Notes under the pieces: generated by a model
Told to the model about the DNA's origin: nothing
Database searches by the model: none
What the model saw: only the letters and a program-made list of their open reading frames with translations
Shown: in pieces, positions 1 through 64,000 of the stretch
How the letters are laid out: each line of letters opens with the position of its first letter
Position numbering within the stretch: position 1 is the first letter of the stretch
Position numbers and translations under genes: made by a program
From: Arcobacteraceae bacterium
GTDB taxonomy: Bacteria; Campylobacterota; Campylobacteria; Campylobacterales; Arcobacteraceae
Assembly: GCA_963662945.1 (NCBI GenBank)
Contig: OY759974.1
Location: 768,001-832,000 of the forward strand
Reading direction: 5' to 3'
Length of the DNA: 64,000 nt

Positions 1-956
1 TTCTCTTTTAAAACCCTTGCAAAACCATCTCTATTTTTACTTACTCTTATAATATATTGACTAAAAATATGTTCCTCATCAAATTCAGGAAGTGTAATAT
101 GTTTTAATCCTGCAAGTTTTTCATTATAAATTGCAGCTATCTCTTGTCTTCTTTCACAAAAGCTGTTTGTTTTATAAAATTGTGCAAGGTTAAAGGCAGC
201 TTCTATCTCAGTCATATCATATTTATAACCAATATCAACCACATCGTAAATATAATCTAAGTTACCAAATTCATCAAAACTACTATTAATAGCATGAGTT
301 CTTAGAAGTTTTGCTTGAGCTGCTAATTGCTCATCATTTGTAACAATAAATCCACCTCTACTAATAGCTGTTTTACTATTTGAATAATTTGTTGAAAAAA
401 TTGTCATATCAGCTTGCAGTGATCCTACCATTTGATCTTCATACATAGCACCCAATGCACTTGTAGCATCTTCTATTACTACTATGTCATATTTTTTCGC
501 TATTGCATAAATTCTATTTAAATCAGGAACTCCTCCACCAACAAAAGTTACCATTAGAGCTCGTAGTTTTTTACTATTATTTTCTTCTAAATATGCTTCT
601 AATTTATCAAGATCTATATTGAATCCATTTGCTTCAATATCTATAAAAATAGGTTCAGCATCAAAGTGTCTTACTGTTTCAGGAAGATTTACAAAAGAAT
701 TTACACTCATTAAAACTTTATCTGCTCGTTTTAATTCCATAGCACTTAAAGCTAAATGTAAAGCAGAAGTTGCATTATTTGTTGCTATTGCATATTTTGC
801 ACCTATAAAACTTTGTAACTCCTCTTCAAGTTCTTCAACTTTACTTGTCATTCCTGTTTCTAAATTAAGTACAGATTGAACTTGATCTCGTTCCTCTTCA
901 TCTATTGTTGGTCTAAAAAAAGGTATTGTTTTTTTATTTTTTACATTTTTTATCAT
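1..956 (-). CDS. DegT/DnrJ/EryC1/StrS family PLP-dependent aminotransferase (runs off window start)
   Basis: Hand translation from ATG at 956: MIKNVKNKKTIPFFRPTIDEEE...AIATNNATSALHLAL...VIEDATSALGA...GYKYDMTEIEAA; frame open to the window edge. Not in the ORF track. Confidence 0.85.
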   Translation of the reverse strand, partial: MIKNVKNKKTIPFFRPTIDEEERDQVQSVLNLETGMTSKVEELEEELQSFIGAKYAIATNNATSALHLALSAMELKRADKVLMSVNSFVNLPETVRHFDAEPIFIDIEANGFNIDLDKLEAYLEENNSKKLRALMVTFVGGGVPDLNRIYAIAKKYDIVVIEDATSALGAMYEDQMVGSLQADMTIFSTNYSNSKTAISRGGFIVTNDEQLAAQAKLLRTHAINSSFDEFGNLDYIYDVVDIGYKYDMTEIEAAFNLAQFYKTNSFCERRQEIAAIYNEKLAGLKHITLPEFDEEHIFSQYIIRVSKNRDGFARVLKE

Positions 957-969
957 CTCTTCTCCCCTT

Positions 970-1746
970 TTATTTATTAAAATCTATATTCGCTATTGTA
1001 GGAAGTTTTCCTTTAAAAGCATTCGAAACCATTCTGTACTCTAACATATGGATTAACTTTTCATCTACACCATTTAAAATTAAATCTTCTTTACTTTTAC
1101 CATTATCTACAAGCTCTTTTAAAACATCATCCATAGTTTTATAAGAATACCCAAGTTCCTCTTCATCACTTTGACCTTCCCATAAATCAGCGCTTGGTTT
1201 TTTATTGATTATTGACTCAGGCACACCTAAAAATCTTGCGAACTCAAACTCATCACTTTTATACATTTGACCAATTGGATTTATAGCACAAGCTGTATCT
1301 CCAAACAATGTTCCATATCCTAAAAGTATTTCTGATTTATTTGATGTTCCTACAACTAAAGCATTTTCCCTAGCACTTATATCATATAAAACTGACATTC
1401 TCATTCTAGCACTAAAATTTCCCATTCGTAAAGCTGATGCTTCAGGCATATGATCAAAATACCCTTTTACCATAGGTGCTATTTCAACAACCTCATAAGA
1501 GATATTAAATTTATCACAGAGTTCTTTGGCATCAACGATACTTGCGTCACTTGAAAAATGAGATGGTAAAAAAACACCATGTACATTATCACCAAAAGCT
1601 TCTTTACAAAGAACTGCAACTATAGCAGAGTCCAGTCCACCGCTAATACCTACAACAACTTTTTTTAATCCGATATTTGATACTTCATTTTTAAGAAAAC
1701 TAATCATTTGTTCTTTTATTGACTTATAGTTCATATCAATCCTCAT
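970..1746 (-). CDS. nadE: NH3-dependent NAD+ synthetase
   Basis: VVGISGGLDS PP-loop, GNFSARMRM, GTSNKSE, KKPSADLW; start may be the Met at 1734. Confidence 0.95.
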   Translation of the reverse strand: MRIDMNYKSIKEQMISFLKNEVSNIGLKKVVVGISGGLDSAIVAVLCKEAFGDNVHGVFLPSHFSSDASIVDAKELCDKFNISYEVVEIAPMVKGYFDHMPEASALRMGNFSARMRMSVLYDISARENALVVGTSNKSEILLGYGTLFGDTACAINPIGQMYKSDEFEFARFLGVPESIINKKPSADLWEGQSDEEELGYSYKTMDDVLKELVDNGKSKEDLILNGVDEKLIHMLEYRMVSNAFKGKLPTIANIDFNK

Positions 1747-1911
1747 CTTTTAAATATTGAACGATTATAGCAAATTTATTATTAATCCTAAAAGATTATT
1801 TAACAATAAAGTAAGTAGTATTCAACAGTGCTTCATATTGTACTGTTAGTATATCTTTTTAAGAATAGTCGCAGTACAATATAAGAATAGATTATTTCAT
1901 GAGGTTTATAA

Positions 1912-3735
1912 ATGACAGAGAGTATTTTTTACAAAAAACTCATTACCCCGATTATTGTAAGCATATTATTAATAGCTTTAGTGTTTTTAGGGTTTTATCC
2001 AAATATTAGTATGATATTAGGTGGTATTGCTTTATTCTTAATTGGTATGGAGTACATGGAAAATGGATTTAGAACTTTTAGTGGTGGTATGATAGAACAA
2101 GTTTTAGAAAAATTTACAAATACCACACCAAAAGCTATTACTACTGGTTTTATTGCAACAGCAATCATACAAAGTTCAAGTTTGTTATCTGTCATTATTA
2201 TCTCTTTTTTAAGTGCAGAACTTATTACTTTAGCTTCAGCGATTGGTATAATATTTGGTTCTAATATAGGTTCAACTACAACAGCTTGGCTTGTATCTAT
2301 GTTTGGACTTAAAATCAAAATTTCAGCTTATGCAATGCCTATGATAGTTATGGGAATTGTAATTCCTATTTTTCTTAAAGATAAAGCTTGGAAAGGAATT
2401 GCCTCTATTCTTATTGGTTTAGGAGTTATTTTCCTTGGTATTGGATATATGAAAGATGGTTTCGAAGTTTTAAAAGAAGGAATGAATCTAGCAGAATATG
2501 CAATGGGCGGATATGTTGGTGTATTTGTTTATGTATTAGTAGGTGCAGTTGCAACAGTAATTATACAATCAAGTGCCGCTACAATGGCAATTGTAATTAC
2601 AGCTCTTGCTACTGGACAAATCGAGTATGCAAATGCGTTGGCACTTGCTATTGGAGCTAACTTAGGAACAACGGTAACAGCTGTTCTTGCCTCGTTAAAA
2701 TCAAATGAGAATGGTAAGAGATTAGCAATGGCTCACTTTATATTTAATATGATTACAGGCGTTATTGCAATTGCTTTTATATATCAACTTACAGATTTAG
2801 TTGATTATATTTCTAAATTAATCGGAATTAGACTTGAAGATTATGCTATGAAATTGGCCTTATTCCATACAATCTTTAATATAGTTGGTGTAGTAGTTGT
2901 ATCACCATTTATAAAATATCTTGTTGAGTTTCTTAATAAACTTTTCATACCAAAAAATATTGAAGTTGGAAAAGCAAAATATTTAGACAACTCTATTCTT
3001 ACTATTCCAGAAGTAGCTATGAGTGCAATTACTAAAGAGGTGCAACACTTATTTCAAAATGGTTTTAAAATCATTATCCATGGTATCAATATTAAGAAAA
3101 AGAACCTTCATTCAGATATGGACTTAAAGCAAGTTATTAAAGACACTTATTCTAATGAATATATAGATATTGATGCATTTTATAGATATAAAGTAAAAGG
3201 TATTTATGGACAAATTATTGATTTTGCTACAAGAGCACAGGGTAATATGAATGCTGAAGATAATGCACATAATCTAGAACATCTTTATAAACTAAAAGTT
3301 GCAGCTAGAGATATTGTTGAGGCAGTAAAAGATACAAAACATCTTCAAAAAAATCTCAAAAAATATGCTAAAAGCAAAAATATGTATGTGAAAGAACAGT
3401 ATGATCAACTAAGAGAAGACTTAGCAACACTTCTTAGGGATATTGACTCGCTTTTATATGTGAAAGAACAACATGAAATTGTATTAATACTTTCAAAAGC
3501 AAAAGTCCATTCACAAAAATATGATATGCTTGCAAATGGAAGACTAGATAATCTTATTAGAGAAAACCTCATCACAGCAGAGATGGCAACATCGTTGATG
3601 AATGACAGTACTTATGCTTATGATATAAGTAAAAACCTTATAGATATGGCTGAAGTTATCTTCGTAGACAACAATTTGGCAAACAATATTTTAGTAGATG
3701 ATGATGATATAGATGATTTACTAAACCAAGAATAA
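1912..3735 (+). CDS. Na+/phosphate cotransporter family protein with PhoU-like C-terminus
   Basis: Duplicated QSSS/QSSA and GSNIGST/GANLGTT motifs, multiple TM helices, helical soluble C-terminus. Confidence 0.88.
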   Translation: MTESIFYKKLITPIIVSILLIALVFLGFYPNISMILGGIALFLIGMEYMENGFRTFSGGMIEQVLEKFTNTTPKAITTGFIATAIIQSSSLLSVIIISFLSAELITLASAIGIIFGSNIGSTTTAWLVSMFGLKIKISAYAMPMIVMGIVIPIFLKDKAWKGIASILIGLGVIFLGIGYMKDGFEVLKEGMNLAEYAMGGYVGVFVYVLVGAVATVIIQSSAATMAIVITALATGQIEYANALALAIGANLGTTVTAVLASLKSNENGKRLAMAHFIFNMITGVIAIAFIYQLTDLVDYISKLIGIRLEDYAMKLALFHTIFNIVGVVVVSPFIKYLVEFLNKLFIPKNIEVGKAKYLDNSILTIPEVAMSAITKEVQHLFQNGFKIIIHGINIKKKNLHSDMDLKQVIKDTYSNEYIDIDAFYRYKVKGIYGQIIDFATRAQGNMNAEDNAHNLEHLYKLKVAARDIVEAVKDTKHLQKNLKKYAKSKNMYVKEQYDQLREDLATLLRDIDSLLYVKEQHEIVLILSKAKVHSQKYDMLANGRLDNLIRENLITAEMATSLMNDSTYAYDISKNLIDMAEVIFVDNNLANNILVDDDDIDDLLNQE

Positions 3736-3744
3736 AAGGAAAAT

Positions 3745-3996
3745 ATGATGGGAATAAAAAAATTTATCAAATCTATCAAAGATGCTTTTGATATAAAAGT
3801 ATCAAAAAAAGAGGGTAAAAAAGCAAAAATCAAAGAACTGATTCGAGAACTTAAAACTAAACGAAGAGAGATTAAAGAAAAAATAGAAGATACAAATAAC
3901 AAACATAAATTAGAAGATTTAGAAGAAGATTTTGAGATTATAAAGCTTCAAATTAAAAAAAGTAAAAAAATTCTTCGGAATTTAAATAATGACTAA
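3745..3996 (+). CDS. Small Lys/Glu-rich coiled-coil hypothetical protein
   Basis: AAGGA RBS; 9 bp after the cotransporter and overlapping the next gene. Confidence 0.6.
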   Translation: MMGIKKFIKSIKDAFDIKVSKKEGKKAKIKELIRELKTKRREIKEKIEDTNNKHKLEDLEEDFEIIKLQIKKSKKILRNLNND

Positions 3997-4213
3997 AGTT
4001 CTTTTAGTTTGTTTTTTCTTTATACAAGCTGCTTATTGTGTAAACTATAGTGAGATGAGTACGCAAGAACTTCTTGCTATTATGGGATATGTTAAACCTG
4101 AAAATCAATCCAAATTTTTACAAGAACTAGAGAGTCGTAAAAAAAGTATGACTACTCAACAAAAAGAAATTTATAATAAAAACAAACAAAAAATAGACAA
4201 AAAAGAAAAATGA
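3989..4213 (+). CDS. Small exported protein, probably DUF1104 family
   Basis: Signal peptide then YSEMSTQELLAIMGYVKPENQSKFLQELESR, resembling Campylobacterota DUF1104 proteins (from memory). Confidence 0.6.
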   Translation: MTKVLLVCFFFIQAAYCVNYSEMSTQELLAIMGYVKPENQSKFLQELESRKKSMTTQQKEIYNKNKQKIDKKEK

Positions 4214-4875
4214 AAAGCAAAATACTTCTTCTAGAAGATGATGTTAGTTTAAGTCAAACATTAGAAGAGTTTCTAGATGATAACAATTTTGAAGTTGTAT
4301 GTGCATATGACGGTAAAGAAGCTCAAGAGATTATTTATGAACAAAACTTTGATTTGTTTTTGTTAGATGTAAATGTACCACACATTGATGGTTTTACATT
4401 ATTAAAAGAACAAAGAGAAAACAATATCACTACACCTGCTATTTACATAACATCTTTAAACTCTATAGACTCTCTTGAACTTGGTTATAAAAGTGGTGCT
4501 GATGATTATATAAGAAAACCATTTGAACTCAAAGAATTGCTATTTCGAGTTGAAACTATTTTAAAAAGGGGATATTTTCATAATACTTCACACAATGTTG
4601 AAATTGATAAAAATATATCGTTTGATATTGATACGGATTTACTTCTTGTAAAAGGTGAAAAAATACAACTCAATACAAAAGAGATAAAACTTTTAAAACT
4701 TTTTTTACAAAATCAAAACATACCATTGTCTCATGAAAAAATATATGATACACTTTGGGAATATGATGAAACACCTAGCGAAACATCGTTACGTACATAT
4801 ATAAAAGTTTTGCGAAAATATATAGGGAAAGAAAAAATTGTTAGTATTAAAAAACTTGGATATAGATTTAATTAA
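4210..4875 (+). CDS. OmpR/PhoB-family response regulator (DccR/CrdR-like)
   Basis: LLLEDD, LLDVNVP (phospho-Asp), GADDYIRKPF, winged-helix SLRTYIKVLRK...KLGYRF. Confidence 0.92.
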   Translation: MKSKILLLEDDVSLSQTLEEFLDDNNFEVVCAYDGKEAQEIIYEQNFDLFLLDVNVPHIDGFTLLKEQRENNITTPAIYITSLNSIDSLELGYKSGADDYIRKPFELKELLFRVETILKRGYFHNTSHNVEIDKNISFDIDTDLLLVKGEKIQLNTKEIKLLKLFLQNQNIPLSHEKIYDTLWEYDETPSETSLRTYIKVLRKYIGKEKIVSIKKLGYRFN

Positions 4876-6025
4876 AAAAGAAAAAAAAACACTTTTTAGT
4901 TTTTTAGCTTTATACTCTTTTTTAACCATAATTATTATAGCTACTATATCATTTTTATATTATAACTTTCAAAAAGACTTAATGCTTCAAGAAAAAAGAG
5001 TAGTTTTAGAAGACTATTCAAATGACTTAATCACTATTATAAAATATATGCATCTTAATTTTGAAACACAAAAAGATTATCCAAGAGATGGAAGATTTGA
5101 ATCAGCTATTTATGATAGTGATAAAACACAAATATTTTCAACTTTACAATCAAAACAAATAGAATTTGATAAATCTATCTATTTAACAGAAAATAAAATT
5201 CACTTTATCAATCAACCTGAATCTTATTATTTAGGTGCAAAATATATTATAATAGAGGTAAATGATAATAAACTTTGGCTAGATAAAGTCAAACATAATA
5301 TTCTCATATATGGAAGTTTAGCTTTTATTTTTATGACTATTATTGGATATTTTTTATTGCAACTTTTTTTAAAACCACTCAAAGACGCACTTCATTTACT
5401 TGATAGATTTATAAAAGATACAACCCATGAACTCAATACTCCTGTAAGTACGATTGTTACTAATATTGAGATGATTGATAAAACATCTCTTGATGAAAAA
5501 CTGCTAAAAAAAATCAATCGTATTGATATTGGTGCAAGAACAATTTCAAATATCTATCAGGATTTAACTTATCTAACTCTTAACAATAAAATCATCTCTC
5601 AAAATGAAAATCTCAATATCACTGAAACTATCAAACAAAGAGTAGAATACTTTAAAACTCTTGCTAATATAAAAAAAATCAAAATCAATACCTCTTTAGA
5701 AAATGATATAATCCTCTATATTGATAAAATAAAATTCAGTAAACTTATTGATAATCTTCTATCAAATGCGATTAAATACAATATTATTAATGGAACAATC
5801 AATATTGTCTTAACAAAAAATTCTATAACTATAAGCAATACAGGACAAGGAATAAAAAAAGAGCAAATCAAAAAAATGTTTGATAGATACAGTAGATTTG
5901 ATAAAAGTGTTGGTGGATTTGGAATTGGACTTAATATTGTCACAATGATTGCAAACGAATATAATCTTCAAATTGATATAAGTTCCATAGAAAATCAAGA
6001 AACAAAGGTAATAGTCTCATGGTAA
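4856..6025 (+). CDS. Membrane sensor histidine kinase (DccS/CrdS-like)
   Basis: Two TM segments, H-box DTTHELNTP, N-box NLLSNAIKYN, G-boxes NTGQGI and GFGIGL; TTG start at 4856 or 4838 overlaps the regulator. Confidence 0.92.
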   Translation: MDIDLIKKEKKTLFSFLALYSFLTIIIIATISFLYYNFQKDLMLQEKRVVLEDYSNDLITIIKYMHLNFETQKDYPRDGRFESAIYDSDKTQIFSTLQSKQIEFDKSIYLTENKIHFINQPESYYLGAKYIIIEVNDNKLWLDKVKHNILIYGSLAFIFMTIIGYFLLQLFLKPLKDALHLLDRFIKDTTHELNTPVSTIVTNIEMIDKTSLDEKLLKKINRIDIGARTISNIYQDLTYLTLNNKIISQNENLNITETIKQRVEYFKTLANIKKIKINTSLENDIILYIDKIKFSKLIDNLLSNAIKYNIINGTINIVLTKNSITISNTGQGIKKEQIKKMFDRYSRFDKSVGGFGIGLNIVTMIANEYNLQIDISSIENQETKVIVSW

Positions 6026-6348
6026 AAAAAATCATACTGCTTATTCTCATTTCAAATATTATGTTTGGAGAGATTTATCAAACAAACTGTCTTCCTTGCC
6101 ATAAAAAAATTGATGTAACGTTAGAAAAGCTTTTTTTTAGATATCTTTTAAAACATAGTAGTGAAAAAAATATCAAAAAATCACTCATAGCCTATTTAAA
6201 AAATCCAACAATGAAAACAACTATTATGCCTGAAGCATTCATTAAAAGATATGGTATTAAGAAAAAAACAACTTTAAATGATGAAGAGTTACAAAAAGCT
6301 ATAGATATTTATTGGGATACATACAAAGTTTTTGGAAAACTCAAATAA
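6019..6348 (+). CDS. Putative exported monoheme c-type cytochrome
   Basis: Signal peptide, CLPCH heme motif, candidate axial Met in IMPEAF. Confidence 0.7.
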   Translation: MVKKIILLILISNIMFGEIYQTNCLPCHKKIDVTLEKLFFRYLLKHSSEKNIKKSLIAYLKNPTMKTTIMPEAFIKRYGIKKKTTLNDEELQKAIDIYWDTYKVFGKLK

Positions 6349-6357
6349 ATTTCATAC

Positions 6358-6389
6358 TTCACAATCACTCCACAATTTTCTTTTATACT
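6358..6389 (+). promoter_or_regulatory. DccR-type direct repeat plus -10 box upstream of cytochrome c553
   Basis: TTCACA (6358-6363) N5 TCCACA (6369-6374) N9 TATACT (6384-6389). Confidence 0.55.
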
Positions 6390-6418
6390 TCTTATTATAA
6401 AACAAAAAGGAGTTCAAA

Positions 6419-6715
6419 ATGAAAAAGATAATTGCAACAGTGGCACTAATAGCTACAACAAGTTTATTCGCAAACGGTGGAGATGTTCTTTATAAAAAAT
6501 GTGTTGGTTGTCATGGAGTTAAAGCTGAAAAAGCAGCATTGGGAAAATCAAAAATTGTAGCAAATATGTCAAAAGAAGAGATTGTAAAAGCTTTACAAGG
6601 ATACAAAGATGGCACTTATGGTGGAGCTATGAAAGGGATTATGAGAGGACAAGTTGCTAGTCTTGAAACAAAAGATTTTGATGCACTTGCTGAAGACATA
6701 ATAAACAATAAATAA
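6419..6715 (+). CDS. Cytochrome c553-like class I cytochrome c
   Basis: AAGGAG RBS, signal peptide, CVGCHG, YGGAMKGIM axial Met region. Confidence 0.92.
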   Translation: MKKIIATVALIATTSLFANGGDVLYKKCVGCHGVKAEKAALGKSKIVANMSKEEIVKALQGYKDGTYGGAMKGIMRGQVASLETKDFDALAEDIINNK

Positions 6716-6719
6716 ACTA

Positions 6720-6757
6720 AAACACCTATAGATTTTATCTATAGGTGTTTGTTTTTT
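6720..6757 (+). terminator. Rho-independent terminator
   Basis: AAACACCTATAGAT-TTT-ATCTATAGGTGTTT 14-bp stem followed by a T-run. Confidence 0.85.
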
Positions 6758-6864
6758 ATACATCTGTCTAAATTTAAAAAAAGTTCAAAGTTTCATATCT
6801 CTTTACTCTCATTTTTAATACTATTTTTTATATAATATCTCAATATTCAAGAAGAGGAAGATTT

Positions 6865-7932
6865 ATGAATAATGCACTTTCAATAGAGCTTTTTAGGTTT
6901 AATCACAAAACAGATTATTTACCTTATTATAAAAAATATCAAACAACATATAATGAAAACACAACAGTTTTAGACTTATTAAATACTCTGAACAAAAATG
7001 AAAAATTTTGTTTTGATGGTATAGAACATTTTGGAATCAAAATAAACAATATTTTTGTAAAAACAACTGATTTAGTAAATAGAATTGTATTAGCGACATC
7101 AAATGATTTAATAATAGAACCAGTAAGTAACTATAGAGCTATCGAAGATTTAAAAATCAATAATGATGATTTTTTTGAAAAAATTAGTATATTTGATAAA
7201 TATTTATCTAAAGAACAAAAAGAGGAATATACTACAAAATTACAATTTGAATATTATTCTTCAAATACACTCAATATCAATAAAGAGTATATTGGAGATC
7301 ACTGTGTAATTATTGCAAGTGATTTAATGGCACAAAATCCTGAACTAAAAAATGAAATAATACAGTTAATTAGCAATACAAATAATGGTGTATGGTACAG
7401 TACTTCAAAAGATAATAGAATCTTGAATATCAATACAACATATAAAAATCAAATCGATACAATGATACAAGAAGTAACAAAGTATCAAACAAATAATACT
7501 ACTTATGAAGAAAATATTACAGATACAATAGCACAAAAATTCACTAACTTTAATATAGCTGTTTATGACACAATAGATACCCTGACATTAAAAAAAGCTA
7601 TTCTTAACAGTGAAGCAAAATACATAGATATTGTATCCAAAAATGATGATTTAGCACTTCACAGTCAAGTAGTAAATAAAACATTTTCTTATAAGATTGC
7701 AGGAAATATTTTACTTGAAGCAAAGGATAACAATGCTGATTTCATAGTTGTAAAAAGTGAAGATGCTTTTAAATTATTTGATAATAAACAAAAAGATATT
7801 GAAAAAACTATAGGAAGAGATATTCAACTTCCAGTTATTACACTTACACAATTTAATAACATATTACAAGGTGAAAAAGATGCTAAAACTCTAGGTTTTA
7901 ATAACCATAAAGTAGCTGTTTCATTTTTATAA
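6865..7932 (+). CDS. Hypothetical protein with SdhB-like N-terminus and SdhE/HdrB-like C-terminus, lacking Fe-S cysteine motifs
   Basis: ELFRFNHKTDYLPYY matches the neighbouring SdhB KVFRFNKDTDYLPHY; C-terminal AKDNNADFIVV...LPVITLTQ...LGFNNHKV matches SdhE AIDNNADMMVT...IAVLHLPQ...LGLNHNV. Confidence 0.7.
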   Translation: MNNALSIELFRFNHKTDYLPYYKKYQTTYNENTTVLDLLNTLNKNEKFCFDGIEHFGIKINNIFVKTTDLVNRIVLATSNDLIIEPVSNYRAIEDLKINNDDFFEKISIFDKYLSKEQKEEYTTKLQFEYYSSNTLNINKEYIGDHCVIIASDLMAQNPELKNEIIQLISNTNNGVWYSTSKDNRILNINTTYKNQIDTMIQEVTKYQTNNTTYEENITDTIAQKFTNFNIAVYDTIDTLTLKKAILNSEAKYIDIVSKNDDLALHSQVVNKTFSYKIAGNILLEAKDNNADFIVVKSEDAFKLFDNKQKDIEKTIGRDIQLPVITLTQFNNILQGEKDAKTLGFNNHKVAVSFL

Positions 7933-7940
7933 AAAATTTT

Positions 7941-7968
7941 CAATGAAAAGTATTTTTACTTTTCATTG
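7941..7968 (+). terminator. Stem-loop after 6865..7932
   Basis: CAATGAAAAGTA-TTTT-TACTTTTCATTG, perfect 12-bp stem; weak U-tract. Confidence 0.55.
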
Positions 7969-8096
7969 CTTCAATTTGTAACAAGGTATTTAACACTTTT
8001 TACACACTAATCAAATATTTAATAAACTTATATATAAAACTTCTGTAGAATAATTCTAAATTAATTTTTATCCAAAACAATTCAAAAGGAACAAAT

Positions 8097-9812
8097 ATGA
8101 GTATTCCAATTCATAAATACGACGTTGTTATTGTTGGTGCAGGACTTGCGGGATGTGCTGCGGCTAGAGAAGCTGCGCATGCTGGTTTAAGTGTATGTGT
8201 ACTAACAAAACTTCATCCACTAAGAAGCCACTCAGGTGCAGCGCAAGGTGGTATCAATGCAGCTTTAAGTGCAGAAGATACTGTTGAGCTCCATGAGTTT
8301 GACACAGTGAAAGGGTCTGATTATTTAGGTGATCAAGATGCGATTAAACTTATGTGTGAAAAGGCTCCTGAAACAATTAGATGGGCTGAACGAATGGGGG
8401 CAGTTTTTTCTAGAAACGAAGAGGGTAAAATAGCACAAAGACCATTTGGAGGTCAAAGTAAACCAAGAGCCTGTTATGCAAAAGATAGAACAGGTTTAAC
8501 ACTTCTTCAAACAATTTATGAACAAGCACACAGAGATGGTGTTGATTTTAAAGATGAATATTACGTATCAGATTTAATTTATGAAGATGGAAAAGTAAAT
8601 GGTGTATTTGCTTTTGATTTAGTAGATAGCAAACCTATGATTTTCAACGCACGAGCTGTTATGTTTGCAACTGGTGGATATGGTAGAGCATTTAGAATTA
8701 ACTCAAATGCACATGCAAATACTGGTGATGCATTAAGTATTGTTGCACGTCACGGTCTACCATTAGAAGATATGGAATTTGTACAATTTCATCCAACAGG
8801 AATTGCTGGAAGTGGTGTACTTATTTCTGAAGCAGCACGTGGTGAAGGTGGAATCCTTTACAACTCTTTAGGTGAGAGATTTATGGAAAAATATGCTCCA
8901 AACAAACTTGAACTAGCTTCTAGAGATGTTGTATCAAGAGCAATAACAAAAGAGATATTAGAAGGTAGAGGATGTGGTGAAAATAAAGACCATGTACTTA
9001 TTGACTTAACGCATCTTGGTGAAAAAATCATTATGGAAAGATTGCCAGAGCTTAGAGATTTAGCTATTACTTTCTTAGGTCAAGATATGATAAAAGAACC
9101 AATCTCTATTGCTGCAACTGCGCACTATTCAATGGGTGGAATTCCAGTAAATAAAGATGGACATGTAAGAAAAAATACAAAAGAATTTGTAGAAGGTTTT
9201 TATGCAGCTGGCGAGTGTAGTTGTGTAAGTGTTCATGGAGCAAATAGACTTGGAGCAAACTCAGTACTTGAAGCTTTATTTTTTGGAAGACATGTAGGTC
9301 AAACTATTGTTAAAGATGTAAAAGCTGGAATACCTTTTAAAGATGCAAAAGTAGAAGATGCAATGCCAGCACTTAACAGAATTGAAGCTATTAGAACATC
9401 AAGTGGAAATGAAAAAGTTCCTAATTTACGAACTGAATTACAACAAGGTATGACAGATAATGCTGGTGTATTTAGAACAGAATCTTCTCTTTTAAAACAA
9501 CAAGAAAATATCAAACAATTAAAAGAAAGATTTAAAAATATTAGAATTGATGACAAATCAAAAATATATAATACTGATCTTCAAGAAGCAATAGAATTTA
9601 GTCATATGTTAGATTATAGTGCATTTATCGTTGATGGAGCAATTCATAGAAAAGAGAGTCGAGGTGCACATTATAGAGAAGAATATCAAACAAGAGATGA
9701 TGAAAACTTCTTAAAACACACTATGGCTTATATGGATAAAGAGGGTAATATTACTACAGAATATATGGATGTTGTAATGGGTTACTTTGAACCTCAAGAG
9801 CGAACATACTAG
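8097..9812 (+). CDS. sdhA: Succinate dehydrogenase/fumarate reductase flavoprotein subunit
   Basis: GAGLAG FAD motif, [10 protein letters not shown] covalent-FAD His, [28 protein letters not shown]. Confidence 0.95.
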
Positions 9813-9818
9813 GAGATA

Positions 9819-10802
9819 ATGATGAGTCACAAACATGGAATAAAAAAATTAACATTTAAAGTTTTTAGATTTAACAAAGATACAGATTATCTCCCACACT
9901 ATGATACTATAGAGATGGATGTAAATCAAGACGAACTTGTACTTGATGTAATGAATAGAATCAAATGGGAACATGATGGAAGCTTCTCATACAGAAGAAG
10001 TTGTAGACATGGTATTTGTGGAAGCTGTGCAGTAAAAGTAAATCAAAAACCAACGCTTGCTTGTAAAGACAACGTATTTGATCTTGTTGAAATTTTTGGA
10101 GAAGAGTTAACACTTGAGCCTCAAGATATCAAAAGAGCATACAAAGATATGGTAATAGATAAATCAAACTTCTGGGAAAAATATGACGCTGTAAAACCTT
10201 ATGTTGTTACAGATATCGACGAGTTCCCAACACAAGAAAACATTGTAACACAAGAAGAAGCTGAACTTATAGATGAAGCTGATTATTGTATTGCCTGTGG
10301 AAACTGTTTCTTTGCATGTCCTGCTGTTGAAGTAAACAGTGATTATCTTGGACCTATGGCATTAACAAAAGCATGGAGATTTAATGCTGATGTTAGAGAT
10401 AATGCGCAACACGAAAGATTAGATACTTTGCAAAAATTAGGTTCAGGTATTTGGGATTGTGTTAAATGTAATGAATGTGCTGAAGCTTGTCCAAAAGAAT
10501 TAGACCCTATAGGGAAAATTACAAAATTACATCTACAAACATTCCAAGAAGAAAAATCTCTTAATAATGTTGCAGTAAGACATGCAGTTGGATTTAAATG
10601 GTCTATTAAAAAACATGGTATCTTAGATGAAGGTGAACTTGTAAGATATAGTGAAGGTAATATTGGTGTTCTAAAACATATTCCTGAAGCAATACCAATG
10701 TTTTTACGAGGAAAATTAGTAATGCCTTGGAATATGCCAAAATCTAAAAATTTAGATGAAATTAAAAAACTTGTTGAAATTGCTTCAACAGTGAAGTATT
10801 AG
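9819..10802 (+). CDS. sdhB: Succinate dehydrogenase/fumarate reductase Fe-S subunit (type E)
   Basis: SCRHGICGSC [2Fe-2S], CIACGNCFFACP and CVKCNECAEACP (four-Cys third cluster). Confidence 0.93.
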   Translation: MMSHKHGIKKLTFKVFRFNKDTDYLPHYDTIEMDVNQDELVLDVMNRIKWEHDGSFSYRRSCRHGICGSCAVKVNQKPTLACKDNVFDLVEIFGEELTLEPQDIKRAYKDMVIDKSNFWEKYDAVKPYVVTDIDEFPTQENIVTQEEAELIDEADYCIACGNCFFACPAVEVNSDYLGPMALTKAWRFNADVRDNAQHERLDTLQKLGSGIWDCVKCNECAEACPKELDPIGKITKLHLQTFQEEKSLNNVAVRHAVGFKWSIKKHGILDEGELVRYSEGNIGVLKHIPEAIPMFLRGKLVMPWNMPKSKNLDEIKKLVEIASTVKY

Positions 10803-10811
10803 GAGTAAAGA

Positions 10812-11696
10812 ATGGAAAAATTAAAATATGCATTATACACTGGTTGTACAGCAAGAGAATCAACTCCTGAACTTTTGAAATCAACAATGGCAATTGCTGA
10901 TAAACTTGGTATAGAACTTGTTTTATTAGACGAAGCAAGTTGTTGTGGAGCAAGCCATTTACAAGATTTTGATGATATGTTATCACTCACTTTAAATGCA
11001 AGAAATATTTGCTATGCAGAGAAACTAGGACTTACAATGGTAACTATTTGTAATACTTGTCAATTAAACACAGCACTTACAAAAGATAGACTTGATAGTG
11101 ATCTAGAATTAAAAGCTAAAGTAAATGAAAAATTAGCAGAAATAGGACTTGAATATAAAGGGACTAGCGAAGTAAAACATTTCTTATATGCATTACAAGA
11201 TGATTATGGATATGATAATATTGCTGCTAAAGTTACAAATCCAATCTCAGATATAAATGTTGCATCATTTTATGGTTGTCATAATATTAGACCAAGCCAT
11301 TTACAAAATAAATCAAATGGAACTGAAAACCCATATAAACCAACTTCATTAGATAACTTAGTAGTTGCACTTGGTGGAAATGCAGTTGAATATGAATCAA
11401 AAAACAAATGTTGTGGTTTTCACGTTGAATTACAAAATCCACAAACAGCAAATAGATTAAGTGGAACTGCTATGTTAGATGCAATTGATAACAACGCTGA
11501 TATGATGGTAACACCTTGTCCATTATGTCATTTAAGAATGGACGTACAACAACATGGTATTAGTAAAGAGATGGGAAGACCTGTAGATATTGCAGTACTT
11601 CACTTACCACAAATGGTTGGAATTGCTCTTGGAATTGCACCTAAAGATTTAGGACTAAATCATAATGTTAATCAAACAGGATTAAATGTAAAATAA
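10812..11696 (+). CDS. sdhE: CCG-domain (HdrB-like) anchor subunit of type-E succinate:quinone oxidoreductase
   Basis: Two CCG domains: YTGC...CCGA...CNTC and FYGC...CCGF...CPLC. Confidence 0.88.
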   Translation: MEKLKYALYTGCTARESTPELLKSTMAIADKLGIELVLLDEASCCGASHLQDFDDMLSLTLNARNICYAEKLGLTMVTICNTCQLNTALTKDRLDSDLELKAKVNEKLAEIGLEYKGTSEVKHFLYALQDDYGYDNIAAKVTNPISDINVASFYGCHNIRPSHLQNKSNGTENPYKPTSLDNLVVALGGNAVEYESKNKCCGFHVELQNPQTANRLSGTAMLDAIDNNADMMVTPCPLCHLRMDVQQHGISKEMGRPVDIAVLHLPQMVGIALGIAPKDLGLNHNVNQTGLNVK

Positions 11697-11699
11697 GCT

Positions 11700-13238
11700 T
11701 TAGTGCAAAGTTTCTAAACTATGCATGGAGTTCATTTTTTCTTCCTCAATATCATAAGTTTTTATATCAAAAGAGACTTCCTCTTTTGATATAATATTTT
11801 GAATCATTTTTCTATCTTGTGCACCATTAATAGCAAATTCATATCTATTTTTTATCTTTTCTATTTCTGTAATATCTGAAAATGTAGCTAAATATCTGAT
11901 TTGATTATTGATTTTTACCTTTGCTACATTTACACTAAATATATACTCTTCTGAATTTTTTAATAAAATGACTTTATGCATTTTTCTTGGATTTTCTATA
12001 ACATATTCAAACCAAAGTTTGTTTCCTATTTGCTTTTGCAAATATCCAACTCTTTTTATAAATAGTTCACAAATTGATTTATATTGTTTTTTAAAAGCAT
12101 CCAAATTATCATAACCTGTAAACTCTAAAAATTCTCTATTTGCTGTAAATACTTCTCCATTATATATTGTAAAAACAAGATTTTTAGAACCATTTTCAAC
12201 CGCTTTTAAATATGATTCATTCTCCTTTATAGTAGCAATAGTTTCTTGATAAAATGTATTTAATTCCCTTGAAAATTTCATAATAGAACCACTTACTAAA
12301 ATAAAAATAATAATTACAAATAAAATAACTATAATAATAATTTGCCATTTTGTACTATTTTGACTATGTAATCTATCTGTAATATCTTCAAAGAAAAGAT
12401 ATTTTCCCAATGTACGACCATCATAATCTCTTAAATTTTCATAATGAATAAAATACGTTCGATCTTTTAAATTAATCTGAATAGAGTCTTCAAAAGCATA
12501 TCCTTTTGGTAAAGCATCCAATAACTCTTTTGTTTTTGCATTTACTTTTGTTTGTAATCTATAGTTTCCAATTTTAAAATCTATATTTGTAGAAAAGAGT
12601 TTTAAATGTTGATCTTCTAAAAATAACATTCCCTGTTCAGTAAGCAATTCTGAAATTTGCTCAATAAAATAATTTGGATTTATACCAATACCTATAGAAC
12701 CTAAAAAATTTGTTCCATCATATAAAGGCATCATAATTCTAAATGCTGTTGCATGAAGTCCTGTTTCATATCCAATTAAAGTACTCTTGGTTTTCATCAT
12801 CTCCTGAACCATAGGTCTTAGTTTCATAATATCATCATTATAATGTTCTTTTGCATGAACTCGTAAAAATGATTTACCATCTTTTGTAATAATATGTAAT
12901 GTTGCAAAATAGGGATTTTCTCTTTTCATAAATTCAAATTTTGGCTTTAATGCTTTATATAGCCCTTCCCTATCTTTATTTGCAACATATTGTGCAACAT
13001 TTTCAATTACTAAAAGTCGTATTAATAAATTTCTATACTGTGTAATATTATGATTAAGTGTATGTTCTATGGTATTGTGGATATGTTTTTGAGATGAAGT
13101 ATTAAATTGTTCAAAACTTTTATTCTGTGCTAAATTTAAAATATAAACTAAAATAATTAAAAGGATTGAAAACACAATAACTAATGTTTTGAATATATCA
13201 GAACGTAATCGAACTGTTGTAAAATTTTCTTTCGTCAA
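11700..13238 (-). CDS. Membrane Cache + PAS sensor protein with no output domain (probably 3'-truncated)
   Basis: AAGGAG RBS and TTG start; TM-Cache (SFLRVHAKEHYNDD, GYETG)-TM-PAS (ANREFLEFTGY). The recognisable sequence stops at RYEFAINGAQD and the remaining tail crosses a terminator-like hairpin. Confidence 0.7.
   Translation of the reverse strand: MTKENFTTVRLRSDIFKTLVIVFSILLIILVYILNLAQNKSFEQFNTSSQKHIHNTIEHTLNHNITQYRNLLIRLLVIENVAQYVANKDREGLYKALKPKFEFMKRENPYFATLHIITKDGKSFLRVHAKEHYNDDIMKLRPMVQEMMKTKSTLIGYETGLHATAFRIMMPLYDGTNFLGSIGIGINPNYFIEQISELLTEQGMLFLEDQHLKLFSTNIDFKIGNYRLQTKVNAKTKELLDALPKGYAFEDSIQINLKDRTYFIHYENLRDYDGRTLGKYLFFEDITDRLHSQNSTKWQIIIIVILFVIIIFILVSGSIMKFSRELNTFYQETIATIKENESYLKAVENGSKNLVFTIYNGEVFTANREFLEFTGYDNLDAFKKQYKSICELFIKRVGYLQKQIGNKLWFEYVIENPRKMHKVILLKNSEEYIFSVNVAKVKINNQIRYLATFSDITEIEKIKNRYEFAINGAQDRKMIQNIISKEEVSFDIKTYDIEEEKMNSMHSLETLH
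11762..11794. terminator. Perfect 14-bp hairpin downstream of sdhE
   Basis: TTATATCAAAAGAG-ACTTC-CTCTTTTGATATAA, lying between convergent transcription units. Confidence 0.65.
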
Positions 13239-13391
13239 TAACTCCTTATATTAAATCATTGTAGCAAAAAAAATATAGAATTAGAATAAAATTACTATTT
13301 ACTTAAAGTTATCTATTAAAGACAATTTTTATCTTATATCTTAAATGTTTTTATAGTATACTTTTCCAAATTAAAAAACAAGGAATTTAAT

Positions 13392-13775
13392 ATGCCAAAG
13401 ATTAATAAATATGTAGATATTGACCAAGTAGAAAGAGAAGCTAAAAAAGATTTAATAGACAGACACAGCCCATTTATTCACTGTGCTAGTACTGCAACTG
13501 CAGGTGAACCTTTTGAAGTAACAGTAAAAATGGGTAACGAATATACTCATCCAGATGATTTTGATCATTATATTGAATCAGTAACACTTTTTGATGGTGA
13601 TACAATGTTAGCAAAAGCTACTTATGTACCAGGAACTTTAGGAAATACTAAGGCACACAATACTACAACTTTTACAATTATTCCAACAGGAAAAAAATTA
13701 AACCTTGTAGCACATGGTTACTGTACAAAACATGGTATCTGGGAAGGTACTCCTGTAGAAGTAACTGTTAATTAA
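13392..13775 (+). CDS. Class II superoxide reductase-like (SORL/neelaredoxin-type) protein
   Basis: DRHSPFI, HPDDFDHYIE and YCTKHGIWE metal-binding pattern. Confidence 0.85.
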   Translation: MPKINKYVDIDQVEREAKKDLIDRHSPFIHCASTATAGEPFEVTVKMGNEYTHPDDFDHYIESVTLFDGDTMLAKATYVPGTLGNTKAHNTTTFTIIPTGKKLNLVAHGYCTKHGIWEGTPVEVTVN

Positions 13776-13796
13776 TAGATTATAATTACAGTATTT

Positions 13797-13833
13797 AAAA
13801 AAGGTGAAAGTTAACGTACTTTCACCTTTTTTT
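13797..13833 (+). terminator. Rho-independent terminator
   Basis: AAAAAAGGTGAAAGT-TAACGT-ACTTTCACCTTTTTT. Confidence 0.88.
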
Positions 13834-13897
13834 ATTAATTATTATAAAATAAGATTGTTTTAGTATAATCAAAGAAAATAAATTAGGTTTATGCACA

Positions 13898-14521
13898 ATG
13901 CACTTTTTAGGATTAGATTATATTATATCATCAATAGTTTGGCTTAGTGTTATCTTTGCTCTTGTTTTCACTTTTAAGGAGCATATTAAAAAACTATTTT
14001 ATCCAAAAACTTCTCTTGACCTTTTTGTCAGTAAATTAAAACATTATTTGCAAGAAACATATCCTCTTATTAAATTTGATTTATCTATTATAGAAACTAG
14101 TAAAACTGAACAAAATCCTGATATAAGAAAATATACTATTACAGAAAATATACTTAATCAATATAAAAAACTTAAACTTGATCCAAATAAATTTCCACAA
14201 TCCACGCCTACCTCATTACGTTGGGACAGCTATATTTTTAACTGTGAACCAAATAAAGATAAACTTCCTCCAGATTGGGCAAAAAGAAAAAATGCTTTAA
14301 TAATAAGAGATCATAAAAAATGCTTGCGATGTAGCAAAACAGTTACTTTAAATACTATTGAACTTCATTTAATTCGACCAATACAAGAAGGGGGGAAATA
14401 TTATTTAGAGAATTTAATCTCAGTATGTAAAGATTGTGAAAAAATTTTAAGTAATGATCCTAAAAAAATGGCAAACCTCAATATCAAAGATGACCTTGAT
14501 TCAATAGTTCAAAAAACTTAA
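13898..14521 (+). CDS. Membrane-anchored HNH-fold protein with a degenerate active site
   Basis: N-terminal TM helix; DWAKRKNALIIRDHKKCLRC...ELHLIRPIQEGG...ENLISVCKDCE. Confidence 0.7.
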   Translation: MHFLGLDYIISSIVWLSVIFALVFTFKEHIKKLFYPKTSLDLFVSKLKHYLQETYPLIKFDLSIIETSKTEQNPDIRKYTITENILNQYKKLKLDPNKFPQSTPTSLRWDSYIFNCEPNKDKLPPDWAKRKNALIIRDHKKCLRCSKTVTLNTIELHLIRPIQEGGKYYLENLISVCKDCEKILSNDPKKMANLNIKDDLDSIVQKT

Positions 14522-14607
14522 AATGCTTGTAGAAAATGAAGCATAACCACATTTTTATCAAATTTTAGATAATATCCCCTTATTAATTGAAAAAAGGAAA
14601 TAGTAAT

Positions 14608-15462
14608 ATGACTATACTAGATGGTAAAAAATTATCAGATAAAATTAGGTCAGAAGTAAAAAATGATGTTCAAACTCTTCAACAAAAAGGTATTACTCCC
14701 GGACTTGCGGTTGTTCTAGTAGGAAGTGATCCAGCAAGTGCAGCTTATGTGAATATGAAAAGTAAAGCTTGTAAAGAAGCTGGTATTTATTCAATAGCTC
14801 ATGAAATGCCAGAAACAATTTCTCAAGAAAATATCTTAGAAATTATCCATATGATGAATAAAAATCCAAATATCGATGGAATTTTAGTACAACTTCCTCT
14901 CCCAAAGCATATCGACACAACAGCCATTTTAGAAGCAATTATCCCTGAAAAAGATGTTGATGGTTTTCACCCATATAATGTAGGAAGAGTAGTTGCAGGA
15001 CTTGATGGTTTTATTCCAGCAACTCCTTATGGTGTTATGGAACTTTTAAAAGAGTATGATATTGATCCAAAAGGGAAAAATGTTTGTGTAGTAGGTGCTA
15101 GTAATATTGTAGGAAAGCCCATGGCAACTTTACTTTTAAATGCAAATGCAACTGTTGATATTTGCCATATTTATACAAAAGATTTAAAAGCTCATACTTT
15201 AAATGCAGATATCATTTGTGTTGGTGTTGGTGTTGTAAATTTAATAACAGAAGATATGGTGAAAGATGGCGCAATTATTATAGATATTGGTATCAATCGA
15301 CTTGAAGATGGAAGATTAGTAGGAGATGTAGATTTTGATAATGTATCACCAAAAACTTCTTATATCACTCCTGTTCCTGGTGGAGTTGGTCCTATGACTA
15401 TTGCAATGCTTCTTAAAAATACGATTAAATCAGCACAACTGAGAAAACGGGAAATTAAATAA
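14608..15462 (+). CDS. folD: Bifunctional methylenetetrahydrofolate dehydrogenase/cyclohydrolase
   Basis: ILDGKKLS, YVNMKSK, LVQLPLP, KDVDGFHP, VGKPMA, TPVPGGVGPMT; ATG 14608 follows an AAGGA RBS. Confidence 0.97.
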   Translation: MTILDGKKLSDKIRSEVKNDVQTLQQKGITPGLAVVLVGSDPASAAYVNMKSKACKEAGIYSIAHEMPETISQENILEIIHMMNKNPNIDGILVQLPLPKHIDTTAILEAIIPEKDVDGFHPYNVGRVVAGLDGFIPATPYGVMELLKEYDIDPKGKNVCVVGASNIVGKPMATLLLNANATVDICHIYTKDLKAHTLNADIICVGVGVVNLITEDMVKDGAIIIDIGINRLEDGRLVGDVDFDNVSPKTSYITPVPGGVGPMTIAMLLKNTIKSAQLRKREIK

Positions 15463-16251
15463 ATGGAAAAATTAAAAAAAATATATCACTGGAGTGGTTC
15501 TTGGACTGGTACAATTGTAATAGTTTTAGGAATTATATTTTTCATAGCACAAGCTTTTGTAATACCAAGTGGAAGTATGAAAAATTCACTTCTTATCGGA
15601 GATATGCTTTTTGTAAAAAAATTTACTTATGGAATTCCAACACCAACTATTCCCTGGCTTGAACTTCAAGTTTTACCTGACTTTAATGACAATGGTCATT
15701 TAATTGAAGGAGACAAACCTCAAAGAGGTGACATAGTTGTTTTCAGATATCCTCATAATCCAAAAATTCATTATGTAAAAAGATGTGTTGCCACTGGAGG
15801 AGATATCTTATTTTTACAAAATAAAAATTTATATTTACACCCTAGTGAAGGGAATGATTTTGTAAAAGAAAATTATAAAGATCAAAAAGTAATAGAAATA
15901 AATGGGATGCTATTTGTAGAGAAGCCTTATCAAAAAGAACATCCAGGTATACATCATGATCCAAATATCACAAAAAACGGTATGCAACCATCACAACTTT
16001 TTGATATGATGCCTATCAAAGTACCAGAGGGTGAATTTTTTATGATGGGTGATAATAGAGATCATAGTAACGATAGTAGATTTTGGGGTACTGTAAAATA
16101 TAAATACATTGTAGGTACACCTTGGTTTGTATACTTTAGTTGGGATGAAAATAAAAACATTAGATGGGATAGAGTTTTTCAAACTCCAAAACAATTAGAA
16201 AATTCAAAATATATAACAAGTGAAATTAATCATAAAGAAGGGATATACTAA
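15463..16251 (+). CDS. lepB: Signal peptidase I
   Basis: IPSGSM (Ser), YVKRC (Lys), MMGDNRDHSNDSRFWG. Confidence 0.96.
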   Translation: MEKLKKIYHWSGSWTGTIVIVLGIIFFIAQAFVIPSGSMKNSLLIGDMLFVKKFTYGIPTPTIPWLELQVLPDFNDNGHLIEGDKPQRGDIVVFRYPHNPKIHYVKRCVATGGDILFLQNKNLYLHPSEGNDFVKENYKDQKVIEINGMLFVEKPYQKEHPGIHHDPNITKNGMQPSQLFDMMPIKVPEGEFFMMGDNRDHSNDSRFWGTVKYKYIVGTPWFVYFSWDENKNIRWDRVFQTPKQLENSKYITSEINHKEGIY

Positions 16252-16252
16252 A

Positions 16253-16708
16253 ATGAAATATTTTATAGGTGCAGACCATGCAGGTGTTGATTTTAAGGCA
16301 TTTGTAAAAGATTTATTTGAGAAAAGAGGACATGAAGTAATTGATATGGGACCTCAAACGAAAGATAGAGTTGATTATCCAGATTTTGCTGCAAAAGTTT
16401 GTGAGCAAGTTTTAGCAAATGAAGGTAGCAAAGGAATTTTGATTTGTGGAAGTGGGATAGGAATGTCTATGGCTGCAAATAAATTTAATGGTATTCGAGC
16501 TGCTCTTTGTCACAATGAATATAGCGCAAGAATGGCAAGAGAACATAATGATGCCAATGTACTTTGTTTAGGTGAGAGAGTAAGTGGACAAGGTATGGTA
16601 GAAGCTATTGTAGATGCTTGGCTATCAAATTCTTTTGAAGGTGGAAGACACGAAGGAAGAGTTGAAAAAATCAATGCCTTAGGTAAAATGGGAAGTTGTA
16701 GAGTATAA
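16253..16708 (+). CDS. rpiB: Ribose-5-phosphate isomerase B
   Basis: GADHAG, VDYPD, ICGSGIGMSMAANK, HNDANVL, FEGGRH; start at MKYFIG (16253). Confidence 0.96.
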   Translation: MKYFIGADHAGVDFKAFVKDLFEKRGHEVIDMGPQTKDRVDYPDFAAKVCEQVLANEGSKGILICGSGIGMSMAANKFNGIRAALCHNEYSARMAREHNDANVLCLGERVSGQGMVEAIVDAWLSNSFEGGRHEGRVEKINALGKMGSCRV

Positions 16709-16890
16709 TGACTAGACAACCACCACATGATGATTGGGTAGTTTATCTTGTAGTTTTAGGTGTCGTTGCGGCTATGATGTTAGGCAAATATCTCATAGGA
16801 AAAGGTGATGAACCTATACAAGATGTTATTCAAGAAGATATTGAAGAGTTAGAACAAATTATTGAAGAGATTGAGGAGAAAATCAAATGA
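16708..16890 (+). CDS. Small single-TM hypothetical protein with acidic tail
   Basis: Start/stop overlaps with both neighbours; one hydrophobic helix. Confidence 0.55.
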   Translation: MTRQPPHDDWVVYLVVLGVVAAMMLGKYLIGKGDEPIQDVIQEDIEELEQIIEEIEEKIK

Positions 16891-18116
16891 TTAATCCCAA
16901 AATAGTAGATTATATATTTAGTTCTGCTTCAATTCAAAGATGGAATGACTATCCAAGAATGGTAGATTTAGTTGAACTTGATAAACAAGCACATAAATTT
17001 ATAATAGCGTTTTTTATAGCAAAACTTGAAGATGATATAGATTTTACTCATCTCATAGAAGCTGGAATTTTTGAGTTTTTAAGAAGAGTTGTTGTTACAG
17101 ATATACGACCTGATGTTTTTAGAAAAGCTTTACAAAAAAAAGGCACAGAGATAAATAACTGGGTACTTGGTAAACTTGAAGATAGTCTGAAAGAGATTGA
17201 TAACGGTCTTTTTTTACAAAAGTTTAAAGAATATTTAACTGACGAAAATATGTATAAAAAAGAACGATTTGTACTCAAAGCAGCTTCATATCTTGCTACA
17301 AAATGGGAATTTGGAATAGTCTACCAAACAAGTCAATTTTTAAATGATATTGAAGAGGTAAAAAAAGAGGTTGATGCAGAGATTGAAGATTACTACGAAC
17401 TTATTGGTGTCAGAAAAATTGCATTAAATCAAAAGTTAGCAAAAATCATAGACTTAAGTGGACGACTTCGATTTCAAAAAAGATGGGCGCAAACACCAAG
17501 AATCCCAGAAACTTCAGTTTTAGGACATATGCTTACTGTTGCAATTTTTGGATATTTTTATTCTATTAAAATTAATGCTTGTGATAAAAGAATCCAAAAC
17601 AATTTTTTTGTAGCTTTATTTCACGATTTACCAGAAGCCCTTACAAGAGATATTATTAGTCCAGTTAAGTATAGTGTAGATGAATTAGCAGATATCATAG
17701 CACAATTTGAAGTAAGTCAAATAGAAGATAAAATTATGCCTTATATTCCAGCAAATTTAAAAAAAGAATTTGCTTATATTTTAGGACTTGACAAAAATAA
17801 TATCAAAGATGAATTTGAAAATAAAATTATAGAAAATAATAATATTGTAACTATCGAAGATATGTCAAAATACAATCTTGACAAATATAATCCAATAGAT
17901 GGAAAAGCATTAAAACAATGTGATAAACTTTCTGCTTTTATAGAAGCAAGTTTATCTATCTCCCATGGTATTAAATCAAAAGAATTAATCAGTGGCAAAA
18001 AACAAATAATGACATCACTGCAAACTGTTCAAGGTATTGATTTTAAAGCTATTGCTACTTCTATTGATGAAGAGTTTTGTACAACAGGGAAAACCCAAAC
18101 AACAATGGAGTTATAA
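16887..18116 (+). CDS. HD-domain (YfbR/HD_3-like) phosphohydrolase
   Basis: SIQRWND, RFQKRW...SVLGHML...FHDLPEALTRDI...QCDKLSAFIEA. Confidence 0.8.
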   Translation: MINPKIVDYIFSSASIQRWNDYPRMVDLVELDKQAHKFIIAFFIAKLEDDIDFTHLIEAGIFEFLRRVVVTDIRPDVFRKALQKKGTEINNWVLGKLEDSLKEIDNGLFLQKFKEYLTDENMYKKERFVLKAASYLATKWEFGIVYQTSQFLNDIEEVKKEVDAEIEDYYELIGVRKIALNQKLAKIIDLSGRLRFQKRWAQTPRIPETSVLGHMLTVAIFGYFYSIKINACDKRIQNNFFVALFHDLPEALTRDIISPVKYSVDELADIIAQFEVSQIEDKIMPYIPANLKKEFAYILGLDKNNIKDEFENKIIENNNIVTIEDMSKYNLDKYNPIDGKALKQCDKLSAFIEASLSISHGIKSKELISGKKQIMTSLQTVQGIDFKAIATSIDEEFCTTGKTQTTMEL

Positions 18117-18117
18117 A

Positions 18118-18399
18118 ATGGAATTTGTAGTTATATTTTTAGCAACTTTAGTTGTTGCTTACATAGTTTTAAGAAAAACAAATCATAAGATCAAACAAAC
18201 AGCAGCAAAAAAAAGTGAAATTATTGCACAATATGAAACCCAATTAAAAGAAATTTTAGAAAAACATAATGATGATAAAGTTTTACAAATAGAGCAAAAA
18301 AAACGTTATTTAAAACAATGTAATGATGAGTTATCAAGAAATATTTTTTTTACAACTGAAGAAACATCTCAAATTATTCAAAAATTGGCAGATATGTGA
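18118..18399 (+). CDS. Single-TM hypothetical protein
   Basis: ATG 18118 immediately after the upstream stop (GGAG RBS); MEFVVIFLATLVVAYIVL; ELSRNIFF. Confidence 0.6.
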   Translation: MEFVVIFLATLVVAYIVLRKTNHKIKQTAAKKSEIIAQYETQLKEILEKHNDDKVLQIEQKKRYLKQCNDELSRNIFFTTEETSQIIQKLADM

Positions 18400-19007
18400 A
18401 AGAAATCTATTTTGTTACAGCTACAAATACGGATGTAGGTAAAAGTTATGCTTGTGAAGTTTTTCTTAAAAAATTTGCACAAGATAATAAAAATGTAGGA
18501 TATTTTAAACCCATAGAAACAGGAGTTGAGACTCTACCTCAAGATGGATTAAAATTATTAAACTTAGTTCAACAACTTAACCCTTCGTTTATTCCTTCGT
18601 TAAATGATGTTGTACCTTATCAATTTAAATTACCTGCTGCTCCATTTGTTGCCAAAGGTGATAAAAAAATAGATATAAACCTCCTATTTCAGAAAGTAGA
18701 AGAACTATTAGAATATTGTGATGTTTTGATTATAGAAGGGGCTGGTGGGCTAATGGTACCAATTGAAAAAGATTTTTTTATGATTGATTTAATAAAAACT
18801 TTTCAAGATAAATTTCATTCTCAAACAATTTTAATTGCTCCTAGTAATCTTGGTAGTATTAATGATACTATGCTTTCACGTTCAATGTTAGATAAAAATC
18901 AAATTGATTATAAGTGGTATATTAATCTATATAAAGATAAAGAGAGTTTTGAAACTATAACTTTACCTTTTTATCAAGAGTACTTTGATAAAATAAATTA
19001 CCTATAA
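18396..19007 (+). CDS. bioD: Dethiobiotin synthase
   Basis: TATNTDVGKS, FKPIETG, IEGAGGLMVP, LGSIND; GTG start. Confidence 0.95.
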   Translation: MKEIYFVTATNTDVGKSYACEVFLKKFAQDNKNVGYFKPIETGVETLPQDGLKLLNLVQQLNPSFIPSLNDVVPYQFKLPAAPFVAKGDKKIDINLLFQKVEELLEYCDVLIIEGAGGLMVPIEKDFFMIDLIKTFQDKFHSQTILIAPSNLGSINDTMLSRSMLDKNQIDYKWYINLYKDKESFETITLPFYQEYFDKINYL

Positions 19008-19232
19008 AACTTTTAAATTTAATAGTATTCACAAAATCACATCATAACTTAAATATCAACAACTAATTATTAGATATTATTATAATATAAGTCAGATTGA
19101 GAGAAAATTCTTTATTGTGCTAATATGATTAATGAAATAAATTTTATCTTCATTATTTTTCATATAGCAATCCTACTTTAATCAACCAAATACAGATATT
19201 GAAGTGTTGATTAATCTTTTAAGGAGATAATT

Positions 19233-19481
19233 ATGAGTATTTCAAAAAGAAGAAACTTTTTCAAATATATGGCTGCTCTTGGCTTAATTTCATTTAGTGT
19301 TTCACCCTTAGAAGCTAAACTTACGAAAGAACAAATTAAATATCAAGATACTCCAAATTTTGATAGAAAATGTTCTGACTGCCTACACTTCTTACCAAAA
19401 ACGAATGAGTGTAAGATAGTCGAAGGGAGCATAAACCCTAATGGATGGTGTAGTGTATATGTAAAAGATCCTAATAAATAA
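19233..19481 (+). CDS. Tat-exported high-potential iron-sulfur protein (HiPIP, Iro-like)
   Basis: KRRNFFK twin-Arg signal; YQDTP...CSDCLHF...CKIVEGSINPNGWCSVY four-Cys pattern. Confidence 0.88.
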   Translation: MSISKRRNFFKYMAALGLISFSVSPLEAKLTKEQIKYQDTPNFDRKCSDCLHFLPKTNECKIVEGSINPNGWCSVYVKDPNK

Positions 19482-19493
19482 CTCGGATAAAGA

Positions 19494-19518
19494 GCTATTT
19501 CTCTTTTGAAGAAATAGC
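19494..19518. terminator. Hairpin between convergent genes
   Basis: GCTATTTCT-N7-AGAAATAGC. Confidence 0.6.
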
Positions 19519-19528
19519 CTTATTTAAA

Positions 19529-20110
19529 CTATAATAATTTAATATTTTTTGCATCTACAACATTATATTGAATATTATAATTAGTAAGTAAAGAAGTGAT
19601 GTCTAAAAGTTCTTGAATGGCACTATTAGTATACAAATTTTCATCTTTTATAAAAATAGAATCAGTGTCTTCACAATATGAGTAATGACTGAATTTACGT
19701 AATATATCTGATAAAACTGGTTTAATATTTTTAAATGTATCAGTGATCGAATATCTACACTCTTGTATATCAAAATTCTGAATTAAATTATATAATTCAA
19801 TAGTTTGAATTGGTTTGAGTAATCTCTTTTTTCTAAAGTCATTTTTACAATTTTCACAATTTTCCATATTTGCACAATCTAAATTTTCTGCAATAACTAT
19901 TAACTTTTGTTGTGGATTTAATTCTATAATTTGTTTATAAAACTCAAAATATTTCGTAAAATCTATAATTACAATATCAAAACTTTCTTGTCTATACTGC
20001 TCTAGTGTATAGTTTGAAAAAGTTACCTCATATTCAGATTTTTGTTCAATGACTTTTAAAAAATTTTTTATATGTAAATCATCATCAACTAATAATATCT
20101 TCAATTTCAC
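19529..20110 (-). CDS. Atypical receiver-domain protein with a Cys-rich insert
   Basis: GTG start with AAGGA RBS; ILLVDDD, DIVIIDF, LLKPI; insert CANMENCENC. Confidence 0.7.
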   Translation of the reverse strand: MKLKILLVDDDLHIKNFLKVIEQKSEYEVTFSNYTLEQYRQESFDIVIIDFTKYFEFYKQIIELNPQQKLIVIAENLDCANMENCENCKNDFRKKRLLKPIQTIELYNLIQNFDIQECRYSITDTFKNIKPVLSDILRKFSHYSYCEDTDSIFIKDENLYTNSAIQELLDITSLLTNYNIQYNVVDAKNIKLL

Positions 20111-20272
20111 ATCCTTTATTTATACAATTATTTTATCATAAAGTAGTCTTTAAATAGTCTCAACAAATTTTATTGAATTAAAAACAATAGATTTTCAGAA
20201 ATATAATCATATAAGCTTCTTATTTAGAGTATTTCGATAAAATAATCTACTTAAAAAATAAAGGAATACAAT

Positions 20273-21313
20273 TTGAAAATTATATTTACATTGGTATTAT
20301 TTTTATCAACAATTGTTGCGCAAACTACCTTATGTTATAAAAACAGTACACTAGAAGCCACAATAGAAAATGATGTACTCTTAGATGGTGGTGAATGTTT
20401 AAGTAGCTATTCAAAAAAAGATATGATACGTGATGGTTGGAAACTTACAAGTTATAACTCTGTAAAAAAAGAGGATAAATATAACCATATTTTTGTATTT
20501 TCAAAGCAAGATACATCTACAGTAAGAACATTACCAAAACTTTTTTATAAAAAAACATATACAAAAATTTATGATACAACTGCTGATACTGCAAAAATTG
20601 ATTTAGCATATCTTAAAGTGGGACAAAGTGGTGCAATAGTACAACAAGTTGGTGATAAATATCTTATCGTATCTTCTGCCACAGTTATAGATAGTAATAA
20701 AGATGGTTCTACAATCAAGTTTATAGATATAGACTTACTCAAACAAGAAGCTTTACCTACATCAACTTTAAAACCAAAAGAAGGTGATACATTTGTATTA
20801 AACCATCTTTACAATACAAGCTTATTAATTGTTCCAAATTCAAAAGCAAAAAAAATGATTTTAGAAAATTATAAAAAACAAAATTTCTTAAGTGAAGACT
20901 TCTTTGCTTCTTATTTAAAACTTGAACATACACCAATTCCTTCAAAAGATGATATTACAAATTTTTGTAAAAATCAACAAATAGGAACTATTTATATTGT
21001 TATCAAAAATCAACTTTATATTGTAGATGCACTATCATTTGCAATTATAGATACAATTGATGTAGCTGTTAATGATTCAAGAACGCAAATGCCATTTTAT
21101 ACAAAAATTGAAGAGATTGAAAGTAGTATGTTTGACATAGATTCTACACTTGGAACTGTAACAAATATAGTTAAAAAATTAAATCTTTATGACCCTGATT
21201 ATAAGCCAAATGAAAATCAATATGAAAAACCAAAAGATCCTGCATTACTTGATAAAAATGCAAAACTTGATGATTATAATCAACACTATTTAAATATGTT
21301 AGGTAAACTGTAA
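20273..21313 (+). CDS. Exported plasminogen-binding protein (PgbA) N-terminal-domain-like protein
   Basis: Signal peptide; LKVGQSGAIV, LKQEALPT...PKEGD...NHLY...LLIVPN, IVDALSF; adjacent to glcD. Confidence 0.7.
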   Translation: MKIIFTLVLFLSTIVAQTTLCYKNSTLEATIENDVLLDGGECLSSYSKKDMIRDGWKLTSYNSVKKEDKYNHIFVFSKQDTSTVRTLPKLFYKKTYTKIYDTTADTAKIDLAYLKVGQSGAIVQQVGDKYLIVSSATVIDSNKDGSTIKFIDIDLLKQEALPTSTLKPKEGDTFVLNHLYNTSLLIVPNSKAKKMILENYKKQNFLSEDFFASYLKLEHTPIPSKDDITNFCKNQQIGTIYIVIKNQLYIVDALSFAIIDTIDVAVNDSRTQMPFYTKIEEIESSMFDIDSTLGTVTNIVKKLNLYDPDYKPNENQYEKPKDPALLDKNAKLDDYNQHYLNMLGKL

Positions 21314-22701
21314 TGATAGAAAAATCACATTTAGATACATTTGTACAAATTGTTGGGGAAGAAAATGTTAAAAGTGATAAAGCACACTTAATAGCATATT
21401 GTTATGATGCTACAAAAACTAGATTTGAACCAGATACTGTATTATTTCCAAAAAATGAAAATGAAATTAGTGCTATTTTAAAATATTGTAATGAACATAA
21501 AATTATCGTAGTGCCAAGAGGTGCAGGAAGTGGCTTTACAGGAGGCGCCCTTCCCGCTAGTGGTGGAATCATTCTCAGTCTTGAACGACATATGAATAAA
21601 TTACTTGAGATTGATATGCAAAATATGGTTGCTGTAGTACAACCTGGACTTATTAATATGCAACTACAAAAAGCTGTTGAAGAAGTTGGATTATTTTATC
21701 CACCAGATCCTGCAAGTGAAGAGTATAGTACACTTGGTGGGAACGTAAGTGAAAATGCTGGTGGTATGAGAGCCGCTAAATATGGTATAACAAAAGATTA
21801 CGTTATGGCATTAAGAGCTGTTTTACCAAATGGAGATATTATCCAAGCTGGTAAAAAAACTATCAAAGATGTTGCTGGATATAATATAGCTGGTATTTTA
21901 ACTGCAAGTGAAGGAACACTAGCTGTTATTACAGAGATTACACTTAAACTTATTCCAAAACCAAAACATAAACAAACATATATGGGAATTTTTCCAGATG
22001 TAACAAGTGCTATGAATGCAGTTTTTAAATCTCTTGCAAGTGGAGCTAATCCTGTTGCTATGGAGTTTTTAGATGCATTAGTTATTCAAGCATTAAGAGA
22101 AAAACTTCATGTGAACTTACCAGAACATGCAGGTGCCGTTTTGGTTGGTGATGTAGATGGAAACTTAACAGATGAAGTAAAATTTCAACTTGAAACATTA
22201 GAAGCCTCATTTAAAGAAAATGGTGCTACTGATTTTATAATTGCACAAGATGATACTCATGCAAAAGAGTTATGGTATGCAAGAAGAAATGCCAGCCCAT
22301 CTATTACAATATTTGGAACTAAAAAATTAAACGAAGATATTTCAGTCCCAAGAAGTAAATTACCAGAAGCCTTGGAAGAAATCTATAAAATAGGTGATAA
22401 ATATGGTTTACAAGTTCCTTGTTTTGGACATGCTGGAGATGGAAATATCCATGTAAATGTTATGGTAAAAGACAAAGATGATGCGAAACAAATGGAAGAA
22501 GGACATAAAGCAATTGAAGAGATTTTCCAACTTGTAGTTGATATGGGTGGTACGTTAAGTGGAGAGCATGGTATAGGTACTGCAAAAGCTCCATATATGA
22601 ATATAGCTTTTAATGAAGCAGAGATGAACCTTTTTAAAAATATCAAAAAAGCTTTCGATCCAAATAATATTCTTAATCCATTTAAAATGGGTTTAGAATA
22701 A
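21313..22701 (+). CDS. glcD: FAD-linked oxidase, glycolate oxidase subunit D family
   Basis: PRGAGSGFTGG, YPPDPAS, NAGGMRAAKYG, GHAGDGNIH, SGEHGIG, DPNNILNP. Confidence 0.9.
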   Translation: MIEKSHLDTFVQIVGEENVKSDKAHLIAYCYDATKTRFEPDTVLFPKNENEISAILKYCNEHKIIVVPRGAGSGFTGGALPASGGIILSLERHMNKLLEIDMQNMVAVVQPGLINMQLQKAVEEVGLFYPPDPASEEYSTLGGNVSENAGGMRAAKYGITKDYVMALRAVLPNGDIIQAGKKTIKDVAGYNIAGILTASEGTLAVITEITLKLIPKPKHKQTYMGIFPDVTSAMNAVFKSLASGANPVAMEFLDALVIQALREKLHVNLPEHAGAVLVGDVDGNLTDEVKFQLETLEASFKENGATDFIIAQDDTHAKELWYARRNASPSITIFGTKKLNEDISVPRSKLPEALEEIYKIGDKYGLQVPCFGHAGDGNIHVNVMVKDKDDAKQMEEGHKAIEEIFQLVVDMGGTLSGEHGIGTAKAPYMNIAFNEAEMNLFKNIKKAFDPNNILNPFKMGLE

Positions 22702-22714
22702 ACTAGGTCTATAA

Positions 22715-23476
22715 TTGAAAGAGTGGTTTTCAAAAATATACAATTTTTTTGATGATGAGATACCTTACCACTCTGCAAGTTTAAGTTTTTTTACAATATT
22801 TTCCATTCTTCCTCTTTTGGCTTTACTTATTGTTGTTGTTTCAAGTTTACCCTCTTTTCAAAGTAATAGTGAACAAATGATGTTATATATATTAGACTTT
22901 ATAAATCCTACTCATTCTCAAAATTTATCAAATTCAATTGATAAGTTTTTACAAAATACTGATAAATTAGGTTCTATTGGTATCTTTTATCTCCTTTTTG
23001 TATTTACTATGTTTTTTCGAGACTATGAATATATTGTCAACAAAATTTATGGTACAGAAACACGTGCTGTCTATAAACTATTTTTTTTATATTTAAGTTT
23101 TTTGATACTTATTCCTATATTTTTTCTTATTTATATTTTTTTATCAACATTCATTAATTTTACATTTTCAGGACACATCATTGCTTTTATTTTTTTATGG
23201 CTATTGTTTATTATTTTATTTATACTCTCTGCTAATACTCATGTAAAAATTTTTGCTGCAGCAACTTCAAGTTTAGTGACACTACTCGCATTAAGTGTTA
23301 CAAAAAGTTTGTTTGGATATTATGTCACTGTAAATACAACCTATACTACTATTTACGGTTCATTTAGTGTTATATTATTTTTCTTTTTATGGATATATAT
23401 TTCTTGGAATATATATTTATATGGAACCAAAATATGTTGTATTTTAAACCAAAGGGAATTAGAAAATGAAAATTAA
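22715..23476 (+). CDS. YihY/BrkB family membrane protein
   Basis: ASLSFFTIFSILP, YTTIYGSFS...LWIYISW; TTG start. Confidence 0.88.
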   Translation: MKEWFSKIYNFFDDEIPYHSASLSFFTIFSILPLLALLIVVVSSLPSFQSNSEQMMLYILDFINPTHSQNLSNSIDKFLQNTDKLGSIGIFYLLFVFTMFFRDYEYIVNKIYGTETRAVYKLFFLYLSFLILIPIFFLIYIFLSTFINFTFSGHIIAFIFLWLLFIILFILSANTHVKIFAAATSSLVTLLALSVTKSLFGYYVTVNTTYTTIYGSFSVILFFFLWIYISWNIYLYGTKICCILNQRELENEN

Positions 23477-24203
23477 ATTTATACTAGTATTATTATCACT
23501 TTTTTCTCTTAGCTTATTTGCAGCAGAAGATACACCACTTGTAAATCTTTCAGTAGCAGCAGTAGAAAACCCAGCACAATTTGTAAAAACAATTAATATT
23601 GCTATTATTTTAATGCTTTTTGTACTTGCACCAACATTACTCCTAATGGTTACAAGCTTTACGAGACTTATTATTGTTTTTGGGCTTTTAAGACAAGCAT
23701 TAGGATTACAACAATCGCCACCAAATCAAATTATTATATCACTGAGTCTTATATTAACTTTTTTTATTATGGAACCTTATGCAAAAAAAGCTTGGGAAAA
23801 TGGGATACAACCATATATGAATGAAACTATCAATTATGAAGTTGCATTTGATGAATCAGTCGGTCCATTTAAAGAATTTATGATAAAAAATACACGAGAA
23901 AAAGACTTAGCATTATTTTACCGTATTAAAAAAGAAGAAAATCCAAAAAACATTGCAGATGTCTCATTAACATTACTTATGCCTGCATTTGTTGTGAGTG
24001 AATTAAGAACTGCTTTTGAAATAGGTTTTTTAGTTTTTTTACCTTTCTTAGTAATTGATATTATTGTTGCTTCTATTTTAATGAGTCTAGGTATGATGAT
24101 GCTTCCACCCGTTATGATCTCCTTACCAATTAAGCTTATTTTCTTCATTATTATAGATGGTTGGCATTTAATTATTGGAAACCTTGCACAGTCATTTAAG
24201 TAG
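23466..24203 (+). CDS. fliP: Flagellar export apparatus protein FliP
   Basis: TSFTRLIIV, ALGLQQSPPNQ, PAFVVSEL...AFEIGF, GMMMLPP...SLPIKL...DGW. Confidence 0.97.
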   Translation: MKIKFILVLLSLFSLSLFAAEDTPLVNLSVAAVENPAQFVKTINIAIILMLFVLAPTLLLMVTSFTRLIIVFGLLRQALGLQQSPPNQIIISLSLILTFFIMEPYAKKAWENGIQPYMNETINYEVAFDESVGPFKEFMIKNTREKDLALFYRIKKEENPKNIADVSLTLLMPAFVVSELRTAFEIGFLVFLPFLVIDIIVASILMSLGMMMLPPVMISLPIKLIFFIIIDGWHLIIGNLAQSFK

Positions 24204-24344
24204 CTTTTAAGACTTTTATAAGACTTTTTTCTCTTTTTATTTCTTTTTTATATACTTTAACATTATTTTATACTATTATCTTTACTTATATAATAAAATA
24301 ATATATAATAACTTTATCTTATATATTAACATAAAGGATTTGTC

Positions 24345-24671
24345 ATGAGTATAGATGAAAGTAGTTTTGATTATAAAGTTTCATTAGCATTAAATAGTCA
24401 AGATGTAAATATCTTAAAAAAACTCAAAAATGATTTCTCAGCAGTTATTAGAAAATCAGTGGCACAAAATCTAAATGCTACACAAGAGATATTGCATGAA
24501 CTAGTATTTGATCCTGTACTAAATGTTTCATATTTAGCAAGTAGACATCCTAACTGTACAATTGAAAGAGATTTTGAAAATACAAATCATCCTTGTGTTC
24601 GATGTAAAGATGATTTTATTAAAATTGAAAACTGTAATAATTGTAAAAAACTTTCTTGCTTTAATTACTAA
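24345..24671 (+). CDS. Small protein with LRV/HEAT-like repeats and a C-terminal Cys cluster
   Basis: IRKSVAQNLNATQEILHELVFDPVLNVSYLASRHPNC; HPCVRC...NCNNC; AAGGA RBS. Confidence 0.6.
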   Translation: MSIDESSFDYKVSLALNSQDVNILKKLKNDFSAVIRKSVAQNLNATQEILHELVFDPVLNVSYLASRHPNCTIERDFENTNHPCVRCKDDFIKIENCNNCKKLSCFNY

Positions 24672-24674
24672 ATT

Positions 24675-26243
24675 TTATAGTATTTCATCTATTGCTAAGG
24701 GTCTACTAAAATAGTACCCTTGGGAATAATCAATTCCCAATTTTTGAACTAAACCATGTATGGTTTCGTTTTCTACAAACTCTGCAACAGTTTTAATATT
24801 ATACATTTTTGCAAATTCAACAACTGTTTGTACAACGTCAAAATCTTTTTTATTTTCTATATTTCTGATTAAAGAACCATCTATTTTTAAAAAATCAGGT
24901 TCAAGTCTTGCTAAATAGGAAAAATTAGAATATCCTGTACCAAAATCGTCTATTGAAATTTTTGCCCCATAACTTTTGATAGTATTAACAAATTTATGAA
25001 ATAATACATCATCTTCAATACCTTCTGTTTCTACAAGTTCAAACGTAATATTTTGATTATTTTCATTTTTACTTAATAACTCAATAATTAAATTAAATGT
25101 ACGTATATTTGCAATATCTTCTATGGTAATATTAATACTAATACCTAACCCATTTAATTGATTAATAGTGTGAAAACTTTTTTTGAGTATTGCTCTAGTA
25201 ATTTTATGATAGTATTTTATCTTTTTTGATATATCTATAAATGATATTGGTGAAACTATTTTGTTATTTTTAATTAACCTAGCTAAAGCTTCATATTTTA
25301 TAATTTGTCCACTTTTATTATCAATAATAGGTTGAAAATAAGGAATAATTTGATCTTCTTTAATAGCTTTTTTAATATCAGTGGCAAGTTCTTTATTAAT
25401 CTCGAAATTTGCAAACTTTTCTAATAATTCAGTTTTATAAACAGCATAGCTATAGTTTCTGTCTTTTGCATCTTTAAAAGCTAAATTTGCATTTCGTAAA
25501 CAATATCTATCTCCAATACTTATACCAGAAGTTGCTGTGATTAAAATTTCTAAACCATCAATATAATATGTATTTTCAAATATTGATTTAAGTTTATATT
25601 TAAAGACATCAATCAATTTTTGCTCTTCATAATTTTGTGGAACTTGCTTTAAAATGGCAAACTCATCACCTTGTAATCGATATATCAAACTTCCTTTAAA
25701 AACTTTTTTTAATCTATTGGCCGTTTCTTTTATAACATCATCACCTGTAAATCCACCGTAAAACTCTGTTATATCTGAAAAATTGTCAATGTTAACAACT
25801 GCACAGATATAACTTTTTGTCGGATCAAGATCACTCTTAAGCATATCTCTATTACGTAATCCTGTAAGTTGATCAAAAGTGATTAAATCGATATAGTAAG
25901 TAATATCCGAACTAAAAGAAACATATTCTAAAATTTCACCCTGTTCATTTTTAAAAGGATAAATTACAGTATCTAAATAAAAATCTGTTCCATCTTTAGC
26001 AATATTTTTAAAAATACCTTTCCAAATATTTCCTTTAGTTATTGTATTCCACAAATCTTCATAAAATAAAGGTGAGGTATCTTTTGACTTGAATATATTA
26101 TGTGTATTTCCTATAATATCATTTAATTCATAGCCACTTAGCGCAATATAATTATCATTGATAAATTGTATTTTACCATTTAAATCTGTTTTTGTAACAA
26201 ATCCAGTATCATGTATAATATTTTTATATAAATTATTAATCAT
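24675..26243 (-). CDS. PAS-GGDEF-EAL protein, likely c-di-GMP phosphodiesterase
   Basis: PAS (TKTDLNGKIQFIND), degenerate QGDEF, intact YEALARL, IDDFGTGYSN, LKIDGS, VAEFVE, SQGYY. Confidence 0.92.
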   Translation of the reverse strand: MINNLYKNIIHDTGFVTKTDLNGKIQFINDNYIALSGYELNDIIGNTHNIFKSKDTSPLFYEDLWNTITKGNIWKGIFKNIAKDGTDFYLDTVIYPFKNEQGEILEYVSFSSDITYYIDLITFDQLTGLRNRDMLKSDLDPTKSYICAVVNIDNFSDITEFYGGFTGDDVIKETANRLKKVFKGSLIYRLQGDEFAILKQVPQNYEEQKLIDVFKYKLKSIFENTYYIDGLEILITATSGISIGDRYCLRNANLAFKDAKDRNYSYAVYKTELLEKFANFEINKELATDIKKAIKEDQIIPYFQPIIDNKSGQIIKYEALARLIKNNKIVSPISFIDISKKIKYYHKITRAILKKSFHTINQLNGLGISINITIEDIANIRTFNLIIELLSKNENNQNITFELVETEGIEDDVLFHKFVNTIKSYGAKISIDDFGTGYSNFSYLARLEPDFLKIDGSLIRNIENKKDFDVVQTVVEFAKMYNIKTVAEFVENETIHGLVQKLGIDYSQGYYFSRPLAIDEIL

Positions 26244-26246
26244 ATT

Positions 26247-26819
26247 CTAAAATTTTTTTCTCAATTCAATTCGTAAATATCTTGGAAATTCTTCAATAAT
26301 ATCTTTATCTATTGATAAAGGGAATATTTTTGTTATATTTTCTTTATTATGCTCGAATAATTTTTCATTACCATCCACAAAAGTCAATTGTTCATAATCA
26401 CCAGACTTTAATAATGTAATTCGAATTTTTAAATACTCATTTTCTGTAGTTGCATTAGTATCTAAATTGTAATTTATATTATCTGCAATATTGTTTTCTG
26501 TAGTAGCTATAAATTGTTTTAGTTTTTGTATATCAACTTTTTTTTCAGTATTTTCAAGAATAAGTTTTTCTTCTGGATTAGCTTCTATTTTGACTTCTTC
26601 TTGACTTTGTGTTTGATTTGAATCTTCTGGCTGAATATTTACTAAGGGTTCTTCAATTTGATGATTTATAGTTGTAGATGCAGCATTTTGTTCTGGGACT
26701 ATTTCTTTTTCATTTAACATAGAATTTGAAATAAAGTAATATACAACTGAGATGATAGCAATAACTACAACTGAGATGATTGTATCTTCTACAAAACTTT
26801 TCATTTTACCATTCATCAT
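26247..26819 (-). CDS. Single-TM protein with acidic linker and TonB/TolA C-terminal-like domain
   Basis: LKIRITLLKSGDYEQLTFVDG...IFPL resembles the C-terminus of the TonB at 58832 (VKIQFTISKDGELLSYKILDG...SFPL). Confidence 0.5.
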   Translation of the reverse strand: MMNGKMKSFVEDTIISVVVIAIISVVYYFISNSMLNEKEIVPEQNAASTTINHQIEEPLVNIQPEDSNQTQSQEEVKIEANPEEKLILENTEKKVDIQKLKQFIATTENNIADNINYNLDTNATTENEYLKIRITLLKSGDYEQLTFVDGNEKLFEHNKENITKIFPLSIDKDIIEEFPRYLRIELRKKF

Positions 26820-26825
26820 AAATCC

Positions 26826-27020
26826 TTAGTGAGAAAGTTCTTGAAACTCTAATTTTGCTTCATCCAAAAGTTTTTGTGCTGCTTCTAATTCTTTTAAACC
26901 AGCTTTATAAACCTCAACACTTGTACTTAATGTTATTTCAGGGTCAATTAACTTTTCAAGTAATTTTTGCGCCTCTTGAATCTTCTGTTCAAATGAAACT
27001 TTTTCTTGATTTTCACTCAT
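26826..27020 (-). CDS. xseB: Exodeoxyribonuclease VII small subunit
   Basis: SFEQKIQEAQKLLEKL...ITLSTSVEVYKAG...LDEAKL. Confidence 0.88.
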   Translation of the reverse strand: MSENQEKVSFEQKIQEAQKLLEKLIDPEITLSTSVEVYKAGLKELEAAQKLLDEAKLEFQELSH

Positions 27021-28122
27021 ATTTTCCCTCCAACATTTGTATTATCTTATCTTCAAATTTTTCCACTTCTACCAAAAAAGCATCGTGCCCATAATCACTT
27101 TCTATCATATCATAAGTACACTTATCACCATTACCTATTTTATCCATTACACTTTTTATCTCTTCCATTTCACTAGGGAAAAACAACATATCACCACTAA
27201 ATGAAATTAAATGCAATTTACATTGTATCTTTTTCAATACATCCTCTAGTTTGTCACTACCTCTAGCAGCATCGAATATATTGATTGTTTTTACAATATA
27301 AAGATAACTTAATGGATCAAAATTATGTGGAAAATTATAACCATTGTACTCTAAATATCTTTCAACTTCAAATCTTCCAAAAAGTTCATATAAACCATCT
27401 TGTCCAACATAATTTCGTCCAAATTTATCATTCATCGAACCTGTAGCTAAAAAGGATATATGGCCCGCCATTCTTCCAATGGCTAAACCTTTTAATCCAT
27501 TTTCTTTAATATCTTTTGGATCATAATATCCATCTTTAAAATCTGGATCATTTCTAATAGCTTCTATGCCAATTTTATTAAAAGCTATTGTCCAAGGTCT
27601 TGTATATGCAGTTGTGGCAAGAGGAATAACAATATCAGCAAAAGTAGGATATTCTATAGCATAACAAAGTGCTTGCATTCCACCCATACTTCCACCTACA
27701 ATAGCTTTTACATGCTTTATTCCCAATTTATCCCACAATGTTTTTTGAGCTTTAACAATATCACTAATTGTTAAAACAGGAAATTTAAATCTGTATGGTT
27801 TACCATTTTTATCTAAACTCATAGGTCCTGTTGATCCAAAACAAGAACCTATATTATTTGTAGTAATTACAAAATATTTTGTTGTATCTATAGCTTTTCC
27901 ATCACCAATTAAATCATCCCAATAACCAGGTTTTCTATCTCCTTTATAAAAACCAGCCGCATGATGAGAGCCTGTTAATGCATGAGTGATAATAATAATA
28001 TTTGATTTTTCCTCATTCATTTCTCCATAAGTCTCATACATAATTTCATAAGACTCTAAAAGCCGACCACTTTCAAGGTAAAGTGGTTTATTAAATGATG
28101 CTTTATTGGTTTCTATTTTCAA
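27013..28122 (-). CDS. metX: Homoserine O-acetyltransferase
   Basis: HALTGSHHAAG, GSCFGSTGP, GGSMGGMQ, DMLF, YGHDAFL; TTG start. Confidence 0.95.
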   Translation of the reverse strand: MKIETNKASFNKPLYLESGRLLESYEIMYETYGEMNEEKSNIIIITHALTGSHHAAGFYKGDRKPGYWDDLIGDGKAIDTTKYFVITTNNIGSCFGSTGPMSLDKNGKPYRFKFPVLTISDIVKAQKTLWDKLGIKHVKAIVGGSMGGMQALCYAIEYPTFADIVIPLATTAYTRPWTIAFNKIGIEAIRNDPDFKDGYYDPKDIKENGLKGLAIGRMAGHISFLATGSMNDKFGRNYVGQDGLYELFGRFEVERYLEYNGYNFPHNFDPLSYLYIVKTINIFDAARGSDKLEDVLKKIQCKLHLISFSGDMLFFPSEMEEIKSVMDKIGNGDKCTYDMIESDYGHDAFLVEVEKFEDKIIQMLEGKYE

Positions 28123-28125
28123 ATA

Positions 28126-29385
28126 CTAACCTAGTGCTTTTGTTAAATCAGCTATCAAATCCTCAGGATTTTCAAGACCAATACTCAATCGAATCAAACC
28201 TGCTCCAATTTTTGCTTGTGCTAATTCTTCTTCACTTAATTGTTGATGTGTTGTTGATGCAGGATGTGTGATAATTGATTTACTGTCTCCTATGTTCACA
28301 ACCACACTAAAAATATCAACACCATCAACTATTTTTTTTGCAGCCTCTAATGTCTCAACTTCAAAGCTTAATAAGCCGCTATTTCCACCTTGTAAGTATT
28401 TTACTGCTCTTTCATAATTAGTATCAGATTGTAATCCAGGATAATTTACTTTTTTTACTTTTGGATGAGATTCTAGGAATTGTGCAACTTTTAATGCACT
28501 GCTACTATGTTGTTTTATTCGAAGACTTAATGTTTCTAATCCTTGAATCATTAACCATGAATTAAATGGACTAGGTGCTGCACCTAAATCTCTCAGTACA
28601 CACAATAAAATTCTCATAATAAAAGGGGGAAAAGGTAAATCACTGTATACTAAACCATGATATGATTCATCTGGTTCATTAAAATGTCTATATCTATCAT
28701 TTCCTTTGATTTTTTCACCACTTGTTGCACTATCAACAATAATACCACCAAGTGCTAATCCTTGTCCTGTTGTATATTTACTTGTACTATGTACAACTAT
28801 ATCACACCCTAAAGTAATTGGGTTACATAACATTGGTGTTGCAACAGTATTATCAACAACTGTTATAATATTATATTTATTTGCAATAGCTACAATAGTT
28901 TCAAAATCAGCTACTTGTAGATTTGGATTTGATAAAGATTCAAATAAAATCATTTTTGTATCTTCATCAATAATTTCTTCTAACGAAGATGGATTTGTCA
29001 CATCAAATTTTCTTGTTTCTATACCAAACCTTTTAATTGTATGGTCTGTTAAAGTTGATGTTCCACCATATACCGCATTGGCTACAAGTATATTGTCCCC
29101 TACTTCACAAAGATTTACAATACAAGAAAAAATAGCACTCATACCACTAGCTGTTGCTATAGCTGCTACTCCTCCTTCAAGTTCTGCGAATCGTTTTTCA
29201 AATACTGCAGACGTTGGATTCATCAATCTTGTATAGATATTTCCGAGTTCTTTTAATGCAAAAAGATTTGCAGCATGCTCACTATCTCTAAACTCATAAG
29301 CTGTACTCATATAAATAGGTACAGCCATAGTTCCTTGAGTATCTTTTTCATACCCAGCATGAAGTGCTATTGTTTCTTTTTGCAT
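28126..29385 (-). CDS. metY: O-acetylhomoserine aminocarboxypropyltransferase
   Basis: GNIYTRLMNPT, YGGT, VDNT, HSTSKY (PLP Lys), NIGDSKSIITHPASTTHQQL. Confidence 0.93.
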   Translation of the reverse strand: MQKETIALHAGYEKDTQGTMAVPIYMSTAYEFRDSEHAANLFALKELGNIYTRLMNPTSAVFEKRFAELEGGVAAIATASGMSAIFSCIVNLCEVGDNILVANAVYGGTSTLTDHTIKRFGIETRKFDVTNPSSLEEIIDEDTKMILFESLSNPNLQVADFETIVAIANKYNIITVVDNTVATPMLCNPITLGCDIVVHSTSKYTTGQGLALGGIIVDSATSGEKIKGNDRYRHFNEPDESYHGLVYSDLPFPPFIMRILLCVLRDLGAAPSPFNSWLMIQGLETLSLRIKQHSSSALKVAQFLESHPKVKKVNYPGLQSDTNYERAVKYLQGGNSGLLSFEVETLEAAKKIVDGVDIFSVVVNIGDSKSIITHPASTTHQQLSEEELAQAKIGAGLIRLSIGLENPEDLIADLTKALG

Positions 29386-29463
29386 TTTTTCTCTCTTTAA
29401 TAAAATTTAATTCTATTTTATCAAAATAATAATTTATACTAAATAAAAATAATAAAATTATTT

Positions 29464-32400
29464 TTATGCTACATACACACCATCAAGCTCTTTTAATAAT
29501 GTCTCTGCATTACTATTTATATAATATCCACTATCAAGTTCAATATCTCCCAACTTTGACTTTATAGTCAAAGATATTTCCCTTTTCCCTTGATTTTTAG
29601 AAATTATTTCAAAAATATCATATAAGAGTTTATCATCATTACTAAAAGGTATTGATATATGTAAAGGATCTAAAACTTTTTCAACTTTTTTCCCTTTTTT
29701 AAGTTTTTCATTTTTTGCTTCTTTTAATGATTCAATTTTTAAAAGATTGAATTTTACTCCAAAATCATCTATTTTAGCTCTTACTTTAAAAGCAATTGGT
29801 TTACTTAAATCAAAATCTTCATTGAGTTCTTTGATTCTATCTTCAAAAAGCATCAACTCAATATTTCCATGTAAATCCATAATTGTAGCTATTCCAAATT
29901 TATTTCCTTTTTTAGACATTTTTTCTACAATACTTTCAATTCGTCCTATTAGAAGTGCTTCACTTCCATCAGTCAAACTTTCTATTTCACTGCTTAATGT
30001 GTAATTGATTTCGTCTAATGTTTCTCGATATTTATCTAAAGGATGTCCTGATACATAAAAACCTAAACTTGCTTTTTCAAACTCTAATATCTCTTTATCA
30101 TCATATTCAGGCATATTTTTAATAGATATTTCTACTTTTGTCATATCTTCATCATCGCCAAATAAACTTCCTACAGCTTGTTTTTTTGCTTGTGCAGCTT
30201 TACCTGCTGCTTCTACTATATCTTCAATTTGTTCTAACATAGCTCGTCTTGAGTATTCAAAACAATCAAAAGCGCCAGATTTTATCAATGTTTCTATAAC
30301 TCGTTTATTTACTTTTGAACTATCGATTCGACTTACAAAGTCGCTTAAATCTTTAAATTCCCCTGCTTTTCTAGCTTCTAAAATAGATTTAATAGCTACA
30401 TCACCAGCACCTTTAAGTGCTCCCATACCAAACATAACAACTTTATTTCCATCTATAACACTAGAACTAAATACTAAATCTGATTTATTAATATGTGGAG
30501 GAACAAGTTCAAATCCAAGTCGTTTTACTTCATCAACATATTTTACAACTTTATCAGTATTATCTTTTTCACTTGTTAAAAGTGAAGCCATAAAATCTGT
30601 TGGATAATATTTTTTTAAATAACTTGTATAAAAAGTTACCATAGCATACGCCGCACTATGAGATTTGTTAAAACCATATCCGGCAAATTTTACAATTAAA
30701 TCAAAAAGTTCTTCACAGTGTTGACGGTTATAACCTTTTTTTACACCACCATCTGCAAATTCACCTTTTAACCTATCCATCTCTTCTTTAATCTTTTTCC
30801 CCATTGCACGACGAACTAAATCCGCACCACCAAGAGAAAAACCACCAATAACTTGAACAATTTGCATAACTTGTTCTTGATAAACAATAACTCCATAAGT
30901 TGGTTCAAGTATTGGTCTTAAAGGTTCATCAAATTCATCATAAAAATAATTAATCTCCGCTCGACCATGCTTTCTATCAATAAAATCATCAAGCATTCCA
31001 GACTCCATAGGGCCTGGTCTATATAAAGCAAGTACAGCGATAATATCTTCAAAATTTGATGGTTTCAATCGTTTATTCAAATCCTGCATACCTGAAGATT
31101 CTATTTGAAATAATCCAATAGTATGTCCAGTTTGAATTAAATCATACACCTCTTTATCATTTACATCTATTTGCCTAAAATCAATTCTATTTCCATCTCT
31201 TTTTTCAATAAGTTGTAAAGCACCTTCAATAACAGTAAGAGTTTTTAATCCCAAAAAGTCAAATTTGATTAAATCTACATCCTCAACATATTTTCCATTA
31301 TATTGTGTTGCTAATGTGTCTAAACCTGATGGTTTAAAAAGTGGTGTTTTTTTCCATAAAGCTTCGTTTGAAATAACAACTCCAGCTGCGTGAGTTCCTG
31401 CATTTCTATTTAACCCCTCTAAGGCTAATGCATATTCCCATACTCTTGCTGCTTTTGGATCCATTTCACATAGTTCTTTTATCTTAGGTTCTTTTTCCCA
31501 ACTATCTTTTAAGTTAATTCCTAATTCATCAGGAATAAGCTTTGCCATAGCATCTGCCTGTGCATAAGGCATATCAAGAACTCTTGCAACATCTCGTATC
31601 ACCCCTTTTGCTAGTAGTTTACCAAAAGTAATAATTTGTGCCACATTTGCTCGTCCATATTTTTCTACCACATAATCAATAACTTCTTGTCGTCTTGCTT
31701 GACAAAAATCCATATCAATATCTGGCATTGATACCCTCTCAGGATTTAAAAACCTCTCAAAAAGAAGTCCATAAGGGATAGGATCAATATCTGTAATTTT
31801 CAAAGCAAAAGCTACTAAACTTCCTGCCGCTGATCCACGTCCAGGTCCAACAGGAACTCCTATAGATTTTCCATATGCAACAAAATCCCAAACAATCAGC
31901 ATATATCCAGGAAATTTCATATTATTAATAATATCTATCTCTACTTGTAATCTATCTTTATATTCTTGATGTCGTGAAGGATCTACTATTTTTAATCGCT
32001 CTTCCAATCCTTTCCAACACTCATCAATAAATAAAACTTTATCATTTTCTAAACTATATTCAAGTTCTGGTTCTGGAAGACTTAGTCCATTTAATTTTGC
32101 TTTTTCTCTTGTAAATTTAAAATTTGGAGGTGTTGGATCACCAAGTTTTATTTCTAAATTACACTTATCAGCTATCTCTTGTGTATTTGTAATAGCTTCT
32201 GGTATATCTGCATAAAGTCTAGCTATCTCTTGTGGTGATTTTACATAAAACTCATGCACACTATGTCTCATACGATTTGGGTCATCATAAAGTTTATTCA
32301 TAGCTATACACATAAATGCTTCGTGCGCTTCTGCATCTTTAGGATTTGTATAGTGTGTATCATTTGTAGCAACTATTTTTATACCTGTTTCAAGGCTTAG

Positions 32401-33011
32401 TTGAATAATTTGTTTATCAATATAATGTGATCAACAATTCCATGTCGCATAATTTCAAGGTAAAAATCATCACCAAACATCTCTTTATATTCTAATGCGA
32501 TTCGTTTTGCTTCAGCATATCCTTTTGCACCATTTTTAACATTTCGTTCATTATTTAAATTAAGATGCCAGTTAATCTCTCCTTGTAAACAAGCAGCAGT
32601 ACAAACTAATCCTTCACAATTATCTTTTAAAAGTTTTTTGTTAATTCTAGGGTAATAATAAAATCCATGCATATATGCTTGACTTGAAAGAAACATAAGG
32701 TTTTTATACCCAATATCATTTTTTGCATATAAACATAAGTGAAATCGTTGTTTAGTGGACTTATCTCCTATATCATCTTGATTATGTAGATACGCTTCCA
32801 TACCAATGATAGGTTTAATCCCCTCTTTTCTCATTGTGTTGTAAAAATCAATAGTACCAAACATATTACCATGATCAGTCATAGCAACACTAGTCATTCC
32901 TAGCTCTTTTACTTTTGCTGCTAATACTTTTATTTTATTGGCACCATCAAGCATTGAATATTCAGTATGAAGATGTAAATGTGTAAATTGTGGAGTTTCG
33001 TTATTTGACAT
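29464..33011 (-). pseudogene. dnaE: DNA polymerase III alpha subunit, split by a 1-nt deletion near 32428 (probably an assembly error and intact in vivo)
   Basis: PHP domain HLHLHTEYSMLDG in ORF 32397-33011; GRGSAAGS, MPDIDMDF, KFDFLGL, YGFNKSH in ORF 29464-32313. One added base after GAT-CA restores ...HGIVDQHYIDKQIIQLSLETGIKIVATNDTHY.... Confidence 0.93.
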
Positions 33012-33065
33012 AATCCTACTTTATTAAAAATTTATATGTGATTATATCCTAATAGTTTTAAAATA

Positions 33066-33096
33066 AAAAAAGCCAGCAAATAATTGCTGGCTTTTT
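33066..33096 (-). terminator. Terminator of the rpmJ-rplQ operon
   Basis: AAAAAGCCAGCAA-ATAA-TTGCTGGCTTTTT. Confidence 0.88.
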
Positions 33097-33118
33097 AAAA
33101 ATAAATTTATTTTATTTA

Positions 33119-33469
33119 CTATACAAATGAAATGTAAGCCATTTGTGTAGCATCACCTCTTCTGATTCTTGTTTTAACGATTGATGTATATCCACCGTTT
33201 CTCTCAGTATATTTTGGTGCTAATTCTGTTACAAGTTTATTTGTAGCAGCTTTATGTTGAAGTGAAGCAAAAACTAATCTATGTGAATTTAAATCTCCAC
33301 TCGCAGCTTTTGTTACTAATTTTTCCATATATCTTTTTAACTCTTTAGCTTTTGGTAAAGTAGTTTCAATTCTTTCTCTTTCAATCATTGCTATAGCAAG
33401 ATTTGCTAATAATGCTTTTCTATGAGAAGATGTTCTACTAAGCTTTCTATATCCATGCTTATGTCTCAT
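33119..33469 (-). CDS. rplQ: 50S ribosomal protein L17
   Basis: [41 protein letters not shown]. Confidence 0.98.
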
Positions 33470-33488
33470 TATTCGACCCTTTCTTTTA

Positions 33489-34493
33489 TTAAGCTTTAAT
33501 TTGCTCTAATTTTTTTCTTAAAGCTGATGCTGTATCTTCAGGAAGGCTACTATCTATTGGATAACCTATCTCAGCAAACTTATCAGAAATCTCTTCTAAA
33601 GATTTTTTTCCTAAGTTTTTAATACTTTTTACTTCAACTTCACTCATAAGTGCTAAATCACCAACATATTTAATTCCCGCTCTATCTAGTGAATTAAAAC
33701 TTCGAGCACTTAAATTTAAATCATCTATTTTTACAATTAAATCTTTTAAATCTATTGAACTCTCAGATGCATTTGATTCTACAAGTTTTACCTCTGCTAA
33801 GTCAAATACTTTATTAAATACTGACATTTGAGAATACATAGTACTTACTGCTTCTTTAAATGCATCAATTGGAGAAATTTGTCCATCAGTTTCAACTGTA
33901 AATACAGCTTTTTCATAGTTTGGATTATCTTCTACCAATATTTTTTCTATATCATAAGTTACTTTTTTTACTGGCGTAAAGAAAGCATCAACTGGAATAT
34001 AATCTGCTGGAACTAAATCTCTTAAATCCTCACTTGGAACATATCCAATACCTTTTTGTATAATAACAGAAAAGTTTAATGTACAGTCACTATTAATTGT
34101 AGCTAAATGATGTTCTTTATTTATAACTTCTATATCGTCATTTTCTAAACTTGAAGCTTTTATCTCTTGTGCATTACTAAATGAATATTCTACTTCAACT
34201 TGCTCTTGATCACCTTTAATTTTAAATCTTAACTCTTTTAAGTTAATAATAAAAATAGCGATATCTTCAAGCATACCTCTAATAGAGTCAAATTCATGTT
34301 TTGCACCCTCGATTTTAACAGCAATTGGAGAATATCCAACTGAACTGCTCATTAAAAGTCTTCTTAATGGGTGTGCTAAAGTTATAGCGTACCCACTTTC
34401 AAAAGGAAAAGCACTAATTTTAGCACTAGTTTCAGTAATTTGTTCTATCTCTACCTCTGTTGGTAAAAATGGAGCATCTACAAATTTTTTCAT
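33489..34493 (-). CDS. rpoA: RNA polymerase alpha subunit
   Basis: [44 protein letters not shown]. Confidence 0.98.
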
Positions 34494-34516
34494 ATATTTT
34501 CCTTTAAATTTTTTTA

Positions 34517-35143
34517 TTATTTAGAATATAACTCTACTATTAGTCTTTCTTCAACTGGAATAACTACTTCTTCTCTATTAGGTATTCTTGTAAAAATTCC
34601 AAAAACTTTATCTTTATCTACATCAACCCATTCAACCATACCAGTTTGATTTGTTAATTCTAAAGATCTAACGATTTGTGCATTAGATTTTGATTTTTCT
34701 TTTACTTCAATTTTTTGACCTGCTTTTACTATACAAGAAGGAATATCAACTTTTTTACCATCTACTAAGATGTGTCCGTGTGTTACGAATTGTCTAGCAT
34801 TTGCTCTAGTTGTTGCAAATCCCATTCTGTAAACTACGTTGTCAAGTCTTGTTTCAATTAATGTAATAAGGTTAGCCCCTGTATTACCTTCTCTTCTTGC
34901 AGCTTCTTTAAAGTATTTTCTGAATTGTTTTTCAGATACACCGTAAATAATTTTTGCTTTTTGCTTTTCTTGAAGTTGCATACCATATTCTGATAATTTT
35001 GCTCTTCTTTGTCCATGTTGTCCAGGAGCAAAAGGTCTTTTTTCTAAAGCAGATTTACCGTTTAGTCTTCTTTCACCTTTAAGTCCAAGGTCAGCATTAA
35101 GTCTTCTTTCTAGTTTTTCAACTGGTCCTCTATATCTTGCCAT
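34517..35143 (-). CDS. rpsD: 30S ribosomal protein S4
   Basis: [37 protein letters not shown]. Confidence 0.98.
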
Positions 35144-35152
35144 TCCTTATCC

Positions 35153-35545
35153 TTATACTCTTCTTCTTTTTGGAGGTCTACAACCATTATGTGGTAATGG
35201 TGTAACATCTTTAAACCATTTAACTGTAATACCTTCAATAGCACCGATAGCTTTAACTGCTGTATCTCTACCAGAACCTGGTCCTTGAACTTTGATACCA
35301 ACATTTTTAATACCGTGCTCTATCGCTTTTTGTAAAGCATCTTCAACTGCTGCTGTTGCTGCAAATGGAGTAGATTTTTTACTTCCTCTGAAACCTAAGT
35401 TACCAGCACTTGACCAAGAAATTGTGTTTCCTGCGTTATCTGTTACTGTTACCATAGTGTTGTTAAATGTTGCTGCTATATGAACGATACCGTCAGCAAT
35501 ATTCTTTTTTACTATTTTTTTTCTAGTTACTTTTCTTTTTGCCAT
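35153..35545 (-). CDS. rpsK: 30S ribosomal protein S11
   Basis: [38 protein letters not shown]. Confidence 0.98.
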
Positions 35546-35554
35546 TAGTTATCC

Positions 35555-35923
35555 TTATTTAGCCGCTGCGCCAACAGTTTTCTTTTTACCTTTTCTTGTT
35601 CGAGCATTTGTTTTTGTTTTTTGCCCTCTACATGGTAAACCTTTTCTGTGTCTTAAACCTCTGTATGAACCTAAAGCCATAAGTGCTTTAATATCCATTG
35701 CAACTTTCTTTCTTAAATCCCCTTCTACCATGTAGTTTTCTTGGATTTCATTTCTTATTGCAGCAACTTCGTCTTCTGTTAACTCATGAACTCTTTTATC
35801 ATAAGAAATACCTGTAGCATTTAAGATTAATCTTGAAGTGTGTAAACCTATACCGAAAATATAAGTTAAAGCATACTCCATTCTCTTTTTTTGTGGTAAG
35901 TCTGTACCTGCTATCCTAGCCAT
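35555..35923 (-). CDS. rpsM: 30S ribosomal protein S13
   Basis: [39 protein letters not shown]. Confidence 0.98.
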
Positions 35924-35925
35924 GC

Positions 35926-36039
35926 TTATCCTTGTCTTTGTTTATGTTTTTTAGTCTCACAAATTACTCTTGTGATACCTTTTCTTTTGACAATTTTACA
36001 TTTGTCACACATTTTTTTTACTGAAGCTCTTACTTTCAT
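35926..36039 (-). CDS. rpmJ: 50S ribosomal protein L36 (Zn-binding form)
   Basis: Hand translation [45 protein letters not shown]; not in the ORF track. Confidence 0.97.
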
Positions 36040-36060
36040 ATAAGTGTCCTTATAGTATTT

Positions 36061-36176
36061 TTCCAAGTTCTATCACAGGTATAAAAATCTTTGTTTTATA
36101 CCAACTCTTTATAAAACCTATTTGCAAAGTTTTATAAAAACTTCTCACTGGTTATAGAAAATGGAAGCGAATTATA
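36061..36176 (-). promoter_or_regulatory. Promoter and structured 5' leader of the rpmJ-rpoA operon
   Basis: TATAAT at 36176-36171; leader has two internal hairpins (36078-36102, 36108-36138) closed by outer stems (36061-36073 with 36154-36166). Confidence 0.55.
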
Positions 36177-36218
36177 TTTAACTTTTGCTTAAATATTTAT
36201 AAATTCTAACTTAATTTC

Positions 36219-37373
36219 TTAATTATATTGTTCAATTGCTTTTTTTACTGTATTGTAAAAGATATGGTGAGGAGCAAAATATATCGCATCATATTTATCT
36301 CCTTGAAAGTGTGAAACAACTCCAACAAAGAAAAAAGCAATATTTTTTTTCTCTTTTGAAACAGTCATTACTACAGGTCCACCTGATGCACCTTTAAAAC
36401 CACTACAATTACTTTTACCATATAAATTATTATAATAATCAATTTTACATTTTGGGTCATAGGTTAAAATACTGCCATAATCTCCTATATCACTTGAAAA
36501 GCCAGCTAATGATGCAAAATGATATTTATATTCTTCTTGTAATTTTTTAAAACTTCTTTTATCTATAATGATTGGCTCAACTTCACTCTTTGATATAGTT
36601 GAACTTAATATTAAAATTGCATAGTCACTTCTTTGTTTTAATTTTGGATCAAATTTACTATCTTTATATATTGTTGCATATTTTTGCATTATTTGATTTT
36701 CTTTTGTTTTTATTATAAATCGTATTGAACCAGCATTTTTATCAAATTGACTTAAACAATGTGATGCTGTAATTATGACACGAGAATTACTAATATTATC
36801 AAAGTTTACCAAGGATGCTGAACATTTTTTTATTTTTGTTTGTGTTCTGTTTTTTTCTATAGTTAGTTTTGTCGGCACTATTAACCGTCCAATTGCATGT
36901 GTCCAACTAGGAGAAGAGGAAGTAACAATTTGTCTTGTATCATTTATTAAACTCTCTTCATGCTCCAAAAGTTTCTGAACTGTCTTTATTTTTTTTTCTA
37001 CACTCTTATTTCCAAGGTTTTTAGATTCCGTATATGAATGCAATGCTAATTTATATTTTTTCCCTTTGTAATACAAGTCAGCTTCTTTCTCATACAATTT
37101 TGATAATTTTGACTTTGCTAATCTTCCACCAAGTTTTATTGCTTCTTGATAATACTTTTTAGCTTCTTCAAAATTGTATATTCTAGAAAAATTATCTCCC
37201 AATCTGGTATAAGTTTGAGCAAGTTTTATATAAAGATATTTATCATCTTCAATTGTGGATTGTTTGTAATATTCTATTGCTTTAATATAGTTGCCATTTT
37301 GAAACTCAATATCACCTTGTTGAGTATTTGCATAGAGTAAACAATATAATAAACAAAACAATACTAATCTCAA
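36219..37373 (-). CDS. Exported TPR-repeat + trypsin-like serine protease
   Basis: Signal peptide, TPR-like helices, triad motifs TASHC / SDYAIL / GASGGP. Confidence 0.8.
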   Translation of the reverse strand: MRLVLFCLLYCLLYANTQQGDIEFQNGNYIKAIEYYKQSTIEDDKYLYIKLAQTYTRLGDNFSRIYNFEEAKKYYQEAIKLGGRLAKSKLSKLYEKEADLYYKGKKYKLALHSYTESKNLGNKSVEKKIKTVQKLLEHEESLINDTRQIVTSSSPSWTHAIGRLIVPTKLTIEKNRTQTKIKKCSASLVNFDNISNSRVIITASHCLSQFDKNAGSIRFIIKTKENQIMQKYATIYKDSKFDPKLKQRSDYAILILSSTISKSEVEPIIIDKRSFKKLQEEYKYHFASLAGFSSDIGDYGSILTYDPKCKIDYYNNLYGKSNCSGFKGASGGPVVMTVSKEKKNIAFFFVGVVSHFQGDKYDAIYFAPHHIFYNTVKKAIEQYN

Positions 37374-37375
37374 GT

Positions 37376-38083
37376 CTATTTCCTAAAATAAAAAAGCTCT
37401 TCTATATTACCACTCTTGCCAGATAATTGACTTATTTTATTATAAATAAGTTTCCAACCCAATTGTGATACTGTATCTAAAAACTCTTCTTTACATTTTT
37501 CAATTGCAATAGTATCAGTAACAACACCTTTACTATCTCTTTTTACACTTTTTCCAACTTCAAATTGTGGCTTATAAAGAATAATAATTTTATCACTGCA
37601 TAATCTATCTATATCTTCTATTATATTTAAAATACTAATAAAAGAAACATCACAAGTTACCATATTATATTTTTTATTTGGATAAAACTTTCGTATATCT
37701 GTGTTTTCTTGTATTATGATTTTAGGATTATTTTTAAGAGTTTCATGAAGCTGATTCGTTCCAACATCAACACAAGTTACACTTCCTACACTTGAAGCTA
37801 ATAAAATTTGTGTAAATCCGCCTGTAGAAGAACCTATGTCTAAAGCTTCTGTATCTTTTAAATCAATAGGATATTCTTCTAAAAAATATTTTAATTTATA
37901 TGCCGCACGACTTACAAAAAACTCTTCTTGTGCAATAAATACATCCGTACCCTCTTCCACATCAAATGATGGTTTTGTTACTATTTTACCATCAACTAAA
38001 ACTTTTTTTGACTTTATTAATTCATTTGCTTTATTTCTACTTTGAATATTGTTATGCTTTGTTAAGTATATGTCTAATCTCAT
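37376..38083 (-). CDS. tlyA: TlyA family rRNA 2'-O-methyltransferase
   Basis: S4 domain MRLD, VSRAAYKL, LDIGSSTGGFT, DVSFIS, KPQFE, GNIE. Confidence 0.94.
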   Translation of the reverse strand: MRLDIYLTKHNNIQSRNKANELIKSKKVLVDGKIVTKPSFDVEEGTDVFIAQEEFFVSRAAYKLKYFLEEYPIDLKDTEALDIGSSTGGFTQILLASSVGSVTCVDVGTNQLHETLKNNPKIIIQENTDIRKFYPNKKYNMVTCDVSFISILNIIEDIDRLCSDKIIILYKPQFEVGKSVKRDSKGVVTDTIAIEKCKEEFLDTVSQLGWKLIYNKISQLSGKSGNIEELFYFRK

Positions 38084-38205
38084 AGAGTGATTGTACTTAA
38101 ATTTTAGTTAGATATAGCAAAATGACTAACTCAATGATTTAAGAGTAATTTTATCTTATTTGATTAAACTTCTACCACTTAAAACAAAAAAAAGGATTTA
38201 GAAAT

Positions 38206-38757
38206 ATGGCAACAGTAACATTTAAAAATGACACAGTATGTAATTTAGCGGGAAATGAAATCAATGTTGGAGATGCAGCTCCAGTTGTAACAGTTGTAAA
38301 CTGTAACCCAATGCTTCAAAATGAAACAATCGGTGGTGCACAAGATAAAGCTCAACTAGTAATAGTTGTACCTTCATTAGATACTCCAGTATGTGATGCA
38401 GAAACAAGAAAATTCAACACAGAAGCAGCATCTATTAAAGGTGTTACAGTAAAAACTGTATCTATGGATTTACCTTTTGCAGCAGCAAAATTCTGTTCAA
38501 CTGCAGGTATTGAAAATTTAGCAGTATGTTCAGATTTTAGAAACAAAGATTTTGCAAACGCTTATGGTATGCTTTTAGCAGATGGTCCTTTAGCTGGATT
38601 AACTTGTAGAGCAGTATTTGTAATCGATTGTTCTGGAAAAGTAACTTATAAAGAGTTAGTACCTGAAATTACAGCAGAGCCTGATTATGCAGCAGCTATT
38701 GAAGCAGCTAAAGCAGTAGCTGGTTCAACATGTTGTGGTGGTGGACACTGTTCATAA
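38206..38757 (+). CDS. tpx: Thiol peroxidase (atypical 2-Cys peroxiredoxin)
   Basis: VPSLDTPVC, SMDLPFA..KFC, RAVFV, EPDY. Confidence 0.95.
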   Translation: MATVTFKNDTVCNLAGNEINVGDAAPVVTVVNCNPMLQNETIGGAQDKAQLVIVVPSLDTPVCDAETRKFNTEAASIKGVTVKTVSMDLPFAAAKFCSTAGIENLAVCSDFRNKDFANAYGMLLADGPLAGLTCRAVFVIDCSGKVTYKELVPEITAEPDYAAAIEAAKAVAGSTCCGGGHCS

Positions 38758-38783
38758 TAAATAATTTTTATTATTCAAGTTCG

Positions 38784-38812
38784 AGGGAAGTGTTACTACG
38801 CTTCCCTTTTTT
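38784..38812 (+). terminator. Rho-independent terminator
   Basis: AGGGAAGTGT-TACT-ACGCTTCCCT followed by a T-run. Confidence 0.85.
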
Positions 38813-38906
38813 ATTATATAAAAAAATAATTTTACAAGTATTCATACTTTATTCATTGTTTTCATATATAATACCCACTATTTAATACAATTAGGAAGGA
38901 ATGTTA

Positions 38907-41261
38907 ATGTACAAAAATATGACAATAAAAATGAAACTTATTAGTTCATTTGTGGTTGTTTCTGTACTTGTTGCAATTTTGGCAATATACAGTATAACAG
39001 CTGTTGGAAAATCTGCTGATGGATTTACAAGTTATAGAGAGATGGCAAAGCATAGTGTACTTGCAGGACGAGTTCAAGCAAATATGCTTATGGTAAGAAT
39101 GAATGTGAAAGATTATCTAAAAACTAAATCACAAAAAGATATTGATGAATTTAATGATTATTATAATAAAACAGAAGGTTTTATAAAGACTGCACTTAAA
39201 GAAATCAAAGATCCATCAAGAAATCCAGCAATTGTAAAAATTAATGAAGATTTAACAACTTATAAAGAAAATTTTTACAAAGTTATTAATTATATGAATC
39301 AAAGAGATGATATTAAGACAAATATTCTTGATAAAAATGGAAAAGAGATAGAACAACTTCTTACATCAGTAATGTATAGTGCTAAAGCAGATAAAGATTA
39401 CACTGCATCTTTAGAAACCTGTGGTTCTCTTAGAAGTTTATTATTAGCAAGACTTTATACAGCAAAATTTCTAGATTCAAATAGTGAAGATGATTTAAAT
39501 AGAGTACATAAAGAATTTGATGATCTTCATTCAATGATAAAAAATTTAAAAAAAGAGATACAAAACCCTAATAGAGTTGCTCAACTCAATAAATCATTTT
39601 CATTAATAAATGGTTATGAAAATGGGGTTAACCAAATTCATCAAATTATTGTAGATAGAAATAAAATCATCAATGAAAAATTAAATGTTTTAGGTCCAAA
39701 CATAGCAAAACTAACCGAAGATATAAAACTTTCAATTAAAAAAGATCAAGATACTATTGGTCCTGAAGTTGCAAGTTTAAATGACAGTATTAAATTTATG
39801 ACAGTTATTATCTCTATTATTATTTTAATTATTTCTATTACTTTATCTATAATTATTCCAAGAGATATTGCTAATCTTATTGAAACATTTCAAAAAGGAT
39901 TATTGGGATTTTTTAGTTACCTAAATAAAGAAACAACAACTGTACAACCAATCAATATTGACTCAAATGATGAAATAGGTGTTATGACAAAAGTTGTAAA
40001 TGAAAATATCACTAAAACAAGAACTTTAATAGACCAGGATACAGCATTACTTGATGATGTAAAAAGAGTAGTTACAGAAGTTGGGCAAGGTAGATTAAAT
40101 CAAAGAATAGAAAAATCAACACAAAGTGAAAACTTAACAGAACTTAAAGAGATATTTAATAATATGCTTGAAGTTACAAGTAAAAATGTGTGTGAAGATA
40201 TAAATAAAATCAATAGAGTTCTGAAAAGTTTCTCTAAATTAGACTTTAGAGACAGAGTAGAAAATGATATTGGTGGTGTTGCTAAAGGATTAAATAATTT
40301 AGCAGAGATAATAAATCAAATGTTAATAGAAAATAAAGCAAACGGTTTAACATTAGATAATAGTAGTGATATATTACTTAAAAATGTAGATATCCTAAAC
40401 CAAAACTCAAATGAAGCAGCAGCAGCTTTAGAAGAAACAGCAGCAGCTTTAGAAGAGATTACAGGTAATATTTCTAGTAATACAGATAATATAATCCAAA
40501 TGTCTAAACTAGCTTCAAATGTAACAGAATCAGCTTCAAGAGGTGAAGCTCTAGCAAATGAAACAACACAAGCTATGAATGAGATAGATAAAGAGGTAAA
40601 TGCTATTAATGAAGCAATTACTGTTATTGATCAAATTGCATTCCAAACAAATATTTTAAGTTTAAATGCAGCAGTTGAAGCTGCAACTGCAGGGGAAGCT
40701 GGAAAAGGATTTGCAGTTGTTGCACAAGAGGTTAGAAACTTAGCTTCAAGAAGTGCTGATGCAGCAAATGAGATTAAAGCTCTAGTACAAAATGCAACAT
40801 CTAAAGCAAATGGTGGAAAGAAAATTGCAGAAGAGATGATAAGTGGGTACACAGCACTTAATGAAAATATCTCTAAAACAATAGATTTAATCAAAGATGT
40901 GGAGATGGCAAGTAAAGAACAACTAACAGGAATTGAACAAATCAATGATGCAGTTAACTCTTTAGACCAACAAACACAACAAAATGCAATGATAGCTTCT
41001 CAAACTCATGATGTTGCATTAGATACAGATAAGATTGCAAAATTAGTTGTAAGTGATGCTAATACAAAAGAGTTTATAGGAAAAAATGATGTAAAAGCTA
41101 AAACTATGGATAAACATCAAACAGCTACTCCAAGTAGCTCACCAAAACCTCAAACTTCAAAACAAGATATACCCAAACCTGTATCTCAATCTAAACCATC
41201 AAAACAAATAGAACCTATTAAAGCTTCTAAGAGTGACGATGATGAGTGGGCAAGCTTTTAG
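38907..41261 (+). CDS. Methyl-accepting chemotaxis protein (helical periplasmic sensor)
   Basis: TM-sensor-TM-HAMP, [31 protein letters not shown]-terminal EWASF pentapeptide; start 38907 or 38901. Confidence 0.95.
40386..41017 (+). repeat. Near-identical ~630 bp block shared with 42882-43513 (MCP signalling domains)
   Basis: Colinear at offset 2496 from GTAGATATCCTAAACCAAAACTCAAATG to CAAACTCATGATGTTGC, with scattered substitutions. Confidence 0.9.
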
Positions 41262-41414
41262 GCTTGTCTTCTCTATTAAGCACTCTATTTTTACTTTTAT
41301 AGAAATAATTTTTTTAAATATTTTTTATCATTTACTTAGTAATACTTTGGTATAATCGCAAAATTTTTACAAAATGTGACATTTGTGACATTTATAATTT
41401 AGAAAAGGATATTT

Positions 41415-43754
41415 ATGAATCTAAACTCTATAAATAAAAAAATAGGGCTATCAGTAATTGCAATTGCATTAATTGCATTAATTGTTGGTTTTATAGTTTT
41501 AAGGTTTTATGCAAATAAAACAGAACAAAATGTCTACAGTGAAGTATCAACACTACTTAAACAAACAGTAGAACAAAAACTTAACTCAAAAAAAGCAGTT
41601 GGTATTTCAAATGCTGTTAGTATTGCAAATGATGGTAGAATTAAGAAAGCACTTAGAACAAATGATAGAAAATGGGCAATTGTAACATTAGGTTTTATTA
41701 GTGAAAAGATGAAAAAATCTACACCATTTAAAAATATTAAAGTACATGTTCACACAAAGGATAACAAATCATTTGTAAGAAGTTGGAAAACAGATAAACA
41801 TGGCGATGATTTAAGCTCATTTAGAGATAGTGTAGTAAAAGTAAATCAAACAAGTACTGCTGTAAATACTTTTGAAGTTGGAAAAGCTGGATTATCACTA
41901 CGGTCAGTTGCTTGTGTAATAGATGATGATGGAACACACTTAGGTTCTTTAGAGTTTATGCAAGGACTGAACTCTGTTGCCAAAAGTTTTGATAAATCAA
42001 AAGATGGTTTTTTACTTCTTATGGATGATAAGTTTTTAAAAGGTGAAGCAACAAATAGATTTAAAAACTATATAATATCACAAAATTTTATCAATAAAGA
42101 TTTTTTAACAGATGCTAATAGAATCGATATGAATAAACTTTTAAAAGAGAAACAATTTATGACAGATAAATTTTTCTACACTTATGTGGATATCAAAGAT
42201 TTCAATGATAAAAAGTTAGGAATAGCACTTGTTGGTTCACCTATGACAAAAGTTTCTCATGCAATTGAAGCTGCTAAAGAGATGATTAATGTTGCACTTA
42301 CTATTATTATCTTACTTGTCTTATTTATACTTATTGCTTTAATGATACTCTTAAAAAGAATTGTTATCTCTCCATTACATAGCTTAGAAAATGGATTATT
42401 AGGATTCTTTCAATATTTAAATAAAGAGGCAACTTCTGTTCAAGAGCTGCCTATACATTCAAATGATGAAATTGGTGTCATGGCAAATGTTATTAATGAA
42501 AACATTAATAAAACAAAAAATATTATAGACTCTGATAATAAGTTTTTACAAGAAGTTGAAGATATTATTCTTACAATTAAAAGTGGATTTTTAAATAAAA
42601 GACTTGAAAATAAACCAGCATCTGAGAACTTAGAAGAGTTAAGAAATCATATTAATGATATGCTTTTAAATCTTCAACTAAAAGTTTGTACAAATATTAA
42701 TGATTTAAGTGCTGCCCTTGAAAAATACTCTAAACTTGATTTTACACATAGAATTGAAGGTTGTAATAGTGAAGTAACGATGGGATTAAATAACCTTGCA
42801 AATATTATTAATGATATGCTAGTTGAAAATAAAGCTAATGGATTAACCTTAGGTGAAAGCTCAAATATATTATTAAAAAACGTAGATATCCTAAACCAAA
42901 ACTCAAATGAAGCAGCAGCAGCTTTAGAAGAAACAGCAGCAGCTTTAGAAGAGATTACAGGTAATATCTCTAGTAATACATCTAATATTGTACAAATGTC
43001 TAAACTAGCTTCAAATGTAACAGAATCAGCTTCAAGAGGTGAAGCTCTAGCAAATGAAACAACACAAGCTATGAATGAGATAGATAAAGAGGTAAATGCT
43101 ATTAATGAAGCAATTACTGTTATTGATCAAATTGCATTCCAAACAAATATTTTAAGTTTAAATGCAGCAGTTGAAGCTGCAACTGCAGGGGAAGCTGGAA
43201 AAGGATTTGCAGTAGTTGCTCAAGAAGTTAGAAACTTAGCTTCAAGAAGTGCTGAAGCAGCAAATGAGATTAAAGCTCTAGTTCAAAATGCAACAGAAAA
43301 AGCAAACAGTGGTAAAAAAATCTCAGATGAGATGATAAGTGGATATACAGCACTTAATGAAAACATCACTAAAACAATAGATTTAATAAAAGATGTAGAG
43401 ATGGCAAGTAAAGAACAACTTACAGGAATTGAACAAATCAATGATGCAGTTAACTCTTTAGACCAACAAACACAACAAAATGCAATGATAGCTTCTCAAA
43501 CTCATGATGTTGCCCTTGAAACTGATGCAATTGCTAAACTAGTAGTTAAAGATGCTAATAGTAAAAATTTTAGAGGTAAAGATAGTGTAAAAGCGAAAAA
43601 TATGAAAACTAATACTTCTTCTTCAAATACGATCAAAGCACAAGAAGTAAAACAAAAAAACTCAACAACTACAGTAAATACTAATTCAAAAATTCAAAAT
43701 AAAATCAAACCTATTGTATCAACTGACAGTGATGATGAGTGGGCAAGTTTCTAA
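41415..43754 (+). CDS. Methyl-accepting chemotaxis protein (Cache sensor)
   Basis: Cache motif [19 protein letters not shown]...FEVGKAG, MCP signalling domain, EWASF pentapeptide. Confidence 0.95.
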
Positions 43755-43762
43755 AACTTGCC
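43742..43762. terminator. Hairpin between the convergent MCP and small protein genes
   Basis: GGCAAGTT-TCTAA-AACTTGCC. Confidence 0.6.
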
Positions 43763-43765
43763 ACA

Positions 43766-43939
43766 CTATTTGTTGTAAGGAATGAAACTATTTGGCATAT
43801 TAGCATCTACACTATTTTTTATCATTGTGTATCCAAGCCCAATAGCCAATAATCCAGCTATTACTAAATAAACAATTTTTCTTTTTTGTGGAGATTCTTT
43901 TCCATCATAATCTTCAATTTGACTTAATGTTGGTTCCAT
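43766..43939 (-). CDS. Unannotated 57-aa single-TM protein
   Basis: Hand translation MEPTLSQIEDYDGKESPQKRKIVYLVIAGLLAIGLGYTMIKNSVDANMPNSFIPYNK*; AAGGA RBS, TATAAT at 43976-43971 and a TTAACA direct repeat upstream. Confidence 0.75.
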   Translation of the reverse strand: MEPTLSQIEDYDGKESPQKRKIVYLVIAGLLAIGLGYTMIKNSVDANMPNSFIPYNK

Positions 43940-43970
43940 TTTTATTTCCTTTTTTTAATTATTTATCCAA

Positions 43971-44002
43971 ATTATAAAATTTCTTTGTTAATCAGATGTT
44001 AA
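43971..44002 (-). promoter_or_regulatory. TTAACA direct-repeat promoter, copy 1 (57-aa gene)
   Basis: Minus strand TTAACA-TCTGA-TTAACA (44002-43986), 9 nt, TATAAT (43976-43971). Confidence 0.7.
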
Positions 44003-44034
44003 TTAACGATTAATTAACATTCCTATACTACCAT
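44003..44034 (+). promoter_or_regulatory. TTAACA direct-repeat promoter, copy 2 (OprC-like receptor)
   Basis: TTAACG-ATTAA-TTAACA (44003-44019), 9 nt, TACCAT (44029-44034). Confidence 0.7.
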
Positions 44035-44060
44035 TTTCATAAATTTTGAAAAGGAAAACA

Positions 44061-46073
44061 ATGCGAAAAAAAATAGTTTTATCAATGGCAGCTGCCCTTG
44101 TAATAAGTCTCCAAGCTGAAGATTTAGGTACTATAGAAGTACAAGAAGAAATAAATACAAAGGTTGTTGGTAACATAAGTACTGAGGAAGTTAAAAATGC
44201 AGATTTAGCAGAAGCTTTAGCAAAAAAATCTGCAAGTGTTTCTCTTATAAGAAGAAGTGGTATTGCAAATGATATCGTTCTTAGAGGTCAAAAAAGAGAC
44301 AATATCAAAGTAACTATTGATGATGGAATGGTTTGTGGAGCTTGTCCAAATAGAATGGATCCACCAACATCACATGTAATTACAACTATGGTTGATAGTG
44401 TAGAGATAAAAGAGGGACCATTTGATGTGACAGAATTTGGAACACTTAGTGGTGGAGTAAAAATTAAAACCGTAGAGCCAAAAGAAGGTTTACATGGAGA
44501 AATTGGTACAACTATTGGAAGTTATGGTTATAAAAAAGGTGTTGTAAGTGTATCTGGTGGAAATGATAAAATAAAAGCTTTATTTACATATTCAAAAGAA
44601 GAAAGTGATCAATATGAAGATGGCGATGGACATACATTAGCTGAACAAACTGCCTTAGTACAAAATCCTGCACAATATAATACTATGAATGATAATAGAT
44701 ATCTAGATGCTTATAAAGATATGAAAGCATATGAAAAAAGATCTATTATGGCAAAAGCAATTGCAAATATTACTGATTCACAAGAAGTTGAAATCAGTGC
44801 TACACAAAATCGAAGTGACGATATCCTTTATCCATCAAGTGGTATGGATGCACTTTACGATGATAGTAATCTTTATAATGTAAAATATACTGCTAGAGAC
44901 TTAGGGGATTTTTCAAAAAAATTAGAAATAAAAGCTTATAGAACAGATGTTGACCATCCTATGGCAATAGATTACAGAATAAAAAATAACTATGTGCCAG
45001 CAGGAAGTAAAGGATTGACAAATCACCTTACAACAGATGTTACTGGTGCAAAAATCATCAATACACTTGATGCTTTAAACAGAGAATTTACAATAGGTTT
45101 AGATACTAGTAATAGAAATTGGGATGGAGATTATTATAGTGACATTAATCCTTTTATAAGAAAAAGTATAAATGATACAGATACAATCAACAAGGCAATA
45201 TTTGTAAAATGTAAAAATCAATTAGATAAACTTACTCTAGAATTAGGTGTAAGATATGATAATACAACAGTTGACACAAATGGGGCAGATCAGGATAATA
45301 AATACACTGATTTCAGTGGAAATATTATGGCAACATATAATAGTGATGAAAATACAAAATATTTTATTGGATTAGGACAAGCTAGCCGTGTTCCAGATGC
45401 AAGAGAACTCTATTTTATAGCTTCTAATGGAACTAGTGTAGGTACTGAAACTTTAAATGCAACTACAAATAGAGAATTAGACTTCGGAACAGAGCATCAC
45501 TATAAAGATGGAAAAATAAAAGCAAAATTTTTCTATAGTGATTTACAAGATTATATCTATTATAGAAACACTGGTGCAGCAACAAATAAATTTGAAAATA
45601 TTGATGCTAAAATATATGGACTTGAACTTAGTGGTGCGTATTACATAAATGATCAGTTTACACTAGATGCCGGTTATACTTGGAAAAGAGGGAAAAAAGA
45701 CAACCCTATTGCAGGACAATCAGATAAAGACTTAGCAGATATTACACCACCAAAATTAACATTAGCACTTAATTATGACTATAATAATTATACAAATGCA
45801 ATGATAGAATTTATCAATGTATCATCATGGAAAAATTATGATAGTGACAATGGGGAGCAACATATTAATGGGTATAATGTAGTAAATATTAAAGCACAAA
45901 CAACAATTGCAAAAAACTTTGAAATTACTATAGGTATTGACAACCTTTTTGATAAAACTTATGCTGTTTCAAATACATATAGAGACTTAACTCTTTTAAG
46001 TGATGGTACAGAAGTAATGCTTCTTAACGAACCAGGAAGATATATCTACACAAGTTTAAAATATAAATTCTAA
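44061..46073 (+). CDS. TonB-dependent receptor, OprC/NosA-like putative copper transporter
   Basis: Signal peptide, DLGTIEV TonB-box-like segment, plug GACPNRMDPP (CxxxM), barrel VDHPM (HxM), NEPGR...YKF end; ATG 44061 after AAGGA. Confidence 0.85.
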   Translation: MRKKIVLSMAAALVISLQAEDLGTIEVQEEINTKVVGNISTEEVKNADLAEALAKKSASVSLIRRSGIANDIVLRGQKRDNIKVTIDDGMVCGACPNRMDPPTSHVITTMVDSVEIKEGPFDVTEFGTLSGGVKIKTVEPKEGLHGEIGTTIGSYGYKKGVVSVSGGNDKIKALFTYSKEESDQYEDGDGHTLAEQTALVQNPAQYNTMNDNRYLDAYKDMKAYEKRSIMAKAIANITDSQEVEISATQNRSDDILYPSSGMDALYDDSNLYNVKYTARDLGDFSKKLEIKAYRTDVDHPMAIDYRIKNNYVPAGSKGLTNHLTTDVTGAKIINTLDALNREFTIGLDTSNRNWDGDYYSDINPFIRKSINDTDTINKAIFVKCKNQLDKLTLELGVRYDNTTVDTNGADQDNKYTDFSGNIMATYNSDENTKYFIGLGQASRVPDARELYFIASNGTSVGTETLNATTNRELDFGTEHHYKDGKIKAKFFYSDLQDYIYYRNTGAATNKFENIDAKIYGLELSGAYYINDQFTLDAGYTWKRGKKDNPIAGQSDKDLADITPPKLTLALNYDYNNYTNAMIEFINVSSWKNYDSDNGEQHINGYNVVNIKAQTTIAKNFEITIGIDNLFDKTYAVSNTYRDLTLLSDGTEVMLLNEPGRYIYTSLKYKF

Positions 46074-46081
46074 TCAATAAC

Positions 46082-46100
46082 AAGAGGGGTTTCCCCTCTT
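46082..46100 (+). terminator. Hairpin after the OprC-like gene
   Basis: AAGAGGGG-TTT-CCCCTCTT. Confidence 0.65.
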
Positions 46101-46112
46101 AATAAAACCTCT

Positions 46113-46144
46113 TTAACACTTACTTAACATTTTTTTTGTAACAT
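46113..46144 (+). promoter_or_regulatory. TTAACA direct-repeat promoter, copy 3 (exbBD)
   Basis: TTAACA-CTTAC-TTAACA (46113-46129), 9 nt, TAACAT (46139-46144). Confidence 0.7.
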
Positions 46145-46167
46145 ATCCAAAAATTTATGGAGAATTT

Positions 46168-46605
46168 ATGAATATAGAGTTATTAAAAGAGATTGTAGAT
46201 TATGGAATTATTGGCCTCTTAGGTTTTATGAGTTTTCTCTCATTTTGGCTTTATATAGAAAGACTTTTATTTTATAAAAATATCAATATCAAAAATTATG
46301 CAAAAAAAGAACAACTCGAAATAGAACTTACAAACAATATCTCAATTATCTCTTCATTTGGTTCAAATGCACCATATATTGGACTTCTTGGAACTGTCTT
46401 TGGTATCATTATCACATTTTACACTATGGGTCAAAGTGGAGATATAGATGTAAAAACTATTATGAGTTCTTTAGGTCTTGCACTTAAAGCTACAGCTATG
46501 GGTCTTCTTGTAGCAATACCAGCAATAATGTTTTATAATCATTTAACAAGAAAAATTGAAGTTAAACTAGCACTTTGGGATATGGAGTTTAAAAGTGCAG
46601 CTTAA
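46168..46605 (+). CDS. exbB: TonB system energizer ExbB
   Basis: SNAPYIGLLGTVFGI, ALKATAMGLLVAIPA. Confidence 0.95.
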   Translation: MNIELLKEIVDYGIIGLLGFMSFLSFWLYIERLLFYKNINIKNYAKKEQLEIELTNNISIISSFGSNAPYIGLLGTVFGIIITFYTMGQSGDIDVKTIMSSLGLALKATAMGLLVAIPAIMFYNHLTRKIEVKLALWDMEFKSAA

Positions 46606-46975
46606 AAAGTTTGATTCTATAAATGTTGTACCATTTATAGATATTATGCTTGTACTTTTAGTCATTGTACTTACAACTGCATCTTTTGTAGCACGTGGCA
46701 TAATACCTGTAGACTTAAGTGAAGGAAAAAGTGCTCTAAAATTAACAGAACAAAAGATTATAACTATCACAATTAAAGACTCTGGAGAATTATTTCTAGA
46801 TAAAGAACTTACTACACATAAAAAAATTGAGGAAAAACTTTCACAACTTAAAACTTCAACACCTATTAGCATAAATTGTGATAAAAATGCAAAATTTGAG
46901 AACTTTGTTCAAGTCATTGATATCTTAAAATTAAAAAACTTCACAAATCTAAGTATTATTACAAAACAAGAATAA
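46595..46975 (+). CDS. exbD: TonB system protein ExbD
   Basis: INVVPFIDIMLVLLVIVLTTASF; GTG start overlapping exbB. Confidence 0.95.
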   Translation: MQLKKFDSINVVPFIDIMLVLLVIVLTTASFVARGIIPVDLSEGKSALKLTEQKIITITIKDSGELFLDKELTTHKKIEEKLSQLKTSTPISINCDKNAKFENFVQVIDILKLKNFTNLSIITKQE

Positions 46976-46994
46976 TCTTATTTATAACTTAAAA

Positions 46995-47026
46995 TTAACA
47001 TCTAATTAACACTTCTTAGTTATTAT
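46995..47026 (+). promoter_or_regulatory. TTAACA direct-repeat promoter, copy 4 (second receptor / DCCP operon)
   Basis: TTAACA-TCTAA-TTAACA (46995-47011), 9 nt, TATTAT (47021-47026); degenerate third repeat ATAACT at 46984. Confidence 0.72.
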
Positions 47027-47058
47027 TCGCAAAAAATTGGGAATGAAAAAGGATGTTA

Positions 47059-49185
47059 ATGAATAACAAGATATGTATATCACTTATCTGTGCACTTGCA
47101 CTAAGTGGAAATGCAGCAGATTTGGGTACTATAAGTGTTGAATCTTCAACAATTGATGATAAATTTGAAAGTAAAAAAACTGAAGTTTCAAATACAGCAA
47201 TTATAACTTCTGAAGATGTAGAGAAAATTCATGCTACTAATGTTGAAAATATACTTAATACAATACCAGGAATTACAGCTTCAAATGTAGGAAATGATAG
47301 AGTTAAGATACACATAAGAGGTATAGATAACCAAATGTATATGGGTGAAAAACCAGGAGTTGCTGTTGTAATTGATGGTGTACCAGTACAAGAAACAACT
47401 GGTAAAATTAATCTAGACCTCGATAATATTGCTTCAATTAAAGTAATCAAAGGAAGTGCAAGTTACCTTTATGGGAATGATGCAATTGCAGGTGCAATAG
47501 TTATAACAACAAAAAGACCAAAAGGTTTAAGTAGTTCAAAATTAGAAACAGAACTTGGTAGTTTTGGATTTAAAAGAATATTAGCTGGAACAAATCAAAG
47601 TTTAGAAAATGGTGCTTTTCAACTACAAGGTACTATACGAGATAGTGATGGTTATTGGGATGATGCATATTTAAAACATAAATCAATTAATGGTAAATAT
47701 CAACACTATCTAAGCGAAACAAGTGATTTAACATTTGGAGCAGATTATACAAAACGAGAAACAGGAGATGGTTCAAGTGTACATGGAGAAACACAATCTA
47801 TACTTAATCCTAAAAGTGTTACTGAAGTTTCTTATGCTGGTTATTATGATACAACACTGATTAAAACTTTTCTAACCTATTCTAATGATATTGATGAGAA
47901 TTCAAATTTTATGGTAAATGTCTCAAGATATGAAGACGATACTACTAACCTTTCTGGATCGACAGATACTAATGGTGATAATATTAATGATGACCACAAA
48001 ACTATATCTGATGAAAAATGGATTCAAAATACATTTAAAAGTGAATATAGAAGGTCTTTTGAGAAAATTGCAATTATGACTGGTATAGATTTAGCAAGAA
48101 ATGAACAAAAGAATAAAAGTATTGCAAATTTAACTGTTGGTGGTTTTAGTCCTCAAACAAAAGGAGATATTACAGGTGATTCTAATAATAATGAAGATAT
48201 CAATGCCATATATTTTGAAGTACAAAACCAATTAACGAACAATTTAACTTCAACAATAAATTTTAGGCATGATAATATAAAATATGATTATAAAAATAAT
48301 CTTGATATGACTCTAAATACTGCACCATCATATGATGCAAATACCTATAGAGTAGGATTTAATTATAAATTAAGTGACACAGATAATATTTACACAAGTT
48401 ATGCAACAGGATTTAGAGCACCAACAGCAGAGCAAATAAGTGGAAATATTGATAAACTTCAAGCAAATCCAACATTTGATATTCCAACTACTCTTGATAT
48501 AGAAACTACGAAGAATATAGAACTAGGAATTAGAGGAGACATCTCATCATTAAAATATGATGCTTCTATTTATCAACTTGATAGAAAAGACTATTTAGGT
48601 GTAAGAGCTGGTTCTTATATTAGAGCTTCTGATGATAAAGCAGATTTAGCCGTAGATAATCTGGGAGATATGAGAAGTAGAGGATTTGAATTAGCTCTTA
48701 ATAGTGATAGAAAAAAAGCCATCTCATTTTCAACTGCTTATACATATTTAGATGCAAAATTTAAAGAATATTCATTAAAACAATTAGTTCAAGACAATGT
48801 TTTTCCAATAGCCGATGTTTATCAAACAGTTAATTTAGCAGGAAAAAGAGTACCTAGAACATCAAAACATACTTTAAATATCACTGTTGACTTTAGACCA
48901 ATTGATGGGCTTACAATATCGCCAGAACTTATAGCAAAAAGTAGTTACTATGCAGATGAATTAAACAAATTCAAACAACCTGGCTATGAAATTATAAATT
49001 TAAGATCAGAATATAAAATAAATAAATCTCTGGAAATTTTTGCTAAAATAGAAAACCTTTTAGATAAGAACTACAATCAGTTCGTAAATGTAAGCTCAAG
49101 TGATATTGCAAATAATATGGAAGATGCAACAATCCGTGTTGCACCACCTAGAGCATATTATGCTGGACTTAGATACAAGTTTTAA
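47059..49185 (+). CDS. TonB-dependent receptor, unknown substrate
   Basis: Signal peptide, DLGTISV, plug IRG...VVIDGVP...IKVIKGSASYLYGNDAIAGAIVITT, GFRAPT, ENLLDK, terminal YKF; start 47059 or 47053. Confidence 0.92.
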   Translation: MNNKICISLICALALSGNAADLGTISVESSTIDDKFESKKTEVSNTAIITSEDVEKIHATNVENILNTIPGITASNVGNDRVKIHIRGIDNQMYMGEKPGVAVVIDGVPVQETTGKINLDLDNIASIKVIKGSASYLYGNDAIAGAIVITTKRPKGLSSSKLETELGSFGFKRILAGTNQSLENGAFQLQGTIRDSDGYWDDAYLKHKSINGKYQHYLSETSDLTFGADYTKRETGDGSSVHGETQSILNPKSVTEVSYAGYYDTTLIKTFLTYSNDIDENSNFMVNVSRYEDDTTNLSGSTDTNGDNINDDHKTISDEKWIQNTFKSEYRRSFEKIAIMTGIDLARNEQKNKSIANLTVGGFSPQTKGDITGDSNNNEDINAIYFEVQNQLTNNLTSTINFRHDNIKYDYKNNLDMTLNTAPSYDANTYRVGFNYKLSDTDNIYTSYATGFRAPTAEQISGNIDKLQANPTFDIPTTLDIETTKNIELGIRGDISSLKYDASIYQLDRKDYLGVRAGSYIRASDDKADLAVDNLGDMRSRGFELALNSDRKKAISFSTAYTYLDAKFKEYSLKQLVQDNVFPIADVYQTVNLAGKRVPRTSKHTLNITVDFRPIDGLTISPELIAKSSYYADELNKFKQPGYEIINLRSEYKINKSLEIFAKIENLLDKNYNQFVNVSSSDIANNMEDATIRVAPPRAYYAGLRYKF

Positions 49186-49199
49186 AAGAGTAAAATAAC

Positions 49200-49859
49200 T
49201 TGGAACTTACCCCATATCTCTCTATATTTCTTATAGGACTTAGTTTTGGAGCAACGGCATGCATGTTTTCATGTATGCCGTTTCTTACTCCAATATTGGT
49301 AAAGAGTTCTAACAATATTAAAGAATCTTTAGGTGTAATGATTCCTTTTAGTTTAGGAAGAATTTTCACTTATACCATGATTGCTATTTTAGCATTTGCA
49401 AGTTCTTTATTCATAAAAGAGCTTTTAAAAAACAATACACTTTTGAGTTATATTTTAGGAACAGTTACTATTATCTTAGGTTTCACAATGCTTTATAATA
49501 GCTATAAAAACAATAAAGGATGCGGTATCCATAAACCTATAGTAAAAGAACAAAGTTTTTCAAAACTAGGTTTTTTTACTATGGGTGCAACTATATCTAT
49601 AAATCTATGTACACCTGTAATTTCACTGATAACAGTTTCAAGTAGCACTACTACAATCTATTCAGCAATCGCTTTTGGAATAGCTTTTGGTGTTGGGGCT
49701 GTTTTATTTACACTGTTATTTTACGGATTTTTTTTCTCTACACTTATTAGAGGATTGCTTGAACAATTTAACCAGTATAAAAAACATGTAGAAGTTATAG
49801 CTTCACTGTTTTTAATACTTGTTGGTATTTTAATAATCAGTGGCAAGTTGTCACTATAA
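49200..49859 (+). CDS. DsbD_2/UreH-like (TauE/SafE-type) multi-TM membrane protein
   Basis: About six TM helices; TACMFSCMP near the N-terminus, FSLGRIFTY, NLCTP, AFGIAFG; TTG start. Confidence 0.7.
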   Translation: MELTPYLSIFLIGLSFGATACMFSCMPFLTPILVKSSNNIKESLGVMIPFSLGRIFTYTMIAILAFASSLFIKELLKNNTLLSYILGTVTIILGFTMLYNSYKNNKGCGIHKPIVKEQSFSKLGFFTMGATISINLCTPVISLITVSSSTTTIYSAIAFGIAFGVGAVLFTLLFYGFFFSTLIRGLLEQFNQYKKHVEVIASLFLILVGILIISGKLSL

Positions 49860-49868
49860 AGGAACAAA

Positions 49869-52592
49869 ATGGTTGATTTTATCAAAAGAGATAACAATGA
49901 TATGTTTAAAAACCCTATTTTTAGGTTTTTATTTAAAAATACAAAATTTCTTTTAGTTTTAAGAATAGCAGTTACACTGCTTTTCTTTTATGCTGTTTAT
50001 TTTGGATTTGTACATCCTACTTCTGAAGAGAACATCTTCACAGGTGCAGTATTTTGGGGAATATTCTGGGCACTATTTATGGTAGTGACTCTTTCAACTT
50101 TTGGAAGAATATTTTGTGGTATTTGTCCACATGGATTTTTAGGAAAATATATTACAAAATTTGGTTTGAAAAAAACCATGCCAAACTGGATGCAAAATAG
50201 ATATATTGGTATCACTTTACTAGTAATTGGTTGGTGGGGAATTTATTATACATTTCCTTCATTTTGGAAAACACCAATTGGAACTGCTTCTATGTTTGGA
50301 GGGATGACATTAATTGCTTTTATTTTTTATTTTATCTATAAAGAGATGAGTTATTGTAAATATATTTGTCCTATTGGAACACTTACAAGAGCATATGACA
50401 AATTATCATTTACAAAACTAGAAACTTATACTGACTCTTGTAAGGATTGTAGAACTTTTGAATGTGCTACAGCTTGTCAATACGATTTAAAACCATTTAC
50501 CTTTGCAAAGAAAAATCAAACTGATGATTGTACCTTATGTATGGATTGTGCTGTATCTTGTGAAGCTGTTAAATTTAAACTTACAAAACCAGCAGAACAA
50601 CTAGGAAGTAAACTAAAAATTTTAAGTGCTGAAGTTTGGACGTATATTCTTATCTTTGCTTCTATTCCTGTATCTATGGGATTTGCACATGGTTTAAATA
50701 GAACTAAAATAGCTGATGAGTTTCTATGGAATAAAACGGCTGCTTTTTTTGGTATGAATGAATATGCAGGTGGATTTGCTTTCCTATATGCTGTTATTTT
50801 TAGTGTATTTTTCGCTACATTTGGAATCTATGTAGCATCTAAAATATTAAAAAAAGAATACAGTTCTACCTTTACTAATTTAGGTGTTGCTTTTATTCCA
50901 CTTTTTATCTTTGCATCACTAGGGCATACATTAGAAACTTTTTTTATCAAAGATTATGTAACAATAGTAGATGGATTTGCACAAGGTTTTGGTTTTAATG
51001 TTGAAGTGGAAGCTTTAGCAAAAAGAGGTGATGGATGGCTTCACTATTTTGGATTATTTAAATGGATAGGAATTATCTGGTCATTTATTCTTCTTTACAA
51101 AAGAATGAAAATGATTGATGCTACAAAATTACGAAAAATATTTGGATACTTTTTTGCTTCATTAATGATTCTTTTTTACATAGGATTAAATATCTATACA
51201 GGATATGTATTTTCTAAATATGGGGCAAAATCACGAAGTGGACATTCTCACGGTGGAAATGGAAAAACAATGTTCCAAAGTGTACCTTTTAAACAAGCTA
51301 CACTTTTACAAGTGGGAAAAGATAAAACAAGTGGTGTAGTATGTGGGATGAATCTTCCTATGTTTTATAAAACAAACCATAGTGCGATACTTGATGGACA
51401 GGTGCGACAATATTGTTCAATACATTGTTTAGCTGAAGATTTACGAATAAAAAATTTAGCTTTGGAAAATATTCAAGTTGTAGATGTAACCAGTTTAAAA
51501 TTCATCCCAGTTAAAGATGCTTTTTATGTGGTTGGAAGTAAACAGCTAGGAACTATGAGTAGAACTAGTAAATATGCTTTTGCTACAGAAAAAGATGCTT
51601 TAGAATTTGTTCAAAAATACGGTGGAGAAATTGTAAATTTTAGAAAAGCAGTTTATATTGCAATGCAAGATTTTTCAAAAAAACCTTATGGAACTCATAC
51701 AGAAAAAACTGCTTTAGATTTGACACAACCATTATATCTTACACTTAAAGACCCCTCTGCATCTAAAGAAAAGTCAGGTGGACATATGCACGGTGGTAGT
51801 GGTGGAAAACCTAAACCTGAAGGATATATCCCCACACAAAAAATATATCTTTCTACTTTAAATAATAAAAGTGTATCTCCTAAAAATATAGAGTTTTTTT
51901 ACTATGATATAAAACAAAAGAAAAAAGATATTATCAAAAATAGTTCAAGAGGAAAAGAAACATATAGTTTTGAAGTACCAAACAATGGATACTACAATCT
52001 TTTTGCTGTAGCACAAAGTACAAAAGATGATAAAAGTTTTTATAATGTAGCAAAACTTGAATATCTTCAAGGAAAACATGGTATTGAAGATATTTATGAT
52101 GAAAAACTTAAAAAAAATCTTGAACAAAACCTTACTAAAATTGATTTAATAAGAATAAAAAATGAAGATGAAAATAGCTTTTTTTATAAATTTAAAATGG
52201 GTGAAACTCTAAAGTTTCAAGCAATATTTGATCAAAAACCTTTAGCAAATGCAAAAATACATATCAAACTCCAAAGTGGTTGGGAAAAAACTTCAATTAC
52301 AAATGATAAAGGTGAAGTAGAACTTACAATTATAAGAGATTATTTTCCACCTTGGAATAAATTTGAAAAACGATTTAAACAAGATTTATTAATAACTTTA
52401 GAACATAATATAGAGAATACAAAATATACACTCACCTACCCTGCTTCTTTTTATCCAAACTCTAGTGATTATGAATCGTATGCTTATGCACTGTTACTTA
52501 TAACACTTACACTACTTATATCTGGTATTGTTATTTATAGATTTAGAAAAAATAGAACAAAACCTTTTAGTGAGGTAAACTTTAATGAGTAA
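49869..52592 (+). CDS. Fusion: NapH/CcoG-like membrane 4Fe-4S protein + NosL-like domain + DUF4198-like domain + C-terminal TM
   Basis: GRIFCGICP, YCKYICP, CKDCRTFECATAC, CTLCMDCAVSC; GHSHGG; VCGM...YKTNH...RQYCSIHC...YVVGS...GTM; GHMHGG; KPLANAKI...TNDKGEV; final hydrophobic helix. Confidence 0.75.
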   Translation: MVDFIKRDNNDMFKNPIFRFLFKNTKFLLVLRIAVTLLFFYAVYFGFVHPTSEENIFTGAVFWGIFWALFMVVTLSTFGRIFCGICPHGFLGKYITKFGLKKTMPNWMQNRYIGITLLVIGWWGIYYTFPSFWKTPIGTASMFGGMTLIAFIFYFIYKEMSYCKYICPIGTLTRAYDKLSFTKLETYTDSCKDCRTFECATACQYDLKPFTFAKKNQTDDCTLCMDCAVSCEAVKFKLTKPAEQLGSKLKILSAEVWTYILIFASIPVSMGFAHGLNRTKIADEFLWNKTAAFFGMNEYAGGFAFLYAVIFSVFFATFGIYVASKILKKEYSSTFTNLGVAFIPLFIFASLGHTLETFFIKDYVTIVDGFAQGFGFNVEVEALAKRGDGWLHYFGLFKWIGIIWSFILLYKRMKMIDATKLRKIFGYFFASLMILFYIGLNIYTGYVFSKYGAKSRSGHSHGGNGKTMFQSVPFKQATLLQVGKDKTSGVVCGMNLPMFYKTNHSAILDGQVRQYCSIHCLAEDLRIKNLALENIQVVDVTSLKFIPVKDAFYVVGSKQLGTMSRTSKYAFATEKDALEFVQKYGGEIVNFRKAVYIAMQDFSKKPYGTHTEKTALDLTQPLYLTLKDPSASKEKSGGHMHGGSGGKPKPEGYIPTQKIYLSTLNNKSVSPKNIEFFYYDIKQKKKDIIKNSSRGKETYSFEVPNNGYYNLFAVAQSTKDDKSFYNVAKLEYLQGKHGIEDIYDEKLKKNLEQNLTKIDLIRIKNEDENSFFYKFKMGETLKFQAIFDQKPLANAKIHIKLQSGWEKTSITNDKGEVELTIIRDYFPPWNKFEKRFKQDLLITLEHNIENTKYTLTYPASFYPNSSDYESYAYALLLITLTLLISGIVIYRFRKNRTKPFSEVNFNE

Positions 52593-53601
52593 AATCAAAC
52601 AACTTGTAAATAATATGAATCTTATCAAAGTAAGATTTACTATTCAATTACTGACTTTTATTTTATTTGTTTATGGTGGTTATTTTGCCATTGATTTTGG
52701 TTCAAGACTGCCTATTTTTGCCTGTCCTTATAATAAAGAAGCAGCTGGAGCTTGTTATTTAATTCCATTACAACATCAGTTAGGTATGCCAGCACAAATA
52801 TTACTTGGTGGGGCTGGAATTGCAGTTATTACTGGATTTTTAACATTTCTTTTTTGGTTTATATTTCTAAATAAAGCTTGGTGTGGATATGTATGTCCTT
52901 TTGGAACATTACAAGATTGGCTAACAATGCTTAGAAAAAATATGGGTATACGTTTTTCAACATATACACAAAATCAATTTGAAAAACTTTCAAAAATAAA
53001 ATATATCCTTTTAGCTATTGTTATTTTAGTACCTCTTCTTATGGGTGTTGGCGTTTTTGGAAGAGAATGGTCTGCTGCATTTTGTCAAATCTGTCCAGCA
53101 CGAATCATCTCTCCTATGTTTAGTGGAGATTTCTCTCAATGGACAATAGACTTTTCTACTAAAACAGCCATGGTATTAACTGCTATTGGGATGATATTTG
53201 CTGGATTATTTTTAATTGGTAGTTTTGTAAAAAAAAGATTCTTTTGCTTCTTTTGTCCGATGAGTGCCTTGCATTATATTTTTTCAAAGTTCTCAATTGT
53301 AAGTTTACAAAAAGATGGAAGTAAATGTACACGATGTGGAGATTGTTATGCTGTATGTGATATGCAGATAAAAGATATAGCAGATGATGTTACAAGTACA
53401 AATATCTTAAGAGATGATTGTATTTTATGTTTAAAATGTATAGCTGCATGTCCGGAAGATGATGCACTGCATTTTGATATATTAAAATTCAAAACTTTTA
53501 GCTCTACAAAACAAGGTTTTGAAAAGAGAATGGGAATAGAAAGACCAAAACAAGCTGAGGCGAAGTTTCCTCGAAAAGGATTAAATGATGAGCAACAATG
53601 A
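52585..53601 (+). CDS. NapH/MauN-like membrane 4Fe-4S ferredoxin
   Basis: WCGYVCPFG, FCQICP, FFCFFCP, CTRCGDCYAVC, CILCLKCIAACP. Confidence 0.85.
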   Translation: MSKIKQLVNNMNLIKVRFTIQLLTFILFVYGGYFAIDFGSRLPIFACPYNKEAAGACYLIPLQHQLGMPAQILLGGAGIAVITGFLTFLFWFIFLNKAWCGYVCPFGTLQDWLTMLRKNMGIRFSTYTQNQFEKLSKIKYILLAIVILVPLLMGVGVFGREWSAAFCQICPARIISPMFSGDFSQWTIDFSTKTAMVLTAIGMIFAGLFLIGSFVKKRFFCFFCPMSALHYIFSKFSIVSLQKDGSKCTRCGDCYAVCDMQIKDIADDVTSTNILRDDCILCLKCIAACPEDDALHFDILKFKTFSSTKQGFEKRMGIERPKQAEAKFPRKGLNDEQQ

Positions 53602-54868
53602 GAATCATAAAATAGAAACACCACTTGAAAAACAAAACAGACATAAAGCTATGGAAGCAATTAAGGTAATTAATACTTTAAAAGAAGAGTTTAAATCTCC
53701 TATAAAATCTATGGATTATTTTTATACACTTTTTGAAGATGTATATTGTCATCAAAAATCACTTCATGCTGATAAAGTAAAAGTGGGAACCATGTGTATT
53801 CAAATACCAAGTGAAATTATATATGCACTTGATGGTGTTCCTATTCGACTTTGTAACGGATTTTATACAGATGATGAGCTAGGAAGTGATCTTATGCCTC
53901 AAAAATCTTGTCCACTGGTTAAAGCAAGTGTTGGGCACTTGTCAAGTCAAAATTTAAGTGACAAACCACATATGATTTATAGTCCTACAACTTGTGATCA
54001 AAAAACAAAAGCTGGTGCAACTATTGAAAGTTTTGGATATGAGGTAGTTGATGTAGATTTCCCAAGAACAAAAGAGAGTGAGGTAAGTCGTGAATTTTTT
54101 AGAAGAAGTATCAGAAATTTTGCCATAGATTTATCAAAAAAAACTGGAAAAAAACTCACTAAAAAAAATTTAAAAAGCTCCATTGGAAAAGTTGGTTATG
54201 CACAATCTTTATATCATAGACTATCTGATTTAAGAAAAAATAAAAATGTACCAATATTAGGTGTTGATATGTTTTTAGTTACCAATGCTTTTTTCTTTGA
54301 TAAAATTGACAATTGGATAAAAGCTACAGAAATTTTACTGCATGACTTAGAGTTAAGGGTAAAAGAAAATATTCATGTAGCAGGAAAAATCAGTCCAAGA
54401 ATAGTTTATACAGGTTCACCACCTATTTTCCCAAATTATAAAATACCATTACTTATTGAAGAATCAGATGCAGTTATAGTTGCAGATGAAACTTGCAGTT
54501 CAAATAGAATGTTCAACGATCGAGTTGCAGTGGATGAATGGTTTGTAAATGATATGTTGGATTCTATGGCAGATAAATATCTTAAGGCTTGTACTTGTCC
54601 AATATTTACAAAAAATGATGACCGTATTCGAAGAATTATAGAACTTGTTCGTTCATATGATGCAGATGGTGTTATCTATCAAGCTTTTGCTGGTTGTACT
54701 GTATATGAGTTAGAACAAAGAAGTGTTTTAGAAGCTATGGAAAAAGAGGGGATCTCTATACTTTATTTAGAAAGTGATTATTCACCTAGCCAAAGTGGAC
54801 AGCTAAGTACCAGAGTTGAAGCATTTATAGAATCACTCAAAATGAAAAAAAGAAAAAAAGGAAAATAG
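53585..54868 (+). CDS. 2-hydroxyacyl-CoA dehydratase-family Fe-S protein, putative double-cubane cluster protein (DCCP)
   Basis: Single 427-aa chain with Cys71 (GTMC), Cys90 (RLC), Cys109 (SCPLVK), Cys137 (TTCD), Cys304 (DETC), Cys336/338, Cys371, and the family C-terminus ESDYS...GQLSTRVEAFIE. Confidence 0.8.
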   Translation: MMSNNENHKIETPLEKQNRHKAMEAIKVINTLKEEFKSPIKSMDYFYTLFEDVYCHQKSLHADKVKVGTMCIQIPSEIIYALDGVPIRLCNGFYTDDELGSDLMPQKSCPLVKASVGHLSSQNLSDKPHMIYSPTTCDQKTKAGATIESFGYEVVDVDFPRTKESEVSREFFRRSIRNFAIDLSKKTGKKLTKKNLKSSIGKVGYAQSLYHRLSDLRKNKNVPILGVDMFLVTNAFFFDKIDNWIKATEILLHDLELRVKENIHVAGKISPRIVYTGSPPIFPNYKIPLLIEESDAVIVADETCSSNRMFNDRVAVDEWFVNDMLDSMADKYLKACTCPIFTKNDDRIRRIIELVRSYDADGVIYQAFAGCTVYELEQRSVLEAMEKEGISILYLESDYSPSQSGQLSTRVEAFIESLKMKKRKKGK

Positions 54869-54869
54869 T

Positions 54870-55673
54870 ATGAAATATTTTGCTGGAATCGATATAGGTT
54901 CAACTGCCATTAAAATCTCAATAGCTGATGAAAATAAAAATCTTGTAGGACACAAAATCAGTGCAAGTGGAAGTATGTTTTATAAATATGCTCATGAAAC
55001 TTTAGATGCACTTGTTTCAGAAATAGGGATAAAAAAAGAAGATATTATATACACTGTAGCAACTGGTTATGGAAGAAAAATATTTAAAGAAGCTGATGAA
55101 AATATTAGTGAAATTACTGCAAATGCGATAGGTGCACGAGCTGCCGCTAAAGAATATGGAGAGATTAAAACTATTATTAATATTGGTGGTCAAGATAGTA
55201 AAGCAATTTCACTAGATGAAGAGGGAAATGTAACAAATTTTGCTATGAATGACAGATGTGCAGCTGGTACTGGAAAATTTCTTGATGCATGTGCTATGAA
55301 TCTTGAAATAACAGTAGAAGAACTTGGAGATAAACATTTTGCCTCAACTGGAACACCATTATCAATCAATAGTACTTGTGCAGTATTTGCAGAGAGTGAA
55401 ATTATAGGACTTTTAGGGAATAGTCATAGTGTCGAAGATATTGTATGTGGTGTACACTATTCTATTGCAAAAAGAATTGTAAAACTTGTAAAAAGAGTTG
55501 GTGTCAAAGAAGGAGTATATTTTGATGGTGGTCCAGCACTTAATACAGGATTAGTCAATGCACTTGAAAATGAACTTAGTTGTAAGATATTTATTCCTCA
55601 ATATCCACAAATCACTACATCTTATGGAGCAGCGATTATTGGAGTAGATTCTTATAATTACGAAAATGAATAA
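54870..55673 (+). CDS. ASKHA-type [4Fe-4S] ATPase activator (HgdC/BadG family; DCCP reductase-like)
   Basis: GIDIGST, ATGYGR, IGGQDSK, MNDRCAAGTG, INSTCAVFAESE, GGPA, YGAA. Confidence 0.92.
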   Translation: MKYFAGIDIGSTAIKISIADENKNLVGHKISASGSMFYKYAHETLDALVSEIGIKKEDIIYTVATGYGRKIFKEADENISEITANAIGARAAAKEYGEIKTIINIGGQDSKAISLDEEGNVTNFAMNDRCAAGTGKFLDACAMNLEITVEELGDKHFASTGTPLSINSTCAVFAESEIIGLLGNSHSVEDIVCGVHYSIAKRIVKLVKRVGVKEGVYFDGGPALNTGLVNALENELSCKIFIPQYPQITTSYGAAIIGVDSYNYENE

Positions 55674-55677
55674 TTAA

Positions 55678-58600
55678 ATGTTTGACAAAACTATAAAATT
55701 TTTTATTGAAAATTATAAAATAAACTATGCTTTATTTATATTCTTATTTATTGTCGGAATCTATTCTTATACAAAAATTCCTAAAGAAGTACAACCAACT
55801 ATTGAACCTAGCACTATAAGGGTAAGCGGAAATTACAGTGGAGCTTCTGTTGACATTTTAAATAAAATGGCTGTCATACCTTTAGAAAATGAAGTAAAAA
55901 ATATTGTTGGTGTAGATAATATTATTACAAATATCAATCCAGGTAAATTTTCTATCACTTTAGAACTTGATAAATACGAGAAAAAAGAGGATATAAAAGA
56001 AAATGTAAAAGATGCAATTGCAATGATTATCTCTGATTTACCAGCAGATATGGATGAACCTTTGATTAAAGCTGTTGCTCATGCACGTTCATTAATGTAT
56101 GTTTCAGTTCTTTCTACAAAAATCTCTAGAGATGATCTTTTAAAAATTGCAAAAGATTTAAAAACAACTCTTTTAGGCATCCCTTTTATTTCAGATATTA
56201 CAATATTTGGTGAATCAGATGAATATTATGAAATACAAATTGATGAAAAAAAAATAGAAGCTTTTGGACTAGAAAAAAAAGATATCTCTTCAATAATTGC
56301 TGAACTCTCTTATACTTTTCCAGCAGGAAAAATGGAAGGGAAAAAAAATCAATTTTATCTTTCAACTGCAAATGGGAAAAAAAGTGCTGAAAACTTAGCA
56401 AATACACTTTTAAAAATAAATGATAAAACAATCTATTTTAAAGATATAGCTACCATTACAAAACGTTATGAAGATTCTTCAACACTTGCTAGTATGAATG
56501 GGAAAGGCGCTATTACACTTGCTATCTCACAAAATCCAAGAGGTGATGCCATAACATTATCAGAACAAGTGAGAGATGTACTTGATAAATCAAAAAAAGC
56601 AAATATTACTTTTGATATTAAAAGAGATAATTCATTTCAAGTAAAAGAGAGTTTAAATATAGTTTTCTCAAATATCATTTTTGGAATACTATTAATTTGT
56701 TTATTTACTATTGTTCTTATTAATTCCCGTATGGCATTAGTTATTATTATGGGTATACCAACTTCTTTTGTTATAGGTGCAATCTATTTTTATTTTACAG
56801 GATATAGTATTAATGTACAATCACTTGTAGGAGTACTTTTAGCAATTGGTATTATTGTTGATGATGCAATTGTTGTAAGTGAAAATATTCAACAATATAT
56901 TGAACGTGGCTATCCACCAAAAGAAGCTGCATATTTGGGAACAAAAGAGATGGCAAAACCAGTTTTTTGGGCATCTGTAACTACTCTTTTCTCATTTATA
57001 CCATTGTTAATGATTAGTGGTAGAATGGGTGAAATTATTCAGCTTATTCCTATAGCATTTAGTGCACTTATTTTTGCTTCACTTATTGAGTCATTCATCT
57101 TTTTACCTATACATGCTTCCCATATTTTAAATAATAATTCAAAAACCTTATCATGGGAAAAAAGCAAAAATATTTACACTAAAATTTTACATAACTTGAT
57201 GAAATATAAAAAAAGTTTTTTACTGATTTTTATTATCAGCGTTCCATTACTCATATTTTTTAGTGCAAAGCATTCAAAATTTCATATGTTTCAAAAATTT
57301 GATTCATCAAATGTAAACATTACCTTTAAAGGGAATAAAAATATGACACTTGAAGAAACATCTTTAATGGTACGTCAAATAGAACAAGACCTTTTAAAAT
57401 CCAAAGAGAAATTTTTTATAAAAAATGTAAGTTCAACAGCTGGTCATAGAAGAACAGCAACGGGAGAAACAGAAATTTATCCTTATGTTGGGAATATTAC
57501 AGTTGAACTTTATGAAAAAAAACCAAGTAATTTTTTCGAAGCATATATTAGCCCTTTGTTTAGTATTTATTATGAAAAAGAGGGACGAATACGAACCCTT
57601 CCATCTAAAGTTGTATCAAAACAATTGCGAGGTTGGTTAAAAGAACAACATTATAAAAGAAAATATAAATTAGAGCAAATAATGGTTGTTGAAAATAGAA
57701 TGGGAGCAACAAAAGCTGATATTAGAATTGGGTTAGTCAGTAATGATTACCAAAAAGCTTTACAAGGGGTAGATGAACTTCAAAAAGAGATTGAAAATAT
57801 AAAAGGGGTTAAATATAGTGGGAATAATATTAAATTTGGGATTGATGAACTGAAATTTCATATTAATAGCTATGGAGAATCACTTGGTGTAACAGAAAAA
57901 TATCTTGGTAATTTCTTAGCAAATGTCTATATGGATAAAAAAATAGCAACAATTTATGGTACAAATGAATCATTTGAGGTTAAATCAAAATCACTTTATA
58001 GTGATAATTTTGATTACTTTAAAAATATCACTATACCTTTAAAAGATTCAAGAGTAGTACACTTGCACGAGATATGTGATATATCTACCATAAAATCACT
58101 TGAGAAATTAGTCAAAGATAATGGTATTACTACATTTTATGTTTTTGCAAACGTTGATAATGATATCATCACTTCAAGTGAGGTTTTAGAAAAAATACAA
58201 CCAACAATAAAGAAACTAAAACAAAATGGTATAAAATTTATTTTCAAAGGGGAACAAGAGCAAAAGAAAAAACTAGAAATAGAGATGCTTCTATCAATAC
58301 TTTTAGCTCTTAGCTTAATATTTTTATCACTTCTTTATCTTTTTAACTCCATTAAAGAAACTCTTTTAGTGATGTCTGTTATTCCATTTTCTATGCTTGG
58401 GCTTTATATGGGACATTTTATTTTAGGATTACATATAACAGTTCCATCACTTATTGGTGCAATTGGACTTGCTGGTGTTATTGTTAATGATGGAATTATT
58501 ATGATGGACTCTATTAAAAAATCAACAACCCAAAAAGAGTTTTTTCACAATGCTGCTAAAAGATTTAGACCAATTATTTTAACCTCTATTACTACAATTG

Positions 58601-58758
58601 TTGGATTGTTTACACTTATCTTTTTTGCAACTGGTATGGCTGTTAGTTTTCAACCAATGGCTGTAACAATAGGGTTTGGACTTCTTTGGGGGACTATTTT
58701 AAATCTTTTATATTTACCTGTAATGTATGGATATTTTAATAATAAGCATTTAAAGTGA
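55678..58758 (+). CDS. RND superfamily (AcrB/CusA-like) transporter
   Basis: 1026 aa, 1+5 TM repeat topology, GIIVDDAIVVSENI, GVIVNDGII, RFRPIILTSITT. Confidence 0.92.
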   Translation: MFDKTIKFFIENYKINYALFIFLFIVGIYSYTKIPKEVQPTIEPSTIRVSGNYSGASVDILNKMAVIPLENEVKNIVGVDNIITNINPGKFSITLELDKYEKKEDIKENVKDAIAMIISDLPADMDEPLIKAVAHARSLMYVSVLSTKISRDDLLKIAKDLKTTLLGIPFISDITIFGESDEYYEIQIDEKKIEAFGLEKKDISSIIAELSYTFPAGKMEGKKNQFYLSTANGKKSAENLANTLLKINDKTIYFKDIATITKRYEDSSTLASMNGKGAITLAISQNPRGDAITLSEQVRDVLDKSKKANITFDIKRDNSFQVKESLNIVFSNIIFGILLICLFTIVLINSRMALVIIMGIPTSFVIGAIYFYFTGYSINVQSLVGVLLAIGIIVDDAIVVSENIQQYIERGYPPKEAAYLGTKEMAKPVFWASVTTLFSFIPLLMISGRMGEIIQLIPIAFSALIFASLIESFIFLPIHASHILNNNSKTLSWEKSKNIYTKILHNLMKYKKSFLLIFIISVPLLIFFSAKHSKFHMFQKFDSSNVNITFKGNKNMTLEETSLMVRQIEQDLLKSKEKFFIKNVSSTAGHRRTATGETEIYPYVGNITVELYEKKPSNFFEAYISPLFSIYYEKEGRIRTLPSKVVSKQLRGWLKEQHYKRKYKLEQIMVVENRMGATKADIRIGLVSNDYQKALQGVDELQKEIENIKGVKYSGNNIKFGIDELKFHINSYGESLGVTEKYLGNFLANVYMDKKIATIYGTNESFEVKSKSLYSDNFDYFKNITIPLKDSRVVHLHEICDISTIKSLEKLVKDNGITTFYVFANVDNDIITSSEVLEKIQPTIKKLKQNGIKFIFKGEQEQKKKLEIEMLLSILLALSLIFLSLLYLFNSIKETLLVMSVIPFSMLGLYMGHFILGLHITVPSLIGAIGLAGVIVNDGIIMMDSIKKSTTQKEFFHNAAKRFRPIILTSITTIVGLFTLIFFATGMAVSFQPMAVTIGFGLLWGTILNLLYLPVMYGYFNNKHLK

Positions 58759-58767
58759 TATTTAAAA

Positions 58768-58799
58768 TTAACACTTAATTAACACTTCTTTTATAAAAT
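58768..58799 (+). promoter_or_regulatory. TTAACA direct-repeat promoter, copy 5 (tonB)
   Basis: TTAACA-CTTAA-TTAACA (58768-58784), 9 nt, TAAAAT (58794-58799). Confidence 0.72.
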
Positions 58800-58831
58800 G
58801 GAAGTGTTAATATGGGAAAAGGAGAGTAGTT

Positions 58832-59548
58832 TTGAATATAAAAAGATATTTTAATTCGTTTTTTGTAGCTTCTATATTCTATAGTTTCTTAATTATTACT
58901 CTTCTTTATTCATTTGAAGAAGTCAATATTGCACCTTCAAAAACACAACATTCAATCCAAAATGTCAAATTTACCCTTATTAATTTACCAAAAGAAATAG
59001 AAAAACCTGAAGTTGAAAAACAAGAGATTGTTAAAAAAGAACCTCAACCTAAACAAATAGAACCAAAAGTTGTTAAAAAAATTAATCCTAAAAAAATATC
59101 TCCTAAAAAAATTGTTAAAAAAATAGAACCAAAAGTTGAAAAAAAAGAAAAAGAAATTGTTAAAAAAACAGAAAAGATAAAAAAACAAATTGTTGCAAAT
59201 CAAATTAAAAAAAGTGACTCTACTGAAAAAAAAGAAACTGTAAAAACTGATTTAAAACAATTAAAAATGAAACAACATAAATATTATTCTCAAATCAAAC
59301 AAACAATTGATAAAAATAAATCATATCCTCAAGTTGCTGTACGAAGAGGAATTCAAGGTGAAGTAAAAATACAATTTACAATATCAAAAGATGGTGAGTT
59401 ACTTTCATATAAAATATTAGATGGACAAAAAATATTTTTTAAGTCTATCAGTGAAGCTATACAAAATAGTTTCCCTCTTATTCCTCCAAATGATATTTTT
59501 ACATCAAACCTAGATTTAAAATTAACATTACACTATAAGTTGTATTAA
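58832..59548 (+). CDS. tonB: TonB energy transducer
   Basis: AAGGAG RBS and TTG start, N-terminal TM, Lys/Glu/Pro-rich linker, YPQVAVRRGIQGEVKIQFTI. Confidence 0.9.
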   Translation: MNIKRYFNSFFVASIFYSFLIITLLYSFEEVNIAPSKTQHSIQNVKFTLINLPKEIEKPEVEKQEIVKKEPQPKQIEPKVVKKINPKKISPKKIVKKIEPKVEKKEKEIVKKTEKIKKQIVANQIKKSDSTEKKETVKTDLKQLKMKQHKYYSQIKQTIDKNKSYPQVAVRRGIQGEVKIQFTISKDGELLSYKILDGQKIFFKSISEAIQNSFPLIPPNDIFTSNLDLKLTLHYKLY

Positions 59549-59626
59549 TAATTCTTTCAACAACTTATAACACAAATTATAGTATAAAGCATACTACAAA
59601 TCATTTCATTTAAAAGAGAAAAAATT

Positions 59627-61195
59627 ATGAAACAATCACATTCAATCAATGGTGATATTTTTGGTGGAATTACTGCTGCAATTGTTGCATTGCCATTAGG
59701 ATTAGCCTTTGGTGTTGCTAGTGGATTAGGTGCTGCTGCTGGAATATACGGAGCAATAATATTAGGCTTTTTTGCCTCTGCATTTGGTGGAACAAAAACA
59801 CAGATTTCTGGTCCAACTGGTCCTATGACTGTTGTATTAGCCTCTTCTGTTGTTGTGCTGAATGGAGATGTACATGCTATTGCTGCCATGGTTTTACTTG
59901 CAGGAATTTTTCAAATAGTATTTGCTTTTTTTCAAATAGGAAAATATGTAAAATATATACCTTATCCTGTAATATCAGGATTTATGAGTGGAATTGGTGT
60001 CATTATTATACTCTTACAAATCAATCCATTTTTAGGTCTCAAAAGTCAAGCAGATATTATAACTATTTTACAAACTTTACCTACAAATTTATTACATATC
60101 AATTTTGATGCTATGTTATTAGCTACAGCTACACTTCTAATAATGTTATTAACACCATCAAAAATATCTAGAATTATTCCTTCTCCACTAATTGCATTAG
60201 GAATATTAACTTCAGTCAGTGTAATCTTAGGATTACAAGTAGAAACAATTGGGGAAATTCCTTCAACATTGCCTAGTTTTATAATGCCAACTTTCAATTT
60301 TGAAAATTATAAAACCATTATAACTCTTGCTATTACCCTTGCATTATTAGGTTCAATAGATACACTACTTACCTCTTTAGTTGCAGATAACCTTACAAAA
60401 CAAAAACATAATTCAAATAAAGAACTTTTTGGACAAGGTCTTGGAAATAGTTTATGTGCATTAACTGGTTCGCTAGCAGGTGCAGGTGCAACAATGAGAA
60501 CAGTTATAAATATAAAAAGTGGTGGAACAACACAATTTTCTGGAATGATTCACGCTATTGTATTACTTTTAATAGTACTCTTTTTTGCACCTTTAGCATC
60601 ACAAATTCCACTTGCTGTTTTAGCTGGGATTCTTATAAAAGTGGGACTAGATATTTTAGATTATAAGTTTTTAAAAGTTATCAAAAATGCTCCTAAAAAC
60701 GATTTACTTGTAATGATCACTGTATTTTTTGTAACTGTTTTTATTGACCTTATCACTGCTGTTGGTCTTGGAATTGTTTTAGCTTCACTTTTAATTGTAT
60801 ATAGAATTACAAAAGCGACAAAAATAAGTACAACAAATTACAGACCATCAAAATTTGATGAATTGTTTGAAGACGATCCTTATATTCGTGTAGTAAAAAT
60901 AGAAGGTGCATTGTTTTTTGGCTCAACTATTGCTTTTGAAAATGAGATTAACTCTCTTTTAGATACTAAAACACTTATCATAGACTGTTTAGATGTTCCA
61001 TTTATAGATATAACTGCTATCTTTACATTGCAAGAATTAGTATCGCATTTAAACTATCAAAATATAGAAACTATTTTACTTCTAAATCCAGAACATCAGA
61101 AAAAACTTTTAAGTGTAGATGAGGCGAAAATATTTGAAAATACTATTATTACAAATTCTTTAGAAAATATTCCAATTCAATGTAAAATAAACTAA
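59627..61195 (+). CDS. SulP family anion permease (BicA-like) with STAS domain
   Basis: GDIFGGITAAIVALPLGLAFG, QISGPTGPM, ELFGQGLGN, GALFFG. Confidence 0.92.
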   Translation: MKQSHSINGDIFGGITAAIVALPLGLAFGVASGLGAAAGIYGAIILGFFASAFGGTKTQISGPTGPMTVVLASSVVVLNGDVHAIAAMVLLAGIFQIVFAFFQIGKYVKYIPYPVISGFMSGIGVIIILLQINPFLGLKSQADIITILQTLPTNLLHINFDAMLLATATLLIMLLTPSKISRIIPSPLIALGILTSVSVILGLQVETIGEIPSTLPSFIMPTFNFENYKTIITLAITLALLGSIDTLLTSLVADNLTKQKHNSNKELFGQGLGNSLCALTGSLAGAGATMRTVINIKSGGTTQFSGMIHAIVLLLIVLFFAPLASQIPLAVLAGILIKVGLDILDYKFLKVIKNAPKNDLLVMITVFFVTVFIDLITAVGLGIVLASLLIVYRITKATKISTTNYRPSKFDELFEDDPYIRVVKIEGALFFGSTIAFENEINSLLDTKTLIIDCLDVPFIDITAIFTLQELVSHLNYQNIETILLLNPEHQKKLLSVDEAKIFENTIITNSLENIPIQCKIN

Positions 61196-61268
61196 AATGA
61201 TTACATTAATTGGTAATTTTCCTAGTATATACTACAATATCAATTAAGATATTCTACGAAGGTAATCA

Positions 61269-62843
61269 ATGAACATAAAAAAGTTGGTAAGATATAGTTT
61301 TGTCGTCATAGCCCTACTGGTGTTTTTTATATTTGGAATTAATAAAATTATTCTTTATCAATTCAAAGAAAATGACATTATCAAAGAGCATATTACCACA
61401 CTTTTATCAACTCAAGAGAATATGAATAAACTTATTAAGAATCTTGATAGAACTTTGACTGTTGAAGAATTAGAAAAGATGAAACAAGATTTTTTTACCT
61501 ATGAAAAAAAATTCGAAAATAGAAAAGAACAACTATTTTCAAAAAAAAATACTGATATTTTAGATTTATTTCTTTTAGAAATGAATGAACAAGAGTTTGT
61601 TAAATCAAACATCTTAAAACTTATTGAAAATGAACACCAAATAGAAATCTATTTTGATACTTTATTTGATATACAATCAAAAAAAATAGAATATCAATTA
61701 TTATTTGATGAACTTTATCCTGAAGAAAATAATATTAGAAAAATTGTAGAAGAGAAAATTCTCCTTAAAAATGATTTTAAACTTTTAAAAGAGTTATCAG
61801 ATATTAAATATTATAGTAAAGAGTTATTATTTCAACATCGAGATAAACTTACGTTTGATAAATGGCAACAAAAAATACACCTACTTATTATAGATTATCC
61901 AATTAATATATTAAAACAATATGAAAAAGTAACAAATGATATTGGAAATGTTGTTTTAAAAATAGAAGCATTAAAAAATGAAGAGATTCAGATTATAAAA
62001 AAAATTTCTCAAACCATCGCTTCTAGCAATGAAATCAATAAAACTATAAAACAAGAGATCGAAAAGTTATCTCTAGAATTTCAAAATATGGTATATACAA
62101 TTAGTAGTATTCTCTTTTTAGTTTTAATTGTATTTATCATTATACTTGCTTATAAAGTCAATAAAAATGTTTCAATGAGTGTTGATGAGATAGAACAGCA
62201 AGTTCATAATGGCTTAGAAGAGATTAATAAATTAAATCAAGAGATTGCAGATACACAAAAAGAAGTTGTATTTACAATGGGTGCTATTGGTGAAAGCAGA
62301 AGTAAAGAAACAGGAAATCATGTAAAAAGAGTTGCTGAATATAGTAAGCTTTTAGCACTATTTTATGGACTAGAAGAAGATGAAGCAGAGATGTTAAAAC
62401 AAGCAAGTCCAATGCACGATATAGGAAAAATCGCTATTCCAGATGCTATTTTAAACAAGCCAGGTCGTTTTGATGAAAATGAGCGACTCATTATGAATAC
62501 CCATGCACATTTGGGATATGATATGTTAAAACATTCCAATAGAGACCTTTTAAAAATGGCAGCAATTGTAGCTTATGAACATCATGAAAAATGGGATGGG
62601 AGCGGTTATCCTAGAGGTTTAAAAGGTGAAGATATTCATATTTATGGAAGAATTACTGCTCTTGCTGATGTATTTGATGCTTTAGGCAGTGATAGATGTT
62701 ATAAAAAAGCTTGGGATGATGAGAAAATATTTCAGCTTTTTATGGAAGAAAAAGGAAAACATTTTGACCCAGCTCTTATTACAATATTTTTTGATAATTT
62801 AAGTGAATTTTTAAAAATTCGAGACACTTTTAAAGATAGTTAA
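61269..62843 (+). CDS. Membrane-anchored HD-GYP phosphodiesterase
   Basis: Two TM helices; ETGNHVKRV, MHDIGK, HHEKWDGSGYP, ADVFDAL...R.YK. Confidence 0.92.
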   Translation: MNIKKLVRYSFVVIALLVFFIFGINKIILYQFKENDIIKEHITTLLSTQENMNKLIKNLDRTLTVEELEKMKQDFFTYEKKFENRKEQLFSKKNTDILDLFLLEMNEQEFVKSNILKLIENEHQIEIYFDTLFDIQSKKIEYQLLFDELYPEENNIRKIVEEKILLKNDFKLLKELSDIKYYSKELLFQHRDKLTFDKWQQKIHLLIIDYPINILKQYEKVTNDIGNVVLKIEALKNEEIQIIKKISQTIASSNEINKTIKQEIEKLSLEFQNMVYTISSILFLVLIVFIIILAYKVNKNVSMSVDEIEQQVHNGLEEINKLNQEIADTQKEVVFTMGAIGESRSKETGNHVKRVAEYSKLLALFYGLEEDEAEMLKQASPMHDIGKIAIPDAILNKPGRFDENERLIMNTHAHLGYDMLKHSNRDLLKMAAIVAYEHHEKWDGSGYPRGLKGEDIHIYGRITALADVFDALGSDRCYKKAWDDEKIFQLFMEEKGKHFDPALITIFFDNLSEFLKIRDTFKDS

Positions 62844-62848
62844 AAAGA

Positions 62849-64000
62849 ATGATAAAACATATATTCACCAATAGTGCAGGTATTTTAGTTTCTAGAATTT
62901 TAGGCTTTTTGCGAGATTTATTAACTGCTTCAATTTTAGGTGCAAATATTTATAGTGATATATTTTTTGTGGCTTTTAAATTACCAAATCTTTTTAGAAG
63001 AATTTTTGCAGAAGGTGCTTTTACACAAGTGTTTATACCAGCATACGCAAAATCAAATTATAAAGTAAGTTTCAGTTCTGTCATTTTTTTACAATTTTTA
63101 GCTTTTATTATCATATTAAGTTTACTTGTCACTCTTTTTGCAGCACTTGTCACAAAAGTAATTGCTTTTGGATTTGATGCGTACACAATTGATTTAGCAG
63201 CACCTTTAGTAGCTATATGTTTCTATTATCTTCCTTTAATTTTTATTGTTACATTTCTAGCAGCTCTATTACAATATAAAAATCATTTTGCTACTACTGC
63301 ATTTTCAACAGCACTTCTTAATATTGCTCTTATTGTAGCTTTATTAATATCATCAAATATGGATAAATATACTATTACATTTTATCTAAGTTGGGGTGTT
63401 GTTGCTGGTGGTATTTTACAAGTCATCGTCCATCTTATAGCTATCAAAAAACTCAAGATAAAATTTTTCACAACCAATGTAAAAAAGAAAAAAAGAGATA
63501 TCAAACAATCAAAATTTTATAAACAATTTTATCCAGCTGTAGTTGGAAGTAGTGCTTCTCATATAGCTGCTTTTTTAGATACTTGGTTAGCATCACTTCT
63601 TGTAAGCGGAAGTATTAGTTATCTGTATTATGCAAATAGAGTATTTCAACTACCGCTCGCATTGTTTGCAATAGCAACTTCAGTTGCCCTCTTTCCAACT
63701 ATTGCAAAAGCAATTAAAAACAATGATGAACAAAAAGCACTAAGATTTATGAGAAAAGCTACAATTATCCTGTTTGCACTTCTTGGAAGTGCGACCATTG
63801 TTGGGATTGTTTTTGATAACTTTATTGTATGGCTTTTATTTGAAAGAGGTGCTTTTAGTGCTACAGATACAACACAAACTGCTCTTGTTCTTACGATGTA
63901 CCTTATTGGACTTTTACCTTTTGGATTGGCTAAAATTTTTTCTCTTTGGTTGTATGCCCATGAAAAACAAGGAATTGCAGCAAAAATAACGATGCAATCA
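62849..64000 (+). CDS. murJ: Lipid II flippase MurJ (runs off window end)
   Basis: Hand translation MIKHIFTNSAGILVSRILGFLRD...AFKLPNLFRRIFAEGAF...YLYYANRVFQLPLALF...LFERGAF; not in the ORF track. Confidence 0.95.
   Translation, partial: MIKHIFTNSAGILVSRILGFLRDLLTASILGANIYSDIFFVAFKLPNLFRRIFAEGAFTQVFIPAYAKSNYKVSFSSVIFLQFLAFIIILSLLVTLFAALVTKVIAFGFDAYTIDLAAPLVAICFYYLPLIFIVTFLAALLQYKNHFATTAFSTALLNIALIVALLISSNMDKYTITFYLSWGVVAGGILQVIVHLIAIKKLKIKFFTTNVKKKKRDIKQSKFYKQFYPAVVGSSASHIAAFLDTWLASLLVSGSISYLYYANRVFQLPLALFAIATSVALFPTIAKAIKNNDEQKALRFMRKATIILFALLGSATIVGIVFDNFIVWLLFERGAFSATDTTQTALVLTMYLIGLLPFGLAKIFSLWLYAHEKQGIAAKITMQS

Follow-up and report, generated by a model that had tools for sequence, protein, structure and literature searches.

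CcoG/RdxA/FixG is a cupric reductase and one of several described proteins that the locus reported here resembles in part. The DCCP and DCCP-R proteins of Carboxydothermus hydrogenoformans are another case. In the available part of PMC7317905, substrate reduction by the known members of DCCP and its related families takes place at the protein's own cluster, a long N-terminal extension in DCCP is linked to small-molecule substrates, and the Carboxydothermus reference protein has no known physiological role. The part of 10.1101/2021.01.07.425746 at hand describes NapH-like proteins that carry electrons across the membrane to extracytosolic partners and finds DUF4198 proteins together with membrane reductases and TonB components. 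According to the portion of PMC12663993 available, Zn, Co, Ni and Cu all bind to DUF4198/Zcp in vitro, and elsewhere family members are linked with starvation for zinc and iron. Apart from the present locus, DCCP genes are reported to be connected in genomes with metal transport only at the selenocysteine-assisted organometallic (SAO) loci, described in the accessible text of 10.1101/2022.07.06.499078. Our literature search found no paper describing TonB/copper proteins linked to an ATP-driven DCCP, in agreement with a sequence-only reading of this DNA, which knew of no characterised TonB-DCCP/activator system.

Gene content and conservation of the cassette

The locus occupies positions 43766-59548 of the window, the 64,000-nucleotide stretch of an Arcobacteraceae genome that was analysed. 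ORF calls, Pfam and NCBIfam place all of the named genes in this interval, and the coordinates bear out the gene content and tight packing described earlier. The features are as follows.

43766..43939, minus strand: 57-aa ORF, divergent from receptor 1 (ORF call)
43986..44019, no strand: back-to-back repeat pair in the divergent promoter region (exact and one-mismatch sites)
43986-44002, minus strand: exact repeat site (motif search)
44003-44019, plus strand: fifth repeat site, one mismatch (motif search)
44058..46073, plus strand: TonB-dependent receptor 1, OprC-like (Pfam Plug and barrel)
46113..46129, plus strand: repeat site before exbB, 39 bp from the start codon (motif search)
46168-46605, plus strand: exbB (Pfam)
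46595-46975, plus strand: exbD (Pfam)
46995..47011, plus strand: repeat site before receptor 2, 42 bp from the start codon (motif search)
47053..49185, plus strand: TonB-dependent receptor 2 (Pfam)
49200..49859, plus strand: DsbD_2-family membrane protein (Pfam PF13386)
49869..52592, plus strand: 907-aa membrane polyferredoxin fusion (Pfam Fer4_5, NosL)
52585..53601, plus strand: NapH-like membrane ferredoxin (Fer4_5 and dicluster motifs)
53585..54868, plus strand: double-cubane-type protein (DCCP subfamily, HgdB/BcrC family; HGD-D; PF06050)
54870..55673, plus strand: HgdC-type ATPase ("archerase", BcrAD_BadFG; PF01869)
55678..58758, plus strand: RND permease, multidrug (HAE-1) type (ACR_tran)
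58768..58784, plus strand: repeat site before tonB, 48 bp from the start codon (motif search)
58832..59548, plus strand: tonB (TonB_C)

Receptor 2 is the first gene of a seven-gene operon, with intergenic spacings, from the coordinates, of +14, +9, -8, -17, +1 and +4 bp through to the RND pump. The receptor, DsbD_2 protein, polyferredoxin fusion, NapH-like ferredoxin, DCCP and ATPase form a six-gene core. Position 43766, where the earlier reading began, belongs to the minus-strand 57-aa ORF, which has a single hydrophobic segment (residues 22-40) and no Pfam match. Within the genus, it is conserved beside the cassette (58-88% identity).

The 427-aa DCCP-type protein matches PF06050 with 294 bits and NF040772 (double_cubane) with 318 bits, the cut-off of the latter being 350. 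The match to DCCP (6ENO, 7YYL) has E 1e-60 and aligns all seven cysteines; it starts at residue 41, leaving a long N-terminal extension. Of 74 family members checked, 73 retain these cysteines, with four mis-called ORFs left out of the count. The protein defines its own subfamily, with the nearest 50%-identity representatives at 65, 54 and 47% and the next at ≤44%, and it is encoded by the only PF06050 gene in the genome. Public annotation names the family 2-hydroxyacyl-CoA dehydratase, and weak matches to the BzdN and HadC models are seen. The adjoining ATPase matches TIGR00241 with 221 bits, above the cut-off of 125; its C130 and C170 are invariant in 26 sequences, and it is presumed to be the electron-injecting partner of DCCP. 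The earlier identification of a DCCP-like Fe-S protein and its activator is confirmed.

The membrane proteins of the operon carry conserved candidate metal ligands. The DsbD_2 protein has six hydrophobic segments and a CMxxCM motif, with C21, M22, C25, M26, C108 and C137 identical in 48/48 sequences, and distantly matches CcdA (5VKV, E 2e-4). In the 907-aa protein, the Fer4_5 and NosL matches support the polyferredoxin-NosL fusion proposed from sequence, but that proposal missed a third periplasmic domain with a predicted DUF4198/Zcp-like metal-capture fold. Foldseek on a structural model (mean pLDDT 69.5) retrieves Zcp (9MHL, E 1e-8), the DUF4198 protein 9GCB, and NosL (7OG7 and 7ZNQ_L); the Pfam DUF4198 score is 19.7, below the cut-off of 34 bits. 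Residues C492, M494, H504, C516, H519 and C520 of the NosL domain are conserved in 23/23 sequences and H737 of the fusion in 24/24, and the protein ends in a C-terminal anchor with a basic tail after the last hydrophobic segment. The conserved residues of the DsbD_2 protein and NosL domain would be soft-metal ligands, and we count them in favor of copper. The NapH-like ferredoxin has sixteen cysteines, scores 82-89 bits against NapH models, below their cut-offs, and is always encoded directly upstream of the DCCP gene. The closest solved chains to the RND pump are MtrD-like pumps; no membrane-fusion or outer-membrane partner was found in the operon.

Among solved chains, receptor 1 matches only OprC by sequence (E 1.5e-30). 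Its GACPNRMD and DHxM segments align to the copper-site residues CxxxM and HxM of OprC, as the sequence-only reading had noted, and its score against TIGR01778 (TonB-copper) is 188 bits, below the cut-off of 472. Both motifs occur in 9 of 13 receptor-1-like proteins, and the OprC-like receptor is an optional member of the cassette. Receptor 2 is closest to PqqU and YncD (E ~3e-23) and resembles small-molecule and siderophore receptors; the CPNRM motif is absent from it and from all 52 receptor-2-like proteins checked. ExbB matches TIGR02805 (exbB2) above cut-off with 187 bits, ExbD matches TIGR02804 (ExbD_2) with 116 bits against a cut-off of 123, and the tonB product has one N-terminal hydrophobic segment.

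The cassette is conserved elsewhere, both by synteny in Campylobacterota and as a reduced core in metagenome loci. Counting Campylobacterota loci that hold the long or middle fusion form and enough flank, DCCP accompanies the fusion in 38/38, with the ATPase in 36/37, the NapH-like gene in 41/42, DsbD_2 in 40/41 and the receptor in 35/38. The RND pump is optional (17 of 32 loci with enough flank). Biosynthetic genes do not recur beside the cassette in the clustered neighborhoods of Campylobacterota and metagenome loci, and this result, with the patchy occurrence of the pump, leaves the earlier suggestion that the system makes and exports a chelator unsupported. The reduced core, seen in 47 metagenome loci with GC 0.28-0.70, runs receptor, membrane-anchored DUF4198 protein, NapH-like, DCCP, ATPase. 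There, the ATPase is found in 36/36 loci, the NapH-like gene in 25/28, the DUF4198 protein in 22/24 and the receptor in 14/19; DsbD_2 is clustered in only 12/47.

A shared promoter repeat and its candidate regulator

The direct repeat TTAACA-N5-TTAACA is present on each transcription unit of the locus, confirming that the units share one promoter motif. The window holds four exact matches versus 0.10 expected, a number reached in 0/100 shuffles. A site stands 27-48 bp ahead of each of receptor 1, exbB, receptor 2 and tonB, and the exact site at 43986-44002 (minus strand) faces the 57-aa ORF. The position of the site ahead of receptor 2 is conserved across genera. The entire 2.5-Mb genome has only five exact copies, whereas a backwards control pattern has six, so the signal lies in the clustering and placement of the sites rather than in the genome-wide count; in some genomes, genome-wide counts barely exceed that control. 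Of 61 loci, most have the repeat ahead of the first gene of the cassette. With up to one mismatch allowed, 102/130 sites fall no more than 250 bp ahead of a gene for the cassette, the TonB system, NosL or the regulator, and only 5/130 are intragenic (1.01 Mb).

The repeat also precedes genes for other copper proteins. These include PCu(A)C chaperone genes in two genomes (G008, G433), NosL genes in 5/5 further genomes, OprC-like receptors in related Campylobacterota genomes and, in G015 and G020, the COX1 gene with an exact match. The window's own genome has it with one mismatch 86 bp upstream of ccoN and, again with one mismatch each, before both NosL genes. Multihaem cytochrome c and LTXXQ genes carry it as well, and some sites precede unrelated genes (obg, sugar nucleotidyltransferase, polysaccharide-export).

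An OmpR-type regulator and a short kinase adjoin the cassette in 11 loci, and the repeat lies upstream of the regulator gene in six of them. Given this adjacency and the repeat that precedes the regulator gene itself, the cassette is probably switched on by a dedicated two-component regulator of the OmpR type that binds TTAACA-N5-TTAACA. In the window's genome, the regulator orthologue is far from the cassette, and no repeat site was found within 400 bp upstream of it. Of the 24 genomes sampled from the genus, 21 have the kinase orthologue, including some that lack the cassette.

Copper-gene context and proposed role

In other phyla, the reduced core stands beside nosZ, nosDFYL-like genes, cbb3 genes and ccoG, which answers the earlier question of co-occurrence with nosZ or cbb3 oxidase. 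The nosZ gene adjoins the core in L161, L196 and L198, and NosD, NosF, NosL and NosY-like genes flank it in L183, L184, L192, L195 and L198. The L198 locus reads ccoNO, ccoP, x, receptor, DUF4198, NapH-like, DCCP, ATPase, followed by fasciclin, nosZ, x, nosL, nosD, nosF, x, nosL, ccoG, where x is an ORF without a Pfam match. The window's genome, which is 99.99% complete, gave 0 matches to nosZ with either model and has two true CcoG genes (TIGR02745) elsewhere, so a role in copper handling in this genome would be independent of N2O reductase.

The gene set is conserved, co-regulated and genomically associated with copper proteins. Because a copper-gene regulon exists in Campylobacterota and copper-gene neighbors recur elsewhere, copper supply to cuproenzymes is the best-supported role. 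The earlier interpretation is thus partly supported: its conservation and copper link are, its chelator synthesis and export are not. We infer which metal is handled, which way the electrons flow, what chemistry takes place and which signal induces the genes, as well as what the ATP-driven reductase does; no RNA run was found to contain the stretch. In our proposal, TonB-energized receptors would import copper or one of its complexes into the periplasm, where it would be captured by the NosL and DUF4198 domains tethered to the membrane polyferredoxin. An ATP-boosted, very low-potential reductive step would come from the three invariant members, the NapH-like ferredoxin, DCCP and the ATPase. 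We prefer a path in which electrons energized by the ATPase pass via DCCP to the NapH-type membrane iron-sulfur proteins and then to a periplasmic metal site, where they release copper held in a refractory form. Through CMxxCM, the DsbD_2 protein may carry Cu(I) across the inner membrane or keep periplasmic cysteines reduced, and the RND pump, where present, may remove spent ligand or excess metal. Such outward flow would have precedent in NapH-like proteins and in the DUF4198-polyferredoxin fusion of Campylobacterota. The cuproenzymes supplied would be cbb3 oxidase here and N2O reductase elsewhere. We give this explanation as a whole about even chances. Reduction of Cu(II) to Cu(I) does not need low-potential electrons, which leaves the chemical need for DCCP unexplained.

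The same copper-supply role could be served by electrons flowing in reverse, which we consider unlikely. The quinol pool would feed the NapH-like protein and then the ATPase, and DCCP would be a terminal cytoplasmic reductase of a small copper-bearing cargo or ligand brought in by the receptor and DsbD_2. ATPases of this type all depend on an electron donor, and only the NapH-like gene shows strict linkage (41/42; 25/28); DsbD_2 is likewise nearly constant in Campylobacterota, but its scarcity in the metagenome loci places this importer outside the universal core. The fusion of a DUF4198 domain to a NapH-type protein also points to electron exchange on the periplasmic side, and to our knowledge, the NapH-family proteins described, including those in the available part of 10.1101/2021.01.07.425746, all serve extracytosolic partners. 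Carboxydothermus DCCP, in the part of PMC7317905 at hand, reduces small molecules at its own cluster, and its long N-terminal extension, a feature also present here, accompanies a narrow substrate channel. By this analogy, the extension would favor a cytoplasmic substrate over an outward relay. That the cargo is instead zinc, nickel, cobalt or iron, or several metals, with the copper genes belonging to a shared envelope-stress/respiratory regulon, appears improbable. The in vitro metal range of DUF4198/Zcp and its starvation links, the fold match to the nickel-containing structure 9GCB, the motif-free receptor 2 with its small-molecule/siderophore-like character, and the repeats at multihaem cytochrome c and LTXXQ genes would all suit it. 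However, copper-specific families recur in two independent ways, through the regulon shared by OprC-like receptors, NosL, PCu(A)C and ccoN in Campylobacterota and through physical adjacency in other phyla, and no zinc, nickel, cobalt or iron uptake or regulator genes recur in the clustered neighborhoods.

In vitro, a reductant of very low potential is required for resting CuZ. The low-potential electrons might accordingly activate or repair periplasmic copper centers such as CuZ in a NosR-like manner, with the receptor in a side role rather than in uptake. The core lies inside nos clusters in several metagenome loci, and NapH-like proteins include nos-associated ones in the available text of 10.1101/2021.01.07.425746; nevertheless, the complete lack of nosZ matches in the window's genome, the membership of the TonB receptor in the core (35/38; 14/19) and the repeat on the TonB system itself make this quite improbable. 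Most remote is the view of the iron-sulfur pair as a conventional 2-hydroxyacyl-CoA dehydratase or aryl-CoA reductase whose carbon substrate enters through receptor 2; the dehydratase version is the counter-explanation raised by the sequence-only reading. This view agrees with the public annotation and the weak BzdN and HadC matches, but a single PF06050 gene allows no alpha/beta pair, the seven DCCP cysteines are kept across the family, and CoA-transferase, CoA-ligase and acyl-CoA genes do not recur nearby in the clustered neighborhoods. Copper supply thus remains our preferred reading: a conserved import gate, copper proteins and an ATP-powered reductase together point to a route, so far undescribed, by which enzymes obtain copper.

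Comparison with known systems

The DCCP-type protein shares with DCCP/DCCP-R the fold family, the seven cysteines, the N-terminal extension and an adjoining HgdC-type ATPase gene. However, it is only about 37-40% identical to Carboxydothermus DCCP, its cysteine spacing is X18, X18, X27 rather than X19, X18-19, X29, it scores below the NF040772 cut-off, and it is tied to a TonB receptor and always preceded by a NapH-like ferredoxin gene. SAO loci, in the accessible part of 10.1101/2022.07.06.499078, belong to anaerobes and combine ABC transport, selenoproteins and a MerB-like lyase; here uptake is by TonB, with no ABC importer in the cassette and, unlike in selenoprotein-using SAO, no SelD found above cut-off in the window's genome. 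Receptor 1 keeps the CxxxM and HxM of OprC/NosA (6FOK and related) but falls below the TIGR01778 cut-off (188 vs 472 bits) and is an optional neighbor, whereas receptor 2, the operon's own receptor, lacks the copper motif.

The 907-aa protein resembles CcoG as a membrane Fer4_5 protein with cytoplasmic 4Fe-4S clusters, a copper context and a C-terminal beta-sandwich domain. It is not matched by TIGR02745, Fer4_18 and FixG_C are not detected in it, and it adds periplasm-facing NosL and DUF4198 domains. NosR/NosGH with NosDFYL (7ZNQ for NosDFYL) supplies N2O reductase with electrons and copper. As in that system, a NapH-type membrane iron-sulfur protein is joined to a periplasmic domain and the NosL copper chaperone fold is present; nosD, nosF, nosL and nosY-like genes surround the core in other phyla. 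In contrast to NosR/NosGH, there is no FMN-binding domain and no nosZ in the genome, and the locus has in addition a TonB receptor and an ATP-driven DCCP. With Zcp of Neisseria gonorrhoeae and the PepSY-like/DUF4198/TonB clusters, the locus shares a periplasmic metal-capture fold and, as far as the available sources go, the co-occurrence of a membrane electron carrier with TonB-dependent uptake. Compared with other DUF4198 proteins, the domain here is membrane-anchored with a conserved cytoplasmic tail and is fused to a polyferredoxin in Campylobacterota, and the electron carrier is NapH-like, fed by or feeding DCCP.

Components of the cassette

The locus runs from a small minus-strand ORF to tonB, and its genes from receptor 2 to the RND permease are spaced at +14, +9, -8, -17, +1 and +4 bp. 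The inventory in the sequence-only reading is correct as listed; what it overlooked is the third periplasmic domain of the 907-aa protein.

Genes of the locus, assigned from ORFs, Pfam and NCBIfam.
43766-43939, minus: 57-aa ORF with one hydrophobic segment
44058-46073, plus: OprC-like TonB receptor (receptor 1)
between receptors 1 and 2, plus: exbB and exbD
47053-49185, plus: TonB receptor (receptor 2)
49200-49859, plus: DsbD_2 membrane protein
49869-52592, plus: 907-aa membrane polyferredoxin with a NosL domain
52585-53601, plus: NapH-like ferredoxin
53585-54868, plus: HGD-D protein, 318 versus 350 bits on the curated double-cubane model
54870-55673, plus: HgdC-type ATPase
55678-58758, plus: RND permease
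58832-59548, plus: tonB

Directly upstream, at 38901-43754, lie two genes for methyl-accepting chemotaxis proteins, the second with a dCache_3 sensor; several genomes of the genus show them in synteny with the small ORF and the cassette. In genome G020, the stretch that separates the ATPase gene from receptor 1 encodes two histidine kinases, with PilJ-N and dCache_3 sensors. Downstream of tonB (59627-62843) are genes for a BicA/SulP-type transporter and an HD_5-domain protein, which lack the repeat described below and keep their synteny in close relatives only. In genome G023, the cassette region is followed downstream by a reverse-transcriptase gene and by a fusion gene of type I restriction-modification (L015:940-4434).

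The protein encoded at 53585-54868 has the HGD-D fold (PF06050, 294 bits against a cut-off of 28) and aligns to the double-cubane cluster protein (DCCP) of Carboxydothermus (6ENO, 7YYL) with an E value of 1e-60. Residues C71, C90, C109, C137, C304, C338, and C371 align with all seven DCCP cysteines, which are retained in 73 of 74 subfamily members once four mis-called ORFs are set aside. The spacing here is X18, X18, X27, X166, X33, X32; three gaps are 1-2 residues short of the published CX19CX18-19CX29CX166-170CX32-34CX32C motif (PMC7317905), and the strict pattern is unmatched. Because the score on NF040772 (318.4 bits) falls below the equivalog cut-off of 350, the protein is filed as a separate subfamily rather than as an equivalog. 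Its nearest 50%-identity representatives number three, at 65, 54, and 47% identity. Beyond them, the closest full-length representatives reach at most 39%, similar to ordinary DCCPs, and shorter partial ones reach 44-45%. The ATPase passes the activase model TIGR00241 (221 bits against 125), and its C130 and C170, which we take to be cluster ligands, are invariant in 26 sequences. As a member of a DCCP subfamily, the protein may carry an [8Fe-9S] cluster and undergo ATP-dependent reduction.

Public annotation describes these proteins only generically, as 2-hydroxyacyl-CoA dehydratases. Both 2-hydroxyacyl-CoA dehydratase and class I benzoyl-CoA reductase require two paralogous HGD-D subunits (alpha and beta), and such an alpha/beta enzyme is impossible here because the whole genome holds a single PF06050 gene. 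On the strength of that gene count and the seven DCCP cysteines, we reject the ordinary CoA-ester dehydratase that the sequence-only reading had set against its own interpretation. The subfamily also breaks a reported correlation: a preprint finds SelD in nearly all DCCP-bearing genomes (10.1101/2022.07.06.499078), and the genome containing the window has no SelD above cut-off.

The 907-aa fusion protein was modeled from 27 sequences with a mean pLDDT of 69.5, its iron-sulfur part being poorly predicted. The NosL domain spans residues 485-592 (PF05573, 55 bits against a cut-off of 24). Its fold matches 7OG7 (TM 0.65 on the target) and 7ZNQ_L in Foldseek, and its Cys, Met, and His residues are kept in 23 of 23 sequences. 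The domain at residues ~620-870, where pLDDT is mostly 70-90, misses the PF10670 (DUF4198) cut-off at 19.7 versus 34 bits. Foldseek matches it to the fold of Zcp (9MHL; E 1e-8, TM 0.57 on the target) and to a second DUF4198 structure, 9GCB (E 2e-5); a sequence search of residues 620-870 against solved chains returned chance-level rows only, so the domain was recognized by fold search alone. Zcp, which captures metal in the periplasm, binds Zn, Co, Ni, and Cu in vitro (PMC12663993); its metal site has three histidines, H29, H31, and H142. Candidate counterparts in the fusion are H639, kept in 22/24 sequences, H641 in 18/24, and H737 in 24/24. From the hydrophobic segments and the basic tail that follows the last of them, residues ~443-870 are predicted to lie in the periplasm. 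CcoG identity was considered for the fusion and rejected. The protein is not among the six TIGR02745 (CcoG/RdxA/FixG) matches in the genome, Pfam reports neither Fer4_18 nor FixG_C in it, and the CcoG model picks two other genes instead.

Among the remaining components, receptor 1 has OprC as its only match among solved chains (E 1.5e-30). Its GACPNRMD and DHPM segments align to the CxxxM (plug) and HxM (barrel) motifs of OprC, and its TIGR01778 score is under the equivalog cut-off (187.8 versus 472 bits). The nearest solved relatives of receptor 2 are PqqU and YncD, and a motif check found no copper motif in it. The CMxxCM motif and two further cysteines of the DsbD_2 protein are identical in 48 of 48 sequences. 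The 338-aa protein is designated NapH-like rather than NapH, since it shares the Fer4_5 and dicluster motifs with NapH and falls below the equivalog cut-offs (88.6 versus 234 bits on NF007013; 81.9 versus 213 on TIGR02163).

Conservation within and beyond Campylobacterota

Searching one genome per species with the fusion-protein alignment gave 247 relatives and returned 77 distinct loci, with titles from Arcobacteraceae, Halarcobacter, Sulfurimonas, Sulfurovum, Nitratifractor, and Sulfurospirillum. Sixty-one loci were analyzed, and the 16 others, which match the NosL part only, were left out; eight of the 61 without a complete fusion ORF were excluded from the counts. These counts cover the long (~900-920 aa) and middle (~775-795 aa) fusion forms with enough flank. 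A second scan, of metagenomes, used the 47%-identity DCCP representative and yielded 47 loci with GC contents of 0.28-0.70.

Presence of components at loci with enough flank (Campylobacterota; metagenome contigs).
DCCP: 38/38 Campylobacterota
ATPase: 36/37 Campylobacterota; 36/36 metagenome
NapH-like: 41/42 Campylobacterota; 25/28 metagenome
DsbD_2: 40/41 Campylobacterota
Receptor: 35/38 Campylobacterota; 14/19 metagenome
DUF4198: 22/24 metagenome
RND: 17/32 Campylobacterota
exbB within 8 kb: 17/28 Campylobacterota

The middle fusion form lacks the NosL domain and keeps both the DUF4198 domain and the DCCP, and the short form (~610 aa; NosL, no DUF4198) has a receptor as its sole companion in 5 of 6 loci. 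Because the forms differ in this way, the DUF4198 domain, DsbD_2, NapH-like protein, DCCP, and ATPase are read as one co-traveling module. The DCCP orthologue occurs in 18 of 401 high-quality genomes of the phylum sample, across six families, and in 9 of 25 of the genus sample, the window's genome included; the two largest families of the phylum sample have none (0/118 and 0/158).

The metagenome loci hold a reduced core in the order receptor, membrane-anchored DUF4198-like protein, NapH-like protein, DCCP, and ATPase. The DUF4198-like protein (327-383 aa) has a signal peptide, HGG and HSCxxGH motifs, and a C-terminal anchor, and it ends in a conserved tail, KPFxEVxF-D/N-E. In some loci (L201, L162, L163) the core is joined by DsbD_2 and by a full RND set that includes the outer-membrane and fusion proteins. 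An apparent 737-aa DCCP-ATPase fusion in four high-GC loci (L165, L167, L168, L171) was rejected as an ORF artifact in which the ATPase frame runs on upstream; none of the seven cysteines align in these ORFs, and the loci were scored as DCCP-bearing on the basis of tblastn matches.

Several neighborhoods outside the phylum are copper-enzyme clusters. nosZ neighbors the core in L161, L196, and L198, and NosD/F/L/Y-like and NosG/H-like genes do so in L183, L184, L192, L195, and L198. L198 reads ccoNO, ccoP, an ORF without a Pfam match, receptor, DUF4198, NapH-like, DCCP, ATPase, fasciclin, nosZ, an unmatched ORF, nosL, nosD, nosF, an unmatched ORF, nosL, and ccoG. Conservation of the cassette, which the sequence-only reading had wanted tested, is borne out by the Campylobacterota counts and by the reduced core in the 47 metagenome loci, as is the co-occurrence with nosZ or cbb3 oxidase genes that it had also suggested checking. 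A genome search found no nosZ in the window's genome, where the likely client is the cbb3 oxidase.

Three further features recur at these loci. The cytoplasmic tail behind the DUF4198 membrane anchor is conserved across phyla, which suggests contact with a cytoplasmic or membrane partner. Proteins bearing several EF-hand motifs are encoded close to the cassette in three lineages unrelated to one another, as well as in four Campylobacterota loci (cluster 22). In L185, L186, L192, L194, and L196, the receptor follows a ~129-aa ORF that has no Pfam match (cluster 11).

Positions of tail and EF-hand proteins.
L195:7974-8981, L201:7830-8960, L165:7991-8971: proteins with the conserved DUF4198 tail
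window 52470-52592: the same tail in the window
L030:18996-19607, L201:3682-4386, L165:6226-7248: EF-hand proteins

The shared repeat and its regulon

The sequence-only reading had given all units one promoter motif, and this motif is real. The direct repeat TTAACA-N5-TTAACA occurs in four exact copies in the window against 0.10 expected, a number reached by none of 100 shuffles, with a one-mismatch copy at 44003. Receptor 1, exbB, receptor 2, and tonB are each preceded by a site at a distance of 27-48 bp, and one site faces the minus-strand small ORF. The whole 2.5-Mb genome has five exact copies versus six of a backwards control pattern; because the control is no rarer, the evidence lies in clustering, promoter-proximal placement, and conservation, not in the genome count. 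The fifth genomic copy, before obg, is probably there by chance. In DNA this rich in AT, a promoter/terminator consensus scan of the window told nothing, with 85 promoter-like sites where 98 were expected.

Across the 61 Campylobacterota loci (1.01 Mb), 130 sites with at most one mismatch were found, and 102 of them lie within 250 bp upstream of a cassette, TonB-system, NosL, or regulator gene (receptor 64, exbB 15, DsbD_2 7, regulator 6, NosL 5, tonB 4, fusion 1). Five are intragenic, and 15 have no downstream ORF of at least 70 aa, several of these facing the small ORF.

OmpR-type regulators typically recognize direct repeats spaced at 11 bp. A winged-helix regulator of this type and a short kinase, whose periplasmic loop is almost absent, adjoin the cassette in 11 loci. 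This adjacency and the form of the repeat make OmpR-type two-component control a candidate. The orthologous pair in the window's genome is distant from the cassette (C1:2417886-2419404, the regulator gene occupying 2417886-2418551), with no site within 400 bp upstream, and the kinase orthologue is found in 21 of 24 genus genomes, some of them cassette-free. Another OmpR-type regulator-kinase pair, encoded in the window at ~4219-5995, ranks second among the matches to the cassette-linked pair (44% and 34% identity).

Genome G008, which lacks the cassette and bears the kinase, has four exact sites before three units: one upstream of a PCu(A)C copper chaperone gene, one upstream of an OprC-like receptor, and two at a receptor, short-fusion, and exbBD-tonB unit. 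In G015 and G020, the COX1 gene is preceded by an exact site at a distance of 87 bp. In the window's genome, one-mismatch sites lie 86 bp upstream of ccoN and before both free-standing NosL genes; tblastn with the G008 protein (E up to 1e-5) gave no PCu(A)C match there. In five further genomes of other genera, the 20 ORFs downstream of exact sites were classified as NosL (5, one per genome), TonB receptor (4), tonB or exbB (2), multihaem cytochrome c (2), and one each of PCu(A)C, OmpR-type regulator, receiver-kinase hybrid, RND, and LTXXQ; two were clearly unrelated. The regulon points to copper.

LTXXQ (CpxP/Spy-like) genes have the repeat upstream in two genomes (L116:929-1426, L134:1560-1967), and multihaem cytochrome c genes are preceded by it in two others. 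A small NosL-like gene paired with a second DsbD_2 paralogue in the window's genome (C1:567593-568806; L096:4590-5806, minus strand) has only a two-mismatch copy ~21 bp upstream; in other genera this pair adjoins the regulator-kinase pair.

Proposed electron flow and copper role, and comparison with known systems

A fixed module is co-regulated with, and adjoins, copper-handling and copper-enzyme genes in independent lineages. In the mechanism we propose, copper, as such or as a complex, would enter through the receptors and be captured by the tethered NosL and DUF4198 domains, and the NapH-like/DCCP/ATPase trio would supply an ATP-boosted reductive step. In the version we favor, electrons would travel outward, from the ATPase to the DCCP, then to the NapH-type membrane clusters and a periplasmic metal site. 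The main rival keeps the copper role and reverses the path: electrons would enter at the NapH-like protein, and the DCCP would be a terminal cytoplasmic reductase. Outward flow is favored because NapH-like proteins are described as carriers of electrons across the membrane to extracytosolic partners, because DUF4198 proteins are described as partnering membrane reductases in TonB-linked clusters (both 10.1101/2021.01.07.425746), and because the DUF4198 domain is fused to a NapH-type protein in Campylobacterota. Class I benzoyl-CoA reductase offers a precedent for a double-cubane cluster that serves as a relay (PMC11971306). A complex prediction with two ATPase copies and NapH-like residues 228-338 scored 0.02 and carries no evidential weight either way.

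All versions share a chemical weakness: the reduction of Cu(II) to Cu(I) does not need so low-potential a reductant. The actual substrate may be either a copper-sulfide species or a tight ligand. In the most specific form of outward flow, which we regard as possible but less likely than not, the DCCP would export very low-potential electrons via NapH-type ferredoxins to the tethered periplasmic DUF4198/NosL site, stripping copper from forms closed to ordinary reductases, such as copper-sulfide clusters or tight TonB-imported organic complexes. The sequence-only reading had also allowed that the system makes and exports a chelator; this was dropped, as no biosynthetic genes recur beside the cassette in the neighborhoods clustered.

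Two studies describe the physiological function and natural substrate of DCCPs as not known (PMC7317905; 10.1101/2022.07.06.499078). Here, one DCCP subfamily gains fixed partners (a NapH-like ferredoxin, a DUF4198 protein, and a TonB receptor), together with a regulon and a copper-enzyme context that recur in unrelated lineages. The question of DCCP function therefore becomes testable in cultured, non-pathogenic strains that carry the cassette; these include Sulfurovum sp. CS9, Sulfurimonas sp. CS5, Arcobacter arenosus, Arcobacter sp. FWKO B, and Sulfurimonas sp. CVO. The results also suggest a job for membrane-anchored DUF4198 proteins and orphan NapH-like proteins, and they bear on copper supply for cbb3 oxidase and N2O reductase in sulfidic or copper-poor waters. 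For the greenhouse gas N2O, no biological sink other than this reductase is known.

A literature search, with most subscription journals and supplementary tables outside it, found no link of DCCP/HgdB-type proteins to TonB uptake, NosL, or nosZ. Passages of a Sulfurovum sulfur transcriptome paper mention TonB receptors only generally, and those of a Kordia genome paper describe only nosZ-nosLDFY. If copper stripping by outward electron flow is true, it would give a DCCP its first physiological role and would be a new way of acquiring trace metals at the expense of energy, common to sulfur-oxidizing Campylobacterota and N2O-reducing bacteria of other phyla. The component families are known; the system as a whole matches none described.

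Follow-up and report, generated by a model that had tools for sequence, protein, structure and literature searches.

Five copies of a strictly spaced direct repeat, TTAAC[A/G]-N5-TTAACA followed after 9 nt by TAnnnT, were found in the window (the whole 64,000-nucleotide stretch of Arcobacteraceae DNA analyzed here), each directly 5' of a transcription unit of one gene cluster, and these boxes are probably the sites at which an OmpR/PhoB-family regulator, encoded elsewhere, activates a copper-uptake regulon. All five were read exactly at the coordinates, and with the repeats and -10 hexamers, given in a preliminary description of this DNA, and its statement that each precedes a unit of the cluster was confirmed, with a gene start 20-35 nt downstream of every copy on the same strand (5/5).

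Box 1 (43971..44002, minus strand; TTAACA-N5-TTAACA, N9, TATAAT) is the predicted promoter of a gene for a 57-aa single-pass membrane protein of no known family (43766..43939, minus strand), and orthologous sites were located 5' of homologues of this small gene in loci L001-L005, L007 and L056. Box 2 (44003..44034, plus strand; TTAACG-N5-TTAACA, N9, TACCAT) abuts box 1 at 44002/44003 in divergent orientation, the back-to-back arrangement described earlier, and is the predicted promoter of TonB-dependent receptor 1 (44046..46073, plus strand), an OprC/NosA-like protein that keeps CxxxM and HxM ligands and whose start is likely the ATG at 44061. A terminator-like hairpin (46081..46101) separates receptor 1 from box 3 (46113..46144, plus strand; N9, TAACAT), the predicted promoter of exbB (46168-46605, plus strand) and exbD (46595-46975, plus strand). 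Box 4 (46995..47026, plus strand; N9, TATTAT) is the predicted promoter of a seven-gene operon that begins with TonB-dependent receptor 2 (47053..49185, plus strand; nearest solved structures PqqU and YncD). The six remaining genes of this operon (49200..58758, plus strand) encode a DsbD_2 membrane protein (49200-49859), a 907-aa NapH-like polyferredoxin + NosL + DUF4198-like protein (49869-52592), a NapH-like ferredoxin (52585-53601), a double-cubane-type reductase (53585-54868), the activase ATPase of that reductase (54870-55673) and an RND permease (55678-58758). Box 5 (58768..58799, plus strand; N9, TAAAAT) is the predicted promoter of tonB (58832..59548, plus strand).

The abundance of the box in the window was compared with that in dinucleotide-shuffled sequence. 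TTAACR-N5-TTAACA matched five times, whereas 100 shuffles averaged 0.12 matches and none reached five, and the full 32-nt pattern with TAnnnT likewise matched five times against a shuffle mean of 0.00. Allowing up to one mismatch yielded no additional window sites. The two-mismatch pattern was not enriched (31 found, 41 expected), so the strict form alone is special and weaker extra sites are not callable from the window alone. The weight-matrix check proposed earlier was run with shuffled controls, and on the window it recovered the same five sites at >14 bits, as against 0.25 in shuffles.

The search was extended to 80 related Campylobacterota loci spanning Arcobacteraceae, Sulfurimonas, Sulfurovum, Sulfurospirillum, Nitratifractor and Hydrogenimonas. 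The exact box occurred there in 110 copies, distributed over 55 of the 80 loci, whereas 20 shuffles gave a mean of 1.15 and a maximum of 3. The weight matrix at a threshold of at least 15 bits returned 148 sites, as against 0-2 in 5 shuffles, and because the matrix was built from exact sites, only the 38 non-exact matches among these are independent. A gene start on the same strand lay within 250 nt of 144 of the 148 matrix sites. The genes 3' of these 144 sites were receptor 2 type (69), exbB (22), unnamed (11), receptor 1 type (10), regulator (8), small protein (7), DsbD_2 (7), NosL type (6) and tonB (4), so that the box almost always stands 5' of the same set, namely the two TonB-dependent receptors, exbB, tonB and the 57-aa membrane protein. 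When 19 receptor-2 promoters were aligned, the only invariant columns were the half-sites and two positions of the -10. That the box recurs 5' of orthologous genes in 55 of the 80 loci while the intergenic DNA around it has diverged supports the earlier proposal that the sites define a regulon.

Spacing and orientation were strict. Among half-site pairs in the 80 loci, 103 were separated by N5. The remaining spacings between 0 and 24 had at most three pairs each, apart from N16, whose nine pairs are due to triple repeats, and inverted arrangements numbered at most seven at any spacing. Half-sites are conserved in phase as two and at times three or four copies. The gap between the second repeat and TAnnnT was exactly 9 nt at all five window sites and at 91 of the 115 sites in total (any other offset scored at most 12), and the conserved -10 bases were T27 (94/115), A28 (111/115) and T32 (106/115). 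Sites lacking TAnnnT at this distance mostly carried AAnAAT-like hexamers at N9 or were the 5' member in a triple repeat. Class II activator sites are marked by direct repeats of 10-11 bp period and by their overlap with the -35 region, with an invariable distance to the -10; the period here is strictly 11 bp, and the overlap and fixed distance were both found. The suggestion that head-to-tail repeats over the -35 region fit the OmpR/PhoB family thus gains from the N5 and N9 strictness, and from the regulator genes that adjoin the cluster in relatives.

In 15 loci, an OmpR/PhoB-type regulator gene of one clade was located inside or adjoining the cluster. A box lies 17-80 nt 5' of this gene in eight of them (L023, L036, L040, L065, L067, L069, L070 and L073), which suggests autoregulation; the remaining seven have no box directly upstream. 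Response_reg and Trans_reg_C domains were both detected in all eight linked regulators tested. When the remaining neighbour ORFs were clustered, six families proved to occur in at least five loci, none of them a regulator, and OmpR/PhoB was the sole transcription-factor family found to adjoin the cluster repeatedly. One further locus, L029, carries a box without TAnnnT at N9 that lies 5' of an operon whose regulator is only distantly related and belongs to another clade. Nine of the linked kinases (L016, L019, L027, L031, L036, L040, L068, L073 and L077) are 278-288 aa long and have two membrane helices joined by a loop of ~10 residues, with no outer domain. No regulator gene was found within the window's cluster (43.7-59.5 kb), so the regulator is not encoded there, in agreement with what had been claimed.

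The preferred model is as follows. In each box, two molecules of one response regulator of the OmpR/PhoB family would bind as a head-to-tail dimer, with the half-sites TTAACA (extended consensus aaTTAACAc) one helical turn apart at about -38 to -22, in the -35 position, and with the box ending exactly 9 nt 5' of the -10. Once phosphorylated, this regulator would bring in RNA polymerase as a class II activator, transcription would start ~6-8 nt after the -10 (predicted starts near 43964 on the minus strand and near 44041, 46151, 47033 and 58806), and five units (the 57-aa protein, the OprC-like receptor, exbB-exbD, the seven-gene operon and tonB) would be co-induced. The regulator would be an orthologue of the one encoded inside or adjoining the cluster in relatives, usually with a ~280-aa kinase that has almost no outer loop, and in the source genome its gene would lie beyond the cluster, and probably beyond the window as well. 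In Campylobacterota promoters, -35 elements are weak or absent, and a missing -35 is therefore no proof of activator dependence. Repression, too, could result from a protein at -38 to -22. The preliminary description had invoked a two-component activator: the OmpR/PhoB linkage in relatives upholds the family, while activation as opposed to repression is deduced from the geometry.

Two other uses of the same DNA were weighed. Were the box a repressor operator, bound by the same regulator family or by another protein that blocks RNA polymerase until a signal arrives, its overlap with the core promoter would fit, as would the several -10s near consensus (TATAAT, TAAAAT, TATTAT), which might work unaided given the weak -35s of the phylum. 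The importers OprC and NosA are moreover copper-repressed, according to PMC8610252. We nevertheless consider a repressor quite improbable, because the base-exact -10 distance in 91 of 115 sites is expected of an activator that touches polymerase and would be needless for occlusion, and because PhoB-type activation in its textbook form has tandem head-to-tail sites ~10 nt before a -10; a box 5' of the gene for the regulator itself agrees with the common positive feedback and is compatible with repression too. Far less credible still is that the TTAACA hexamers are -35 elements of an alternative (ECF-type) sigma factor. The AAC core is like that of ECF -35 elements and TonB-dependent receptors are often ECF-controlled, but the hexamers lie an unworkable 9 or 20 nt from TAnnnT, which itself resembles a housekeeping -10, and conservation of two, sometimes three or four, phased copies also argues against this reading. 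Control of this type, or by cell-surface signalling, would be accompanied by sigma/anti-sigma genes and by a -35/-10 spacing of 16-17 nt; neither was found here, the gene search covering the window cluster and the six conserved neighbour families.

The model in which the regulator is encoded elsewhere was also set against binding by the window's own regulator, encoded at 4210-4875 with a 395-aa kinase at 4838-6025 (4210..6025, plus strand). No other DNA-binding response regulator and no other member of the OmpR family was found in the window, and this one had been named as a candidate. In favour of such binding, it fell in a tree of 25 regulators into a 19-row group with all cluster-linked ones (support 94/98), on a long branch (1.12) and with a polytomy inside the group, so that its placement in or out of the linked set was not separated. 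Its identity to the linked regulators is 39-45%, not far from the 42-55% that linked regulators of different families share with one another. A Na/Pi symporter gene adjoins it, and symporters 47-50% identical are encoded in L019, L031, L027 and L073, adjoining or close to either the linked regulator or the cluster. The cytochrome c-like gene that ends its operon (6019-6348) has 25-28% identity (E 2e-6 and 1e-4) to proteins of L012 and L032, and the L012 protein and a related 134-aa cytochrome c of L023 are both encoded downstream of a box. Moreover, a 67% orthologue occurs in genomes matching L004, L005 and L056, whose fetched loci are without a regulator. On the other side, the orthogroup of this regulator is separate and keeps 66-72% identity between Arcobacteraceae and Sulfurimonas. 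Its recognition helix reads LRTYIKxLRK in the window protein and in six of seven orthologues (LRTYVKxLRK in the seventh), whereas the box-linked regulators all share an R-(V/L)-(Y/H)-(I/V)-(N/T) helix, even in pairs only 36-40% identical. The outer domain of the window kinase is ~110 aa, as against none in the nine linked kinases listed above. No TTAACA box lies near the operon; instead, directly 3' of it stands a box of the same geometry with different half-sites, TTCACA-N5-TCCACA-N9-TATACT (6358..6389, plus strand), 5' of a cytochrome c gene (6419-6715, plus strand), and among the listed non-exact sites from the 80 loci, not one shows the A-to-C change at half-site position 3. A search of these loci for TYCACA-N5-TYCACA gave four matches, of different geometry and near unrelated regulators. 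We therefore think it unlikely that this regulator binds the TTAACA boxes; on helix and orthogroup, it is probably a paralogue of the box-linked regulator with a box of its own, and the earlier nomination is disfavoured.

The purpose of the regulon was addressed through receptor 1, for which OprC was the only match among solved structures. All four OprC copper ligands are present in it, as a CxxxM motif in the plug and an HxM motif in the barrel wall, with C100, M104, H304 and M306 (675-aa frame) aligning to OprC residues 143, 147, 323 and 325, although the stretch that bears HxM aligns weakly (0.9 bits). According to PMC8610252, these four residues form the OprC copper site. Among 12 receptor-1 homologues, GACPNRM is kept in 10 and HPM in 11. 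Whole receptor 1 scored 188 bits against TIGR01778, below the cut-off of 472, and is thus a distant OprC/NosA relative. Because receptor 1 keeps the OprC copper site, the regulon probably serves copper acquisition, and its most likely purpose is uptake under copper-scarce conditions, which would make copper the signal; a NosL domain is also encoded in the receptor-2 operon. The copper reading draws on one receptor and the NosL domains, and no copper role is known for the RND permease, the double-cubane reductase or receptor 2. Pseudomonas OprC and NosA offer a likeness, both being TonB-dependent importers of the OprC type whose expression is repressed by copper (PMC8610252). Unlike there, the box of receptor 1 is common to exbBD, tonB, receptor 2, the NosL/polyferredoxin gene, the double-cubane reductase and the RND permease.

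In open-access text, nothing relevant was found on the TTAACA box motif or on this gene cluster, and on that basis both appear absent from print. Knowledge of transcriptional regulation in free-living Campylobacterota (Arcobacter, Sulfurimonas, Sulfurovum), and of copper acquisition by Gram-negative bacteria, is scant. The box is a sharply defined and easily testable cis-element, which ties a still unnamed family of two-component systems to an uncharacterised cluster widespread in sulfur-cycling bacteria, predicts the transcription units of this cluster and the probable signal, and can be used directly for regulon annotation in hundreds of genomes. Among cultivable bacteria, a homologue is listed for Sulfurimonas denitrificans. 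A tandem winged-helix activator over the -35 is a textbook mechanism, and the surprise is correspondingly modest.

Leader RNAs were also searched. No Rfam family reached its gathering score in the window or in seven loci with long leaders, and one leader compared with Rfam at E<=10 gave chance-level matches only. RNAalifold predicted no pairs on a MAFFT leader alignment, which was poor, and leaders were folded as single sequences instead. A more speculative synthesis, which we hold to be doubtful as a whole, would be an undescribed copper-starvation regulon across Campylobacterota in which a kinase without a sensor domain gauges copper indirectly, through its transport machinery or through the 57-aa membrane protein as an MgrB-like feedback connector; an OprC-type receptor would be coupled to polyferredoxin/NosL and to an ATP-driven double-cubane reductase that, in sulfidic habitats, frees copper or reduces it, and some lineages would add an undescribed riboswitch-like leader 5' of receptor 2.

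Known regulatory systems were compared with the box. In the Pho box of E. coli PhoB and the TT(A/T/C)ACA-N5 repeats of B. subtilis PhoP, 11-bp direct repeats replace the -35 and end ~9-10 nt before the -10, and a tandem dimer of the winged-helix regulator binds them and activates transcription. The half-site TTAACA fits the PhoP consensus, but the box measures 17 bp followed by N9, as against 18 bp followed by 10 for the Pho box, and it would govern TonB-dependent uptake and redox genes, not pst/pho. Linked regulators scored 81-120 bits against the PhoB equivalog TIGR02154 (cut-off 296), and the linked ~280-aa kinase had no PAS or PhoU-related Pfam match. Membership of the Pho regulon was rejected on these scores and on the TonB, copper and redox identity of the targets. 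The sole phosphate link noted was the Na/Pi symporter that adjoins some regulators. A regulator of the CopR/CusR type was rejected as well, the linked regulators scoring 89-126 bits against the heavy-metal subfamily TIGR01387 (cut-off 279) and nine of their kinases having a loop of ~10 residues where this type would have a metal-sensing domain in the periplasm.

Two-component control of TonB-dependent uptake has reported precedents in the Porphyromonas hemin system (PMC3764172), Xanthomonas VgrRS (PMC5231390) and Leptospira (PMC2266917). In these, as proposed here, a two-component regulator governs uptake, not Fur or an ECF sigma; unlike here, the phyla and the metals or ligands are others. 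No motif common to these systems and the TTAACA box is known.

Within the same phylum, DccRS and PhosRS of Campylobacter jejuni are OmpR-type systems whose functions are covered by a review (PMC9449129). They are like the system proposed here in being OmpR-like and in switching on limited numbers of envelope genes by way of direct repeats near the -10. Their half-sites are TTCAC for DccR and GTTTC for PhosR. The former resembles the box at 6358 near the 4210-4875 regulator, and not the five TTAACA boxes.

All five copies of TTAAC[A/G]-N5-TTAACA-N9-(-10 box) read exactly as the preliminary description had them, with the -10-like hexamers TATAAT (box 1, 44002-43971, minus strand), TACCAT (box 2, 44003-44034), TAACAT (box 3, 46113-46144), TATTAT (box 4, 46995-47026) and TAAAAT (box 5, 58768-58799). 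By its composition (25-34% G+C) and its protein matches the window belongs to Arcobacteraceae. Its 64 kb held five matches to the dimer pattern, where 100 dinucleotide-preserving shuffles averaged 0.12 (0/100 reached five), and five to the whole 32-nt pattern, where shuffles averaged 0.00. Scanning of the window for the dimer with one mismatch returned zero additional sites, two-mismatch dimers were not enriched (31 observed vs 41 expected), and, at scores above 14 bits, the weight matrix proposed earlier recovered these five sites.

Each box was indeed located upstream of its own transcription unit, with a gene start 20-35 nt past every -10 (5/5 sites). Box 1 precedes, on the minus strand, a gene for a 57-aa single-pass membrane protein of no known family, box 2 a TonB-dependent receptor (receptor 1, 44046-46073), box 3 exbB-exbD, and box 5 tonB; between receptor 1 and box 3 lies a terminator-like hairpin. 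The tightly packed seven-gene operon behind box 4 encodes receptor 2 (47053-49185), a DsbD_2 membrane protein, a 907-aa fusion of NapH-like polyferredoxin, NosL and DUF4198-like parts and a NapH-like ferredoxin, and then a double-cubane-type reductase, its activase ATPase and an RND permease. Zero regulator genes were found in the cluster, in keeping with the earlier placement of the activator outside it. The reductase (318 bits, cut-off 350) and activase occupy 53585-55673, and their combination within a TonB/NosL/polyferredoxin operon was not found described in open-access text. Elsewhere in the window, the DNA polymerase III alpha gene (29464-33011, minus strand) is split into two frames overlapping at 32397-32430, one carrying the PHP domain and the other the remainder, by either a frameshift or a sequencing error.

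Sixteen aligned homologues of the 907-aa protein served to find relatives; of the 193 genome loci that matched, the best 80 (L001-L080), spanning Arcobacteraceae, Sulfurimonas, Sulfurovum, Sulfurospirillum, Nitratifractor and Hydrogenimonas, were compared, each with at most 10 kb per flank. The box stood out from shuffled DNA here as well: the exact dimer occurred 110 times, in 55/80 loci, whereas 20 runs of local shuffling averaged 1.15 and gave 3 at most. At 15 bits or more, the weight matrix found 148 sites in the 80 loci vs 0-2 in shuffles (n=5), although the exact sites served to train it, which leaves only the 38 non-exact matches as independent of it. A same-strand gene start lay within 250 nt of 144/148 matrix sites (the other 4 had none), the downstream gene being of receptor 2 type (69), exbB (22), unnamed (11), receptor 1 type (10), a response regulator (8), the 57-aa protein (7), DsbD_2 (7), NosL type (6) or tonB (4). 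Across 19 aligned receptor-2 promoters the flanks had diverged, and only the half-sites (by selection) and two -10 positions were invariant. The box was also present upstream of genes for an LpxR-like outer-membrane protein, a 134-aa cytochrome c, stand-alone NosL-like proteins and extra DsbD_2 proteins (L023:406-1493, L023:4647-5106, L031:21031-22421, L019:18015-18908 and L040:21362-22150), which are lineage-specific additions to the regulon.

Spacing was strict across loci. TTAACA pairs numbered 103 at N5 and at most three at every other spacing from 0 to 24, except for nine at N16, which arise from three phased repeats; inverted pairs numbered at most seven at every spacing. Position counts extended the half-site to aaTTAACAc. 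TAnnnT stood exactly 9 nt past the second repeat in 91/115 sites (over all 115, T27 in 94, A28 in 111 and T32 in 106); of the sites that deviate, six form the upstream part of a triple repeat, and the majority of the others carry AAnAAT-like hexamers at N9. From this geometry the box spans about -38 to -22. Three TTAACA repeats phased at 11 bp occur at L002:18860-18887, L011:7006-7033, L020:1102-1129 and L080:7814-7841, and four at L073:7822-7860, which suggests that the regulator may bind in higher-order arrays.

Because of the strict -10 phasing and the boxes upstream of regulator genes, we favour class II activation by a putative tandem dimer. Campylobacterota promoters are not known to have strong -35 elements, so a repressor occupying the promoter at the same site is conceivable, if less likely. 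An ECF-type promoter, in which the hexamers themselves would be sigma-factor elements, is unlikely, since their distance to the -10 is 9 or 20 nt and zero sigma genes were found nearby.

Two-component control of the OmpR/PhoB type, as inferred previously, draws its main support from regulators linked to the cluster in relatives, from their self-boxes and from the absence of a rival neighbour regulator family. A single clade of regulators of ~220 aa is encoded in or beside the cluster in 15 loci, 8/15 with a box 17-80 nt upstream of the regulator's own gene (L023, L036, L040, L065, L067, L069, L070 and L073). Receiver and Trans_reg_C domains were present in 8/8 tested, and among solved structures the nearest relatives are ordinary members of the OmpR/PhoB family; of five scanned, none reached the curated cut-off of any named family, including PhoB, CopR/CusR, PmrA and OmpR. 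The partner kinase is 278-288 aa long in nine loci, where it has a pair of membrane helices with a loop of some ten residues, and differs in L023 (385 aa) and L032 (352 aa). When the other neighbouring ORFs were clustered, just six families reached at least five loci, with 0 regulators among them. L029 is a complication for this assignment: its box in front of an operon with a regulator of a different clade lacks TAnnnT at N9. The TTAACA half-site fits the B. subtilis PhoP consensus, and the five boxes would work much like a Pho box, but the linked regulators fall below the PhoB family cut-off and the targets differ; they likewise fall below that of the heavy-metal (CopR/CusR) regulators.

The sole OmpR-family regulator found in the window, at 4210-4875 (kinase 4838-6025), had been named as a candidate for binding the five boxes, a role we now consider improbable. 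It groups with the linked regulators in an unresolved 19-row tree group (support 94/98) at 39-45% identity, and the cytochrome c-like gene in its operon (regulator, kinase, cytochrome; 4210-6348) is weakly similar to the box-controlled cytochromes of L012 and L023. A Na/Pi symporter (1912-3735) adjoins it, and four Arcobacteraceae loci (L019:3665-5431, L031:3557-5326, L027:1512-3275 and L073:5920-7683) have homologues, 47-50% identical, beside or near the cluster or a linked regulator, a neighbourhood that may reflect common ancestry or coincidence. Against this, the regulator forms a separate orthogroup, 66-72% identical from Arcobacteraceae to Sulfurimonas, with the recognition helix LRTYIKxLRK in the window protein and 6/7 fetched orthologues (LRTYVKxLRK in the seventh), whereas all box-linked regulators have R-(V/L)-(Y/H)-(I/V)-(N/T), even in pairs merely 36-40% identical. 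No TTAACA box was found near its operon; the sixth-best matrix match in the window is instead TTCACA-N5-TCCACA-N9-TATACT (6358-6389; one exact match vs 0.00 expected), directly 3' of that operon and in front of a cytochrome c gene (6419-6715), with box-like geometry and another half-site. This half-site variant is missing among the non-exact sites listed for the 80 loci. The 6358-6389 site probably serves the window's regulator, which we read as a putative paralogue with a box of its own.

Neither box nor cluster was found described in open-access text. The sole match of receptor 1 among solved structures was OprC of Pseudomonas, with C, M, H and M aligned to residues 143, 147, 323 and 325 (the HxM stretch weakly), four residues given as copper ligands in an account of OprC that also reports repression of OprC/NosA by copper (PMC8610252). 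GACPNRM was present in 10/12 receptor-1 homologues and HPM in 11/12; CPxRM was found in 0/70 receptor-2 homologues. Receptor 1 is a predicted OprC/NosA-type copper importer in Campylobacterota, and its OprC ligands, together with the NosL domains, suggest that the regulon acquires copper and would be induced under copper shortage.

The window's own leaders are short and lack a structured RNA that occurs in relatives. There it is common to 11 leaders, 126-157 nt long, that run from the box promoter to receptor-2-type genes (L033:6964-7115, L028:7619-7771, L015:7074-7230, L011:2123-2272, L011:4568-4706, L011:7049-7174, L014:7196-7339, L031:7094-7226, L027:7016-7154, L007:7065-7221 and L010:4634-4783), and Rfam 15 gave no match for it. 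Its hairpin stems vary among loci yet remain complementary, the loop holds a AGUUUGGCGAC-like sequence that is conserved except in L011c, where it is deleted, and a GGCGAC-like linker leads to a long-range helix closing just before the ribosome-binding site. This RNA is a candidate for a new riboswitch or leader element.

Follow-up and report, generated by a model that had tools for sequence, protein, structure and literature searches.

The gene under study lies in the window, the 64-kb stretch of DNA analysed here, among genes for TonB-dependent receptors, ExbB, ExbD and TonB, and several membrane proteins (Table 1). It comprises 427 codons and a stop and begins with an ATG-ATG start after AAAGGA; the opposite strand holds no open frame, and the coordinates assigned to the gene in the preliminary description are exact. 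The product contains a single HGD-D domain (Pfam, residues 71-418, E 2.5e-87) and has cysteines at positions 55, 71, 90, 109, 137, 304, 336, 338 and 371; the earlier list of cysteines was right at every position it gave and missed Cys55. The window has 62 ORFs that reach 100 aa; domain scans covered 55 of them, and the other seven overlap larger ORFs. Among these 55, only one encodes an HGD-D protein, and none belongs to a CoA-transferase, CoA-ligase or aromatic-catabolism family, bearing out the earlier observations that there is no alpha/beta gene pair and no gene of these three kinds nearby. The same ORFs include no nosZ or nap gene.

Table 1 Features of the locus, with positions in the window
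Feature	Position	Strand	Remarks
Single-TM ORF	43766..43939	-	57 aa; divergent from TBDR1, beside inverted operator copy; kept in 7 related loci
Two operator-like repeats TTAAC-N6-TTAACA	43986..44002; 44003..44019	-; +	Back to back, between TBDR1 and divergent small ORF
TonB-dependent receptor 1 (TBDR1)	44046..46073	+	OprC/NosA-like copper receptor type
Operator-like repeat TTAAC-N6-TTAACA	46113..46129	+	5' of exbB
ExbB	46168..46605	+
ExbD	46595..46975	+
Operator-like repeat TTAAC-N6-TTAACA	46995..47011	+	5' of TBDR2, operon holding the DCCP gene
TonB-dependent receptor 2 (TBDR2)	47053..49185	+	710 aa; first gene of tightly packed operon
DsbD_2 (UreH-like) protein	49200..49859	+	219 aa; polytopic membrane protein, CxxxC in TM1
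NapH-NosL-DUF4198 fusion	49869..52592	+	907 aa; NapH-like Fe-S module, NosL, His/Met-rich linkers, DUF4198/Zcp-like part, C-terminal TM
NapH/MauN-like membrane ferredoxin	52585..53601	+	338 aa; domain scans, topology, synteny
DCCP-type (double-cubane cluster protein-like) reductase	53585..54868	+	427 aa; HGD-D, Cys alignment, fold
DCCP-R-type ATPase ('archerase', BcrAD_BadFG family)	54870..55673	+	267 aa; Pfam, NCBIfam, HadI alignment
RND (AcrB-type) permease	55678..58758	+	1026 aa; accessory cluster member
Operator-like repeat TTAAC-N6-TTAACA	58768..58784	+	5' of tonB
TonB	58832..59548	+	238 aa

Family, fold and cysteine pattern

When the 427-residue protein was compared with PDB sequences by phmmer, the top matches were DCCP chains (7yyl_C, E 3.8e-61; 6eno_A, E 1.1e-60), and BzdN (2.2e-15), MbdN (3.5e-14) and HadC (7e-12) followed far behind. 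Its AF2 model (pLDDT 96.4, pTM 0.93) was matched best in Foldseek by 7yzm_A and 6eno, with TM 0.89-0.91 and rmsd 1.9-2.5 Å over 409-414 columns, against TM 0.79 for BzdN and 0.78 for HadC. Alignment and structural modelling, both suggested in the preliminary description, thus agree in placing the query nearest DCCP (E 1e-60, TM 0.90) and far from HgdB, HadC, BzdN and MbdN (E 2e-15 or weaker, TM 0.79 or lower). Among NCBIfam models, the best was NF040772 (double_cubane, E 6e-95), ahead by more than 240 bits; its score of 318.4 bits lies under the curated equivalog cutoff of 350, so that the query falls in a divergent subfamily and is not named a double-cubane reductase by the NCBI rule. With the BzdN, HadC and BcrC equivalog models, whose cutoffs are 421-700, the query scored 53-72 bits. 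A midpoint-rooted FastTree tree placed the query in a clade separate both from P0156, the representative of the cluster of the Carboxydothermus protein (DCCP_Ch), and from E. coli YjiM. Taken together, sequence and modelled fold identify the protein as a predicted DCCP of a divergent, Campylobacterota-centred subfamily.

The published DCCP motif reads CX19CX18-19CX29CX166-170CX32-34CX32C; six of its seven cysteines ligate the cluster, and the seventh, Cys94 of DCCP_Ch, sits beside the cluster opening and is a feature of catalytic classes I and II (PMC7317905). As the preliminary description had expected from the cysteine complement, all seven motif cysteines have a counterpart at the aligned position: C71, C109, C137, C304, C338 and C371, which we propose from the alignment as cluster ligands, and C90, which aligns to Cys94 and would be the non-ligand motif cysteine. 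The query spacers (18, 18, 27, 166, 33 and 32) fall inside the range of the 54 aligned proteins that have all seven cysteines. Counted identically, P0156 has spacers of 18, 18, 29, 164, 33 and 32, so the printed motif is inexact even for its own type.

Conservation was read from an alignment of 90 rows; besides the query and YjiM, it contains those 88 of the 150 listed cluster representatives at 50% identity that are 370-470 aa long. The six proposed ligands are cysteine in nearly all of these rows (C71, C109 and C304 in 86, C338 and C371 in 87, C137 in 88), and C90 (55), C336 (44) and C55 (4) are less conserved. The cysteine pattern is therefore not a chance feature of the sequence, and conservation extends well beyond the three cysteines that the preliminary description had named as the contrary outcome. 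BzdN has six cysteines at the same positions, so the pattern is not in itself proof of a catalytic cluster. C55 and C336 are additional cysteines, invariant in the Campylobacterota clade (19/19 rows), C336 standing two residues N-terminal to the ligand-position C338.

These features were set against three known relatives. The Carboxydothermus DCCP/DCCP-R system (CHY_0487/CHY_0488; 6ENO, 7YYL, 7YZM) resembles the one described here in its fold, its seven aligned motif cysteines, its single subunit type, its adjacent archerase ATPase and its N-terminal helical extension, a mark of the 'class I' small-molecule type of DCCP in the review PMC7317905. The alignment between query and DCCP_Ch starts at residue 41 and identity is only 32-33%; the query motif is CTCP where DCCP_Ch has C-A-C, the extra cysteine standing before the ligand and not after it. 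The YjiM/YjiL pair of E. coli, a 'class II' DCCP in the same review, likewise aligns at all seven cysteines and has an adjacent ATPase gene, but YjiM is 29% identical to the query, has 383 aa without the N-terminal extension, and aligns only from query residue 67. The third relative, BzdN (PDB 8S02), belongs to the same superfamily and holds [8Fe-9S] with six cysteines, a BcrAD-type ATPase module charging it; by contrast, it forms a heterodimer with BzdO and serves as the electron store for a CoA-ester substrate (PMC11971306). A BzdO-like gene is absent here, and the similarity of the query to BzdN is much lower than to DCCP.

Partner genes and conserved gene order

The ATPase gene begins 1 nt 3' of the DCCP gene. 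Its product matches BcrAD_BadFG (E 1.2e-50) and TIGR00241 (E 1.2e-65), and is nearer the HadI activator (E 4e-61) than DCCP-R_Ch (5e-36). C130 and C170 are invariant in 43/43 rows and align with the two cluster cysteine contexts of HadI. On the other side, the last 17 nt of the NapH-like gene overlap the start of the DCCP gene. The 338-aa NapH-like protein carries CX3CP/CXXCP motifs and about four TM helices, and its C-terminal 2x[4Fe-4S] domain is predicted to lie in the cytoplasm; C47, C57, C167 and C170 are invariant, in loops that the prediction places on the periplasmic side. The CX3CP and 2x[4Fe-4S] signature is what the neighbouring proteins share with NapH, their scores of 82-89 bits missing the curated cutoffs of 213-234.

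Natural NapH::DCCP fusions were found, P0145 (677 aa), P0276 (691 aa) and P0281 (873 aa), which join Fer4_5, ferredoxin and HGD-D domains in one chain. P0145 is 28% identical to the NapH-like protein (E 5e-26) and 35% identical to the DCCP (E 6e-73), with all seven cysteines kept. Complex prediction for DCCP and DCCP-R with residues 216-338 of the NapH-like protein gave scores of 0.00 and 0.24, where the mark is 0.32; in a series without control runs, these weigh on neither side of the binding question.

Gene order was compared in the best 80 of 121 loci found, all in Campylobacterota relatives with 67-96% identity. Because this sample is phylogenetically narrow, part of the conservation reflects shared ancestry. 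Within these best 80 loci, the NapH-like gene lay immediately 5' of the DCCP gene in all 65 with at least 1 kb upstream, and the ATPase gene immediately 3' of it in 75 of 77; the NapH-DCCP order was constant despite rearrangement of the other cluster genes. The wider neighbourhood was counted in the 47 of these 80 loci that have 9 kb of flank on each side. DsbD_2 was present in 47/47, a TBDR2 relative in 42/47, the NapH-NosL-DUF4198 fusion, ExbB and ExbD in 36/47 each, TonB in 30/47, the RND permease in 13/47 and the OprC-like TBDR1 in 11/47. Cultured carriers include Sulfurovum sp. CS9, Sulfurimonas sp. CS5, and named Arcobacter and Sulfurimonas isolates. In conclusion, the context informs DCCP physiology, as the preliminary description had proposed, and does so more specifically than it had supposed, through a conserved TonB/metal cluster, a NapH partner and natural fusions.

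Candidate metal-uptake neighbours and a shared promoter repeat

The neighbouring genes carry several signs of metal handling. With the limit set at E 1e-10, TBDR1 matches no PDB entries other than chains of the copper receptor OprC. CxxxM and HxM are the copper-binding motifs of OprC; TBDR1 has GACPNRMD, identical to OprC, and an HPM that aligns to OprC HIM in a weak segment of the alignment. Its score with TIGR01778 (TonB-copper) is 187.8 bits, under the cutoff of 472. TBDR2 resembles PqqU/YncD and siderophore-type receptors, and is not of a metal-specific type. A model of the periplasmic part of the 907-aa protein matched Zcp with Zn, Cu or Co (9mhl, 9mhm, 9mhn) at E 6e-11; it also matched 7og7, the copper chaperone NosL, at TMt 0.70, and the Ni-bound DUF4198 protein 9gcb, so that the folds corresponding to NosL and Zcp (DUF4198) were both found. 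DUF4198 proteins have been defined as periplasmic and metal-buffering (PMC12663993). An Atlas search with the 907-aa protein returned nothing beyond what is probably its own cluster. The DsbD_2 protein, a candidate inner-membrane permease or thiol relay, lies in the Atlas near clusters automatically named UreH. No adaptor or outer-membrane partner gene adjoins the RND permease.

The cluster also shares a promoter element. TTAAC-N6-TTAACA occurs five times in the 64 kb against 0.24 expected, always in the intergenic regions of the cluster. Among the related loci, 54 of the best 80 of 121 carry the repeat; in raw counts, there are 110 instances in the loci, of which 32 lie 5' of TBDR2-like genes and 28 5' of exbB, with 37 not within 200 nt 5' of a recognized cluster gene. 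An OmpR-type regulator adjoins the cluster in several genomes. The only OmpR-type regulator of the window (4210-4875) was considered as the cluster regulator and set aside, being just 39% identical to the cluster-adjacent regulator of one such locus, L063. Rfam gave no match in the whole window at gathering thresholds, and hence no cobalamin, Moco or NiCo riboswitch; a Fur-box consensus gave none with up to three mismatches. A promoter and terminator scan of 43500-62000 gave 100 promoter-like sites where 117 were expected, and 6 terminators where 5.1 were; with DNA this rich in AT, the scan is not informative.

Proposed role and alternatives

We favour, with moderate confidence, the interpretation that the DCCP is the double-cubane reductive arm of a co-regulated TonB-dependent acquisition system for a transition metal, probably linked to copper. 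Each subunit of the DCCP homodimer would most likely bind one [8Fe-9S] cluster through C71, C109, C137, C304, C338 and C371, and the adjacent archerase ATPase (DCCP-R) would supply it with ATP-energized electrons of very low potential. The NapH-type ferredoxin would be the dedicated membrane partner, its cytoplasmic 2x[4Fe-4S] domain acting as the probable module of electron entry from the quinone pool or a periplasmic donor. Menaquinol is too weak to reduce an archerase cluster without additional energy, so electron entry through NapH is uncertain and a soluble ferredoxin may be the donor instead. Together, the three proteins would form the cytoplasmic redox arm of an acquisition system comprising an outer-membrane receptor, periplasmic metal capture by NosL and DUF4198/Zcp-like domains, the DsbD_2/UreH-like protein and ExbBD-TonB, to which some genomes add an RND pump and a copper receptor of the OprC type. 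What the double-cubane cluster would then reduce is an imported metal complex or small metal-bound compound out of reach of ordinary reductants, copper or another sulfide-loving trace metal being the leading candidate. Of this picture, the family, fold, cysteine pattern, gene order, common promoter motif and natural fusions are observed; the cluster type, the direction of electron flow, the metal and the substrate are inferred.

A tie between DCCPs and metal traffic has a precedent. Double-cubane proteins co-occur with, and often adjoin, the metal import/efflux locus SAO, where DCCP and its activase are tied genomically to the import and export of metal species (10.1101/2022.07.06.499078). That locus encodes an ABC importer, the ArsP-like exporter SaoE, the MerB-like SaoL and selenoproteins, and is found in anaerobic Firmicutes, spirochaetes and Deltaproteobacteria (10.1101/2022.07.06.499078). 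The hosts here are Campylobacterota, and the cluster instead has a TonB-dependent receptor, NosL/DUF4198, DsbD_2 and NapH-like proteins, with an RND pump in some cases; no neighbour was assigned to a Sao family by the Pfam and NCBIfam scans.

It is possible, if unlikely, that the DCCP/DCCP-R pair is free-standing and reduces a small diffusible substrate of the nitrogenase type, such as azide, hydrazine, hydroxylamine-like compounds, cyanide, isonitriles or acetylene, for detoxification or assimilation, its neighbours being only loosely related, perhaps through a common anaerobiosis or stress signal. Acetylene, hydrazine and azide are the only substrates on which DCCP activity has been measured (PMC9351452, PMC7317905), and the query shares the N-terminal extension by which DCCP_Ch constricts its substrate channel. 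Moreover, most DCCPs appear not to lie beside TonB systems; E. coli yjiML adjoins the unrelated genes yjiN, mdtM and yjiK and lacks TonB, NapH and NosL genes around it, and a literature search found no paper combining 'double-cubane' and 'TonB'. A merely loose association is nevertheless hard to reconcile with a NapH-like order and a DsbD_2 presence that have no exception in the loci counted above despite rearrangements, with the NapH::DCCP fusions, or with the common promoter motif 5' of exbB, tonB and both receptors.

Less probable again is an arrangement in which the double-cubane cluster is an ATP-charged electron store that feeds, through the NapH-like Fe-S proteins, a periplasmic NosL/DUF4198 site where a receptor-delivered metal ion, metal-sulfur or chelate species is reduced. 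In class I benzoyl-CoA reductase, the [8Fe-9S] of BzdN has been described as a cofactor that transfers and stores electrons (PMC11971306). In addition, the 907-aa protein joins a NapH-like module and periplasmic metal-binding domains in one chain, and the four invariant cysteines of the 338-aa protein are predicted to face the periplasm. On thermodynamic grounds, however, transit through ordinary [4Fe-4S] clusters would waste the low potential bought with ATP, and the query is much nearer the catalytic homodimeric DCCP than BzdN and keeps C90, the seventh cysteine at the cluster opening that marks the catalytic classes (PMC7317905).

We consider it very improbable that the protein is not an enzyme and instead serves as scaffold or store for a heterometal-sulfur cluster built from imported metal. 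The metal-uptake context and the clade-specific C55 and C336, the latter near ligand C338, would suit such a function, but the literature search found no precedent, and a dedicated ATPase with intact nucleotide and cluster motifs argues for repeated electron delivery, that is, for catalysis. Finally, a conventional 2-hydroxyacyl-CoA dehydratase or benzoyl-CoA reductase subunit, as public annotations name the homologues, would suit the HGD-D family but is effectively ruled out by the missing partner subunit, in line with the lack of CoA-transferase, CoA-ligase and aromatic-pathway genes among the 55 of 62 ORFs scanned, the low BzdN, HadC and BcrC equivalog scores, and the conservation of six cysteines, not three.

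Returning to the reductive arm of a metal-acquisition system, we tentatively go one step further and suggest a first physiological role for a DCCP, as an ATP-driven, membrane-tethered reductase, fed by a NapH-type ferredoxin, for a metal complex, most likely of copper or another chalcophile metal, imported by a TonB-dependent receptor; this narrower proposal we hold to be possible but doubtful. The biological function of DCCPs is stated to be unknown in PMC7317905 (2020), PMC9351452 (2022) and PMC11971306 (2025); DCCPs have been studied as soluble two-component systems on artificial substrates. Our literature search found no mention of a NapH-like membrane partner or a TonB/metal context for the Carboxydothermus system. 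In Sulfurovum S0 transcriptomics (PMC10045233) and work on the Zeitz epsilonproteobacterium (PMC4674564), it found TonB systems but neither the cluster nor a dehydratase-like gene. PMC11484787 was discarded as a source, 'double cubane' there referring to NifB-co only. Our literature search found no report of the NapH-NosL-DUF4198 fusion or of its pairing with DCCP.

What is new here is the genomic context of a DCCP-type gene, a conserved, co-regulated TonB metal-uptake cluster. The locus gives a concrete place in which to seek the natural job of DCCP. It points to a NapH-type membrane ferredoxin, invariantly adjacent and sometimes fused to the DCCP, as an obligate third partner, and offers a testable process, metal acquisition by a TonB-dependent regulon whose metal-binding domains are of the NosL and DUF4198 kinds, together with a candidate regulatory site, the TTAACA direct repeat, and a candidate class of regulator, the OmpR type. 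Since there are cultured carriers, the long-standing question of DCCP function is open to experiment. An answer would also bear on how sulfide-oxidizing bacteria are supplied with copper and similar metals where sulfide makes them scarce. If the proposed role is true, Campylobacterota of sulfide zones could gain access to trace metals otherwise out of their reach and, together with the SAO association, the handling of imported metal compounds would be suggested as a general theme of DCCPs.

The DCCP and its partner ATPase

The gene under study, hereafter the query, was located exactly where the preliminary description had placed it, as a 427-codon frame on the forward strand with the opposite strand closed; it starts with a double ATG (ATG-ATG), preceded by a ribosome-binding-like AAAGGA stretch. 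All eight cysteines that had been listed (71, 90, 109, 137, 304, 336, 338 and 371) are present, but Cys55 had been omitted, giving a total of nine. Pfam scanning of 55 of the 62 window ORFs of at least 100 aa (the other seven overlap larger ORFs) identified a single HGD-D domain in the query (residues 71-418, E = 2.5e-87) and, as previously proposed, neither a second HGD-D gene that would make an alpha/beta pair nor any CoA-transferase, CoA-ligase or aromatic-degradation family.

Alignments of the kind suggested at that stage place the query with the double-cubane cluster proteins (DCCPs). [quoted passage not shown] Structure modelling, also suggested there, gave an AlphaFold2 model (87-row alignment, pLDDT 96.4, pTM 0.93) whose top structural matches are DCCP entries (TM 0.89-0.91, rmsd 1.9-2.5 Å over 409-414 columns), compared with TM 0.79 for BzdN and 0.78 for HadC. 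In the review by their discoverers (PMC7317905), DCCPs are defined by a seven-cysteine motif, of which six residues ligate the [8Fe-9S] cluster, while Cys94, the seventh, lies next to it. In HMMER alignments with the PDB chains, C71, C90, C109, C137, C304, C338 and C371 of the query pair with DCCP cysteines.

Among 1.84 billion cluster representatives searched in full with HMMER, 2234 proved to be relatives, including 142 at E ≤ 1e-30. In a 90-row alignment comprising the query, the E. coli relative YjiM and the 88 representatives of 370-470 aa among 150 listed, the ligand positions C71, C109, C137, C304, C338 and C371 are cysteines in 86, 86, 88, 86, 87 and 87 rows, respectively, contrary to the possibility, raised beforehand, that only three would be conserved. 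The same alignment has cysteine at the C90 position in 55 rows, at C336 in 44 and at C55 in 4. The six ligands are invariant in the 87-row alignment built for folding, from which nine rows without the cysteines or badly aligned had been dropped, so that this invariance is partly due to selection; all nine cysteines are invariant in an alignment with 18 of the 120 close homologues (71-93% identity). The spacers of the query (18, 18, 27, 166, 33 and 32) stay within the limits seen in the 54 rows that have the complete seven-cysteine set. Counted likewise, those of P0156, the representative of the C. hydrogenoformans DCCP cluster (540 bits to 6eno), are 18, 18, 29, 164, 33 and 32 and depart from the printed seven-cysteine motif, which is therefore approximate. 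One cluster representative at 47% identity, P0128, carries Q, P and L in place of C90, C109 and C137, and its match to HGD-D does not begin before profile position 71, which points to either a degenerate paralogue or an N-terminus that was mis-assembled.

In long "class I" DCCPs, N-terminal helices close the substrate channel (PMC7317905). Helices of this type are present and aligned in the query, whereas YjiM, 29% identical to it, lacks them. The top NCBIfam model for the query is NF040772, "double-cubane-cluster-containing anaerobic reductase", with 318.4 bits, below the curated cutoff of 350. In a midpoint-rooted FastTree phylogeny, the query clusters with a few representatives at 65, 54, 47 and 38% identity, in a clade separate from both the C. 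hydrogenoformans DCCP representative and YjiM. Judged from its sequence, the query is a member of a divergent DCCP subfamily, the family and its ATPase being themselves already known. BzdN, too, holds an [8Fe-9S] cluster through six cysteines but uses it as an electron store (PMC11971306); a catalytic cluster in the query can therefore not be deduced from the cysteine pattern alone.

The ATPase encoded 1 nt downstream, DCCP-R, matches TIGR00241 (NCBIfam, E = 1.2e-65). Its nearest match is the HadI activator (4eht, 4e-61), with the C. hydrogenoformans counterpart (7yyl_E) further away (5e-36). Its C130 and C170, invariant in 43/43 orthologues (the window DCCP-R and 42 of 74 extracted sequences), share sequence contexts with the two conserved cysteines of HadI.

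The conserved operon and its membrane ferredoxin

Every gene between 47053 and 58758 lies on the forward strand, with intergenic gaps of -17 to +14 nt. The TonB gene is found 73 nt downstream of the RND permease, and ExbB, ExbD and the TonB-dependent receptor TBDR1 are encoded just upstream of the operon, which opens with a second receptor, TBDR2. To follow this gene set, window proteins were mapped by tblastn onto the best 80 of 121 relatives from one scan of a species-representative genome collection. These 80 loci, all from Campylobacterota (Arcobacteraceae, Sulfurimonas, Sulfurovum, Sulfuricurvum and Sulfurospirillum), encode DCCPs 67-96% identical to the query.

Features of the DCCP cluster in the window and their occurrence in related loci (counts refer to loci flanked by 9 kb or more on each side unless stated otherwise)
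Feature	Position	Strand	Remark	Related loci
57-aa single-TM ORF	43766-43939	-	divergent from TBDR1, adjoins inverted repeat copy	
Repeat before TBDR1	43986-44019		two copies back to back	
TBDR1	44046-46073		OprC-like receptor	11/47
Repeat before exbB	46113-46129			
ExbB, ExbD				36/47 each
Repeat before TBDR2	46995-47011			
TBDR2	47053-49185	+	TonB-dependent receptor	42/47 (relative)
DsbD_2 protein	49200-49859	+	membrane protein	47/47
907-aa protein	49869-52592	+	NapH-NosL-DUF4198 fusion	36/47
NapH-like protein	52585-53601	+	338 aa, NapH/MauN-like membrane ferredoxin	65/65 with at least 1 kb upstream; end ≤300 nt from DCCP start
DCCP (query)	53585-54868	+	427 codons, HGD-D domain	
DCCP-R	54870-55673	+	BcrAD_BadFG ATPase (Pfam)	75/77 with room; start ≤300 nt from DCCP end
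RND permease	55678-58758	+		13/47
Repeat before tonB	58768-58784			
TonB				30/47

Gene order varies among loci, DsbD_2 and ExbBD changing place, while the gene set is still kept together. The two loci without an adjacent DCCP-R are L036 and L077; L036 (Sulfurimonadaceae; 5439-7761 and downstream) carries two tandem NapH-DCCP units, with DCCPs 74% and 65% identical to the query, followed by a single DCCP-R. In Sulfurovaceae and Sulfuricurvum, a 320-365-aa protein takes the place of the 907-aa fusion, with a weak DUF4198 match in one locus (L028). In L017, which also lacks the fusion, stand-alone NosL and DsrE-like genes lie just upstream on the opposite strand (2935-3843, -); SaoD, a DsrE-like protein, belongs to the SAO metal import/efflux locus described in the Haft preprint (10.1101/2022.07.06.499078).

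The NapH-DCCP association is also found as natural fusions. P0145, a distant cluster representative of 677 aa, bears Fer4_5 and 2x[4Fe-4S] domains N-terminal to HGD-D. Its N-terminal part aligns with residues 72-327 of the window NapH-like protein (28% identity, E = 5e-26) across the CX3CP, FFCxxCP and CPEDDAL segments, and its C-terminal part aligns with the query (35% identity, E = 6e-73), with all seven cysteines and the same ACTCP motif. Two further fused NapH-DCCP clusters, P0276 (691 aa) and P0281 (873 aa), were recovered among the 101 matches to P0145. Since the nearest named unfused relatives are Lachnospiraceae-type Firmicutes, the partnership probably extends beyond Campylobacterota. 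Fusion also puts the Fe-S domain of NapH on the side of the membrane that DCCP occupies, the cytoplasmic one. DCCP is further found joined to the ATPase in either order (P0144, P0162, P0267 and P0273), to a PQQ_2 beta-propeller (P0269) or to an FHA domain (P0207). The 338-aa NapH-like protein has four invariant cysteines (C47, C57, C167 and C170) in loops predicted to be periplasmic by a simple hydropathy and positive-inside reading, and a conserved C-terminal motif beyond the ferredoxin domain (F305, S307, G311, F312, R315 and M316).

The 907-aa protein has a NapH-like module (two CX3CP motifs, eight ferredoxin cysteines) at its N-terminus and a TM helix followed by a basic tail at its C-terminus; it also contains a NosL domain, a beta-rich domain and the stretches GHSHGG and GGHMHGG. 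When residues 455-907 were modelled (pLDDT 77), matches were obtained to Zcp, a gonococcal zinc-capture protein, in Zn-, Cu- or Co-bound form (E = 6e-11), to the copper chaperone NosL (7og7, TMt 0.70) and to a DUF4198 protein with Ni bound. DUF4198 proteins are periplasmic and metal-buffering (PMC12663993). The DsbD_2 protein carries CxxxC within TM helix 1 and is placed by the Atlas near clusters automatically named UreH-like. The RND permease scores higher with multidrug-type than with CusA/CzcA-type models (421 vs 217 bits), and adaptor and outer-membrane-factor genes are absent next door. Elsewhere in the window, DNA polymerase III alpha is divided between two ORFs 83 nt apart (29464-33011, -), of which one encodes a 204-aa PHP domain (32397-33011) and the other the remaining 949 aa (29464-32313); the gene may be split or frameshifted, or the sequence may contain an error.

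A promoter repeat and a candidate copper receptor

In the intergenic regions of the cluster, the hexamer TTAACA recurs with a period of 11 as the direct repeat TTAAC-N6-TTAACA. The 64-kb window contains five copies where 0.24 would be expected; five were reached in 0/100 shuffles, and all the copies fall in intergenic regions of the cluster. The repeat is present in 54 of the 80 related loci, with 110 instances, of which 32 lie within 200 nt upstream of TBDR2-like genes, 28 of exbB, 6 of TBDR1, 4 of tonB and 3 of DsbD_2; 37 adjoin no recognised gene. Its layout is typical of OmpR/PhoB-type regulator sites, and the repeat resembles an operator for an OmpR-type regulator. Eight loci (L063, L057, L054, L061, L055, L033, L021 and L022) encode an OmpR-type response regulator beside the cluster, which is therefore a candidate regulator; these proteins are 46-80% identical to the L063 copy (3019-3684, -). 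The sole OmpR-type gene of the window (4210-4875) is 39% identical to that copy and lies 39 kb from the cluster. The 57-aa ORF beside the inverted repeat is kept in seven loci (L002, L003, L005, L034, L019, L016 and L013; 58-88% identity).

At E ≤ 1e-10, the only PDB matches of TBDR1 are chains of the copper receptor OprC. Both proteins have GACPNRMD, and HPM of TBDR1 aligns with HIM of OprC in a weak segment; in OprC, motifs of this kind (CxxxM and HxM) bind copper. The best NCBIfam model for TBDR1 is the TonB-dependent copper receptor, at 188 bits for a cutoff of 472. On these similarities, TBDR1 probably takes up copper, and the candidate operator in front of it is shared with the rest of the cluster.

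A proposed reductase for a metal compound

Directly seen are a DCCP-fold protein with a complete cysteine motif, its ATPase, and an invariably adjacent, sometimes fused, NapH-type ferredoxin; TonB-dependent uptake and periplasmic metal-binding proteins have the promoter repeat in common. We propose that a substrate would enter via TBDR2, the NosL/DUF4198 domains and DsbD_2, that ATP hydrolysis by DCCP-R would push electrons onto the double-cubane cluster, and that a small metal-bound compound or metal complex would be reduced there, the NapH-like protein serving as membrane anchor for the DCCP/DCCP-R pair and as electron supply. For the metal, copper is the best lead, given a NosL domain and an OprC-like receptor preceded by the same promoter repeat; solved structures of the DUF4198 fold, however, have Zn, Cu, Co or Ni bound. 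The electron source is the weak point of this model. As a reductant, menaquinol is too weak for an archerase cluster unless further energy is put in, so ferredoxin may act as the donor instead and the NapH-like protein may do something else.

Searches of an open-access paper collection on dehydratase/NosL/TonB/NapH, YjiM/YjiL and double-cubane found no description of this gene cluster, and "double-cubane" together with "TonB" gave no match. What appears new is the membrane partner, together with the TonB/metal regulon and the candidate operator motif. Independently, in the Haft preprint (10.1101/2022.07.06.499078), double-cubane proteins are tied to a metal import/efflux locus in anaerobes and proposed to reduce an imported metal-containing compound. 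Pfam and NCBIfam scans assigned no Sao family to the window neighbours; the proposed metal-compound reductase would therefore be served by a second, unrelated transport system with the same metal theme.
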